DNA from: Mobula hypostoma | Lineage: Eukaryota | NCBI RefSeq assembly: GCF_963921235.1 | Contig: NC_086121.1 | Location: 30,752,001-30,816,000 of the forward strand | Direction: 5' to 3' | Length of the DNA stretch: 64,000 nt | Part shown: in pieces, positions 1-64,000 of the stretch | Layout: every line of letters begins with the position of its first letter | Position numbering within the stretch: the stretch's first letter is position 1 | The notes under the pieces: model-generated | Seen by the model: the letters and a program-made list of their open reading frames with translations, nothing else | What the model was told of the DNA's origin: nothing | The model's database searches: none | Made by a program: the position numbers and the translations under genes

Positions 1-1031
1 GTCCACAAAACTGAAGATATTAATAAACTTAAAAAAACAAGATTAGGAGCGACATCATTATCTTTCCTTTAAGTGTTCTTTTACTCCTTTCCCACTTAGT
101 GTGTATCTTCCCAGATGATGATGCTATCAAGCTCTTCCACTATGAGGAGTATTTCAATCTACAGGGATGAAGATAGAGCAGAAGAGTAGGGTCTCAGATA
201 CCTGTCAAACAAAACCTGTTTATTCAGAATCCTGTTGCCAAGAAATTTCTTTGATCTGATTTTGGCTCTGTGAAAAATGATCTTTCGTTCCAATGCTCAG
301 TTAGTATTCCTTGTAAAAATGGTTCAATTGGTCAAAAAGAAACTTGAAACAGTGTTGAACTGTTTTAGCAAGAGCTAAAATGGAACTGGTCTAGATCCGA
401 ATGCGACCTCACCCAATCTGACTCCTCTTTCAACTCCTTCCTAGACAGTAATCAAAGATTGGCATTCATCCTTAAATGTATGGTCTCCAGTTTCAGACAC
501 TAACATTACACCAGGTGGCCAGTATAGACAAGACAGAGCTATAGGATAGAAGGAGAATGCCTCCATGATTAATCAAAGGGGCATGAATATCCTGGTCAGA
601 GATAGATGGGTGATGAAAGTCCTGTGTGCCATTCAGGCCAGAAGACCTGCTGAGACTTCCATAGGATGACTCTTATCTAAGTGACCCACTTCACAATGGA
701 GCAATGCCTAGCTACTTCTCCTGATGTCAGCCGAGTGTCTTTTTAAATAGTGATACAAACAAAAAGGAGGCACAATGTGCCTCCTTATTCTATTGAGATT
801 GTAGTTTAGAGCCGAAGCTTATGTCCGATTCTGGGAAAAGATCTGTCACATTGAATCGTCACAAAGGCCTGTAATTTGCTAGTGCTGGATCCAGTTTTGT
901 GAATGAAGTAATTTCACCTCACAGTGTTTGCTTGTGTAGGCTAGGTAAAACTTAGTTCTACATACTTAACACTTATAAACCAATCAAATTTCGAAGCAAG
1001 CTTATTTAAAAACACACTTTGGTTCTTATAC

Positions 1032-1728
1032 GCTGACTTCGGCTCTTTGCTGGAATGGGACCCGCTCTCGGGGTCTCACAACTGGCCGTTATTCGATATA
1101 CCAAGGATGCGGCCTAGAAGATTAGTGCACCTTCGGAATTCCGGGATTTCGTGACTCTGGAGGCGGGCGGACTCATGGTTGGTACCTCCTCAGGGAATCG
1201 GCTTGTCGTGGGAGACGGAAGATCGAAAGCAGTGAGCTGGCTGCTGGCTGTGTGCCAGAGTTCTTGGGACACAGAGCTCGGAAAAAGCGACGCAACGGAC
1301 CTTTAACATCATAAATCAATGAGTTGTTTGTTATGTCTCCCCCATCTCGCTGTAAAATGGAGACACCTCCTTTTCCCTTATTAGGGAGAGAGAGTGCCTG
1401 TGTTATGTCGAATTACTGGGTGAACGAGTTGTCTTTGGGGTACTGCAAGTCTGTGGTCTTTGTTGATGCTTTGCTGCATGCTTGTGTGCTCGGTGGGGGG
1501 CGCCGATGCTTTTTTTTGCTGGAAGGGTGGGGGAAATCGTTGCTTTGCTGCTGCTTACGCGTGGGAGGGGGCAGCTGGGGGTGGGGCTTTGGGGGTTCTA
1601 ACAGTTAACCATCTTTCATTCTTTGGGGCACTCTTCTGTTTTTGTGGATGATTGTGAAGAAAAAGCATTTCAAGATGTATATTGTATACATTTCTCTGAC
1701 ATTAAATGTACCCTTGAAACCATTGAAA
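1032..1728 (+). mobile_element. Non-autonomous retroelement, family A (LINE-type 3' tail, no tRNA head), copy 1
   Basis: Aligns along its length with 18799-19442 (GGGACCCGCTCTCGGGG..., GTCTTTGGGGTACTGCAAGTCTGTG...). Ends ATTAAA...TTGAAACCATTGAAA, resembling the Rex-type tails in this window. Confidence 0.75.
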
Positions 1729-1854
1729 TAATACTTATGTAGGAAGTAGCAGCACCTTCCCAATTAAAACAGAGCAATGTTGTCAGAAGATGCAGTGAGC
1801 GGAGAATTACTTTATCTTGGTTTTAGTTCAATTACTGACAACAAAGATAGCACC

Positions 1855-1950
1855 AGGCTAATGCAGGGTCTCAACCCAAATTGTCAACTGTACCTCTTCC
1901 TCCACTGATGCTGCCTGACCTGTTGAGTTCTTCCAGCAGTTTGTTTTGTG
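1855..1950 (+). mobile_element. Penelope-like element terminal fragment
   Basis: Degenerate hammerhead motif followed by GATGCTGCCTGACCTGTTGAGTTCTTCCAGCA, the same terminus as the PLE at 53603-56080. Confidence 0.7.
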
Positions 1951-2779
1951 GATCTCTATGCTTGACAGTGGCCTCACCACTCTAGTTTTGGAATAGTGTT
2001 ATCATAATGCAGCCTCCAATGTATCCAGTCTCCTAATGCACAGGCCATCAGGAGGCACTGGGAAGAAATTAGTAGCAGGAATTCTGATTGATTTGTCTCC
2101 TCGTCTTCCAGCTGTAACTGGTTAGCTCGATACAGATTTGGTGTCAATGCTAGGATACTCCCATTGTTCATGGCTGAAGTCCAGAACGAGAAGCTTTCAG
2201 AGAGCCTATAATCAGGCATTTTATTGCAGGGTTGTGCAGCAGTGTAGGTAAACTTGGAGTTCAATGCTCACAGCAGTAACAGACCACAGGAATTATAGCA
2301 ACCCATCATCTGGTGTTTATGCCACTCACTCAGAGCTGTGCAATTGATAATTTTATTTGACACAGGGAGTAACCTCAGAAGGAAGCAGTAATCCTTTGAA
2401 GCTACTTGATCACCAGCAGCATGGGAGCTACTGAGGAAGCAGTTGTGCATGGAAATAGCCTTCTGATGTGGTTTCTCTTTACACTGTGCTTGGCTCTTGC
2501 CAACCGTCTGCATTCTATTAAAGTGCTACTACTCTAAGCTGCGGATGTTAATGTGATTTTCATTCTGAGGTAACCAAATTGGGCATTTTGTGAGTTTTCC
2601 GAATTGCCACAAGAGCTAGGTGCAATCCCACAAACATCAGACATACTTCTACAATGGCAGCAGTGTGGCAGATAAAGCTCTTGATTCCCGTCCTGCTGTT
2701 GGTGGAATCCACTTTCCAAGATCCCACTGGAGTGGCCAATCAGTGCGCATCGACCCAGAAAGAAAGCAGTGATGGCAGA

Positions 2780-3166
2780 GGGCATGGTTGCCTCTTGTCT
2801 GTGAGTGGGAAGTTTGAGAGTTGAGCACTGAGTCTAGAGCAGACACGACCAGTGTCATAGTGAAGAAATGATATACAGCCAGCTTTCAAACAAATGGTGA
2901 AGCAGAGGTTCCATTCCAGTTATGACAGCGTGTTGAAGAAGGGCAATGGAGTTTCCAGCATTTTCTGATTTGAACAACGTTTATTCTTCAGTAAGTATAT
3001 TTTAAGAAATAGATAATGATCATTAACATGTAGCCACCTGCAGGCTCTTGCCACATGCAAGTGGTTTGCTAAACTTCCTATGTTACAAGAATGACTTCAT
3101 TTTAAAAGATCTTCCTTTGCGCTGATATGAGGTCATAAAAGGTGATATGGAAATGGAAGACTTTCA
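2780..3166 (+). mobile_element. Old Deu-domain SINE (SacSINE1/AmnSINE-like)
   Basis: Degenerate matches to the DeuSINE body (TTGAAGAAGGGCAATGGAG..., CTTCCTATGTTACAAGAATGAC) and tail (GAGGTCATAAAAGGTGATAT...AGACTTTC). Confidence 0.55.
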
Positions 3167-3294
3167 GAGGTATTGTCAGGTAATTTGACTGTGGAAGCAT
3201 TGGAGTTACGTTCGGAACCAGTGTCAGTAGACATCATCTAAGGACGAGCTGGTATCTTGACTTCTATCACTGCAAAAAAGAGCAGTCAGAACAT

Positions 3295-3590
3295 AGATCA
3301 TAGACATAGAACTTAGAACATTACAGCACAAGGACAGGACCTTTAGCCCATGATGACATATCAACCTTTTAACATGCTCCAAGACCCTTCCCACATAGGC
3401 CTCCATTTGTCTTTTACCCATGTCCCTCTCTAAGAGTTTTTAAAATGTCCCTGGCATGTTTGCCTTTACCACCAATCTGGCAGTGCCTTCCACTTACTTG
3501 CCACTCTATGTGCAAAAAAAAAACTACTTCTGACATGCCCCCCGCCCTCCACCATATGTTCTTCCAGAACACCTTAAAATTATGGCCTTG
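3295..3590 (-). mobile_element. CR1 LINE 3' end fragment
   Basis: CATAGAAC-type tail repeats and CR1 3'UTR/ORF2 C-terminus shared with 13100-13400. Confidence 0.7.
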
Positions 3591-4279
3591 AAAATTCGCA
3601 CTGGGAGCTGCAGTCCACGTCTTGGAACAAGAAACATAAATGATGGGGCAACTTTAACAAATGGTCATTTAGTTATATTTTTAAAATGGACCATGTCAGA
3701 TGCGATTTCACCAGATTTGGGGACTTCTAACATGCATTGACACTAAATTAGTGTGATGAAGTGTTTCCAATATTTAGAGTTTTATAATATTGGCCTGCGG
3801 TGCACAGTTTAGCACCGGCTGATAAAATAAGAAAAAAAAACTGCAGATACTGGAAATCTGAAATAAAAACAGAAAATGCTGGAAGCTCTTGGCATTTTGA
3901 CATGCAGTGTTAATTTGTGTCTTGCTTTGTAGATTCCTGATATCCAGAATTAGTAGGCATATGTACTGTATATTGGCTTCATCTCACTATTCTTTTTCTC
4001 ACTATTGAAATCTCTGACAGGATAAATCTGATAGGGTTTGTATAACTGGGCTGGGGTTCAGAAGGAAAGAGGCAGATGAGACACCTTGAGATCAACCATT
4101 TTCACCATTGTCCTGAATTGAAATGATTCCCATTGTGTCTGAAATGCATTTTATAAATTAGTAATGAGAAAAACCTTTGAAAAGAGATTAAGTGTTCTTG
4201 AACAGAAGTGTAATGTCAACTTATTGCTGTCATTCACTGTAAGGAGTTCTTGACTATTTCTGCAGGGAGGTGAACTTAA

Positions 4280-4722
4280 GTACCATCATGGGTCCTGGGC
4301 AAGGTTTGATCAACGTGGTTCGTGGATTGGGCTCACTTTTAGATGATTCTGCAGTTCATGTTGTATGTTTCTGGTTAGTCCTCTTTTTTTATTGCTATTT
4401 TGATGGGGGCTGGCTGGCTCCGCGGCCAGTAGTCAACTAATGACCCAGCGCTAAGTTGAACTGAACCGAATTAACCTGAACATTCCTAGAGTGTTTCAAG
4501 GACTCTGATTTTAAAGTTTGACATTTAATATTCTGTGTGTCACTCACTCGTTTTTTTGCTGCTTGGGTGATTTGTTCCTTGTTTTGTGTGCTGGATGTCT
4601 GATGTTTTCTTCAAATGGGTTTCATGATGTTTCTTTGCTTCATGGCTGACTTCAGGAAGGTGAATCTTAGGGTTGTGTACAGCATGCATACTTTGATAAT
4701 AAATTTCCTTTGAAACTTTGAA
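4280..4722 (+). mobile_element. Non-autonomous retroelement, family B (Rex1-type tail), copy 1
   Basis: Reverse-complement match to 59372-59810 (GTTGAACTGAACCGAA, CATTCCTAGA). Tail CTTTGATAATAAATTTCCTTTGAAACTTTG is shared with the Rex1 at 57110-57800. Confidence 0.7.
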
Positions 4723-4729
4723 TTCAGGG

Positions 4730-4970
4730 ACCCAAGTTCAAGGAATTTGGACTTTTAAAGGAAAAGCTTGTCTCAAAAGCAGTAAGCATTAAATTTCTAG
4801 ATTGTCCAAAACGTTTGTTTAGTTCTTTAAGATTCTTCATGGAAATGTATCTGCCTGAATGTGACTCCAGGCCCATTGCTATGGCTGAGACTTAATCACC
4901 TCCTTGCTTGTGGAGCAAATAGGCATGGGCAAGAGCTGCCATCAACATCAGCATCCACTTAAATAAACAA
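4730..4970 (+). mobile_element. Old LF-SINE-like fragment
   Basis: Degenerate ATGTGACTCCAGGCCCA...GCAAATAGGCATGGGCAA tail; related tails at 12565-12655 and 21430-21560. Confidence 0.4.
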
Positions 4971-5164
4971 GTATTCTCTGGAAGACAAGCTGTATTGCCT
5001 GCTGCTGACCTAGCCCGAGACAAGTTCTTTTGCCTTTGCTTGCCGAACTGGCATGAGATGAAGCACTAATGCATTCTTGTTCTTGCAGAAATGTAGCTCC
5101 AGAAGAACATCCCAAGCACTATCAATCTTCAGGCCGTTCCACTTGGGGACTTGTGATATGGTAA

Positions 5165-5288
5165 CTGTATGTACTGTGCTGTGTGTGACTGTATGTACTG
5201 TGGTTTGTGCACCCCGGCCCCGGAGGAACACTCCTTAAAGCTGTATTAATGTGCATGGTTGAATGATAATTTAACTTGAATTTGAACA
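5165..5288 (+). mobile_element. Rex-type LINE 3' tail fragment
   Basis: CCCCGGAGGAACA...GGTTGAATGATAATTTAACTTGAATTTGAAC tail. Confidence 0.55.
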
Positions 5289-6257
5289 AGTGAAGGAATA
5301 TTTTTATGAAGTATAATATTTTATAAAAATGATCTTCTTTGCATATTTCACGACTGGAGTTGTACTGGAGCTGAAACCTTCTCGAGAAATTGAAAATAGT
5401 GAGTGAGTCAATTTTACCTAATTCTTTCCTGTTAAGAGAAAATCCACGATTCCAAGATTCTCTGCATAATGTGTTACAAGTGTTAATTCAGGGCCGACAC
5501 ACAAAATTAAGAAATGGAGCTTTAAGTGCCCAATGTTCTTGGTTAATCTATGCATGAATTATGGAAACAATGTTGATTATATATTGTATTTAGGGGACAA
5601 GCCCACACTGAATATATTTTAATCAATTCTTATGTAAATTATCATCAATCTCAATCTACAGGAGCAGAAAATTAGCCCATAAAGTGTGCTTGTTGGAAAT
5701 GGGCAGGATTAAAGTGCTGGTGCTCTGTTACAGGAGCTTTACTTTGTAATCCCGCATGGTATACCTGACGGACATGTGATACACAGCTCCCTTTCCCAGT
5801 GCATTTCCGACTTTCATGATGAGTTAGCTGATCTGCTAAAGTAGGATGAATATTTTAGCAAATACTTTTGTCCTCATCAAAGTTTGAGGAATTTTAATTA
5901 TAAATTACCTCTGACATAAAAGAAGCAACCACAGACTTTTTTTTTACTGGTTTAAAACAGAATCATGGAGGCTACTGCCCAAACCCCTAATCCAATTAAA
6001 TCCTTGGTACGTTTCCGCCATCTTAAGTTTTTGGGTAGACTTGGAGGAATCTCTTAATATTTACCTCAAGTGCTATCAGTGCAGAGTTTTCACATTCTCT
6101 CCATGGCCACTCAGAATTCCCCAGTTGCTTTAGATTCCTCCTACAGCCTAACGAAGTGCTGGTTCAGTCAATAACCACAGTAGATTAGTTCATAGTGCTG
6201 ATCAAAGGCATGTGAGAAGACATTGCTGAACTTTTGGGGATAATGGGAGCCAATAGG

Positions 6258-6392
6258 GACCTGAGGAAGGACCTTAGCCTGAAATGAGAATTGTTTATGT
6301 ATTTCCATTGATGCTGCCTGACCTGTTGAGTTCTTTCAGCATTTTGTGTGCCTTCCTTGAATTTCCATCATCTGCAGACTTGTTTGTGTTCA
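6258..6392 (+). mobile_element. Penelope-like element terminal fragment
   Basis: CTGAGGA...GAAA hammerhead remnant plus GATGCTGCCTGACCTG...CATCTGCAGA terminus. Confidence 0.7.
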
Positions 6393-7147
6393 TGGTTCCA
6401 ACTGGTGGAGTAAAGTGGTCTCTTTCCATGCCATTATAAAATGCAGATGGACAAGCTACTGTTAACTAGGGTTAACCATGCTTCTTTTATGGTAAAAAAT
6501 AATTTTATTTAGATGCCTTTATTCTCCTCTGCTTCAGTACAGTTGCATCCTGCTGCATAATAGCTGGCAGTTCTCTGGTATTTCATCACACTGGCCGTCT
6601 ATGGTGCATGGATGCTTGACTGGCAATTCCATGAAATGAGCCATTACAGCCAAGGTTTATCCACCCTTCAGCAGAGGTACTGAATCAGCCAACAGGAAAC
6701 AAGAATCTCGTTCTTATGACCCAGAAATGTTCACAACAGTTGCCTCATCCCATAGCCTCTCTCAGCAATGAATCCAAACCTGGAATTGAAACTTTCAGGA
6801 ATTTTATAGAGAAAAGATTAAGCATTGTGCATTTTGGAGCACTCCTCTCTGCTACACCTCCTTTATCTCCAAGGGGAATAGTTGCACTCAACATATTTCT
6901 CATACTTTTTAGTGTGTCTTAATTACATGCTGAGCTGAGTTGATTAGTGGAATACTCACAGTTCCAATGAATTGTCATGGAACAGTTGGTTCATTAGGTT
7001 CACTGAACTCAGCTGGCTTGCAAGGCAAGGTATGATTCATCTGTTTCCTAAATATGTAATGTTGCTGTCAGCTGCTTTGTAAACCAGCCTCTGGAAAGAA
7101 ACATCATCTATAATTCCACCAACCATTTTATGACAAAGAGCAAAACC

Positions 7148-7668
7148 ATGGAGAATGGACGTGAAATCACAGAGGAACATCTGGAGAAATTTCTGAAATG
7201 CCCGTCCGCTGCTGTCATTACTGTGTGGTTGGGAACCTTTCAGAGGGTAGGCTTCAAAATCCCCGGCCTTGCCTGCTTTTGGCGACTGAGAAAGAGGTCG
7301 AATCGCTCGGACAGAGATGGCGCTCAGTACTCGGTGTCGGAGAGCTTATCAGAGCGCAAAGTTTTCGGATGACTCAGAGTTGGATTGTGGTCGGCATGGC
7401 AGGGAGAGTTTTTCTTCCCTCTCCCGACTGCGTGAGATGTGGGACATGTGAGAAACTTTGAACTTTACTGTGCTCACGGACTTTCTTCATCAAGTTATGG
7501 TATTGTGCACTGTTGTAACTATATGTATAATTATGTGGTTTTGTCAGTTTTTTCAGTCTTGGTCTGTCCTGTGTTTTGTGATATCACACCGGAGGAAATA
7601 ATGTATCATTTTTTAATGCATGCATTACTAAATGACAATAAAAGGGGACTATGTGTCTTCATAATCTA
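7148..7668 (+). mobile_element. Non-autonomous retroelement, family C ((ATCTA)n tail), 5'-truncated copy
   Basis: High similarity to 20464-21158, 21608-22271, 36730-37970 and 40838-41520; ends AATAAA-hairpin-ATAATCTA. Confidence 0.85.
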
Positions 7669-8009
7669 AAAAAAAACAAGGTCTAGGTTGTGAGTCACTA
7701 TGCCAGACAGCATGGAAACTGGTCCTTTGGCCCATCAGGTGCATATTGGCTGTCATGTACCTATTGATACTAATCCTGTTTTCCAGGACTAGGCACACAG
7801 CTTTCTTAAAGTGCTTATTTATCTCCTTCTTAAATGCCTCGGTCACCTAGTCATGAGGTCAGAATCAGAATCAAGTTTAATATCGTGGAATTTGTTGTCT
7901 TTGAAGCAGCAGCACAATGTAATACATAATAATAGATAGAAAAAATGTGAAAAAAGGTGAAATGTGAAGTACAGTAAGTATATGTACTTTTGAAGCAGTA
8001 AGTATATAT

Positions 8010-9207
8010 CCAACTCCTTCCAAAGAGTGGGACAGGTCCTAAAAAGCCAGCTGAATGGGCAGAAGAAGATCAGAGCCATCAATACATTCGCCCTACCAGT
8101 CATCAGATACCCAGCCGCAATAGTGTGCTGGCCAAGGAAGGAACTGGAAGCCGCTGTCATCAAGACATGGAAAGTATGAGCAATGCATGGAGGAGTCCAC
8201 CCAAAGTCCAACATCAAGCAACTGTACACCCACTCGAATAAAGAAGGCTGGGGACCTGGAAGTGCCAAGGCTGCAGTCCTGGAAGAAATGCAAAAAATCA
8301 TGAGTACATCAGGAAGATGGCCCTTAAGGACGACCTGCTAGGAGAATACCTCAGCCAGTAGGCAGGGGACATGGAAATGGAAGTGGGTGAAGCAAAGCCA
8401 GAGGACCAGAGGCCATGGCATGACAACCCACTGTAAGAGATATGCCATCATCAGGTATCAGAGGTGGCTGACATAAGAAAGTCCTACCTATGTCTGCAAA
8501 TAGCAGGGCTAAAGATGAACGCAGAGGCGCTGCTCATTTCTGCATAGGAACAGGTGCTGAGCACAAGGGCAATAGAAACAGGAGTCTATCACACCAGACA
8601 ACAGTCAAGATGCAGACCGTGCAAAGAATCTGCTGAAACCATCCAGCACATATTAGCAGGGTGCAAGATGCAAGCAGGGACAGCATACATTGGATGGCAC
8701 AACCAAGTTGCAGGAATTGTGTACAGGAACATCTGCACTGAGTATACTCATAAATCCAAATGGGAAACGCCTGAGCAGGTAGTGGAGAATGACAGAGCTA
8801 AGATCCTGTGAGACTTCCAAATACAGACTGATAACCAACCAACCAGACATAGTCATATTGGACAAGGAATAGAAGAAAGCGGAAGTAATAGAAGTGGAAA
8901 TCCCAAACGACAGTAACATCAGGAAGAAAGAATATGAGAAGCTGGAGAAATACCAGGGCTTGAAAGAGCAGATAGAAAGAATGTGGAAAGTTAAAGCCAG
9001 AGTAATCCCAGTGGTGATAGGAGCACTTGGAGCTGTGTCATCTGGACTGGGAGAGCGGCTCCAACAAATCCCGGGAACCGCATCTGAGATCTCAGTCCAG
9101 AAGAGTGCATTAATAGGAACTGAAAAGAAACTACACTGAACCCTCCAGCTCCCAGGCCTCTGGTAGAGGACCCGAGATTGAGGGAAAATACATGCACACC
9201 ACCCATA
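8010..9207 (+). mobile_element. R4/Dong (Rex6-like) non-LTR retrotransposon with restriction-like endonuclease, 5'-truncated pseudogene
   Basis: RT thumb remnant (QVLKSQLNGQKKIRAINTFALPVIRY), CCHC knuckle CRPCKESAETIQHILAGC, WHN (normally RHN), NQPDIV..EVEIP nuclease core, KLEKY and VIPVVIGALGAV. Contains stops and frameshifts. Confidence 0.9.
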
Positions 9208-9218
9208 ATATATATATA

Positions 9219-9253
<35 letters not shown>
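9208..9253. repeat. (TA)n(TG)n microsatellite
   Basis: Direct reading. Confidence 0.95.
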
Positions 9254-9254
<1 letters not shown>

Positions 9255-9529
9255 AAATAGTTAAATAGAATTAAATAAGTCATACCAAAATAGAAATTAA
9301 AAATTAGTGAGTGGTTGTGGTGGTCACGGGTTCAATGTCCATTCAGAAATTGGATGGCAGAGGGGAAGCGGCTGTTCTTGAATCATTGAATCAGGCTTTT
9401 GTACTTCCTTCCTGAGGGTAACAATGATAAGGGTGCATGACCTGTGTGATGGGTGTCTAATGATGGATGCCATTTTTCTGAGATATTGCTCCTTGAAGAT
9501 GTGCTTTCTAGATTATAACCACTCTTTGG

Positions 9530-9790
9530 CTGAATGAAATTCTTCCTCACGTACCTTTTAAATCTGCTGCACCATGTCTTAAGTATATGCTGTCTGGTTT
9601 TTGGCACTCTGCTGAGGGGATTTTTTTCCCATTATCTACCTTATCTACATCTCTCATAAGTTAGTATTCCTCAAAATGGTCCTCACTCAGCCTTCTCTCC
9701 AAAAATAAAAACCCAGCCTATCTAGCCTTTCCTTGCAGCTGAAATGCGTCACTCTCGGCAACATCCTTGTTGTTCTCTCAGGATCACTTA
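9530..9790 (-). mobile_element. Degraded CR1 3' fragment
   Basis: Antisense CR1 ORF2 C-terminal motifs (CTCAGCCTTCTCTCCAAA...GGCAACATCCTTG). Confidence 0.55.
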
Positions 9791-10152
9791 TTAGGCAATT
9801 ATACCACACCATGTGGGATTGGGCCAAAAAGTATAGGAGGTTTTCAGGTTCATTTTTTCCTCAACATTACATAGGCCAAATGTCAGTCATGTCATGGATA
9901 ATGCAATTGGGCTCAGCAGCCTTGGCCAGGGAGAAGAATTCAACATATCCATTGTCTCAATGTGCTTGCCAAGACTTGTCATCTGTTTTCTGGAGAAATT
10001 GAGAAAATGAAGGACATAATGTAAAACACATTTAACTAGATGCACCAACCCTTGCCTTGCCCATTTTTTTGGTCCTATTTCTCAGTCAATCTTCAGGCAG
10101 AGTAACACATAAGAACTTTGCTTGGTCAATGCTGCCTTCTGATGCCTACAAG

Positions 10153-10488
10153 AGAGTCATAGAGCCATAGCACACAGAAACAGCCCTTCAGTCCATCTAG
10201 TCCATGTCTACCATGAGACATCTATTCACACTAATCCCATTCTAATCTCCCCACATACACATCATCACTTCCAGATACCACCATTCAACTATACACTAAA
10301 CACTATTTACCGTGGCTAGTTAAAGTACCAGCTCACACCGATTTAGGAAACCGGAGTACCTGGTAGAAACTTACATAATCACAGGGAGGACATGCAAACT
10401 CCACATAGGCAGCACTGGTGATCAGGATTAATCTGGGGTTGTTGTAGCTGTGAGGCAGAAAATGTATCTGTTGCCCCACTATGCCACT
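10153..10488 (-). mobile_element. tRNA-derived V-SINE (HE1-like)
   Basis: V-domain GGAAACCGGAGTACCTGG...CAAACTCCACA in antisense, with a CR1-like tail. Confidence 0.7.
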
Positions 10489-10709
10489 CCGTCTATTGGG
10501 GGATCTACCCCCAACTTCTCCCTGAATATATTTTCCCCTGGATCCACACAGACACAACATAGAGTCTTAGAGGTTTACAACACCAAAAAGAACCCAGCGT
10601 TTCCATGCCAACCTTTTATGAAAAGATTATGAGAGAAGTAGTTTTGTGAGCTGTCTGGAGGATGTCGCCCTTGGTCGCCTTGTTCACTGGCATAATCTTC
10701 TTCCAGATT

Positions 10710-11200
10710 GGATATCAACCAATCCCTGTGCAAAAAGAATCCTTACTCCTAAGATTTCCTGCTTCTCACCTTGAACTATGCCCTCTTGTTTGCAATACTG
10801 TTACTATGGGGAAAAATATTTTGGCCATCTACCCTGACTATGCCTCTCATAATCTTACATCCTGATCCTTCAATCAGGTCAGCACTCAGCCTTGTCCGCT
10901 CCACTGAAAACATGTCAAGCCTAATCATTTGCTCACCATAACTATAGTCCTCCGATCCAGACATCTACAGCAATGGCAACTAATGTGACTTCACAAACTG
11001 CTATATTCACATCGGAGTCATTACTATATATCACAAACAGCAGTCCCAGCACCAATCCTGAGGTACATGACTAATCAGTAAAACATATTTCTGGATTATC
11101 CTCTGCCTTCTAACACAGGGATAATTTTGGATCCATTTAGCTGGTTTGCCCTGAATCCCATGACCATTAACCTGCTGGACCAGCTTACTAGATGGGACCT
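10710..11200 (-). mobile_element. Degraded CR1 RT/C-terminal fragments
   Basis: ORF remnants DKVPSSKLVQQVNGHGIQG..WIQN and YSYGEQMIRLDMFSVERTRLSADLIE. Confidence 0.8.
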
Positions 11201-12654
11201 TGTCAGGCATACAGTAGACTGTAGACCATACAGTAGACTGGGAGAGGCACGGAATTTGGACTTGCACTTGAGAGGAGTTGAACTAATATCAAGTTTCATG
11301 CATCAAACTGATCCCTAAGAATAACAGATGATTTAACCGCACAATTTACAGTACTCTAGGGCAGCTATTTATACTATAATGAAATAAATGTTGTGTCACC
11401 CTTCTGAAACCTTTTCATTCCTCGATTACATAGCTTCTAAAATTAGCTCAGTTTCAACAAGTACTGCGCAAGGGTCTCGAGAGGTACTCTGCAAGTGATA
11501 ACAAGTGACAGCGAGGTGATTTATGATGGGGTCGGTCACCTTATGTTGGTCTCCGTCTGATGTGAGCGAAACCTGAGAGTGAACAATAAGGACCATAACC
11601 GATTTATAATGAGGGGATCATTATGGAGTAATGGCTGTGTGTGTGTCTGAGAGTAGAGTGGGTACGTTACTGGAATAGCAATCTAGTTGCCGGGGCTGAG
11701 GATCTAGATTCATATATTGATAGTAGCTGTTGCATTTAAATTCAGTAAACAAAATTGTTCCTGGAATGATTTAGTGTGATAAGAACTAAAATTCTGCTAT
11801 TGTAAAAATAGTAGAGGGAAGCCCTTGTATACCTGGGTAGGTAATGGAACAAACTTAAGCTGACTTAGTGCCTGAACCCTGCTGGTTTAAAATACCTTAT
11901 GACATACAGAAGAATTTCAAAGAAGTCAATAATCTGTGTAGCCTTTATGTAGAGTGTCTGGATTCACACAAGTCATCAAAGGAGGTTAAGTTATGCAGTG
12001 GAACTATATATTGAATATAGATATAAAAATAGAAAACGAGCGAGCGATAGAGGGAGAGGAGAGAGCACAAGAAATAGATCATTTAAGCCTCTAAATTGCT
12101 CTTACCAATTTTAGCAGATGATCACAATGCTTTTCTGCTTTAATGTTTTTGTCTGCCGTTTTAGCAGGGATGTTAATTCACTTACAATGAAAAGATTATA
12201 CCGACACAAAAATAGCCAAGGAATGCCATACCAAAACGTGAGACCCACTAACATGGTCCATTGTCATTCCTGGATCAAAGACATGCCTAATTCTCTCCAA
12301 TCTGGTTGAAATACCTTGAACTTTGGTCTCAGAAATTCAGTGGCAAGAACGGACAACTTTTAACCACTAAGTACTCTAGTTAATTACTGGTAAGAAAATA
12401 TGGAAGTGATCAGCAAGAATTAAAATCTGAATTAAAATAGCTGACACAGAGTCCAAAGGTTGTCTGTGTTGCAGATCATTCTTAGTTGGAAATATATCCA
12501 ATCATCAAAGTTAGCGTACAAATATAACACAGTGTCAGTCCTTCAACATGCAGGCAGAAATCATTTAAGGCAGCTCACCATCGCTTTTTTCAAAGACAAT
12601 TAGGATTAGAAAATATATGTTTGCCTTGCGGCCCATCCTATGAATGAATGACTA

Positions 12655-14925
12655 AACATAGAACAGAGAACAGAACGAACAGCATGGGAACAGGCCCTTC
12701 AGCCCATTATGTCAGTACTGACCATGGCACCCGTCAAACTAATTCCATCTGCCTACACATAGTGAATATCTCTCTCTCTCTCACTGTCCTTGTCTGTTCA
12801 CCTGTCTGTCTTTTAAATTTTACTGTCATATATGCTCCTACCAGAACTCCTGTTTTCCAGCATTCCAGTTTATGCGTAAATAAATTTGCCTTTCAAATCT
12901 TCTTTAAGCTTTTTTTTTAACTTTCACCTTCAAAGTATGTCATTTGGTATGTAACATTTCCTCTCTGAGGAAAAGTCTCCATCTACCCAATCTACATCTC
13001 TCATAATTATACATATTTCTGTCAGGTCATCCCTCAGCCTCAGAGAAAACAATTCAAGTTTGTCCAACCTGTTCTTATAGCCAATACTCTCCAATCTCCA
13101 ATCAGGATCGTACAGGCCCTTCAATCCTTGATGTTGGACTGGTTTGTCTCTTTACCTGTTCTAAGATCAATCTAACCCTTCCCTCCAACATAACCCTCCA
13201 TTTTTCTATCATTCATGTGCCTATCTAAGAGTTACTTAAAAGCCTCTAATGTTTCTGTCTTTATCACTATCCCTGGCAGGATGCCCATACACCCACCACT
13301 CTCTGTGTAAAGGACTGACATCCCCCTATACTTTCCTCCAATCACCTTAAAATTATGCCCCCTAGTAATAGCCATTTCCGCCCTGGGATAAAGTCTCTGG
13401 CAATCTCTCTATCTATGCCTTTTATCATCTTGTACACCTCTGTCAAATCACCTGTCATCCTCTTTCACTCCAAAAAGAGAACCTCTCGCTCACTCAACCT
13501 ATCTTCATAAGACATGCCTTCTAATCCAGGCAGCATCCTGATGAATCTCCTCTGCACCTTCTCAAACGCTTTCACATCCTTCCTATAATGAGGTGACCAG
13601 AACTGAACACAATATTCCAGGTGTGGTCTAATAAGGCTTTTATAGAACTGCAACATTATCTCACAGCTCTTGCTCTCAATCCCCTTCTAATAAAGGCCAG
13701 CACTGTACACCTTCTTAACGACCCTATCAATTTACTCAGCCACTTTGGGAATCTATAGACGTAGAACCGAAGATCCCTCTGTTCCACCACACTGATAGAA
13801 TCCTGCTGTTAACCCTGTATTCGAACTTCCAAATTGAATCACTTCACACTTTTCTGGGTTGAACTCCATCTGCCACCTCCCAGCCCAGCTCTGCATCCTG
13901 CATCCTCCCATTGCAGTCTATAACAATCATTCACACCATTCACAACCCCACAAATCTTTCTTTTATCTGCAAACATATCAACTTCCTCATCTAAGGCATT
14001 CCAGAAGGTGCAGGTGTCCCAGAACAATTCTCTGAGGAGCAACACTGGTCACTGACCTGCGGGCAGAATACTCTCCATCTTCTGCTATTCTCTGCCTTTT
14101 ATGGACAAGCTAATTCTGTATATACCCAGCCAGATTTCCCAAGATCTCACGCCTCCAGACTTTCTGAGTAACCTTACCATGGAGAACCTTATCAAGCACC
14201 ATATACACCACTGTTCTACTTTCATCAATGTGCTTTGTCATCAATGTGCCCCTCACAAAGCCATGCTGACTATCTCCAATCAGACTGCGTTTCTCCAACT
14301 GCTTATAAATCCTGTCTCTAAGAATCATCTCCGATAATCTGCTCACCACTGAAATAAGACTTTCTGGTCTATAATTCCCAGGGTTATCCCTACTCCCTTT
14401 CTTGAGCAAATGAATAACATTTTCCTGCCTCCAGTCATCTGATACCACTCCCATGGCCAGAGAAGATGCAAAGATCATTGTCAAACATACAGCAATCTCT
14501 CCCCACATGTCCCATAGTAACCTAGGGTACATCTTGATAATTCTCTTCTGCAAACCTACTTCCAGAACAGTACACAATACTCCCAATGTGGCCTACCTAA
14601 TGTTTTATACAGCTGTAACATGATTTCTAGTCTTTATACTCAAATGTTCTGACTGATGGAGGCAAGTATGTTACATGTCTTCTTTTTTTGTGTTGTCATG
14701 CCTGCCAAGATAACTCTGTACCTCAATGCTGTTAGGTGTGCTGCCACTTGCTGTATACATTCCTCTTTCATCAGACCTCTCGAGGTCCAGTACCACACAC
14801 TTGTCTGGTATAAACTTCAAGTGATATTTCTCTGCCAACGAATCTCTATCCTGTTGTTTTCCCTGAGAACCTTCCTCACTATCCACATATCTACCAATTA
14901 TATAAAATATCATGTTTTCTGAAAC
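12655..14925 (-). mobile_element. Older CR1 (12655-13097 and 14530-14925) split by a nested CR1
   Basis: C-terminal remnant ESIGYKNRLDKLELFSL at 12930-13097 is collinear with the upstream remnant resuming at ~14530 (ORF 14671..14913). Confidence 0.7.
13100..14530 (-). mobile_element. CR1 LINE ORF2 (RT) pseudogene, nested
   Basis: [63 protein letters not shown]. Confidence 0.9.
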
Positions 14926-14998
14926 TTCCTAAGCCATATCAATTTCATTCAAATAATCCTTCCATAAATGTGCAATTTCCAGTGGTTACAACAATCTT

Positions 14999-15329
14999 GA
15001 GTTATTACAGTATAGGCTATTCAGCCCATTGAGTCCGTGCTGGCTCTCAGAGTATTCCCCTCAACGCCATTCCCCGACAGATTTCCTTGCAGTATATTAT
15101 TTCACATTAGCCCAATAACTGCCCCTTGATCCTCTTGCCACCCACTGCCAACTTACATCGGTCAACTAACTTTCTGGCACAAGTTTTAGATGTGAGAGGA
15201 AACCAGAGTATCTGGGAAAATCCTCATGGTGCTAGGGAGAATGAGCAAACTCCACACAACCAGTACATCTGGTTATGAATGAACCCATGTTGTTCAACTT
15301 GTGCACCAGCAGCTATAATTGCTGCACTG
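14999..15329 (-). mobile_element. V-SINE (HE1-like), degraded
   Basis: TGTGAGAGGAAACCAGAGTATCTGG...CAAACTCCACAC V-domain in antisense. Confidence 0.65.
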
Positions 15330-16029
15330 CAATTCATCAGGTGAAGAACTACCAACTATTATTCTTCATTGACTAATGCAGTTAAGATAAACATGGTGCT
15401 CTTAGTTTGGGTAAGCCTTACACAACAATTTACTTCCCGCTGAGCTGTTGAGATGGCTTTTGCTGTTATCCCTACATATTTCACTGCAATCACATATCAA
15501 GCAGAAAGCAAACCTCTGCAAAGCCTCATCTCAGATTGAGTTTTCGAAGTAAAATATCAGAGCTCAGTTCTGTAAGAACAGTAATAGGCCATGCATTATA
15601 ATGACACAAAAAAATTCAATTAGGTTACTCCACCATGATCACTCCAGGTCAGCAAACGACTTTGGCATATGTTCAGGAGCTGACTGAATGACATTGAAGT
15701 CAACGAAACACAATGAACAAGTTCACTATAATAAAAATACAGAGCTTTATTTCCAATAGTTACTTGATGGTTGGTGGGTTATGTAAACTTAGTTTGTGCC
15801 CTTCATTACCATTAATCCATTTTGCAAACTGTTTCATGATTGTGTTGGAATTGCTCATAAAGCCATTTTATAGGAACCTATTAAGCAGTGCACTATAAAA
15901 TGAAATTAAAGCAATTGAAGAATATTTATTCCCTTTATGATTATGCTGCTTTCTGAGGCTTGCACACTGGGACTTCTGGGGCATGTCAGTGGACACAAGT
16001 TGGCAAGGCTGCCTGTGATATACCAGTTA

Positions 16030-16791
16030 GCTGACTGATGTCACAGCAGCAACCTTGCACTCAATATCAGTAAGGCCAAAGAGCTGATTGTGGACTTCAG
16101 AAAGGGTAAGATGAAGGAACACACTCCAATCCTCATAGAGGGATCAGAAGTGGAGACAGCGAGTAAATTAAAGTTCTAGTTGTCATTGTCTCTGAGAACC
16201 TAACTGGACCCAACATATCGATGCAGCTATAAAGAAGTCAAGACAGTGGCTATATTTTATTAGGAGTTTGAGGAGATTTGGTATGTCGCCAAAAACAATT
16301 GCAAATTTCTACAGATGTATCGTGGAGAGCATTCTAACTGGTTGCATCACCATCTGGTATGGAGGGGGCGGGCGGTAGTGGGGGGTGGGACTACTGCACA
16401 GGATTGAAGTAAGTTGCAGAAAGTTGTAAAATTAGCCAGCTCCATCATGGGCACTAGCCTCTGTAGTACTCAGGTCATCTTCAAGGAGTGGTGCCTCAGA
16501 AAATTAGTATTCATCACTAAGAACCTCCATCACCCAGAACATGCCCACAGATTCTTCCCCTCTGTCATCTGATTTCTGAATGCACATTGAACCCATGAAC
16601 ACTACCTCACTTTTTGTTGTTTCCTTTTTGGCACCACTTAATTAATATAACTATTATATAATATATATATAATAATTCACAGTTTTCTTTATTTCTCTGT
16701 AAACATGTATTGTATTGCATTGCTGCTGCAAAGACAACAAATTTCACGATATATGTCAGTGACATTAAGCTTGATCCTGATTCCGATTCTG
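16030..16791 (+). mobile_element. Rex1/Babar LINE 3' fragment
   Basis: Encodes degenerate KELIVDFRK, FYRCIVESILTGCITIWYG; tail CTGATTCCGATTCTG. Confidence 0.9.
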
Positions 16792-17209
16792 TGGTTCCTT
16801 GTCAGGCAGTGCATTTGAAAACTCATGGGGATTGTAGGACAGGTCACATCCCTTCTATCTCAGGACACAAGCTCAAGGACACAGGGGTTGCTTTCTCTTG
16901 AAATCTGTGTGATGTTTATAGTTGGGACCAAAATTCTAGTGAACTAAATATCTATAGAGAGAAATAAAGTTTAAACTGAAAAAGATGAGTTTTTCTCAAT
17001 GAGGGAACATCTAGAATGCCAGATAGAAATATAGGGAAGCGTAGATGGAAAATCTTCAGGATAAGGATAACTAGATTATGTCAAGAAGGAACATAATTTA
17101 TAATCAAGTAAATCTTTAAAAATTGTGACTAAGGAGTATAAAATGACAATAAGATAAATAGGTCCATTGGCCTATTGTGGAAAATAAGAAAGTTAAAGTA
17201 CTTAAATGA

Positions 17210-17690
17210 AGATAAAGCTTAAATGAGCTATATCTGAATGTGGGAAGTATTCAAGGTGAGTGAATTAAAATGCAGATAAGTAAAAATGCATATAATTTGA
17301 TTGCGACTAAGAAGATATTGCCTATTAGACATTGAGGAAAGGCATGCAAAAAGGTAAGGAAGGTGGGGTGGATGAAGTCAGTGCAATAACGAAGAAGAAC
17401 ATTGGTTCTGAAAATTCAGATGTGGAATCAGTTTGGATGGAGTTAAACATGGAGGAATGAAGGACATCGATAAGAGTTGTCTATTGTCTCCATGTAATAA
17501 CGAATGCTACAGTTAGAAATTAAACATGAATGCAGCAAGGGTACTACAGTAATCTTGGGTGACTTATATAAATCAAATCAGCAAGGAAACTGTGCTGAAA
17601 CTGTTCCTACACAGTGAATGGGATGTTGTTTTTATACCTGTATTTTGAAAAGCTAACTAGTTATAGGCTAAATTGGCTATGAGAAGGGTC
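17210..17690 (+). mobile_element. Degraded CR1 endonuclease region
   Basis: Remnants of YLNVGSI, GKEGGV, DVESVWMEL and VILGDL motifs. Confidence 0.65.
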
Positions 17691-17719
17691 ATATTGTCTT
17701 TCCTCTTTCTCTCCAGCAA

Positions 17720-18160
17720 AATGTATCTTTCCATAATTTTTCCAAACATCTTTTACCCTGAGACTATTAAGTCCCCAACTCTGCCTTTTGTTTGAGCAAT
17801 GCTTCAACTATTGCCACCACAACATATTTCGGCATGGATTTTCATCGATATAATTTGCTAGTCTTATTCACATTTCCATATTTGCATACTATTCCTGGCT
17901 TTGTAATTCTTGTAGTCTCCTATCCAAAACTCTTTTATGTTCTGTTCTAATGCTGTCTGCCACTCCCAACTCCATGTGCACTTTAAACTACTTTTCTACT
18001 GCTACAACCATCCTCATGCTAAGTTAGCTTAAGTGTTCCTTACCTACAGTGGCGAACCTTCCCTTCTGAATAATCTCCTTGGAACAAGCTGCTCCCACCC
18101 CAGAATCAGGCTCAATGTTCAAGAAGCCTGAATACCTCTTTCCTCCACCCCATCTCAAAA
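17720..18160 (-). mobile_element. Degraded CR1 ORF1/endonuclease boundary region
   Basis: Antisense remnant of YVVVAIVEALL and upstream CR1-like sequence. Confidence 0.45.
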
Positions 18161-18221
18161 AATTCCTGCTGCACCTGCAACAAAGCTAAGTCTGAAATTT
18201 ATAATGGCATTAGCTTCTTTT

Positions 18222-18467
18222 GCTGGTGTCGTAGTGGCATCAGCGCCGGATTTTGGGATGAAAGATCCCGAGTTCGAATCCAGCCGGCTCCCCTGCACGC
18301 TTTCCATCCGTGCTGGTGATCTCTTTGGAAACTCACCCGGTAGAAGGCAATGGCAAACCACTGTTGCAACTTGCCTCGTATGAGACTTCCGTCTACGTCA
18401 CAGTGGTGTGGACGGAAGTTGTCCGCTAACCAGAGAAATTCCAGATGCGACGTGCCTTTCCTTTCCT
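18222..18467 (+). mobile_element. tRNA(Pro)-derived SINE with (CCTTT)n tail, copy 1
   Basis: A-box GTAGTGG and B-box GAGTTCGAATCC; AAGGCAATGGCAAACCACT body; matches 32871-33135 in reverse. Confidence 0.8.
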
Positions 18468-18798
18468 ACAGTAATTATATAACATAATTCAAGCTTAGTT
18501 TACATCACAACAGTTCATCTGTTCAAGTGTCCAAATAAGATTTGTCTGTTGTTTCTTCAGTTGAAAATTACTCAATCTGTCCTGCCCAGCTGCTTCTCCA
18601 AAGGTTTCCTTTAATCAGCACATTTTTGAATCCAATTAGCAGGGTATTGTAGTTTAATTTCTGCAATAAGTATTTTGTATATGTAGGAGCCAAGTAGCTG
18701 TTCTCTATCTGCTTTGTATTCTGTGTTGTGCATTTATTATGGTAACTAGTCATCCGTGGGGGTGTGGTAAAAGTGAAGGGAATATGTTACGTATTCTT

Positions 18799-19442
18799 GC
18801 TTATTTTGGGGCAATTTGTGGAAATGGGACCCGCTCTCGGGGCCTCATGACCAACCACTTTTCAATATGCCAAGGGTGTTGCCTACAAGACTAGCGTGCC
18901 TTCAGGGCGCAGGATTTTCGTGGCTCTGGAGGTGGGCGGATTCAAGGTTGGTACCGCTGCCTGTTGTGTCATGGGAGTACACGGAAGATCAAAAGCAGCA
19001 AGCTGGCTGCTGGCTGTGTGCCAAGAGACCCGAGTTCTTTGGGCGCAGGGCGCAGAACTCGGAAAAAAAGACGCAACAGACTTTTAGCACCATAAATCGG
19101 TGAGTTGTTTTGTTATGTCTCAACTTTCACTGTGAAGTGGGGACATATCTTTTTCCTTTATTAAGGAGAGAGAGAACACGTGGTATGTCGAATTACCGGG
19201 TGAACGAGTAGTCTTTGGGGTACTGCAAGTCTGTGTCTTTATTGATGCTTTGCTGCATGCCTGAGTGCTCAGTGGAGGGTGCTGATGCTTTTTTGCTGGT
19301 GAGGGAGGGGGGTTCGTCGCTTTGCTGCTGTTTGTGCGTGGGAGGGGGAACCTGGGGGGGGCTTCGGGGTTCTAACATTTAACTGTCATTCATTCTTTGG
19401 GGCACTCCTCTGTTTCCGTGGATGCTTGCGAAGAAAAAGAAT
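18799..19442 (+). mobile_element. Non-autonomous retroelement, family A, copy 2 (3' end truncated)
   Basis: Collinear similarity with 1032-1670. Confidence 0.75.
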
Positions 19443-19924
19443 TATCTGTTTATTTCCTGAGTCCATGGCAAATTTATCTAGTGAAAGCATTAATGAAGGT
19501 AGGAGAAATCCACAAGGATGGTCCCAAACTAATGTCTACTGAGGAAAAGGAAAGCCTCAAAATTTAACATCTTCTCTGGTTTTAAATGATTCTGCTTTTT
19601 TTCATGCCTGTTCTACATGAAGCTCACGCTGTAGACTGACCGCACTTTGTCTGACGAAAGTCTGTTCTTTAATCATTTATTTTTAATTTATTTATTAAGA
19701 TACAGTGTCGAATAGGCCCTTCCAGCCCTTTGAGCTGCGCCACCCAGCAATCACCTGGTTTAATCCTAGCCCAATCGCAGGACAATTTACAATGACCAAT
19801 TAGCCCACCTACCAGAATGCCTTTGGACTGTGGGAGGAAACCAGAGCACAGGGAAATCATACAAACTCCTTACAGGCAGTGGTGGGAATTGAACCTGGGT
19901 CAGTGGTACTGTAAAATGCTGTGC

Positions 19925-21381
19925 TGTCACGTGTCCAGCAACAATTGATATGAATTTGAGTCAGGTTATATAAACAAACAATGATATTTATTAACCTCTG
20001 CTCAAAACATTAAATAGTAAACGAACGACTAACTTAACCGGAAGTTAACAGTTAGGCGACTATGTCGAACGAACAGTCAAACTTGTAAACTGTTCTTAAA
20101 GAATTCTCATCCAAGCACAGACTTAAAGTGGTAAATTCAAAAGTCCATTTGATTTAAACAGACATTCAGGAGAGACTGCCTCAAAACAACAATTTCTTCG
20201 AAGTAATGACGATCTCAGCCGAGAGAAGCCTTGTCCGAAGGAATCACGAAGAAATAAAGGAGCTGACCTTTTGACTGGAGGGTGGTCACTGCATAAACCT
20301 TCCCGACCTTGCAGGGCTTTTACTCAAATGTGCATGCCACAATTCCTGAAAGAAGATTAAAAAGGTCGATCATTCCCAAGAAGCTGAAACGACATTAGCT
20401 TTATCCAATCTCTTGCTCGGATAACTCTGGTAATAACTTCACAATCCGATACTGGACTGTAAAGGGAGGGGAGGGGAGGAGAAGATGGTGGCGCGATGCA
20501 GTGTGTGCGGCCACTCCGAAATGATATCGGTATTTGTTAAGTAGGTTCCGTGCACAATCCTGATTTGATGGAGACAGACGTGAGAAGCACGGAGGAACAC
20601 CTGGAGAAACTTCTGAAATGCCTGCTTCGCTGCCGCTGCTACTGTGCAATCGAGAATCTCCGGTGGGGGAAGGTCCCAAATCCTCGGCTTTGCCTATTAA
20701 CCGCTGCCAGGTCCAGGGTTGAAGCGCTGGGAAGAGATGGTGCTCGGCGCTCGGTGTCGGAGGGCTGGTCAGAGGCTCAAAGTGTTTGGACGGACTCAGG
20801 AGTCGGCTGTGGTCGGGTGCTTCCAGGGTGCTGCATCGGCAAGTTTGGGGTGCTGGAGGTTCAAGGCAGGGAGAATTTTTCTTCCTTCTACCGTCTGCGT
20901 GAGGTGATGGGACTTTCGAGAGACTTCGGGACTTTTTTTTACCGTGCCCATGGTCTGTTCTTTATCAAATTACGGTATTGCTTTGCACTGTTGTAACTAT
21001 ATGTTATAATTATGTGGTTTTTGTTAGTTTTTTAGTCTTGGTTTGTCTTGTGTTTCTGTGATATCATACTGGAGGAACATTGTATTATTTCTTAATGCAT
21101 GCATTACTAAATGACAATAAAAGAGGACTACATGTCCTCATAATCTAATCTAAATCTAGAGGAAAACAAAGGTGCAACAAACAAAAATTGGCAGTGGTTG
21201 GCGAAATTGCCGGCAACAACGTTACACTCACTCAAAATAAAAATGAGAACTGCGTTACCATGGTGGGCTTTTTCTTTTATACCATACCATCACGTGACAT
21301 CACATCACCCCATTATCACAAGGCCATTACATCATTCCAATAGCATGACACCATTACATCATGCTCACGGGGTATGTAACA
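19925..21381 (-). mobile_element. Solo LTR (Gypsy/ERV-type) with 4-bp TSD, containing a family C insertion
   Basis: TGTCAC...GTAACA termini; GTGC duplicated at 19921-19924 and 21382-21385; minus-strand TATAAAA near 21276-21282 and AATAAA at 19987-19992. Confidence 0.85.
20464..21158 (+). mobile_element. Family C element, full length
   Basis: GGAGGAGAAGATGGTGGCG 5' end, AATAAA, GAGGAC-TACAT-GTCCTC hairpin, (ATCTA)n tail. Confidence 0.9.
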
Positions 21382-21607
21382 GTGCTAACTATTATGCTAC
21401 AGGGCCACCCCATTCTTGCACCTAAATTCAGGACTCCTTACCCAAACTATACTGAAGATTGCTTCGCTGCTCACCACTATCATCTTAAGGACAATTAAGG
21501 GTGGGCAAATTATGAAGATTTCACCAATGGTAGCCATGACAAGTAAATAAATAAAATAAAAAATTAAGTATACTGTACTAACTCAATATACTGTACTTCT
21601 CCTCAAA

Positions 21608-22271
21608 GGAGGAGAAGATGGCGGCGCGACGCAGCGCACAGCGGCCACTCCGGCGAATGATACCTGTTATCTGTCAAGTAGGGTGCCGTGCACAATCCTG
21701 ATTTGAAGGAAACAGATGTGACAGCACGGAGGAACATCTGGAGAAACTTCTGAAATGCCTTCTTCGCTGCCACTGCCACTGTGTGGTCCAGAATCTCCGG
21801 AGGAGAAGGCCCCGAGTCCTCGGCTTTGCTTGTTGCTTGGCGGCCGGGGTGGGGTCGAAGCGCTCGGCAGAGACGGTGCTCGGTGCTCGGTGTCAGAGGG
21901 TCGAAGTTTTCGGATAGACTCAGAGTTGGCTGTGGTCGGGTGCTTCCAATGCATTGGCAGTTGTCAGCGCCTGGAGGTTTATGGCAGGGAGAGTTTCTCC
22001 CTTTTGCCACTTGCTATCGGGACTATCGGGAGTCGATGGGAACATTGAGTCTTTTTTTTTACTGTGCCCATGGTCTGCTCTTTATCAAATTATGGTATTG
22101 CTTTGCACTGCTGTAATAATATGTTATAATTATGTGGTCTTCTCAGTTTTAGTCTTCGGTTTGTCCTTTTTTTTTGTGATATCACTCTGGAGGAACATTG
22201 TATCATTTCTTAATGCATGCATTTCTAAATGAAAATAAACGAGGACTGACTGTCCTCATAATCTAACCTAA
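21608..22271 (+). mobile_element. Family C element, full length
   Basis: GGAGGAGAAGATGGCGGCG start; hairpin 22241-22257; ATAATCTAACCTAA tail. Confidence 0.9.
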
Positions 22272-22344
22272 CTTATTGAAATCTCAATTAATATTAGAGT
22301 TTTTTCAATGTCATTTATACAACACAGTTCTATAGAACATACTG

Positions 22345-22833
22345 GTTAGACTACAGTTGGAGTTTTATGTGCAGTTCTGTTTGCCTCATTAGGGAAAGGA
22401 CATGTGGCTTTGTAAAGCTTCAGGAGAGGTTTACCAGGATGCCGCCTGATTAGAGAGCCTGAGCTAAATAGAGAGATTAGACAATTTTGGACTATTTTTA
22501 TTTTCAGGAGCATCAGAGGCTGAGGGGAGACCTGATAGAAATTTATAAAATTACGGGAGACATAACTACACAGCCTGAATCTTTCCTCGGGATAAAAATA
22601 TTGAATACTACAGAACATGCATTTATGGTGAAAGGTAGAAGATTTAAAGTGGTATGCTGGGCAAGTTTCTTACACTGGCTTCCAGTGTTAGCACTGAAGG
22701 CAGATATGATAATGAGATTTACATAGTGCATGAATATGCAGAGAATGGAAAACCTTGGACCACGTGCATCATTGTCAGTACAGTCATCATGGGCCAAAGG
22801 ATGCAAGCCTGTGCTGTACTGCTCTATTTCTAT
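22345..22833 (+). mobile_element. Degraded CR1 3' fragment
   Basis: EHQRLRGDLIEIYKI in ORF 22487..22726; CR1 tail GGGCCAAAGG...GTGCTGTACTGCTCTAT. Confidence 0.85.
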
Positions 22834-22932
22834 ATAAGGCCGTTAAAGGACCCTAAGGCATTTCTCTGTCTCCATGGACTGAGGACACAACTAGAAACTC
22901 CTTGAGAGACTTTGTACATTCATGGTATTGGA

Positions 22933-23785
22933 ATATAAGACCATAAGGTATAAGAGCAGAATTAGGCCATTTGGCCCATCAAGTCTGTTCTGCCATTTCA
23001 TCATGGCTGATCCAATTTTCCTCTCAGCCCCAATCTCCTGCGTTCTTCCCGTATTCCTTCATGCCCTGACCAATCAAGAATCCACCAACCTCTGCTTTAA
23101 ATATACAAAAAGATTTGGTCTCCACAGCTGCCTGTGGCAAGAATTCCACAGACTCACCACCCACTGACTAAATAAATTTCTCCTCATCTCTGTTCTAAAG
23201 GGATACCGCTCTATGCTGAAGTTGTGTCCTTTGGTCTTAGACTCTCCCACGACAGGAAGCATCTTCTCTACATCCACTCTATCAAGGCCTTTCACCATTC
23301 GATAGGTTTCAATGAGGTCACCCCTCATTCTTCTGAATCCTAGTGAATACAGGCCCAGAGCTCTTCATATGTCAAGCTTTTCACTCTCAGAATAATTTCT
23401 GTGAACCACTTTTTAACTCTCTTCAGTTTCAGCACATCCTTTCTAAGATAAGGGGACCAAAACTGCTCACAATACTCCAAGTGAGGCCTCACCAGTGCTT
23501 TATAAAATCTCAACATTACATCCTTGTTTTTATATTCTAGTCTTCTTAAAACAAGTGTTAACCTCACATTTGCCTTCCTCACCACAGACTCAACTTGAAA
23601 ATTAACCTTTAGGGAATCCTGCACAGGGACTCCCAAGTCCCTTTGTGCCTCATTTTTCTCTATTTTCTCCCCATTTCGAAAATAGTCAACCCTTTCTTTT
23701 TTTCTATCAAAGTGCATGACCATACACTTCCCAACATTGTATTCCATCTGCCTTTTCTTTGTCCATTCTCTTAATCTACTGAGCA
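22933..23785 (-). mobile_element. CR1 LINE 3' fragment
   Basis: [25 protein letters not shown]; MRGDLIETYRMVKGLDRVD; (CTTATGGT)-type tail. Confidence 0.92.
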
Positions 23786-23858
23786 TGTCCACAAGAAAAT
23801 GAATCATGTTGATAATTATGTACTTTGATAATAAATTTACTTTGAACTTTGAACTTTC
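23786..23858 (+). mobile_element. Rex-type 3' tail fragment
   Basis: CAAGAAAATGAATC...CTTTGATAATAAATTTACTTTGAACTTTGAACTTT. Confidence 0.75.
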
Positions 23859-24102
23859 TGGGTCACCATTTCATGTTGCCAGTGAGTAAGGCTATTCTGT
23901 ACAGGTGATATGTCACAAAAACCACAAACCTAGAGGATAAATGGTCCCTGTTTGTGACTGTACAGTTCAGATGTTAACTACTTCCTCACCTTGTGGGAGT
24001 ATACTGTTTAATTGTTCAATTATAATGTGAGATGTGGTTCAAGCTGAATCAGTTTAGCTCTTTCAAATCTTGTTGCAAGTTTTTAACACACAGAGGTGCA
24101 CA

Positions 24103-24249
24103 NNNNNNNNNNNNNNNNNNNNNNNNNNNNNNNNNNNNNNNNNNNNNNNNNNNNNNNNNNNNNNNNNNNNNNNNNNNNNNNNNNNNNNNNNNNNNNNNNN
24201 NNNNNNNNNNNNNNNNNNNNNNNNNNNNNNNNNNNNNNNNNNNNNNNNN
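24103..24249. other. Assembly gap (N run)
   Basis: Run of N. Confidence 1.
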
Positions 24250-24645
24250 TACTCAGTTTTGCAAGCTCCCTCAAAAAAGGGGGGAAATCACAGGAGACGG
24301 TTTCAGTCTAGAAACCTGTCAAAAGTAGTAGGAAAAATGACCTGAACTGTGAAAACGGCCTTTAACAAAATGATATACAGTCATGTGGAAGGCAGTGAGT
24401 GTAAATACCACCAGGTCATTAATCTACATTCTCACACTGTTCACTGTGAGAATCAGAAGATCAGGCCTCTCCAAACCAGGATTTTACGTTGCTTTCCTCT
24501 ATAAACTTTCAGTGGCAAAACAATAGCAAAGAGGACACGGTCATTAGGGCATGACCTGTGTAACCACAGCAAGGACAGCCTCCTCCAGCATCTGAAGCTC
24601 ACACATCATTCCACCATACCCTGGCTGCTTCTCAGTCCCCTTGCA

Positions 24646-24706
24646 GTAGCCATAGCAACGGAGTGGTGTGGCAACAGAAGCACCAAGTTGTAAACTTCAC
24701 TTCCTG
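24646..24706. promoter_or_regulatory. Candidate RFX X-box plus half-site and ETS motif
   Basis: GTAGCCATAGCAAC (24646-24659), GTGGCAAC (24668-24675) and CACTTCCTG (24698-24706) in non-repeat DNA. Confidence 0.4.
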
Positions 24707-25219
24707 CCTCCAGACTAGACAACCTTTAGTCCAAAATTGCAGCATTTATAGTAAAGCTTTAATTGTTGTTGAATAGTACCGCAATAAGATGCTAGGAGCT
24801 GGAAGGTTTCCTTCTATTTAATAAGTGGCAAAGTCTTAACCCATTGCATTAGATTTTATGTCAAGGCTTATGCCTTCAGCCAATGAAATCTTCAAAATTT
24901 AAGGAAAAGTCTATGCCAGTGCTGGAAAAACGCAGATCTCTAACTTTCCCGCCCAATGTTCCGTGAGTCTCTCCAATGCCTGCATAATGTCCCCGTAAGT
25001 GACAGCCTTTTGTTTGACTTTGGTGACTGACTTCCTATATTTTTGCTACTGGCTGGCTGTGCTGTCTGTTGCCTGCAACGTGCGATTGACAGGTTTCCTC
25101 ATAATCCTGAGTGCCATAAAGGTTTGTGGAAGCAGCTGGTCGCATCAAACTCCTGAGTTGCCAGCATGGGATCGACAGTAGGAGCCACAGTGAGAGGAAA
25201 GGAAAAATAGAAAAGAAAA

Positions 25220-25832
25220 TACAACTAGGGCTTTTCTCTTTGAAGAAAAGGAGGAAGAGAGGTGACTGGATAGAGATACATAAGGTTATAAGAGACATAG
25301 AAAGAGCGGTCAGCCAGCAACTTTTTCCCAGGGCAGCAATGGCTAATATGAGAAGGCATAATCTTAAGGTGGTTAAAGGGGGTGGAAAAGGTGGGTTTTT
25401 TCATACTGAAAGTGGTAAGTATGTGGAACGCACTACTGGAGTAGAGGCATATACATTAGAGACATTTAAGACATTCTTAAATTGTCATATGGATAAAAAA
25501 TGGATGACAATAGGGGAGGGAAGAACTAGAATGATCTTCAAGATCTTCCTTGAGATTTTTTTTACCGTGCCCATGGTCTGCTCTTTATCAAATTATGGTA
25601 TTGCTTTGCACTGTTGTAACCATATGTTATAATTATGTGGTTTTTGCCAGTTCTAGTCTTGGTCTGTCCTGTGTTTCTGTGCTATCATACTGGAGGAACA
25701 TTGTATCATTTCTTAATGCATGCATTACTAAATGACAATAAATGAGGACTGGGTGTCCTCATAATCTAAAAAAGTAGGTTAAATGATTGGCACAACATTG
25801 TGGGCCAAAGGGCCCGTACTGTGTCGTTCTGT
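25220..25832 (+). mobile_element. CR1 3' fragment interrupted by a family C 3' piece
   Basis: QLGLFSLKKRRKRGDWIEIHKVIR. The CR1 3'UTR resumes at ~25773 (GTAGGTTAAATGATTGGCACAACATTGTGGGCC). Confidence 0.85.
25551..25768 (+). mobile_element. Family C element, heavily 5'-truncated
   Basis: 3' ~220 nt with hairpin 25744-25760 and ATAATCTA. Confidence 0.9.
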
Positions 25833-25897
25833 GAAAATCACTTCCACGTCACATTTAGGAAGATCCCCAGCTTATATTTATTCACCAAGGTTTAGAA

Positions 25898-25978
25898 GAG
25901 GGGGTTTCCAACCTGGGGTCCACAGACATCTTGCTTAATGATATTGGTCCATGGCATAAAAAAGGTTGGGAACCGTTG
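25898..25978. mobile_element. hAT-Charlie-type MITE with 8-bp TSD
   Basis: Imperfect TIRs GAGGGGGTTTCCAACC / GGTTGGGAACCGTTG; GTTTAGAA duplicated at 25890-25897 and 25979-25986. Confidence 0.8.
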
Positions 25979-26180
25979 GTTTAGAAGATATCTGAGGAAG
26001 AATTTGAGCATTATTCAAAAGTTGTTGTCCAGTGATAAACACTGAAAGGAGACCTTGTTCTAAACCTTCACTTTCACATCAGGCCACGTTAAAAAATTCC
26101 GTCAAAGGAAAACCAGGAATACAGCATGTCTATTAATATGGGAGATTCTCTTACGAAGACAATTTAGTTTGGATGTCACA

Positions 26181-26820
26181 GTACTTATTGTCCATCATGC
26201 GGCTGATTTTAGGGCAGTAATGCACTTTCTCTATCTCAGGGCTCCCTTCATCATGTCAATAGCTTCCTCTTGGTTTACTCTACTGTCAGTCATGCAAGTC
26301 CAAGGTGGAGACTCTGGAGTAGCATCTGAAGCACCTTCAATAACTCCAAAAGACTGAAGTAGGGTAAATACTGAAAGGCTTTTATTCGCAGTACAATACG
26401 ACTTCCATGTTCAGTGTCTACCCCCGGACTGAGGGGAAGGGGCAAGGTGAAATCACCTTTATTCAGGGGTCTGTGGGAGGAGCCACAGGGGCAGTCAGCA
26501 GAGGGGCGTGTCCAGACAGTTAACCCAGTTACAACATATATATGTTTATATATATGCATCAGACTCAGATGCAGAGGATTCTTCATTGCTGTTTCCATAA
26601 CAGTTTTATTTTATCAGTCAGGGTTGTTAGCCCTGAGCTGAAACCCTGATTCCTGATTGGTGGACAATGCTTAGTCTGGCCTCTACTCTTTGACCTGTTT
26701 GGCATGGGTGACCCTATCAAGAGCCAAAGCATAAAGCCCTGACTCCAGCCAACATAGCTCTCTGGGTCATTTGCAAACCTCCAAACCCTATGACAAAGTT
26801 GTGCTCCTCTTGCAGGAGAT
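26181..26820 (-). mobile_element. Short RTE-derived non-autonomous element split by a solo LTR
   Basis: Both ends match 30866-31170 in reverse complement. Confidence 0.75.
26327..26555 (-). mobile_element. Solo LTR (Gypsy-like) with 5-bp TSD
   Basis: GCATC duplicated at 26322-26326 and 26556-26560; TG start; minus-strand AATAAA; right terminus eroded into (TA)n. Confidence 0.65.
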
Positions 26821-27039
26821 TGGATATTATTGGAGTATAAGTCAGGGAGTGGGTTGATCCAGTCCCATATTATCTAATTTGATTGAACTAGATGTGAAGA
26901 CGAGGGGATGAGTTTAAAGGGAAAAGACGGTGTGCTCAGGTTGTGGACAGAGAGTTAAAAATTAGCAATTAAATGACTGGAAATGTTGAAGAAGGTGGCA
27001 TGAGGAAATGAAGTCAAAGAATGCAAAGCAGAAGCAATA

Positions 27040-27225
27040 AACAGGTGCTGGAGGACCTGAGTAGGTTGAGCAGCATCTGTCTCAGGTCAAAATCTTGCAT
27101 CTGGACAGGATCTTGACATGAAACATTGACAACTCCTTTCCTCCTGTAGATGCTGCTCAACACGCTGAGTTCCTCTAGCAAATTGTTGCTTCAGGTTCTA
27201 ACATCTGCAGTCTCTTGTATCTCCA
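27040..27225. mobile_element. Short inverted PLE-terminus element
   Basis: GCTGGAGGACCTGAGTAGGTTGAGCAGCATCT is inverted as AGATGCTGCTCAACACGCTGAGTTCCTCTAGC. Confidence 0.7.
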
Positions 27226-27458
27226 ATGCACTGCAGGAAATGTGACTCCAAGGGTGTAAGAAGTAGGAAGAAGGAAAGAAGAAATAGAGGTATGGAAAGC
27301 AGGGAATAGATAATACAGAGAAGGTATGGGAGCAAGATAAAGATTTCAACGGTGTCTTTGGGACATATTGATAAACAGGACTTTTGAGAGAATCACGTAG
27401 GTATATTTCAAGAGAATCTACATTATATCAGAGAAAGAAAGAGTTTAAAGGTGTTAGA

Positions 27459-27663
27459 TTATAACCATATAACAATTACAGCACAGAAACAGGCCATCTT
27501 GGCCCTTCTAGTCCGTGCCGAACTCTTACTCTCACCTAGTCCCACAGACCTGCACTCAGCCCATAACCCTCCATTCCTTTCCTGTCCATATAGCTGTCCA
27601 ATTTAACTTTAAACAACAACATCGAACCTGCCTCAACCACTTCTGCTGGAAGCTCGTTCCACA
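27459..27663 (-). mobile_element. CR1 3' end fragment
   Basis: CR1 3'UTR (ACAGCACAGAAACAGGCC...) and C-terminal coding end. Confidence 0.75.
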
Positions 27664-28069
27664 AAGTGGAAGCAAGCCAGTCTGCAGTCTATTTATCAGC
27701 AGATCCAATGGCTTGCTTTTAAACTTTATTTCTTATGTAGTTCTGTGATTGAAGAGGCACTATGGACTGGGAGAGGTAGATAAAAACGAGCAAAAGGATA
27801 TGCACACAATGGAGGAAAGCACGGAATATGGCGAGACATCAGCGACTATGGTAAGAGAAGTGGAAGGGTGAATGAACGTGAGGGAAGAAACTAATCGCAA
27901 GAAACACTGGACAAGGGAAGTAAAATCAACAAATGGACAAGTTGCAGAACGATTTTGTAAGTTGCAAATTAACAATGTGACAGAGCTAAGACTGGCAAGT
28001 GCTAGTTGAATAAATAACATTGGCATTTGTGTTGTGCATTGCTACAGCAAAATCAAATGCCTGATGTTA

Positions 28070-28280
28070 CCTTGGCAAATGTGGCAGTCTGGTAACACAC
28101 AGCAAGATCCCACAGCTAGGTGGCATTTTTTTGATCTTCATTTTAGATGAATAATAGAAGATTTCACTGAAGTAGTTTTCTGTGTATCTTTAAATAACTC
28201 CACGGTATTGCTAACAGCCACTAGAACAGAGAAAGTATGGGTTGTAGATTAACAATCCACATGGAAGAATATGAGGGAAA
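28070..28280 (-). mobile_element. Old Deu-domain SINE fragment
   Basis: CACAGCAAGATCCCACAG Deu core in antisense. Confidence 0.45.
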
Positions 28281-28439
28281 TGTTCTACAGCAAGCAAAAA
28301 TGAGTTGAATTATCAACAAGCTCAATAAATCTTGGTGTAAACGGGGAAATAACCCCACTTTCCTTAGTTTACACTGTAACATGAGGGAAAATAGTACTAT
28401 TGGCTTTGAAAAGTCAGAAAAAAGCTCCAGAATGCTAGA

Positions 28440-28545
28440 ATTCTTCAAGTAGACGGAAGTATTACAGATACTTAACAGGTCAGGCAGCATCTGTAGACAG
28501 GAGAAACAGAATTAACATTTACTTTAAGACCTTTGCTCAGAATTT
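28440..28545 (-). mobile_element. PLE terminal fragment
   Basis: CAGGTCAGGCAGCATCT motif. Confidence 0.55.
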
Positions 28546-29339
28546 AAAAAGTGCAATAACTGTTTTCCATGAACAGTAAAGAAGCTGGTGCCTAGATCTG
28601 GCAATGCAGAGCTGAGACCTCATTAATATTAACTGGGTGAGCTCTCAGTGTGTGGTCCAATGCATGTTCTACGAAAGCAAGTATCCCACTAGAGATGAGA
28701 TGATGCAGAACATGAGATTTGCCATGAGCACCATTTAAGGATCTGAGCAGATTCATCCATTCTTCATACTATGGGATGCTATTTCTGCAAATGACTTAAG
28801 ACGTTCTTGAAGCTTTTCCTGTTGAAGGGATCAACTACATCCCAAGCATTAAGCCTGGGATACTTGAATGATCACCTAATCCACTGAAGGGGTGAGCACT
28901 GTAAATTGAACTTTGAACACATCATTTTGATCCTCAAAATTAGCTCTTCTTACATCCATAATGTGGGCTGAGAGAGGTGAAATTCCTACTCCTTGTTCTG
29001 TACTTCTTAAACAATATTGCACAGGTCAAGTAGGACCCAATAAACACAATGTCAGAGTTTATGTGAGAACTGACACATACCATTTTATAAGTAGCCATAT
29101 GGGGAGTTGTGTGGATGCAGCTCACAAAACACATCAAGATCTCATTACAAGTGTGATCCACAATGGCACATAGGTTGGCCACCACTCTAGCTGATGGAAA
29201 GCAGTATTAAACCATAAATTCAGATTAACTTTGCATTCTTTGTTACTAATTGCAGTAAAAAAGCTAAGGCATTACTACACTAAAATAGATCAGTAAGATC
29301 ATTAATGATTACAATACTCGTTATGTACTTCCATACGTG

Positions 29340-29760
29340 CATAGATATTAGGAGCAGGAGGAGGCCTCCTGTGCCTTCAGCATTCTCCACCTTTTAATAA
29401 AATCATGGTTGGTTACTGCTTGTAACATCGGCACCCCATTCCCACCTGCCCCTAGCAGTCATTTGTTCCATTACTTTGATAAGAATGTATCTGTTTTCAA
29501 AATTTCCACAGTCTCTCCTGTCACTACCCTTCGAAGAGAGTTTCGAAAATGCACAGCTAACTGAGAGAAAATAAGTTGTCCCTGAATTAATGATGACCCA
29601 TTTTTTTTTTGTAAATGGTGGCCGTTAACTCTGCAGTCTCCCACATGAGGAAACATCTTCCTCAGGGCTACCCTTTCAAGACCCCTCAGAAATTAAGACA
29701 TTTTAGTTAAGGTCCTCTTTTTTTGGTTCCAGCATAAACAAGTCTGGAGTGTCCAAAACT
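29340..29760 (-). mobile_element. Degraded CR1 3' fragment
   Basis: ORF 29471..29656 MFPHVGDCRVNGH..FSQLAVHFRNSL; ATTAGGAGCAGGAG tail. Confidence 0.7.
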
Positions 29761-29789
29761 TTAAAGGACAAACCACCCACTTCAGTTAT

Positions 29790-29965
29790 CAACACACAAA
29801 ATGGTGGATGAACTTAATAGGTCAATGGAGGAAAATGGACAGTCTGCACTCCAGATGAAGGAACTTGACCCCAATTGTTGACTGCCCATTTCCCTTCAAA
29901 TTCAGAACCTCCAGCATCTTGTGTGTCGTTCTAGATTCCAGCATCTGTTGTCCCTTGTGTCTCCG
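29790..29965. mobile_element. Short inverted PLE-terminus element
   Basis: ACACACAAAATGGTGG...CCAGCATCTTGTGTGT inverted arms around a hammerhead remnant. Confidence 0.6.
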
Positions 29966-30865
29966 TTTCAGATACCAGTCTAATAATTTTTTTCTGAACT
30001 GCTTCTGATGTAATAATACGCCCTGTAAGTAAAGGGACCAATGCAGATCAGTACTTTACTTAACTTCAGTCCTTCTATGCAGAACAATGAAATTCTACAA
30101 TTATAATGGTTCCCTTTTACAACGGGTCTAGCTATTACAATGACCTAGAGACCTATTTATTGCAGTGCTACACAGTGCAACAAGCATGTTAAGTACAGAA
30201 ATAAGTATTACCAACTCTCATTACATTGCTCTGAAAAGTTGATTGGGTACTTGCAGCATATTTGTGCATCTCAAGCAACTTTGGTGTTGGATGTACGTCA
30301 AATGATGTCATTGTCAGTGCACTTACCCATTTGAGCTATTGTTAGCCTGGCTGTAACCATTGCTGATCACTTCAGGGCATTCATATTTTCACTGAGCAGT
30401 GTTGTGCTGCCCTTGACACCCCCCCCCCCACAAGAAGTACGTCACATTCTTCTATTCTTGGGATTTCCTTCCCACCCACTGATCTTACCTCATGAGTCTG
30501 TATTTGGGCCAGACCTTGACCAGAACCTCCCCTATCCCATTCCCAATGCTGTGAGCATTGGTTCTGTTCCTGGCTGCTAATCCCACACACCAGTGGCCCA
30601 CCACCCCACGGACTGACTGATCTTCTATTCCCCAGACCTCTCTCCCTCCCCTGCACTCCCAAGTCTAACCCTTGGTCCCAGCTGGCACACATTCTGTCTT
30701 GTGCTGGGAAGTGCACAAACAGAAATTTATAACACTAACTCTGCAGCACCTGAGAACCCACTAAAGATCATAGCAAGCTTAAATTGACCGTATAGTTTTC
30801 CTTTATGGGTACAATATAACTTATGGTCCAACAAGATTTACACAGAACATAGTTTATATTCCTCC

Positions 30866-31170
30866 AAGAGGACCACAACCTTGTCAAGGTTTGGAGGCTT
30901 GCGTTCCTCAATGACCTGCAGAGCTATGTTGTGTTTTGGCTCTTGGTGGGGTCACCCATGCCAGACAGGTCAAAGGGTAGAGGTCAGACTAAGAGTGGTC
31001 CACCAGTCCTCAAGCTCCAGGAGTTCAGCTCCGGGCTAACAACCCTGAATGGTAAAATGAAATTGTTATGGAAACAGCAATGAAGAATCCTTCTAGAGCT
31101 GTGTGCAACAGAGGTGGAGGCACTTCATTGCTGCCCTAAACACCAGTAGCATAATAAACAGTAAGCAAGT
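30866..31170 (+). mobile_element. Short RTE-derived non-autonomous element (5' end joined to 3' end)
   Basis: RTE-type 5' motif GGACCACAACCTTGTC...CTCAATGACC..GAGCTATG; 3' GGAGGCACTTCATTGCTGCCCTA with a TAAG-like tail. Confidence 0.7.
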
Positions 31171-31679
31171 GGATCACATTGTGCACATGGGAAAGTGAGA
31201 AAAATAATGAACAATATCTTTAAATAATAATGTTCAAGTTATTGCACAAGAAAAACAACTTTCAGATTTAATCAAAATTGTCAGACAACATAGCTCTCAT
31301 CAAGTTATCACAATTGTTATGATGACTAATAAGTCATATCTGCAGCAATAAACAATCTCTTGCTCATTTTAGTGCCCAGACCAATTATATGGACTATCAC
31401 GACAGCGGAATTTTATTGTTGTAGATAGAATGAGAGAAGTTAAGTGCAATATCGACTTGAACTGTTCTCGTGATTTAACACATTGAACCAGTTCAGAAAA
31501 AGCTTATGAGATTGATGCCTGCGATGAATGCTGGAAAGGGTGTGGAAGGTATACTCGGAACAAGGAAAAAAATACAGTGCCTGCAGTCGTGAGGCTGATA
31601 AATTAACCACCAACAATTCCATCGCACTGACTGTCAAAAGACTGAGAGTGGAATGCTTTTCTTCTGCTCCATTCTAGGA

Positions 31680-31790
31680 AAAAGAAATAAAACATTCTCA
31701 TTTAAATTCATCATTTCAGGATCTCTCAAAGCGCTTTCAGCCAATGCAGGACATTTGAAATGTAGCCACTGTTGTAATGTAAGAGTCACT
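31680..31790 (-). mobile_element. Deu-domain SINE 3' fragment
   Basis: CAAAGCGCTTTCAGCCAATG...TGTAGCCACTGTTGTAATGTA. Confidence 0.7.
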
Positions 31791-32870
31791 TAATAATGAC
31801 TCAGAATCATGCTCAGACTTAATTGTCCATTTCCCTGTCCAGCTGAATGGTTTGAGGCTGCAGCGTGTGTTTTTTTGAGAGAGCACAGCTGCATCTGAAT
31901 CAAAGTGAAATACAGGGGAGGTGAAATACAAGGGGGTGAAATTGAGATTCTGAGGGCTAATTGTTCAGGATTTCGATTCAGACCCTGGTAGATGTGGCCT
32001 TTTGGCTTTATGCTGGAGCCACAGATAACTCCCTGGACAGATTCTGCAAACAAATGAAAATAAATTCAGAATTAACTTCTTCCCCTGCCCCTCCTTAAAG
32101 GTGCCCAATAGCAGTTGTATTTAGTACATCAGCAACTCACAGGGCTCATTCTAATTATTCTCCCATTTTCACAAGTGCTGAGCATATGTACACGCAGCTG
32201 GAGAGTGAGTAGGGTCCGATGCAATTCTACTGGCTGTAACCAGGTAACGGCCATCACTATGGGAAACAGGCAGATGACCATGTCTTTTATTCCAGTGTGG
32301 TTTATTAGGTTGAGTAAGTGCAGGCTGTCTCTCAGAGTCCTGCTTTGACACAGTCAGATGATTTCTGACTGGAAACTGTATCCCAAGTTACCTATACTTT
32401 GTGGTGTCAGCAGTGATGTCTGACACATTCTGTAATGTGCAAAGACCGCCTGCAGCCTTCCTCTGCACAACTGCCCTCTGAGTAGTCTCCACCGTTTTTT
32501 TTAAGATGAATAAATTAATTCAAATTGGCTTTTCCCTGGTCAGCAATTGTGCTATTTGTGGAATGCACCTTAAAATATTTTCAGGACAATAGTCTGTTCA
32601 TTACTTATGTTTCCATGTATTAAACTCTTTCTGAAGAAACCGGGATTTTTCTTTAGCAGCAAGGTAACATAGCACAAGCAAACAGTAATGCTTTTCACAT
32701 CACCCAAACAGGAATTCCTGAGACTAAGGAATGATTTACCTGTCCTGTCCTCCCCTTGCCAAGGGGAATGGTGCAGGGATAGAATGGCTTTGGCAAATGG
32801 AGCAGAACAGGGGATGGACCAGGAGCTGCTTTGTTGCTGTTGACAAAGAACCTAATGAATATCAATTGTT

Positions 32871-33135
32871 AGGAAAAGGAAAGGTACATCGCATCCAGAG
32901 TTTCTCCAGTTAGCAGATCATTTCCCTCCATGCCTCTCTGACGTAGTGGGGAATCGCGTACGAAGCAAGTTACAGCAGTGGTTTCCATTGCCTTCTGCCA
33001 GGTGAGTTTCCAAAGAGATCACCAGCTCGTAACCCAGCACGGATGGAAAGCATGCAGGGGAGCCGGCTGGCTGGATTCAAACTCGGGACCTTTCGTCCCG
33101 AAGTCCGACGCTGATGCCACTACACCACCAGCCGG
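32871..33135 (-). mobile_element. tRNA(Pro)-derived SINE, copy 2
   Basis: Head GGACTTCGGGACGAAAGGTCCCGAGTTTGAATCC resembles the tRNA-Pro(CGG) anticodon and T arm; (CCTTT)n tail. Confidence 0.8.
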
Positions 33136-34972
33136 GTCATCAATTGTTAACACAGAATAAAAATGGCAACGAACTTCGGAATCCAGATTTGTTCAAAAAA
33201 TATAAGGTGAAAGCCCTTAAGAAGATGAAGATAAAGAAGTATTCTTTTGCCTCAAGTAACATAAAATCAATAATTAATCACAGGTCCACACAGGTGTTTA
33301 TGCACCACACACCGACCCCCATACTTGATACATTTCACTCTATCTGTTCCTTTTTTTCCTTGGGATTTTATTATACAAGTTGTAAGTGCATCCTATACAT
33401 TATATGCTGTATACACAACAGTCCCATATTTTGGTGGGTTCCAGATTCTGACCACTACATATTCAGATACTGTATTATTTATATATTTCTAAATGCAACC
33501 AAAGTCCAGGTGTGGATCCAAGTTTATTGGTGTTTGTCTCAGGAGTGTCTCTTCTCCTGCAGCTCACAGATTCTGAAAACTTCCTTAATTAGCTTCATGG
33601 AAGTCTATCCTTTCACTTTAGTGAAACCACCATCCCCTGACAAGACGTAATGGGAGTAATTCTCAGAACAGGATAGAACACGGGGCTTTGTCTCACAGGA
33701 TCATTCAACGAAACACATTTTGATACCCAAACCATCTCCCAGAGGAGACAAAAGTACTAACAGAGGAGAAAAAGGAATCCAAGTGAGGCACGTTCAGCTG
33801 GAGTCAAGTGAGCACAGTATGAATCCAAATGGACCTACAAGTTACAGCCCCTCTTGTTCTCATCCAAAACTGCAAGCAAGGTGAAGCTATTCCAGCTGCC
33901 AAATATATCTTCCTTCAAAACATGCACAGCAGCATACTATAAGCCCTGATGTACTTTGGTAAATTTACCAGCATATCTGATAGTTTCTACTTATACTAAT
34001 ATTCATTAGTGACAATGAAATGATAATGAATGAGGGGAACGAGGAATTCATATGTAAATACTTGTTCATAACAAAATAAAAACTCTACTGAAATAAACTG
34101 GATTAATCGGGGCCAGGCTGAAAATGAGCCTCAAACAGTTCACTATAGTTTAGGCTCAGGTTTCTAGTAATGGCAGATCTGTATGTTTGACCAGAAACCT
34201 GAGCCCATACTCAGGAAAAACTTGGCATCTGGGCAGGCTTTTCTTGTTTGCTACTGACTCAGCAACTTTGGGCGAGGCTTCCAATTCGCCAAGGTAGGGT
34301 TAGCTTAGGCCAAGCCCAAGAAGAAAACTGAATCGAGGCCAGTTCCCACATTCCTTTTACCTTGTTAACCCTCCCACTGATCCATTAGTTTGTGTACAGT
34401 AAATCCTCTCACACACTGGAAGCCATTTGAAAGCCTATGACAGATAGGGGCATGTCAGACAGGGTTTGTCCTCTTAGATTTTCTATTTGAGAGTTAGCCA
34501 AGAACAACGCTTGCTATAGAAGTTACGCTGCATGCAAATATCACAGTAAGCTACTGTAATATCATTGAGACTTGTTAATTCCACTCTCTCAATGCTCTCA
34601 GGCAATGCAAACTAATCTGACTGGAATACCCCCCACCCCCACCATCCTATTTTCTCTTTTTCTCCAATGTGCAGCTTGTCTCAAATTCAATCTTAGTGTC
34701 TGAGTAAATTAGAACATATTTGCTTACAAAATTTCATCAGGTTTCAAACATCCCCAAACCGTGTCCTCCCCGACCCACCAGCATTGGAAGGTGAGGTGGT
34801 CGTGGTGTTGGTGGTGTTCTGCACAGTAGTAAAGAGCAGGAAATTGGACTAATTTAGCAGCTCCGTCATCTGAATTAAACTAAACCCTCTTCCAGTTGAT
34901 TTACGATACAAACATATTGGTCTTGGGATCTTACTAGTCCACATAGCTCAATTGAATTTACTAAAAAAAAAC

Positions 34973-35487
34973 ATGACTTGGTTTGACAACTGCTCTGCCC
35001 TTGACTCCAAGAAACTGCAGAGCGTTGTGAAAACAGCTCAGTACATCACGGAAAACAGCCTCCCCTCCATGAATTCTGTCTATGTTCCTTGCTGCCTCAG
35101 CAAAGTAACCAGCATGATCAGAGATCCCATCCATTCCAGACATTCTCTCTTCTCAACCCTCTCATTGGACAGAAGATGCTAAAGCCTGAAATAATGTACC
35201 ATCAGGCTCAAGAGCTGCTTCTACCCTTAGATTGTTGAATGTTTTCCTTGTACGATAAGATGGACTCTTGACCTCAAAATCTACCTCATTGTGACTTGCA
35301 GCTTACTGTCTACCTTCACTGCTCTATCTCTTTACTGTAACACTTTATTCTGCACTCTGTCATTATTTCGCCGTGACCTACCTCAGTGCATTGTTGTATT
35401 ACATTGATCTGTATGGACATTATGCAAGACAAGCTTTCCACTGTACCTTCCTACCTGTGACAGTAGTAAATCAACTTAACCAACTTA
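34973..35487 (+). mobile_element. Rex1/Babar LINE 3' fragment
   Basis: TWFDNCSALDSKKLQSVVKTAQYIT..IRDPIH..LFSTL. Confidence 0.85.
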
Positions 35488-35749
35488 GCAGAGCTTCTAC
35501 AATATATGATGGTCAGGGTTATTTTTTAATTAGCCAATAACTGTTTGTCTTCCTTGTCGAATAATAAAATTGTTGCCTTTCAGGTAATTTCTTTTCTGTG
35601 TTAATATAAACTAGACATGACAGACTTGCAGCTCCAAAGCCAGAACACATATGATGATTGACCCACCAGTCCAACTCATGCTGGATCTGTCACTGGGTTT
35701 AGACTTGATCTATAAGGCTCTGAACTATTCTGGAAGCCAAGTGAAAATC

Positions 35750-35920
35750 AAAACAAAAATGCAGTTGCTAAAATATCTAACCTAAAAGCAGGCAATGCTG
35801 GAAATACTCGGCAGGTCAGGCAGCATCCGTGGGAAGAGAATCGGACTCAGAACTTGCAAAGAGTCTTTGATCTGAAGCATTGACTCCTATTCTCTTCACA
35901 CAAATATTGCTTGAGCAGTT
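35750..35920. mobile_element. Short inverted PLE-terminus element
   Basis: ATGCTGGAAATACTCGGCAGGTCAGGCAGCATC followed by a degenerate inverted arm. Confidence 0.6.
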
Positions 35921-35988
35921 CAGGCCAATAAGACAGGTATATTCAAACAGATAGAGGGAGGAATATCTGAAATCCATGCAACTATTGT

Positions 35989-36215
35989 GGGCATCACCGT
36001 GGCGTAGCGGTTAGCGTGATGCGATTACAGCGCCTATGACCCGTGTTCAAACCTGTAAGTAGTTTGTGATTTCTTCCCCTGACTGCACGGGTTTTCTGGG
36101 TGCTCTGGTTTCCACCTACGTTCCAAAAATGTACAGGTTAGTAAGTTAATCAGTCACATAGGTTTAATTGGGCGGTGAGAGCTCATTGTGCTGTATCTCT
36201 AAAAACAAATTAAAC
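35989..36215 (+). mobile_element. V-SINE (HE1-like)
   Basis: tRNA head TGGCGTAGCGGTTAGC..GTTCAAA; V-domain GGGTGCTCTGGTTTCCACC. Confidence 0.75.
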
Positions 36216-36729
36216 TACATGCTGTTATCTGGTCAACTGAATCCATGAAGGCATTCAGTATTTTCAAAGGTACTCATATTACCAACTGACACCCACGATG
36301 CCCAGACTGAGAGAAATCTTTTAGCAACAAAAAAAAACTCCATGTCTTCACTGCATCTACTTTTGGAATCACCTCAATGTGGCAATGGATTTCTACATTT
36401 TTCAATTACTCAAGCAGCAAAAATGGTAAAGAAAACTAAAGTCCAAATCAATTCCAATCCTGATCCTTTTGTATGAGGAACGACAGGTTGGAAAGACTTG
36501 GAACACCTCACTTAAATCTGTCTGTGATCTTCAACGCAGACATTAAGATAATAACATCACCATTATGATTTCCAAATTTTGACCTGTTTCCCCAAAATCT
36601 AAAATCTTACAGTCTACTCCAGGAACAGCCTGGAAGAACCTTCGATTCCCGGATTAAGTGGTTTCCTGACTTCTAGATTCACTTCAGGATAGAAGTTAGG
36701 CCCAGAGTGCAGGACTCTCTCAAAAAGTT

Positions 36730-37970
36730 GGGAGGAGAAGATAGCAGCACGACGCAACGCGCGTAGCTCTCCGGTGAAATGATATCGTATTTAGAAACAT
36801 ATAGAAACATAGAAAATAGGTGCAGGAGTAGGCCATTCGGCCCTTCGAGCCTGCACCGCCATTTATTATGATCATGGCTGATCATCCAACTCAGTACCCC
36901 GCTCCAGCCTTCCCTCCATATCCCCTGATCCCCGTAGCCACAAGGGCCATATCTAACTCCCTCTTAAATATAGCCAATGAACTGGCCTCAACTGTTTCCT
37001 GTGGCAGAGAATTCCACAGATTCACCACTCTCTGTGTGAAGAAGTTTTTCCTAATCTCAGTCCTAAAAGGCTTCCCCTTTATCCTCAATCTGTGGCCCCT
37101 CGTTCTGGACTTCCCCAACATCGGGAACAATCTTCCTGCATCTAGCCTGTCCAATCCCTTTAGGATTTTATACGTTTCAATCAGATCCCCCCCTCAATCT
37201 TCTAAATTCCAACGAGTACAAGCCCAGTTCATCCAATCTTTCTTCATATGAAAGTCCTGCCATCCCAGGAATCAATCTGGTGAACCTTCTTTGTACTCCC
37301 TCTATGGCAAGGATGTCTTTCCTCAGACTAGGGGACCAAAACTGCACACAATACTCCAGGTGTGGTCTCACCAAGGCCTTGTACAACTGCAGTAGTACCT
37401 CCCTGCTCCTGTACTCGAATCCTCTGATTTGATGGAGACAGACATGAGAAGCAGAGGAACATCCGGAGAAATTTCTGAAATGCCCGGTTTGCTGCCGCTG
37501 CTACTGTGCGATCGAGAATCCCCGGAGGGAAGGCCCCAAAATCCCCGGCTTTGCCTACTGCTGGCGACCGAGGCTGAGGTCGAAGCGTTCGGCAGAGATG
37601 GTGCTCGGTACTCGGTGTCGGAGGGCTGATCAGAGCTGGAAGTTTTTGGACGACTCAGAGTCAGACTGTGGTCGGGCATGGCAGGGAGAGTTTTCTTCCT
37701 TCTCCCGTCTGTGTGAGATGTGGGACTTTTGAGAGACTTTGAACTTTTTTACTGTGCCATGGCCTGTTCTTCATCAAGTTATGGTATTGTTGCACTGTTG
37801 CAACTATATGTTATAATTTTATGGTTTTTGTTAGTTTTTCAGTCTTGGTCTGTCCTGTGTTTCTGTGATATCACACCAGAGGAATATTGTATCATTTCTT
37901 AATGCATGCATTACTAAATGACAATAAAAGAGGACTGCGTGTCCTCATAATCTAACATAATCTAATCTAA
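36730..37970 (+). mobile_element. Family C element, full length, interrupted by a CR1
   Basis: 5' end at 36730-36792; body resumes at 37424; hairpin 37930-37946; tail ATAATCTAATCTAA. Confidence 0.9.
36792..37425 (-). mobile_element. Young CR1 3' fragment
   Basis: [32 protein letters not shown] and DRLDAGRLFPMLGKSRTRGHRL..FFTQRVVNLWNSLP; one frameshift in a G run; (CTATGTTT)n tail. Confidence 0.95.
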
Positions 37971-38539
37971 GTGAGCAGAGCACCCAGTAAGGTTCCAAAT
38001 CAAGCAGGCCAGTGGGTTGCCATGTTAAATCATATGTCTCTTGTTGGCTAGACGTTCCTAGTGTCTTTATACAATCCATTACCACAAAGCAGTTTTCCCT
38101 TACTGCCTGCACATCTTTAAGGGGTTAGGTCACTTCTAGGTTGGGAAAAGGTCATGTTATATTGACGGTAAATGGATTAACAATAAATTTATGTGTGCTT
38201 CATGGGATCTGCTGAAATGTTTTATCCTTTGTCTTTGCCCTTACATTAGATTATGTACTTGTTGGGTAGGGTGCGGGGAATCCAGGTAAGATGAGCCACT
38301 GCTTAACTTATTGTATATTAGAGCATCAATAAAGAGTTAGTTTAGTAAATGCACTCAGGTCCCTCTGAACACATTGGACAGCATTGGACATCAACACACA
38401 GTCTTGGTGGAACTGTAGGAGATTGGCATTCTCAAAGGAACAACTGGTGTGCACAAGGAGATCTAAAAGATTCACGGCACTGACCGAAAGGAGCCAAAAG
38501 TTATCTTGACAACACAGAAGTAAGAGAACATATTCTCTG

Positions 38540-38682
38540 CTCATTTATTTCCTGCTTATGTGCACATTGGTTATAAGATTAGCTTTAATGGTCACAATGA
38601 CGCCATCATTAAAAGGTTGGAAAATGCTTTAGGACATTCCCAGGATGAGGTAAGTCATTGTATAGTGCCAACATTGTCTTTC
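38540..38682 (+). mobile_element. Old Deu-domain SINE 3' fragment
   Basis: AAATGCTTTAGGACATTCCCAGGATGAGG...GTCTTTC. Confidence 0.4.
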
Positions 38683-40041
38683 CCAGCCCTGCCTTGAAAT
38701 ACATGGAATTCCAATATTAATGATATGACCAGGGAACCGATGCTCTGAAAAACATACCTTAACAATATATGATGCATCTGACATCACACAGTAGGTTAAT
38801 AATGTGTAAAGGCATTCAGCTGAAATTCATCCTTCCACATTTTATCAGAGGCATTAACATGATCCTCACGAGAAATACCTTGTAATTATATTCTGAACTG
38901 CGATGTTTATCTGATAGTTACTGATTCACCTCTTTGACAATACTGTTGATACTTCATTAAGTTTTATTCACGTTCTGAAGTGAATATTTTAACGAATAAC
39001 CAGTGAAGCTGGCAGGTTTATGGGCATCATCCTTCGTTGCTCTCTCTACAATATTTTACTTTCGATCTAATTGGTGCTCCTTTCATGGCTGTCCTCGCAG
39101 AAAGAGATAGCTGAACCAGTACCCCCACAGGCTAGAAGCACTCATTATATCGATCCCAGTAAAGGGCCTCAACCCCAAGCTTCAGGGAGCAGTCTTGCTC
39201 CACTTGGGTGCAATTCCAATATGAATACTTGCCATTTTTGTGGCCTCTCTAAATATGATTGCCAACTTGATGTCAATTAATACTGAATTATGGGCAGTTT
39301 CAGAGATGGATCTACACCCACACAACCACCCCAAACACAGTTCAATTCAGATCCTTACAGCCAGTAGACAGAGCAGAGTCTTCCACAAATCAGTCTAGCC
39401 GCGATTCAAAGCCAAGAGCCTGAGCCATGAGGGCAGTGTTCCAACCCACCAAGTCACCCAACCCCTCATAATTTTCCTTCCCAACTTTCTACACTGAAGG
39501 CATTTTTTTTTCAATACTTGCAAGCAAAATGCACACTAGATTTGAAAAAGTTCCCGACTCCTGGAAAATGGTTGTAAGCTAAAGCTTGTTTTCTTCGGAC
39601 TCGACAGCAGGGAACTGTCCAGTGTGACGGAATTGGGAAAAGTCCGTAGAATGCAAGGGGATGATTGAACGTGGTGAAGAAAGCATGACAGGCAGTGGGG
39701 AAATGATCCGAGAAAGCATTCCGTTGACCGCCCCTGTGCCAGTAGCAGCTGTTCTGCACCCGTCCCTCTCATCACAGTTTAATACATTTAATGTTATTTT
39801 AAATCTCCCTTTTTTTTTCAGTCACCTCCATCTGCTCTGGAGGTTGCAATGGCCCTTTTGTTGAGCCTCATTTAGTGTTTTTGTTCAAACAACAGAGAGG
39901 GGAAACTCCGATGAATGCCTTTTGTATAGAATTACAGAGAGTTCCTCTGCAGGGACAGGCTATTCGGCCCTACTGCACTGTAATACTCCTCTCCGACTTC
40001 CAACTGTCAAGCATCTACATTCATAGTGAAATCTCAAAATA

Positions 40042-40581
40042 GACTCAGTGGCCACTTTATTAGGTGAGGAGATATCTGATAAAGTGGCTCCTGAGTGCAT
40101 TTCTGTATATCTGTGGTCTTCTGATGCTGTAGCCCATTTACTTCAAGGTTTGACGTGTTCGAGCGATGCTCTTCTGCACACCACTGTTGTGATGCATGGT
40201 TATCTTTCTGCCATCTTGAACCAACCTGGCTGTTCTCGCTCTGGCCTCTCTCATTAACAAGGTGTTTTCACTCAGAGGGCTGCCAGTCACTGGACACTCT
40301 TTTGTTTATTGCCCCATTCACTGTAAACTCTAGAGGGCAGTGCGTGAAAATCCCAGGAGGTCAGTATTTTCTGAGACACTCTAACCATCCTGTCTGAACC
40401 AGCAATCATTCTATGGTCAAAGTCACATAGATCCTATTTCTTCACCATTCTTTCCAAGCAACAACTGAATCTCTTGACCACGTATGCATGTTTTTATGCA
40501 ATGAGTTGCTGCCACGTGATTAGCTAAATAGATATTTGTATTAATGAGCAGGTGTACGGGGTACCAAACAAAGTGACACTG
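40042..40581. mobile_element. Tc1/mariner-type non-autonomous DNA transposon
   Basis: TA + (C)ACTCAGTGGCCACTTTATTAGG left TIR; right end GGTACCAAACAAAGTGACACTG; internal inverted copy ATAAAGTGGCTCCTGAGTG. Confidence 0.8.
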
Positions 40582-40749
40582 TCCTCTTTGATACTCTAAC
40601 CCAGTAAATCCTTGAATAATAATAATCCTAAACAGTGTTTGATTCCTCCCAGTAGCATGCTATTAACTGGTTAGAATATATAGTCTTAAAATTACAATCA
40701 CTTCCCTTCTCGCTGGGCCCTAATAGTATCTCAGGTTCTTATAAATCAA

Positions 40750-41635
40750 TGGCAAAATTGACTGCTCTAAAACTTGTGAATAATTTATGTTCAATTTATG
40801 TTTCTTGTGAATATTTATGTTTTATGTTTCTCGTGAAGGAGGGGAGGAGAAGATGGCGGCGCGACGCAGCGCACGCGGCCGCTCCAAATGATATCGTATT
40901 TGTGAAGTAGGATGCTGTGCACAATCCTGATTTGATGGAGACAGCCGTGAAGAAGCACGGAGGAACATCTGGAGAAACTTCTGAAATGCCTGTTTCGCAG
41001 CCGCTGCTACTGTGCGATTGAGAATCTCCGGAGGGGAAGGCCCCAAATCCTCGGCTTTGCCTATTGCTTGTTGCCGGGGCTGGGGTCGAAGCGCTCGGCA
41101 GAGTTGGTGCTCGGTGCTCAGTGTCGGAGGGGTGGTCGGAGGCTCGAAGTTTTCAGACGGACTCAGAATCGGACTGTGGTTGGGGTGCTTCCAGGATGCT
41201 GCATCGGCAAGTTTGCGGCGCTGGAAGCTCATGGCAGGGAGCTTCTCCCTTCAACTGTCTGCGTGAGATAATGGGATTTTCGAGAGACTTTGAGACTTTT
41301 TTTTACGTGCCCATGGTCTGTTCTTCATCAAATTGTTTTGCACTGTTGTAACTATATGTTATAATTATGTGGTTTCTGTCAGTTTTTTCAGTCTTGGTTT
41401 GTCTTGTGTTTCTGTGATATCATTCTGGAGGAACAAATTGTATCATTTCTTAGTGCATGCATTACTAAATGACAATAAAAGAGGACTGCGTGTCCTCCTA
41501 ATCTAATAATCTAATCTAATATTGTTTATATGCTGCTTTGGGCTTGTGATCCTGCTGCTACAAAGTTTTTCATTCCACCTGTGCATACAGGTACTTGCAT
41601 ATATGACAATAAACTCAACTTTGACTTGAACTTTG
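40750..41635 (+). mobile_element. Rex-type 3' tail split by a family C element
   Basis: TTTCTCGTGAA | TATTGTTTATATG continuity across the insertion; tail ATGACAATAAACTCAACTTTGACTTGAACTTTG. Confidence 0.6.
40838..41520 (+). mobile_element. Family C element, full length
   Basis: GGAGGGGAGGAGAAGATGGCGGCG start; hairpin 41481-41497; (AATCT)n tail. Confidence 0.9.
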
Positions 41636-41767
41636 ATGTGTGGTTAAGTTACTAGATTAGTATGTCACAAACACGAGAAATTCTGATGATGCTGAAGGTG
41701 CAAAGCAGCACACACAAAATGCTGGGGGATCTCTGCAGGCCAGGCAGCATCTACGGAGAAGAGTAAA

Positions 41768-41805
41768 CGGTCGACGTTTGGGGCTGAGACCCTTCATCAG
41801 GACTG
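41768..41805 (-). ncRNA. Minimal type I hammerhead ribozyme motif in the PLE terminus (G12 mutated)
   Basis: Minus strand CAGTC-CTGATGA-AGGGTCTCAGCCC-CAAA-CGTC-GACCG. Confidence 0.6.
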
Positions 41806-42299
41806 GAAAAAAAAAGACGAGAAGACAGAGTAAGAAGGTAGGGGGAGTGGAGGAAGAAGTACAAGGTGGTAGGTGATAGGTGAACCAGGAAGCGGGGGGG
41901 GGAATGGCTGAAGTAAAGAGCTGGGAGTGTGATTGGCAGAAGAGGTGGAAATCCATGGAAGAAAGGGAAGAGGGAGAAGTACCAGAGGGAGGTGATGAGC
42001 AGGTAAGGAAATAAGGTGAGAGAGGGCAATGGGAATGGGGAATGGGGAAGGAGGGGGAAGAGGCATTTCCTGGAAGTTTGAGAAATCAATGGAAATCGAT
42101 GTTCATGCCATCAGGTTGGAGGCTAAGCTGACGGATTATAAGATGTTGCTCCTCTAACCTGAATGTGGTCTCATTGCAACAGTAGAGTATGAAATATACT
42201 CTGGATATAGCCTGGATGCATGATTTGCATATCACCAGAGAATTTAAATTGAACTAGTTAAATAAAATTTATAACATTGAGACAGAAGACCAATCTCAG

Positions 42300-42990
42300 T
42301 AGTGGCAATTACTGAAGATGTGAAATTATTGGACTATTGTGCCAAATCTGGGAGGTGTTGCATTTTTAGAAGTCAAACATAAGGGGAAAATATACAATAA
42401 ATCGCAGGACCATTAGGAGTATGGAAGTCAGAGGCACCTTGGAGACCAAGTCTACAGCTCCCTCCAAAAGTAGCAATGCAAGTAAATAGGCTGGTTTAAA
42501 AAGGCATGCGGCATGTTTCCCAGAGTTCAGAGCACTGAGCATTAATTAGGCAGTTGTGCACAGATGTATAAATCTTTGTTAAGCCACGTTGGCTTTTGTG
42601 TTGAGTTCTGGTCACCCCATTGCAGGAAGGATATGAAGACTTAGAAGAAGGTGCTTAAGGAGTTCACCAGCTTGTTCCCTGGATTGGATCTCACTTTAAT
42701 TTTGTTATCTCATGTACTTGTTATTTATTTCTATTTATTTATATTTTTATTTGCATAGTTTATTGTCTTCTGCCTGCTGGTTGAACTTTCATTCATCCTG
42801 TATAGGTACTATTCTATAGATTGGCTGCATATGCCCACAGGGAAATTAATCGCAAGGTTGCATATGATGTCATTTATGTACTTTGATAATAAAATTGACT
42901 TTGATTTTGACTTTTACTTTTAGCTATAAGGAGAGGGAGGACAAACTTGAGTTGCTTTCTCTTGAGCATCAGAGGCTGTTCTATGTTCTT
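42300..42990 (+). mobile_element. Degraded CR1 fragment containing a Rex-type tail (42690-42920)
   Basis: CR1 remnants (GTTCTGGTCACCCCATTGCAGGAAGGAT; AGCTATAAGGAGAGG) flank a CTTTGATAATAAAATTGACTTTG tail. Confidence 0.7.
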
Positions 42991-44117
42991 TGTTCCAATC
43001 CTAAATCCAAGCCAATATGTTACCCCTGGTAAAAGTTCAGTCATTTTGTTAACTAGACAGCTGACTAATAAGGCAGAGGGGAAATTTGAGTATCACCTCA
43101 CCTGGGAGGACTGTTTGGGGCCCTGAGTGGTAGTAAGGAGGAGGTGTAGGGCAGATGTAGCACTTGTTCCGCATGCAAGGATAAATGTCAGGAGGGAGAT
43201 CAGTGGGTAGGGACGAATGGACAAGAGAGTTGCATAGGGAGCAAATCCTGTAGAAAGCAGAAAGTGCAGGGGACGGAAAGATGTGCTTACTGGAGGTGGC
43301 AGAAGTTATGGAGAATTATGTGCTGGAAGCGGAGGATGGTGGGGTGGTAGCTGAGGACAAGAGGAACCCCATCCTTGGTGGGGTGGTGGTGGATGGGGTG
43401 AGGACAGACAAGCGCGAAATGGAAGAGATTTGGCTGAGGGCAGCGTTGATGGTGGAGGAAGTGAAGCCCCTTTCTTTGAAGAGGGAGGACATCTCCTTCA
43501 TTCTGGAATGAAAAGTCTCATCCTGAGAGCAGATGCAGCAGATACAGAATTGAGAGGAAAGGATGGCATTTTTACAAGTAACCGGGTGGGAGGAGGTATA
43601 GTCCAGGTAGCTGTGAGAGTCTGTGGGTTTATTGTAGACATCAGTAGATAAGCTGTCTCCAGAGACAGAGGCAGAGAAATTGAGATAGGGGAAGGAGATG
43701 TTGGAAATGGACCAGATAAATTTGAGGGTGGGGTGGAAGTCAGGGGAAAAGTTGATGAAGTGAACAAGCTCTGCATAAGTGCAGGAAGCAGCACCAACGC
43801 AGTCATCGATGTAGCATTGGAAAAGGTGGGAGCGACACCAGTGTAGGCTTGGAACATGGGCTGTTCCACATAGCCGACAGAAAGACAGGCATAGCTGGGT
43901 CCCACGCGAGTACACTGAGTACACCCTTTGAAGGAAGTGGGAGGAGGCAGAGGAGAAGTTATTGAGAGTGAGGACAAGTTCCGCCGGATGAAGGAGAGTG
44001 GTTGTAGAGGGGAGCTGGTTGGGTCTGGTGTCCAGAAAGAAGCAGAGAGCTTTGAGGCCTTCCTTCTGGGCGATGGAGTTGTAAGATGCTTGGGGCCAGG
44101 GAACTTGAAATAATTGA

Positions 44118-44688
44118 CTTCACTAAGTGTATGGGACATGTCACACAGAAATTAGACGAAGAATTGAGATTGCAAGATCAACGTTCTGGAGCCTGAGTGA
44201 CGTACTGTGTGGCAAGAGGTTGGACTTTGGGCTGTGTCGTAGAATTTGGAAATGCTACGTCTGGAGCAGTCTATTGTATGGAGTCGAGTCGTGGTCCTTA
44301 TGCAAGGAAGCGCTACGATGCCTGGAGGCATTTGAAAAGTGGTGTTTAAGGAGAATGCAGAAAATTAGATGGGTGATGAAGGTCAGTAATATGGAAGTGT
44401 TGGAGAGAGCGAGGAGAGAAAAGAAGTTGCTGAAGAATGTGCAGAAAAGGAAGCTGGAATATGCCGGGCACTTGTTAAGAGGTGGTGGACTGCAGAAATT
44501 GTTATTGGAAGGGATGATAGAAGGAAAGAGGGAAAGAGGAAGGCAGCGAACCACTTGGTACGATAATGTGAGGCAATGAACTGGGTTGAGTTATGCTGAG
44601 GCCAGAAAAAGAGCGCAAGATCGAAGAAGATGGAGGTGCATAGCCGCCAGCCCCGGATTCTGGATGGCACCCACTGACTGACTGACTG
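44118..44688 (+). mobile_element. RTE-clade LINE 3' fragment with an open C-terminal frame
   Basis: EIRRRIEIARSTF, CYVWSSLLYGVESWSL, LEAFEKWCLRRM, YAGHLLR, IEGKRERGRQRTTW; (GACT)n tail. Confidence 0.92.
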
Positions 44689-45288
44689 AAGCACCTACGC
44701 CCCATCCTCCAGAAAAATCGGAATCACCCAGAGGACACTTATTTTAATTCTACTTCCCATTCCCATTCCGATATGTCTCCATGACCTCCTCTACTGTTGC
44801 AATAAAGCCACACTCAGGATGGAGGAACACCACCTAATATTCCACCTGGGTAGCCTTCAACCTGATGGCATGAACATCGATTTCTCCAACTTCCGGTAAT
44901 GTCCCTCCCCTTTCACCACTCGCCGCTCCCCTTTTCCCTCTCTCACCTTGTCTCCTTACCTGCCCATCACCTCCCTCTGGTGCTCCTGCCCCTTTTCTTT
45001 CTTTCGTGACCTTCTGTCCTCTCTTATTTGGTTTCCCCCTTCTCCAGCCCTGTATCTCTTTCACCTATCAGCTTCCCAACTCTTTACTTCACCCCTCCCT
45101 TGTCCTGGTTTCACCTGTCAGCTTGTGTTTCTTCCCCTCCTCCCCCCACCTTCTAATTCTCCCTCAACTTTCTTTTTCTCCAGTCCTGATAAAGGGTCTC
45201 GGCCCGAAACATCGACTGTACTCTTTTCCATAGATGCTACCTGGCCCGCTTTGGATTTCCAGCATCTGCAGATTTTCTCCTGTGTGTG
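44689..45288 (+). mobile_element. PLE 3' region/pLTR, inverted relative to 41667-44117
   Basis: GIY-YIG C-terminal remnant and terminus matching 41667-42183 in reverse complement. Confidence 0.85.
45181..45218 (+). ncRNA. Minimal hammerhead ribozyme motif (G8 mutated)
   Basis: CAGTC-CTGATAA-AGGGTCTCGGCCC-GAAA-CATC-GACTG; perfect helix I. Confidence 0.6.
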
Positions 45289-45467
45289 ACTGAACCCATG
45301 AAGTACCTCGCTACATCTTTTGCACCACTTATTTAATTTAACTTTTTAATACATATATATACATACTGTATTTGACAGTTTTTAATATGATGTATTGCAA
45401 TGTACTGCTGACGCATAACAACAAATTTCACGCATATGCTAGTGATATTAAACCTGATTCTGATTCA
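45289..45467 (+). mobile_element. Rex1 3'UTR fragment
   Basis: TGAACCCATGAA...GATATTAAACCTGATTCTGATTC, same as 16590-16791. Confidence 0.8.
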
Positions 45468-45967
45468 CGATAAACTATTTTGGAAAGTTTCCTGAAATAT
45501 TTCGGCTTCCAACAGCAATCTCCAGCCACTGGTCTCTATTTCCAGAGGTTACCTGGTCAAGAGTCAGCTAGTGAAATCCAGTGCATTCCCCTTAATATAA
45601 CAGGGGACTTGTCACAGTTACAATCCTGGCAATCTTCCAGACCAATTGCATTACACAACTTCTTTGCCAAGATAAAGTTCTGCACTACCTTCAGACCCTT
45701 GACTTGGCTACCTTGAAAACTCTTCCGCACACAAAGTTTTTAGTTTATCTACTGTGTATTTCACAACTTTAAGATGTTGCACAGCTCTTTTACACAGATA
45801 AGGTGATTTTGAACAGTAATGCTGGAAATTCAGGAGCCAAGTTCAACAGAGGAAGTTCCCCCTATGTGCTAATGATAAGGTAATCTGTTTGATTGATCAT
45901 AGCTGAGAGATAAATATTCACATGGGCACAAAGAAGTTGCTTTACCACACAGACATCTCTAGTTCAA

Positions 45968-46222
45968 GATCACAAATCTGCAGATGCTAGAAATCTGAGC
46001 AACACACACAAAATGCTGGAGGAACTCAGCAGGCCAGGCAGCATCCATGGAAAAAAGTACAGTCGACGTTTTTGGCCGAAACCCTTCGGCAGGACTAGAG
46101 AGAAAAAGCTGAGGAATAGATTTGAAAGGTCGGGGAAGGGAGAGAGAAACGGCAGGCAATAGGTGAAATGTAAGGGAGGGCTGAAGCAAAGAACTAGGAA
46201 GTTGATTGGTGAAAGAGACACA
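45968..46222 (-). mobile_element. PLE terminal fragment
   Basis: AATCTGCAGATGCT...CAGGCAGCATC terminus; hammerhead remnant at 46060-46097. Confidence 0.85.
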
Positions 46223-47341
46223 AGATCTGCAGCTGGATCTTCAACTTCCTCACAGACAGGACCCAGGCTGTAAAAATAGGGGACAAGCTCTCCTCTACAA
46301 TCACTCTGAGGACCGGTGCCCCACAAGGCTGTGTACTCAGCCCCCTGCTGTACTCACTGTACACCCATGATTGTGCAGCCAAGTTTCCATCAAACTCAAT
46401 ACGTAAGTTTGCTGATCACACAACAATTGTAGGTCATATCTCGGGTAATGATGAGTTTGAGTACAGAGAGGAAATTAAGAACCTGGTGGCATGGTGAAAA
46501 GACAATAACCTATCCCTCAACGTCAGCAAGATAAAGGAATTGGTTGTTGACTTCAGAAGGAGTAGCAGACCGCACGACCCAATTTACATCGGTGGTGTGC
46601 AAGTGGAACAGGTCAAAAGCTTTAAGTTCCTCGGGGTCAATATCACAAATGACCTGACTTGGTCCAACCAAGCAGGGTTACCTGCCAAGAAGGCCCACCA
46701 GCGCCTTTACTTCCTGAGAAAACTAAAGAAATTTGGCCTGTCCCCTAAAACCCTCACTAATTTTTATAGATGCACCGTAGAAAGCATTCTTCTAGGGTGC
46801 ATCACAACCTGGTATGGAAGTTGTTCTGTCCAAGACCAAAAGAAGCTGCAGAAGATCATGAACATGGCACAGCACATCACACAAACCAATCTTCCGTCCT
46901 TGGACTCAGTTTACACCGCACGCTGTCGGAGCAGTGCTACCAGAATAATCAAGGACATGACCCACCCAGCCAACACACTTATCGTCTCTCTTCCCTCCGG
47001 GAGAAGGCTCAGGAGCTTGAAGACTCGTATGGCCAGATTTGGAAACAGCTTCTTTCCAACTGTGATAAGACTGCTGAACGGATCCTGACCCGGATCTGGG
47101 CCGTACCCTCCAAATATCCGGACCTGCCTCTCGGTTTTTTTTCACTACCTTACTTTCCATTTTTCTATTTTCTATTTATGATTTATAATTTAATTTTTCA
47201 ATATTTATTAATTTTTACTATTTTATTATTGTTAATATTTAATATTGGTAATCCAGGGAGTGGGAAGTGCAGAATCAAATATCGTTGTGATGATTGTACG
47301 TTCTAGTATTAATTGTTTGGCAACAATAAAGTATAAAGTAT
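46223..47341 (+). mobile_element. Young Rex1/Babar LINE, 5'-truncated (RT C-terminal half)
   Basis: [39 protein letters not shown] (catalytic D>H), VVDFRR, KKAHQRLYFLRKL, FYRCTVESIL, LPSGRRL, NSFFPTVIRLLN; AATAAAGTATAAAGTA tail. Confidence 0.95.
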
Positions 47342-49156
47342 CTTGTATGCCTCTATCATGTCTCCTGTCATCCCTTAATCTCTGATCATAATCCATACTC
47401 TCTAAACCAGGCAACATCCTGGTAAATCTCCTCTGTGCCCTTTCCAATGCTTCCACATCCTTCCTATAGTGAGGTGACCAGAACTGGACACAGTACTCCA
47501 AGTGTGGTCTTACCAGAGTTTTATAGAGCTGCATCATTACATCACGACTCTTAAACTCTATCCCTCGATTTATGAAGCCTAACACCCCATAAGCTTTCTT
47601 AACTGCCCTATCTACCTGTGAGGCAACTTTCAGGGATATGTAGACATGTACCCTGAGATCTCTCTGCTCCTCCACACTACCAAGTAACCTACCATTTACT
47701 TTGTACTCTGCCTTGGAGTTTGTCCTTCCAAAGTGTACCACCTCACACTTCTCCGGGTTGAACTCCATCTGCCACTTCTCAGCCCACTTCTGCATCCAAT
47801 CAATGTCTCTCTGCAATCTTTGACAATCCCCTACACTATCCACAACACCACCAACCTTTGTGTCATCTGCAAACTTGCCAACCCACCCTTCTACCCCCAC
47901 ATCCAGGTCGTTAATAAAAATCACAAAAAGTAGAGGTCCCAGAACCGACCATTGTGGGACACCACTAGTTACAACTCACCAGTCTGAATGTACTCCCTCC
48001 ACCACGACCGTCTGCTTTCTGCAGGCAAGCCAGTTCTGAATCCACCTGGCCAAACTTCCCTGGATCCCATGCCTTCTGACTTTCTGAATAAGCCTACTGT
48101 GTGGAACCTTGTCAAATGCCTCACTGAAATCCATGTAGATCACATCTACTGCTCTACTCTCATCTATATGCCTAGTCACTTCCTCGAAGAACTCTATCAG
48201 GCTTTTTAGACACAATCTGCCCTTCACAAAGCCATGCAGACTGTCTCTGATCAGACCATGATTCTCTAAATGCCCATAGATTCTATCTCTAAGAATCTTT
48301 TCCAACAGCTTTCCCACCACAGACGTAAGGCTCACTGGTCTATAATTACCCGAACTATCCCTACCACCTTTTTTGAACAAGGGGACAACATTCGCTTCCC
48401 TCCAGTCCTCCGGTACCATTCCCGTGGACAACGAGGACATAAAGATCCTAGCCAGAGGCTCAGCAATCTCTTCCCTCACCTCGTGGAGCAGCCTGGGGAA
48501 TATTCCATCGGGCCCCGGGGACCTATCCATCCTAATGTATCTTAACAACTCCAACACCTCCTCTCCCTTAATATCAATATGCTCCAGAACATCAACCTCA
48601 CTCATATTGTCCTCACCGTCATCAAATTCCCTCTTATTGGTGAACACCAAAGAGAAGTATTCATTGAGGACCTCGCACACTTCCACAGCCTCTAGGCACA
48701 TCTTCCCACCTTTATCTCTAATTGGTCCTATCTTCAGTCCTGAAATCCTTTTGTTCTTCAATGCCTTGGGGTTTTCCTTTATCCAATTCACCAAGGCCTT
48801 CTCATGCCCCCTTCTTGCTCTCCTCAGCCTCTTCTTAAGCTCCTTTCTTGCTACCCTATATTCCTCAATGGACCCATCTGATCCTTGCTTCTTGAACCTC
48901 ATGTATGCTGCCTTCTTCCACCTGACTAGATTTTCCACCTCACTTGTCACCCATGGTTCCTTCACCCTACCATTCTTTATCTTCCTCACCGGGACAAATT
49001 TATCCCTAACATCCTGCAAGAGATCACTAAACATCGACCACATGTCCATAGCACATTTCCCTGCAAAAACATCATCCCAATTCACACCCGCAAGTTCTAG
49101 CCTTATAGCCTCATAATTTGCCCTTCCCCAATTAAAAATTTTCCTGTCCTCTCTGA
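47339..49156 (-). mobile_element. Young CR1 ORF2 RT region with a single in-frame stop, both ends truncated
   Basis: SPGPDGI, NYRPVSLTSVVGKLLE, DFSEAFDKVPH, TSGVPQWSVLGP, KFADDTK. ORFs 47976..49346 and 47232..47924 share a frame, separated by TGA at 47976-47978. Confidence 0.95.
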
Positions 49157-49635
49157 TGAGATCCCCCCTCATCCTTCTAAGTTCCAGTGAGTACAGCCCC
49201 AGAGCCATTAAAAATTCTTCATACGATAATCCTTTCATTCCCGGAATCATCTTTGTGAACCTCCTCTGAACCCTCTCCAATGCCAGCACATCTTTTCTTA
49301 GATGAGGAACATAAAGCTGTTTGCAACACTGCAGGTGAAGCATCACCAGTGCCTTATAAAGCCTCAGTATTATATCCCTGCTCTTGTATTCTAGATCTCT
49401 TGAATGATACTATCACATTTGCCTTCCTTGCCACTGACCCTAGCTGCAAGTTAATCTTTAGGGTGCTCTGCACAAGGACTCTCAAGTCCTTTTAATCTGA
49501 GAGTTTTGGATTTTCTCCCCATTTAAGAAATAGTCTGCACATTGATTTCTTCTACCAAAGTGCATGATCATGCATTTTCCAACATTGTATTTCATTTGCC
49601 ACTTTCTTGCCCACTCTCTTAATCTGTTTAAGTCT
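49153..49635 (-). mobile_element. Second CR1 (C-terminal fragment)
   Basis: HLRKDVLALERVQRRFTKMIPGMKGLSYEE..MRGDLI plus upstream remnants. Confidence 0.9.
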
Positions 49636-50035
49636 TTCTGGATCGTCCTTCACAATTTCCATTGGCTCCAATACAATTTCACAACCAGAGGCATCTTTCT
49701 GCCCCCTTCCTTTTCCTTCCTGCATTTTGAAGGGACTGTTCTCTTCAGGAATCCCTGGTCTGTTTTCTGTCCCACCAACATCCAACATCTCCTCATCCTG
49801 TGGCATTTTGTTATTCAACCACAGGAGGTGCGACTCTCGTTCTTTGACCTTTACCTCTCACACCATCCAGGGTCCCAGCTGATGCAGTGCTCACTAAGAC
49901 TTCTGTCAATCTAGTGTACTGCATGTGGTGCTCACAATATTGTCTCCATTGTCCAGAGAAACCGAACAGTCTGCTGGATATAATCTTACTCTTCCTGTCC
50001 CCGCCACTTCATCCCACTCTTATCTACATACCTAA

Positions 50036-50150
50036 TACAAGCTGCTCTAAGAATCCATCTCTGAGGCATTCCACAAACTCCCTTTCTTGGGGTCCAGTAC
50101 CAACCTGATTTTCCCTGTGTACCTGCATGTTAAAATCTCCCATAATAACC
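50036..50150 (-). mobile_element. CR1 endonuclease fragment
   Basis: VIMGDFNMQVHRENQVGTGPQEREFVECLRDGFLEQL. Confidence 0.85.
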
Positions 50151-50466
50151 GATGTTGGGGGAGTCCAGAACCAGAGGCCACAGTTTCAGAATAAGGGGTA
50201 GACAATTTAGAACAGAGTTGAGGAAAAACTTTTTCACACAGAGGGTTGTGGTTCTGTGGAATGCTCTGCCTCAGAGGGCAGTGGAGGCCAATTCTCTGGA
50301 TTCTTTCAAAAAAGAGTTAGATAGAGCTCTTAAAGATAGCGGAGTGAAGGGATATGGGGAGAAGGCAGGAAAAGGGTTCTGATTGTGGATGATCAGCCAT
50401 GATCACAGTGAATGGCGGTGCTGGCTCGAAGGGCTGAAAGGCCTACTCCTGCACCTATTGTCTATT
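50151..50466 (+). mobile_element. Young CR1 3' end
   Basis: MLGESRTRGHSFRIRGRQFRTELRKNFFTQRVV..WNALP; tail CTATTGTCTATTG. Confidence 0.92.
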
Positions 50467-52599
50467 GACTACCTGTGGCTCCTACACTGTTGTGATAAGG
50501 CCAGACAGACGTTTGAGCATAAGTAATTCATCTTCCAGCTGGGGACATGGCAGTCTTCTAGCTTCAATGTCAAATTCTCCAACCTCTGACAACACACGTC
50601 CTCTGTTCAATTTGGAACTGGCTATTTTTGCTACAGCTAATCTGTCAGTGACGTTGGTTCAGTTTTTCTGCACACTTTTCTGCTATTGGAGGCACACCTC
50701 ATTTCCTTGTCAGCCTCTGATTGCCACATTAACAACTCATCCCAACAGCGAGTTTGGCCCCAGCCTATCACAGTTAATGCCCTGTCCATTCTTGGTCTCC
50801 AATCTCTCTACACTTAAAAGTAACATTTTTCCTCCCTGTGTCCCAGTTCTGATGAAAGCTCTGTTTCCTGACCTGACAAGTATTTCCAGCATTCCCTATT
50901 TTGTTTGAGCCAATTCACACCAGTTGATATTCCCTGAATCAAATGAGTAGTGCTGATGCCTATCGCCATTGAGTCTAGAACTTCTCAGCTTTTGCATCTT
51001 TCTTTCCTTTTTGAATAATTTCATTAAAAACTACTACCAGTTTAATTAGAGTCATCGAAAAGTACAGCACAGAAACAGGCCCTTCTTGAATTTTGGCGGA
51101 GTGGAAGGGATTGTAAAATGGAACCAGTTAATCATAAGTGTTTGTATTTTGCAAGGTTCTCCGTATTAAACAGTTTGCTTTTATTTGAAGATGAAATCTT
51201 AAACACAAATGAATGGTGTAGAGATTTCTTACAACCTTCTCCGCAGCTAGTCTACTGCTCCAAGAGTGCACATCAATAGAAGGACTGGCCTGAAAGTTCT
51301 TGAGATACTTAATGTGCAATGGAACCTTTATCCTCCTAATTAGGTACAGCATCTGCTGTAATCGCTGTGGCAAAAGGTCTTTTAACTGCTGCCTTTGGGG
51401 TTATTTTGTTGTAAAGAAGTGGAAGAAAGCTCTACAGGAATCCACTGGGCTGCCAGGAATAATTGCATTTGTCGGAAAGGAGAATGAGAGGCCTTGTGGG
51501 GAAGAGAAAAGCCTGAGCATTGATTGCCTTTTTGTATTTCCTGTGAAATGGTCTGATCCCAGTCATTAGTGTAACACAAACGCTCCACCATGACAATGAG
51601 AAGAGAGTGAGTGAATTGGTGCTTCATTTAGTTATTGAGAATATGGGCAGGATCACAGCATGAATGGGGGTGGAATGACACCACCCCCTCCTCCTCCTCC
51701 CCTGCCTTCCTTCCAAACACAATCTGTGCTCTGGGGAACTATAGTCTGAGGGCTGTATGTTTGCTGTGGATTCACCACACAGCTGGACTCGAGTTGAATG
51801 CTGGAAAGAGTTGTTTTTGCTTTGCAATACTTCAGATTTTGTGCTCAAATTTGATAGGCAGCCTTAACCGTGAATCAGAAGAAAGACTGTGCACTCTGAA
51901 TCATACCCTGGTAAACTGGGAGAGAAGCCTAACATAAATCAAAACCAAGTGGTTTGGAGGTGGCCACCCTGATTCTTAAGAACCAATACTCTGCAAGAGG
52001 AATGGAGAGTAAGGAGTAGCATAATTATATGGCCGTCGAATAGAATTAAATGGCATAGGAGGTAAGGGAAATGAAAGATATGAATATGTTTTTGTAATGT
52101 ACAGGATAAATAAAATAAATGTGCTGGACCAGACTCAAAGGGCTAAATGGCCTAATTCTGCTCTTACAACTTATGGTCTTATAGAATGAATGGTTTTCGA
52201 AGACACATTCTTATTTTGTCCCAGTAAATAGCATCTTATTAAGTAATTTCTGTCTTGGCACTCAGAGCCAGAACGGGCAACCTGGATTGTAAGGAACAGA
52301 GGCCTACATGCGGTCAGGGCCATCTGCGTAGACATTCAATGTGATGGTACAGGCTGGATTCTGTCCAATTTATGGAACTAACAAAGCTACTGTTATCCTC
52401 CATATAACCCTGCAGTGGGAGTGCTTCTCCCATCTAATGTAGTAGCTCTCAGCAAGCTGCTGAAGAGTAGAAGAAAGTAGAATCTTCTCCTGGCTACGAA
52501 TGTAAGATCATGTGGAATCAGAAGAGAAATGATAGAAAGGAAGACCACCAGACAACATAGCAGAAAGCAGAGAACAAGAAATGCATGGTGTTTTACAAT

Positions 52600-53312
52600 A
52601 GTTGGTCTCATAAATAGAGTTTTTTTACATAAATAATTTGGACTATGGATTTAGAAACGTAATTTCAGAATATGGACACAGGACTTTACTTAGGACATCG
52701 TAAAATTCATGTTCTCTGTATTATGAAGAGGATATTGAGGCACTGAAGAAGGTCAGAAAAGATTTACTAGAATAATACAAAACCTCAGAGGCTGTAGCTA
52801 CCTGGGAAGATTGAGCAAGTTGACCCTGTTATATTTGGAAAAGGTAAGACTGAGAGGCAACTGGATGCCCAATTTCCCTGCCAATGAAACCCCAGTTCTT
52901 TCACAGTGGTATTCCACCCTGTAATTGGGTCACAGGAACAAATGGAAAAAACACTATGCTGAAATTGTTCCAGGAATCCTTTGATCCATATGACTCCATT
53001 CCATGGAAGTCTTCTCATGGAAATGTTTAATGAGGTGAAGGCAGATAAACTGTTTTACTTGTACTTGATACTGGAATGAGAAAGTGAAACTAGACTGTCA
53101 GCAATAAAATTGGGCAAGTTAGGAGAAACGTAGTGACCCAGAGAGCCTAGAATGTTGAAACTTCCTCTGGGATTAGTTGAGTAAATAGCACAAAAGTATT
53201 TCAGGGAAAGGTAGAAAAGCAAATGAGAAATAATTTATCAATTCATTCATTGAAGTAGGATGGTAGAAGGCTCCTAGAGATTGGTAGGAATTTAGTGGGC
53301 ATTATGGACTGC
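52600..53312 (+). mobile_element. Highly degraded CR1 fragments
   Basis: GAGGATATTGAGGCACTGAAGAAGGTCAGAAAAGATTTACTAGAAT... Confidence 0.5.
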
Positions 53313-53602
53313 AATATTATGGAAAAGGAACTCCATAGTACAACATTTTCCCCACATTATAAAGAGTCTTTGGTTACTAACTATTCAGGTTACTAACTAT
53401 TCTGGAAGGAAATCTTGGCTCTCTCCACTAATCCCTAAAGGCACTAAATAGGAGAGCTGATCATATGAAATGCAAACTTCATCATTTTAAACCCATAGGA
53501 ATAGGCATCAAAAACTTGCTTTTATGGGTTACATGGCTGCACATCACAGGGTTTTAGAAAGTGCATACATTTTAATCAGGTTGATTAAATTCAGGCTGCT
53601 TC

Positions 53603-56080
53603 TCAGGATGAGGATCAACAGGTGACGTAGTGGTTAGCACAAAGCTTTACAGTACAGCCCACCCAGGTTCAATCCCTTTCACTGCGTGTAAGAAGTTTCT
53701 ATGTTCCTCCCTGTGACTGCGTGTGTTTTCTCCAGGTGCTCTGGTTTCCTCCCACAGTCCAAACACGTAGGTGAATTGGCCATTGTAAATTGTCCTGTGA
53801 TTAAGCTTGGACGAAATTAGGGGATTTCTGGATGGCATGGCTCAAAGTGCTGGAAGGGCCTATTCTGCACTGTATCCCAATAAATAAGTAATAAATAAAC
53901 ACCTCATATTCTGTCTAGGTAGCCTCCAACATAATGGCAGGAGCATCCATTTCTTTAGCTTGTGATAATTACAAAGTGAGTGCTATTGTAGTGTGGTGGA
54001 TTGATCTCTTCATTGCTGAGGCTAGGTGGCAACTCTTAGACGTATCCTCTTACTTACTCTTTGAAAAGGACCCCACTCAGGACAATCAGGACATTGTCTC
54101 CAACACCATCACCAACTCATTAGCTCTGGGGATCTCCCATCCACCGCCACCAATCTCACAGTTCCTTTACCCTGCACTGCTCATAACTATCTCCTACCCA
54201 AGATCCACAGACCTGCCTGTCTGGTAGGCCCATTATTTCTGCCTGCTTCTGCCCCACTGAACTTGTGTTCACGTACCTCAATTCCATTTTATCGCCTTTG
54301 GTTGAGTCCCTTCCCATCTACATCTACAACACTTCACATGTGCACAATCTCCTCAGACCTTTCAATTCCCTTGCCCTGATTGCCTAACTTGCACCATGAA
54401 TATCCAGTCCCTATACACTTCTATCCCCCATCAAGAAGGCCGAAAGCTCTCTGCGTTTTTCCTGACAACAGACCCAACCAGTTCCCCTCCATCACCACCC
54501 TCCTCTGTCTTGTAGAACTGGTCCTCACCTTTAACATTTTCTCTTTTGGCTCTTCCCACTTTTCCCAAACTCAGGGTGTAGCCATGGGTACCTGCATTGA
54601 CTCCAGCTATGCCTTTTATATTGGTTATGTGGGACAGTCCATGTTCCAACCCTTCCTTTGTAACACTCCCCAACTTATTCTGCTCTACATTGACAACTGC
54701 ATTGGTGCTGCATCGTGCACCCAGGCTGAGCTCATCAATTTCATCAACTTTGCCTTCAAATTCCACTTTGTCAAATTCACTTGGTATATTTCTGGCACCT
54801 CTCTTCCCTTTCTCGATCTCTCTGCCTCCATCTTTGGAGACAAATATTTATTGATACCTTTTATAAAACCTCCGATCCCCACAGCTATCTTGATTATACC
54901 TCTTCGCATCCGGTCTCCCTTTTATTCTATTCCCTTTTCTCAGTTCCTTTGCCTCTCCGCATCTATTCCCAAGATGAGGCTTTCCTTTCCAAGACATCAG
55001 AGGTGTCCTCCTTCATCAAAGAACAGGGTTTCCTTTCCTTCACCCACATCTTCATTCCCGGATATCTGCACTCACCTCATCTTCCTACTGCCTTAACAGA
55101 GATGGAGTTTCTTTCATCCTTACTCATCCTCATCCCATGAGCATCCACATCCAAAACATCTTTCATGCAACTTCCGCTGTCTTTAATAGGACCCTACTAC
55201 CAAACATATCTTTAACAACCCTCTCCCCGCCCCCACCAGCTCTCTGCTTTCTGCAGGGAACACTCCTTCTGTGATTCCCTGCTTCATTCATGTTTCTCCC
55301 ACTCATCTCCCTCCTGGCACTTATTCCTCCAAGTGGCAGAGTGCTATATCTGCCCATTCACCTCCTCCCTCAGGCACCAAGATAAGGGCAACACTTCACC
55401 TGTGAATCTGTTGAGGTAAACTACTGTATCCCATGCTCCTGGTGAACAATGGTGAAACCCAGTGTAGATTGGGGATCGCTGTGTTTAACCCCTCTGTTCC
55501 ATCCAAAATAACCCAGAATTTCCAGTAGCCAACCAATTTAAATTCTATCCCCATTCCCATTCCAACTTGTCAGACTACAGCCTCCTCTTCTGCCACAATG
55601 AGGCCACACCCCATATTCTGTCTAGGTAGCCTCCAACCTGATGGCATGAGCATTGATTTCTCCAATGTCCCATTTTTTTTTGTCCCTCACTTTCAGTTCC
55701 CCAGTCTGGCCTCTTAACTCTTCTCCTTACCTACCCATCTCCTCCCTCTGGTGCCCCTCCCCCTTCCCATTGTCCTATGGTCCACTCTCCTCTCCTATCA
55801 GATTCCTTCTCCCCCAACCCTTTGCGTTTTCCACCAATCACTTCCCAGCCTCTTATTTCATCCCCATCCCCACCCTGACCCACCTGGCTTCACCTATCAC
55901 CTCCTAACTTGTCCTCTTCCCACTCCTCCCGCCTTCTTATTTTGTCATCTTCTTCCTTTCCAGACCTGATGAGCATCGACAGTTTTCTCATCTCCATAGA
56001 TGCTGCCTGACCTGCTGAGTTCTTCCAACATTTTCTGTCTGTTGCTCTGGATTTCCTGCATCTGCAGAATCCCTTGTGTT
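53603..56080 (+). mobile_element. Penelope-like element (upstream partial pLTR, RT, GIY-YIG remnant, pLTR), pseudogenised
   Basis: QTQGVAMGT, YIDNCIG, FLDL, FYKTSDPHSYLDYTSSHP; CATATTCTGTCTAGGTAGCCTCCAAC occurs as a direct repeat at ~53905 and ~55612. Confidence 0.92.
53621..53899 (+). mobile_element. V-SINE (HE1-like) nested in a PLE pLTR
   Basis: tRNA head GTAGTGGTTAGCAC..GGTTCAATCCC, V-domain, CR1-like tail, (AATA)n. Confidence 0.85.
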
Positions 56081-56390
56081 CGAAGTTTAAATCCTTGCTC
56101 TTTTTTAATTTGGATTCTCACATCTCATAACCCAGTGGAGAATTTATCCATGATTCAAACCGTCATTTTCTAGTCTCTTTGCTCCTTAACTTCAAGCAAG
56201 ACAAGTGAGTAGATACTCCATTGTCAATGAGCATTGTGTTTTTATAAATGGGACCATGAACCTTTGCGTGTCAGTTTGTTTTGGAGCTCAATTTGTTATT
56301 TTGGAGACATTCTCGCCTCAATATTAGAGTTGTAAAATTGTTAACATGGATACTGAATGGTGTTAGCCATAGTGTAGCCATGTTCATTGA

Positions 56391-56650
56391 GGTGGCACAG
56401 TAGCATAGTGATTAGCACAGCGCTTTACAGTACCAGCGACCCAGGTTCAATTCCCACTGCTGCCAAAGGGTTTTGAATGTTTTCCCCATGACTGCGTGGG
56501 TTTCCTCCAGGTGCTCTGGTTTCCTCCCACAGTCCAAAGACCTACCATTTGGTAGGTTAATTGGTCATAGGGTTAAATCGGGGGCTTTGCATGGCACAGC
56601 TGAAGGAGCTGAAAGGGTCTGTTCCATGCTGTATCTCAATGAATAAATAT
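56391..56650 (+). mobile_element. V-SINE (HE1-like)
   Basis: GGTGGCACAGTAGCATAGTG..GGTTCAATTCCC head; V-domain; AATGAATAAAT tail. Confidence 0.85.
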
Positions 56651-56714
56651 ATAACGGTGATCATTGTACTCTGCTTTAGATATGTGGTTCTCTTGAAACC
56701 AATGGGACCACATC

Positions 56715-56805
56715 GCATTGGTGATTACACTTCAGAAATCATTCACTGACTAAAGGGTCTGTGATCATAAAAGGTGCTATTTCAAGTCTTTTTCTTCTTC
56801 CTCGC
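56715..56805 (+). mobile_element. Deu-domain SINE 3' fragment
   Basis: GTGATTACACTTCAGAAA..ATAAAAGGTGCTAT..CAAGTCTTTTTC. Confidence 0.55.
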
Positions 56806-57109
56806 TCTTTTCTTTTGCAGTTCTTCCAATCTACAGACATTGCCACTCTAAGTCTGATTCCTGATCAGGTGCCCCCATTATTGATCACAGCGCCTCTGTT
56901 CAATAAATGATAAATGTTGCCCAGTCCTTCTTACTGACTAATAAATTTTGCTGAGTCTCAATGTGTGCAGATTAAGTTTGGAAGCATTGCTTCACATTCA
57001 TTTTTCAAGGCTAGATTTTGGTCTGATACTGTTTACCACTGCATTATTTGTCCACTTTTTCATAACAGTGCTCTGTGGAGTGCATTTCTTTCCTCAGTCA
57101 CCCCTGAAG

Positions 57110-57800
57110 AAATTTGCCAAGCTTCAGCATGTCGTCTAAAACTTTGAAACACTTTTACAGATGTGTGATGGAGAGTATATTGACTGGCTGCATCACACCC
57201 TGGTATGGAAACACCAATGCCCTTGAATGAAAAAATCATTACAAAAAGTAGTGGATACAAGGCAGTGCATCATGGGTAAAGCTCTCCCTACCACTGAGCA
57301 CATCTACATGGCGCACTGATGCAGGAAAGCAGCATCACCACCAGAGGACAAAGGACCCTCACCACCAGAACATGCCCTCTTCTCATTGCTGCCATAAGGA
57401 AGAAAGTACAGGAGCCTCAGGACCCATACCAGCAAGTTAAAGAATAGTTAAAGAATTAGCCTTCTACCATCAGGCTCTTGAACGAGAGGGGATAACTTCA
57501 CACGGCTTCACTTGCCCCATTACGGAAATGTTCTCACAACCTATGGAATCTCATTCAAGGACTCTTCATCTCAAGTTTTCGATATTTATTGCATATCATT
57601 ATCATTTTTTTTCTTTTTTGTATTTGCACAGTTTGTTGTCTTTTGCACATCGGTTGTTTGTCTGTACCATTGGGTGCCGTCTTGCAATGATTCGATTGTG
57701 TTTCTTGCATTTACTGTGGATGACCACAAGAAAATGTATCTCAGGGTTGTATATGGTGACATAGATGCACTTTGATAATAAATTTTCTTTGAACTTTCAA
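57110..57800 (+). mobile_element. Rex1/Babar LINE 3' fragment
   Basis: FYRCVMESILTGCITPWYGN; tail CTTTGATAATAAATTTTCTTTGAACTTT. Confidence 0.9.
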
Positions 57801-59269
57801 TTCTCAAAGAGCAGCTGTGGAAACTGAACTTCAGGCAGGCTCAGGCAACGGAGGAAAAAATCAGAGGAAAGGGAAAAACGTAGGGATTTCCTTATGCAGA
57901 ACAAATTCAGTCAATCTTCATTGGTAGTGTATAGTGAACTCTCAAAACTCTCCTGCTTATTTTATTTTCCAGTTACTAGTTGCCAATAAACAGTCCATTT
58001 TAAGCCTGGCCCCAAAACTGATTTCAACCATATTGTCTTTTATCCAGCTGGAAAACCAGCTTGGGAAGCCTTGTGACATAGTCCAGGATGCCATCCTTGT
58101 CGGGTAAGATGTTGTTGCTTTGATGACCTATGAGCTTGTGGACTTCAGGAGTAGATACAAAGCTCAGGAAAGTGAAAAACTTCATAGCTAAGAAGTTTCA
58201 AGACATAATTAATTTTCATCGAAGGCAATGAGGGAGGAGAAGTTGGAACTGTGTGAAATAACTGTGGTGAATCAGAAGGGGATGTTCACTTTCAACAAGT
58301 GATTGTGGTTAAGGGTTAGTTACTCACTAGAATCAAACACAAGCCATGGCCTGGGGAAAACCATCGTGACAGTTAAAAGCTTGTAGCCTGGGAGTTTGTT
58401 AAAGAGCAATGCAATGGGATAAAAGTACTGATTAGTGTGATTGTGTTACAGGTTGCACTCTGCATTAACAGTGAGTCGCTCAGAGTTCACACGGTTTTTA
58501 TGTTCAGCTGTATCACAGCTGTGAGCTTTGTTCACCTGTCTTGATCTACTAATCTCATATTTTATCTTATTCTTATCCTTTTTACTGTGAAACATTATAG
58601 CTGGAAAGCAAAATGTAAAAAAAAAACAGCCTTGATGCCTGTCAACCAGGATGTGTCATTGGAGGGCCATGTTTCCAACTACAATTCCCATCCCGTAGCT
58701 AAGGGGCATTGAACTGATTTTAATGCTTCTTGTCGGATAAGTCATACAGAGGAAATTATAAGATTAAGGATGGGGGGGGTGACAAGGCACAGATATCCTA
58801 GATCTCCCTGTAGAAGCCAGTCACCTACTAATGGAGGCTCATAAAACAGCCTATTCACTTCATAGTTTCAAAGACCTCAGGTACACCACCTCTCTAACCA
58901 AAATCCTTTACTGGGAATAATCCAGCCTGCTGTGGAATGGAATAGTGGGACTCAGCTCTCACATCATTGCGGGTTTATCACCTACAACATTACAAGAGAA
59001 AAGTCTAATTTATTGTTGATACAAAAGTTTTATTTCACTTTACTTCCCAGACTATTTGGAGTAAAACAAATAAATGAATTCAATATAGAAATGTAAAAAA
59101 TACATAGATTTCAAAAATGAGTAGAGAAATTAATTTCTTCTTCATATCTTCACTGTGTTGAAATCAAAAGCATTTAAATTTAAAGACTTCAGACCATGGA
59201 GAACAAAGTTAACGGGCCTTGAAAAATCCAGTGCTGTCTCCTCACCTCCTCAAGGAATCCTACACTGGA

Positions 59270-59350
59270 ACCGATCATACTCTGTTGGTAAACAACAGGA
59301 ATTCTGCAGATGCTGGAAATTCAAGCAACATACATCAAAGTTGCTGGTGG
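59270..59350 (-). mobile_element. PLE terminal fragment
   Basis: TTCTGCAGATGCTGGAAATTCAAGCAACA...GTTGCTGG. Confidence 0.65.
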
Positions 59351-59371
59351 TCACTGCTCTGGATGAACTTT

Positions 59372-59810
59372 TAAAGATTCAAAAATTGAAAATACATTTG
59401 TTATCAATGCAGTACACAACCCTGAAATTCGTCTTTCCACAAACAGCCATGAAACAAAGTATCAACATGAAACCCACTCAAAGAAAACATTAAAAACACC
59501 CAATATGCAAAAAAAGAACAAATCATGCAAATGGCAAAAAGAGTGAAAAACACATAACATAAAGCATCAAATCACAGTTATTGAAACAGTCTAGGAATGT
59601 TTATTTTAGTTCAGTTCGGTTCAGTTCAACTTGGCGCTCTGATGTTCATTGACTGCTGGCTGCAGAGCCACTCTGCCCCAATCAAAATAGCAATTTAAAC
59701 AAAGGAGTAATCCAGAAACCAGAACAAACATACAATGTGAACTTCAGAGTCCTATCCACAATCCATTTTGATTTAACCTTGACCAAGACCCAAGGCACTG
59801 GCATGGTACT
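59372..59810 (-). mobile_element. Family B element, copy 2 (may extend across the gap)
   Basis: Reverse-complement match to 4280-4722. Confidence 0.7.
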
Positions 59811-59885
59811 CTGGCAGACAGGGAGAGAAAGCCCTCATACTCCGGGGAGGGGGAGGGAAGGGAAAAAGAGAGATAGAGATTAGGG

Positions 59886-60210
59886 NNNNNNNNNNNNNNN
59901 NNNNNNNNNNNNNNNNNNNNNNNNNNNNNNNNNNNNNNNNNNNNNNNNNNNNNNNNNNNNNNNNNNNNNNNNNNNNNNNNNNNNNNNNNNNNNNNNNNNN
60001 NNNNNNNNNNNNNNNNNNNNNNNNNNNNNNNNNNNNNNNNNNNNNNNNNNNNNNNNNNNNNNNNNNNNNNNNNNNNNNNNNNNNNNNNNNNNNNNNNNNN
60101 NNNNNNNNNNNNNNNNNNNNNNNNNNNNNNNNNNNNNNNNNNNNNNNNNNNNNNNNNNNNNNNNNNNNNNNNNNNNNNNNNNNNNNNNNNNNNNNNNNNN
60201 NNNNNNNNNN
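59886..60210. other. Assembly gap flanked by a GA-rich microsatellite
   Basis: N run with GAGATAGAGA/GAGATAGGGA repeats on both sides. Confidence 0.95.
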
Positions 60211-60544
60211 AGAAGGAGAGATAGAGAGATAGGGAGAGATAGAGAGAGAGAGATAAAAGCGAAACAGGTCAAATGCAGGCACCTTGCTCCTGCAGCAGTG
60301 ATTAAGACGAAGAGTAAGACTGGTCAGGTGCAAAAGCAGACAACGCTGAACACCGGCTCGATTGTGGCTGAGCTGTAATTTTCAAATTAGTATGGACTGA
60401 GATTCGTTAAAGGTACAAGAGGAACTGAGTCCACAGACTAGGTATTTACAAGGCTCAGGTGAGGGCAATTGTCAAATCTGAATCTAGAAAGAGACCAGAT
60501 AATCTGAATATTGTAATGAGTCTTCGCATATTAACTTGGCCCCA

Positions 60545-60800
60545 TTCACCACCTCCATCAGACCTCAGCTTCACTGTCAGGTCCCTACAACTATTAAATT
60601 CCATCTCTGTTAGATTCCCCCACCACCATCAGACCTCCCACCTTCAACTCCATCACAGCATTAGACCCTCTACACACCACACCGTTTGCATCTTCTACAA
60701 CCAAGCCTCCAGCTCTGTCTTCAGATCCCATCACCATCAGGCCATAGCCTTAATCAAAGCCCCTGACACTATCATACCTCCCTCTCACAGTCAGAACACT
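60545..60800. repeat. Degenerate C-rich minisatellite
   Basis: Recurrent CCATCAGACC-like motif about every 20-35 nt. Confidence 0.5.
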
Positions 60801-61063
60801 GGCCACCATGGAACGCCACCTCTGTCAATGAAACCAGTTTTTTCTTCCCTGAAATCAGGATCCCTCAGTCCCTCAGTATCTCGATCTCTCCATGCACTTC
60901 CCAGCACAATCTCACTTGCAATAGTTGATCATATTTAATTAACTGAATCAAGAATGTGAGCACAATTAAATGTCCAGAATGGAAAATAAAACAGCCCAGT
61001 CTTTATTATTTGTAGAGGTACAAAGTTTTCAACATTGGGGGAAGTTGTTGTTGTTACTATTGC

Positions 61064-61190
61064 AGCTCCTCCTCCTTTTTTCCATTCCTTCTTTTCCTAC
61101 ATTTTTTCCTTCTCTGTCTCTCTTTCCTCTTTCCTATCCATCATTCTCCTCCTTGTCCTTCATCTCCCTCCTCAGTCCCACCCGCTCTTG
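61064..61190. repeat. Polypyrimidine low-complexity tract
   Basis: Almost pure C/T on the + strand. Confidence 0.8.
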
Positions 61191-61296
61191 TCCTGGAACA
61201 GTATTTTACTGTTTTGACAGACTGTGGGTTTGTGAGTAAGGTTTAGCCAGCTACCAAGGTTTTTGTAGGTCGATCTTGCATTGCCCCATTTGGAAG

Positions 61297-61541
61297 TGTT
61301 ATGTTTTGTAACTTCGGAACATTAAATTAATTCAAAGAACTTGGGAATCAGGAAATACAGATGTAATGTAAGTTTACTTTAAGTGAGGCACGCGAATATC
61401 ATGTGGTAACGCGAAGACGTATGCAATTAACATATTTTTACATATAACCCGCAATTAATTATTTAAATGAACGAGGATGCTTAATCAAACAGTATAATTA
61501 CAAGATTACTCAAATATTATTGAAATATGAAGTAGACAACA
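61297..61541. mobile_element. Solo LTR with 5-bp TSD
   Basis: TGTT...AACA termini; GGAAG duplicated at 61292-61296 and 61542-61546. Confidence 0.8.
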
Positions 61542-61619
61542 GGAAGGGGTCCCTTCCAGTAGCTTCGGGAAATCACAGGAATTGCTATAAATTTAGCTTC
61601 AGTTTAATTTAATCATATT

Positions 61620-61745
61620 TTCCTGATGCAGGGACCTGACCCAAAATGTTGACAATTCCTCCCCCACCCCACAGATGCTGCTTGACCCATTGAGTTGCTC
61701 CAGCAGATTGATTATTACTCCAGATTCCAACATCTGTAGTCCAAG
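61620..61745 (+). mobile_element. PLE terminal fragment
   Basis: CCTGATGCAGGG..CCAAAATGTTGAC..AGATGCTGCTTGACCC..GATTCCAACATCTG. Confidence 0.7.
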
Positions 61746-61746
61746 C

Positions 61747-62210
61747 GTTCGAAGGTTCATTTCACAGCCACGAAACACAGAAAGCCATGGAAGTCAGTTG
61801 AAAGAGAAACAGCAAACTCACCACCGCCCACAAAAAAAAAGGAATGGCAACACGATTATGAACATCCCACTCCACACACAAAACGCAACAAAGACATCGG
61901 CCCCCAAATCGCCCTCCTCTGCACAAAACACAATAAGAATATCAACCCCCAAACTCCCCTCCTCCCACACAAAAAGACAAGAAAAAACAGGTGACAACAC
62001 AGAATATAAAAACCATAAGACTGAAAAAGTCCATAGTCGACTGATGAATGCAGGACCTCAGTAACATCCTCAAAACATCATCAAAAGAGAGAGATTCTGT
62101 TCGAACGCAAAGGCCTGTACTCCAGGTGAAGTGAAGGACACACAGGGTCCTCCTCTGGCAGCAGAAGGATCTACTGAACAGGGTATCCTGAGCTCTTCAA
62201 TCACACCGCT
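61747..62210 (-). mobile_element. Non-autonomous retroelement, family D (LINE-type tail)
   Basis: T/G-rich body on the minus strand like families A and B, ending ...TGAACCTTCGAAC. Confidence 0.45.
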
Positions 62211-62259
62211 CAATCCTAATATGGACGGTTCTGCATGCATAGCCTTTGGACATACTTGT

Positions 62260-62460
62260 GACATAAAACTGGAAAATGGAGGAATACTCAATATGTTGGA
62301 CAGCATATATGGAGAAAGAAACAGAACTAATGTTCCATGTCACTGTTGAAAGAACCCTTTATCACTAACTCTGCTCTCCCTTCACAGATGCTGTCTGACC
62401 TGCTGAGTATATTGTACCTCATATTTTCTAGTTTGAACTCAGATTTGCATCATTTGTCAA
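62260..62460. mobile_element. Short inverted PLE-terminus element
   Basis: ATACTCAATATGTTGGACAGCAT is inverted as ATGCTGTCTGACCTGCTGAGTAT. Confidence 0.55.
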
Positions 62461-62559
62461 TATTTCTTTTTATGACTTTGTGATGCATATTATTGTGTCC
62501 AATTGTGGCAAGGATGAAAATTTGACAGATTGAATCTGCCTCCAACTACACTTTGGAAA

Positions 62560-63492
62560 AGCAGCCGGTGTACTCAATGACACCTATCCTTGCTCCCACC
62601 AGGCAGAAGATACAAATGTTTGAGAAGAGGTACCCACCAGACTCAAGGATATCTTCTATCCCACTGTTAGCACACGGTTGAATGGACATCTCATGCACTA
62701 AAAGACAAACTTCTGATTTCTTAGTTTACTTTGTTACTACTCTTACACCTTATTGTTTGCCTGCACTTTCTCTATAACTGTAACACTATATTCCACAGCA
62801 ACACACACACAAAATGTTGGAGACACCCAGCAGGTCAGGCAGCATCTATGGAGATGAATATACAGTCGATGCTTCAAGCCGAGACCCTTCCTCAGGACCG
62901 GAAAGGAAGGGAGGAAGATGCCATAATTAAAAGTTGGGGTGAGGGGAAGGAGGATAGCTGGAAAGTGATAGATGAAGCCTGGTGGGTTGGAATGATAAAC
63001 GACTGGAGAAGAGGGAACCTGATAAGAGAGAAGAGTGGACCATGGGGGAAAGGGAAGGAGGAGGGGACCCAGGGGATGTGATAGGCAGGAGAGAAGAGGT
63101 GGAAGGCTGGAGCTGGGAGTAGAAGAAGAGGGGAAGGGGAGGAGAATATATTTTACCTGAAGAAAATATTCATCAAGTCGGAGGTTACGCGGACAGAATA
63201 TAGGGTGCTGTTCCTCCACTCTGAGAGTGGCCTCATCTTGGCCCAGGAGGAGGCCATGATCTGACATGTCTGAACAGGAATGTCAGAATCGGAATTAAAA
63301 TGTTTGGCCAATAGGAAGTTCTGTTTTTGGTGGATGGAATGGAGGTGCTTGATGAACTGCTTTGCATTTTGTTTTCTTTGTTACTATCTCAATGTACTTA
63401 TGAATGCAACGTTCTATCTAGATGGCATGCAAACCAAAACAAAAAATTCACGGTATCTCGGTACATGTAACCATAATATACCAATACCTATA
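62560..63492 (+). mobile_element. Rex1 3' fragment split by a PLE
   Basis: CAGGCAGAAGATACAAA..CCACCAGACTCAAGGA. The 3'UTR resumes at ~63358 and ends ATACCAATACC. Confidence 0.7.
62797..63357 (-). mobile_element. PLE 3' region/pLTR
   Basis: HGLLLGQDEATLRVEEQHPIF (GIY-YIG C-terminus); hammerhead remnant at 62863-62900. Confidence 0.85.
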
Positions 63493-64000
63493 CCTGCATG
63501 GAAAAGGGTGGCCTACACTAGAATCAGGTGAAAGGATGCTGAACAGCATATATAGAGAGATACCAACATGGTGACTGTGGAGAGCCCTCCATATTGGCTA
63601 TAATGTGAAAAGGTAGTGGGTTGCTGACCATGAAGTTCTAAAATTGAACAAAGGTCTTCAGCCCCATCCAATATACTGTAGATTATTACGGGCAGCCTCA
63701 TCAAAGGGAGATTTTACTGTAGCCACCTACTCTTCAAAGGCTAGATCACTTCCCTGCTTATCCTTCACGGTGAGTTTAGCTGCCAGTACTCACTATTTGA
63801 GCAGTGGGTCCCCCCACCCCATCCCCACCATGGAGAAGATACTTGCAGCTAACAAAGTAGTGAAACACATTACATTTCACTTTAGTGATACACATTTAAA
63901 TGTAGATAAAAATTCTTAAAACACATTTAAAGCTCATTTTATCTTATAAAAGATTTCCATAATTACAAATGATTTCTAAAACACAATATATTTCCAAAAA

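What the first reader, a model, noticed from the sequence alone, without database searches (positions are those of the whole stretch)
7148..41520. Family C: six co-oriented copies of a ~0.65-kb retroelement with no tRNA head
Seen: copies at 7148, 20464, 21608, 25551, 36730 and 40838. Four share the same 5' end (GGAGGAGAAGATGGCGGCG; AAGATGGCGGC is a YY1-type motif, intact at 21615 and 40850). Two are 5'-truncated, and all end in AATAAA, a hairpin and (ATCTA)n, with no TSD. The 5' half is CpG-rich, so the family is young. It has inserted into an LTR, a CR1 and a Rex tail. It shares CCGGAGGAACA and AATGA.AAT with the Rex-type tail at 5165-5288. Inference: a short LINE-dependent parasite with an internal Pol II promoter, probably a 5'UTR+3'UTR deletion derivative of a Rex/L2-group LINE. 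This is the best candidate for an undescribed system in the window.
Basis: partly seen in the sequence, partly recalled or inferred. Interest (0 to 1): 0.7.

Follow-up and report, generated by a model that had tools for sequence, protein, structure and literature searches.

The report
Promoter-headed mini-parasite of Rex1/Babar LINEs
The six look-alike stretches are copies of an abundant, 0.63-0.69-kb, non-coding repeat whose front and back resemble the two ends of a fish-type LINE jumping gene in the same genome, so it is likely a cut-down passenger moved by that LINE's enzyme: a known design, but from a LINE group not listed as producing it in the papers searched.

Summary
Real family: six + strand copies (four with the head, two 5'-truncated, one split by a later insert). 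Genome-wide at least 15,457 copies (exact tails), about 44,000 by sampling, on both strands equally, so co-orientation is local. The 5' end is fixed; 30 of 30 head-anchored loci are short; 0 of 60 tail-anchored loci continue into a LINE coding end. No tRNA, A box or conserved ORF; 4-6 T runs argue against Pol III. The first ~255 nt align to the 5' end and first codons, and the last ~190 nt to the 3' UTR, of one single-ORF APE-RT LINE (Rex-A; Rex1/Babar label recalled); ~210 nt between are unassigned. A second LINE (Rex-B) shares the 14-nt head motif and the (AATCT)n tail. No near-identical parent was found. Not very young (5-7% non-CpG divergence). The 'Rex tail' at 5165-5288 belongs to a sister non-coding family; a third sister lies at 1026 and 18814. 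Verdict: bipartite non-autonomous LINE derivative from a clade missing from Kojima's 2018 list. The scan met this family before on other DNA (e1-9978481). Dfam and Repbase could not be searched.

The parts
7148..7670 (+). Copy 1, 5'-truncated (starts ~nt 95), short subfamily lacking a 47-nt segment; one tail unit
20464..21158 (+). Copy 2, full length, long purine head; inserted in a ~770-bp solo LTR with a 2-3 bp duplication
21608..22271 (+). Copy 3, full length, subfamily with the AATAAACGAGG tail variant; YY1-type motif at 21615
25551..25770 (+). Copy 4, 3' ~220 nt only, inside a CR1-type 3' end
36730..36792 (+). Copy 5, head piece
36793..37423 (-). CR1-type 3' fragment that later inserted into copy 5 (not part of the family; label recalled)
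37424..37970 (+). Copy 5, remainder (short subfamily)
40838..41519 (+). Copy 6, full length, reference copy
40838..40863 (+). Head: purine run + AAGATGGCGGCGCG; these 14 nt equal the first bases of LINE Rex-B; holds the YY1 core GCCAT on the other strand
   Evidence: YY1 core from PMC11602158
40855..41090 (+). Approximate region homologous to the 5' UTR and first ~55 codons of LINE Rex-A
41091..41300 (+). Approximate middle segment with no source found; carries the 47-nt subfamily indel
41301..41477 (+). Approximate region homologous to the Rex-A 3' UTR, ending in a predicted stem-loop and AATAAA
41478..41519 (+). GAGGAC/GTCCTC hairpin (not seen in the LINEs sampled) and (AATCT)n terminal repeat shared with Rex-B
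4976..5282 (+).
1026..1713 (+). Sister family D, 5'-truncated copy
18814..19443 (+). Sister family D, copy truncated at both ends

Best explanation
Family C is an abundant non-coding 0.63-0.69-kb repeat whose two ends align to the two ends of a single-ORF LINE of the same genome, and it is likely an old internally deleted derivative of a Rex1/Babar-type LINE that is likely copied in trans by Rex proteins. Shown: fixed 5' end, bipartite homology, no ORF shared by subfamilies, 5'-truncated copies, variable (AATCT)n tail, absent or very short target duplications. Inferred: RNA polymerase II starts 8-17 nt upstream of the YY1-type motif (as YY1 positions the start of human L1); the full RNA ends at AATAAA, hairpin and terminal repeats; a Rex APE-RT binds the 3' stem-loop, nicks DNA and reverse-transcribes from the terminal repeat; the short unit is often finished, so 62% of copies keep their promoter and can found new subfamilies. 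The parent is likely a diverged or extinct relative of Rex-A; Rex-A or Rex-B would supply the enzyme.
For: Family profile positions 20-256 hit the Rex-A 5' end 18-289 (E 6.6e-7) and 471-655 the Rex-A 3' UTR (E 1.9e-6) in a 4-kb test set, reversed controls none. Local-composition shuffles: head vs Rex-A 5' z 4.0-6.0, tail vs Rex-A 3' z 5.1-7.9, cross pairs z <= 0.4. Search of 369 sequences, 1.52 Mb: after removing family copies, 30 of 39 head hits fall in the 30 Rex-A 5' loci and the top tail hits are Rex-A 3' UTRs. Of 188 Rex C-terminal tails, the 45 top-scoring rows printed are all of Rex-A type. Rex-B begins with the same 14 nt and ends in the same (AATCT)n. 30 of 30 head-anchored loci reach the tail within 0.54-0.69 kb; 37 of 60 tail-anchored loci reach the head and none continues into a LINE coding end. 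No tRNA, no Rfam hit near a gathering score, no A box, 4-6 runs of 4 or more T per consensus. Sister family E has the same build and also hits Rex-A 5' (E 1e-5) and Rex tails (E 3e-11).
Against: The homology is weak (about 60-65% with gaps; 15-26 bits; the tail score carries strong composition bias) and would not be significant in a whole-genome search; the Rex-A hits are copies of one family, not independent, and Rex-A loci were over-represented in the searched set by my own fetching. The first 80 nt alone give only z 1.7-3.6. About 210 nt have no source. The terminal repeat and exact head match Rex-B while the body matches Rex-A, so no single parent explains all. No transcription start was measured. 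One copy's frame matches TIAM2 protein. The Rex1/Babar name for the LINEs is recalled; database names did not state it.
Confidence: 0.75

Rival explanations
1. Composite retroposon: a Rex-type tail (and perhaps head motif) joined to captured host sequence, the candidate being a TIAM2 mRNA piece spanning an exon junction at nt ~80-270.
For: Copy 2 frame 20541-20993 hits Pfam Tiam_CC_Ex (E 1.4e-4, below cut-off; 1 of 72 frames scanned) and PDB TIAM2 3a8p (E 5.2e-6, residues 6-68); the c2 consensus scores 54 against a shuffle maximum of 37; the middle 210 nt are unassigned.
Against: DNA alignment to this genome's spliced TIAM2 is not significant (z 1.1-1.9) while the same bases give z 3.4-5.5 with Rex-A; nhmmer, blastn and tblastx find nothing on the Tiam loci; the continuous frame depends on indel states rare among 78 copies; no TIAM protein among the 14 hits at E <= 0.001 in 1.84 billion proteins (sequences of 9 of the 14 viewed).
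Confidence: 0.1
2. Recent simple deletion product of a still present, unsampled Rex family whose ends are near-identical to family C.
For: The genome holds many Rex families (148,545 PF09004 candidates; varied tails) and only two 5' ends were traced.
Against: 0 of 60 tail-anchored and 0 of 30 head-anchored loci belong to a long element; none of 211 Rex tails carries the family's hairpin tail as its own. This bounds such a partner at roughly 5% of exact tails, not zero.
Confidence: 0.08
3. Ordinary Pol III SINE with an unrecognised small-RNA head and a Rex tail.
For: A tRNA-headed SINE paired with a Rex1 LINE is tabulated (SINE2-5_NV with Rex1-24_NV, PMC3747384); a one-mismatch B-box-like word lies at nt ~245, and one exact word at nt 442 in the 3-copy subfamily.
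Against: No tRNA or Rfam match, no A box, B-like words far from the 5' end, several T4-T8 runs inside the unit, head homologous to a LINE 5' end.
Confidence: 0.04
4. Rex-derived in sequence but moved by another LINE (CR1, L2 or L1/Tx1).
For: CR1-type elements are abundant in the window; a purine run plus YY1 site also opens mammalian L1 (recalled; YY1 role in PMC11602158).
Against: No poly(A) tail or long TSDs as L1 makes (established knowledge); the 3' stem-loop and terminal repeat are of Rex type.
Confidence: 0.03

Closest known systems
Bipartite ORF-absent non-autonomous LINEs (Bov-A, RTESINE1/2, WALLSI3, RIME, NARTc, Vingi-1_EE derivatives, R2 derivatives; Kojima 2018, PMC5786205, passages and section 23 read)
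   Same: Only the 5' and 3' parts of a LINE, keeps the extreme 5' end, no small-RNA head, no protein, presumed Pol II transcription.
   Different: That paper lists only RTE, Ingi, Vingi and R2 as sources; here the source is Rex1/Babar-type. The ends are only ~60-65% like the nearest LINE found, ~210 nt are unassigned, and the head is a YY1-type motif; a ribozyme was not seen by Rfam.
tRNA- or 5S-headed SINEs with Rex-type tails (SINE2-5_NV/Rex1-24_NV; salmonid Hpa I, SlmI, OS-SINE1 with RSg-1; table in PMC3747384, passages; RSg-1 as Rex1/Babar is recalled)
   Same: Non-autonomous, LINE-derived 3' tail with terminal microsatellite.
   Different: Family C has no tRNA/5S head or A box and has internal T runs.
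Rex1/Babar LINEs (PMC6274825, passages: APE, RT, conserved 3' UTR followed by an oligonucleotide repeat of variable length)
   Same: 3' UTR homology, 3' stem-loop, variable terminal repeat, 5' truncation.
   Different: No coding capacity; 0.65 kb against 3.15 kb for full-length Rex-B.
HE1 SINE / HER1 LINE of sharks and rays (table row in PMC3747384)
   Same: LINE-dependent short retroposon of cartilaginous fish.
   Different: HE1 is tRNA-headed and paired with HER1; family C is not.

Membership tests
Bipartite ORF-absent non-autonomous LINE | 5' part homologous to the 5' end of a LINE | tested here: met
   nt 20-256 vs Rex-A 18-289, colinear from the start; weak
Bipartite ORF-absent non-autonomous LINE | 3' part homologous to the 3' end of the same LINE | tested here: met
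   last ~190 nt vs Rex-A 3' UTR; terminal repeat matches Rex-B instead
Bipartite ORF-absent non-autonomous LINE | Consists solely of the two LINE parts (clean internal deletion) | tested here: inconclusive
   ~210 nt without a source in 1.52 Mb; parent not found
Bipartite ORF-absent non-autonomous LINE | Amplified as a fixed short unit | tested here: met
   30 of 30 head-anchored loci short; four subfamilies
Bipartite ORF-absent non-autonomous LINE | No encoded protein | tested here: met
   ORFs of 87-162 aa occur but frames disagree between subfamily consensuses; no RT or endonuclease domain in copy frames
Bipartite ORF-absent non-autonomous LINE | Pol II transcription from its own 5' end; mobilised by the parent LINE's protein | not testable with these tools
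   Only contigs available, no start sites; no assay
Pol III SINE (tRNA/5S/7SL head) | Small-RNA-derived head with A and B boxes | tested here: not met
   (box patterns recalled)
Pol III SINE (tRNA/5S/7SL head) | No internal T4+ terminators | tested here: not met
   4-6 runs per consensus
Solo LTR / MITE | TG...CA ends or terminal inverted repeats, fixed-length TSD | tested here: not met
   Variable microsatellite 3' end, 5' truncations, no fixed TSD
Rex1/Babar clade (for LINEs Rex-A and Rex-B) | APE + RT, conserved 3' UTR, terminal oligonucleotide repeat | tested here: met
   the endonuclease region was recognised by eye and from Pfam labels on homologues
Rex1/Babar clade (for LINEs Rex-A and Rex-B) | RT phylogeny with named Rex1/Babar references | not testable with these tools
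   No named references held; homologues are fish RT + PF09004 proteins without clade names; the PF09004-Rex link is recalled
A described Dfam/Repbase family | Full-length match to an entry | not testable with these tools
   Libraries not available

The most novel reading that the evidence does not exclude
Rex1/Babar LINEs are a fifth LINE clade that spawns ORF-less bipartite parasites, and do so repeatedly: families C, D and E (each tens of thousands of copies by sampling) form an unannotated class of Pol II-driven, YY1-headed 'SINEs without a small-RNA head'. Since Rex-A and Rex-B start their single ORF within ~5-105 nt of the 5' end, the rule behind the biased list of clades may be 'LINEs without ORF1', not 'LINEs with a 5' ribozyme'.
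Probability: 0.45. Interest if true: 0.6.

Novelty: new variant of a known kind. Interest (0 to 1): 0.42.

Why it matters
Kojima 2018 (PMC5786205, section 23) states that only RTE, Ingi, Vingi and R2 were reported to give ORF-less bipartite derivatives and leaves open whether this is sampling bias or a requirement of transcription (three of the four have 5' ribozymes). A high-copy Rex-type case with a promoter-motif head, plus two sister families, speaks to that question and offers a testable alternative (absence of ORF1). Practically, some 44,000 CpG-rich inserts with a promoter motif, a predicted splice acceptor and a poly(A) signal are candidates for regulatory co-option and mis-annotation, and are phylogenetic markers shared by at least five coded organisms.

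Tried and rejected
tRNA/Rfam head: none. Direct partner sharing both ends: not among 30 head-anchored, 60 tail-anchored or 40 best-hit places; a genome-wide linked search for a Rex coding end followed by the family's tail was not achieved, so the bound is by sampling only. Rex-B as sequence parent: only the 14-nt head, the AATAAA stem and the terminal repeat are shared (z -0.5 to 3.7). TIAM2 capture: protein-level hint not backed at DNA level. Coding constraint: no clear codon-position pattern in 40 copies (weak test, since post-insertion changes are neutral anyway). Host gene explaining the strand run: no non-repeat Pfam domain in 72 of 129 long frames scanned; short exons would be missed. 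Expression: no RNA holder listed; four contig runs laid, no start sites obtainable. Literature: no description of this family or of bipartite Rex derivatives in searches (listings only, apart from the papers named); one batoid genome preprint gives class-level repeat totals only (passages). Supplements of Kojima 2018 were not opened and could list a Rex-derived case.
Full report
Observation. A self-comparison of the window finds six related stretches at the stated starts, all on +, read out and aligned. Copies 2, 3, 5 and 6 begin with a purine run and an AAGATGGCGGCG-type motif; copies 1 and 4 are 5'-truncated. Copy 5 is split by a ~630-bp minus-strand CR1-type 3' fragment (label recalled). 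All end in AATAAA, a GAGGAC/GTCCTC hairpin and ATCTA units. Copy 2 sits in a ~770-bp solo LTR; 11 other copies of that LTR give the empty site, which shows a duplication of only 2-3 bp.

Genome-wide picture. The genome is 3.48 Gb. Two mutually exclusive 31-nt tail words occur 11,925 and 3,532 times, evenly on both strands, so at least 15,457 copies exist. In 552,696 bases fetched for other reasons there are 7 copies, about 44,000 genome-wide (Poisson range about 18,000-91,000). The run of six + copies is local (p = 0.03); the next copy, 2.3 kb beyond the window, is on -. All 30 loci picked by an exact head reach the tail within 0.54-0.69 kb. Of 60 loci picked by an exact tail, 37 reach the head and none continues into a LINE coding end (the query was the last 145 residues of Rex-A; L082 is a truncated copy lying inside a Rex ORF that resumes behind its tail, with an apparent 4-bp duplication). 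78 near-full copies fall into four subfamilies (46, 15, 13, 3 and one outlier), 5-7% from consensus outside CpG and 16-19% at CpG; samples are biased to well-kept copies. The 5' end is sharp: the 8 purines before the motif are kept in most copies, and similarity fades 12-17 nt upstream of the ATG (87 copies). Anchored target duplications of 6 bp or more occur in 17 of 77 copies against 3.3 expected from shuffled flank pairs; several are tail-like words and local composition may inflate the count. Near-identical sequence occurs in runs of five coded organisms at 28-70% of words and a sixth at lower share, where contigs cover nearly the whole unit.

Not a Pol III SINE. ARAGORN finds no tRNA in the window; Rfam gives only four matches far below gathering scores around copy 6. 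Consensuses have no A box, a one-mismatch B-like word at nt ~245, and 4-6 runs of four or more T, which by established knowledge stop Pol III. ORFs of 87-162 aa exist in the GC-rich head but frames disagree between subfamilies.

The LINE relatives. PF09004 gives 148,545 candidates; the 30 loci fetched belong to one family, Rex-A, ending in a stem-loop, AATAAA and (GACTT)n. Its 5' end was traced: a ~105-nt leader, then one ORF that runs into an endonuclease-like region. A second family, Rex-B, was found through its (AATCT)n tail and walked to its 5' end: 3.15 kb, beginning with AAGATGGCGGCGCG, whose ATG opens its ORF. Its RT is related to fish RT + PF09004 proteins, up to 80% identical. The name Rex1/Babar rests on architecture (PMC6274825, passages) and on my recall of the PF09004 link; no named reference could be aligned.

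Bipartite homology. Of 188 Rex tails in the fetched DNA, the 45 top rows printed are of Rex-A type. Testing the other end of that same family, profile positions 20-256 of family C match Rex-A 18-289 (E 6.6e-7, 17 bits) and positions 471-655 match its 3' UTR (E 1.9e-6, high composition bias), with no reversed-sequence hits. Shuffles that keep local composition give z 4.0-6.0 for head and 5.1-7.9 for tail, and 0.4 or less for crossed pairs. In a search of 1.52 Mb, 30 of 39 non-family head hits lie in Rex-A 5' loci at the expected place, and the middle 205 nt hit nothing below E 2. These hits are copies of one LINE family and the scores are modest; the argument rests on both ends pointing, colinearly, to the same lineage. 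Rex-B shares the exact 14-nt head and the terminal repeat but little else. The parent is therefore likely a diverged or lost relative, or the ends were exchanged.

Sister families. A head-motif scan found family E (~830 bp, 6,305 first-look candidates) and the window's other pair is family D (~830 bp, 8,479 candidates). Both have a defined head with an ATGGCG motif, no RT-sized ORF and a microsatellite tail. E hits Rex-A's 5' coding region (E 1e-5) and Rex tails (E 3e-11); D's tail resembles another Rex tail only weakly (E 0.04). The window's 5165-5288 tail is E (E 5.6e-29). In the same 553 kb, D and E each have about four copies.

A side lead. One frame of copy 2 matches TIAM2. Host Tiam exons were fetched. 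DNA similarity is not significant, the frame is continuous in few copies, and a search of 1.84 billion proteins returned 14 hits, those viewed being translations of the element itself or a repeat protein. I rate capture at about 10%.

Mechanism. Shown: fixed start, LINE-like ends, truncation, variable tail, little or no TSD. Inferred: Pol II initiation set by the YY1-type site (YY1 core GCCAT and its role at the L1 start: PMC11602158, abstract start and passages), binding of the 3' stem-loop (predicted fold) by a Rex protein in trans, and target-primed reverse transcription from the terminal repeat. Sampled Rex-A and Rex-B copies are ~3% from consensus, so they overlap or postdate the family's activity; the sampling biases differ.

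Comparison. The design is that of bipartite ORF-absent non-autonomous LINEs. Kojima 2018 (PMC5786205; passages and section 23) names only RTE, Ingi, Vingi and R2 as sources and calls the cause unknown; Kojima 2020 (PMC7245038, passages) describes such elements as common for RTE. tRNA-headed SINEs with Rex1 tails are tabulated (PMC3747384, passages). Searches showed no bipartite Rex derivative, but Repbase and Dfam, where such entries would lie, were not searchable. An unreviewed AI note on another piece of this genome reached the same reading (e1-9978481), seen after my own tests; it is not independent support.

Verdict. Real, abundant, most likely a Rex1/Babar-derived bipartite parasite: a new variant of a known kind, interest 0.42.

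Noticed in passing
window 1026-1713 and 18814-19443; L342-L366: Family D: ~830-bp non-coding repeat with a GC-box-like and ATGGCG head and a tail weakly like another Rex family; about 4 copies in 553 kb.
   Followed up: partly
window 4976-5282; L099:5310-6130; L317-L341: Family E: ~830-bp older (82% to consensus) non-coding repeat with an AAGATGGCG head, a Rex-A-like coding remnant and a Rex-type (ACTTGA)n tail.
   Followed up: partly
L256:3695-6843; L257-L286: LINE Rex-B has almost no 5' UTR: the ATG inside the YY1-type motif at its first bases opens the single ORF, followed by a hydrophobic stretch.
   Followed up: partly
L213:2087-3031 (-): Rex-B RT is 76-80% identical to teleost proteins (e.g. 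Prochilodus magdalenae, Seriola dumerili), high enough to suggest horizontal transfer.
   Followed up: no
window ~40908-40915 (copy 6) and proteins P0002-P0012: Predicted proteins in public collections enter the element at about the same place near nt 70, just after an AG, as if by a splice acceptor; several are fused to host-like N-termini. Real exonisation or gene-prediction artefact.
   Followed up: no
window 20541-20993 (+): Weak protein match to TIAM2 (Pfam E 1.4e-4, PDB E 5.2e-6), not supported at DNA level.
   Followed up: yes
L347, L309, L131, L027: Four family C copies begin 33-75 nt behind the coding end of different Rex fragments in the same orientation; more than expected by a rough estimate.
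   Followed up: no
window, whole: All nine C/D/E copies and 12 of 16 Rex-type tail words are on +, while 3 of 4 CR1-type tail words are on -; no host exon was found to explain it.
   Followed up: partly
window ~19920-21385; L372-L382: ~770-bp solo LTR family (TGT...ACA ends) hosting copy 2; 291 first-look candidates.
   Followed up: partly
L125 (~4300-5500), L009 (~3200-3450): Tandem arrays made from the last codons of a Rex ORF (units of about 70 and 28 bp).
   Followed up: no
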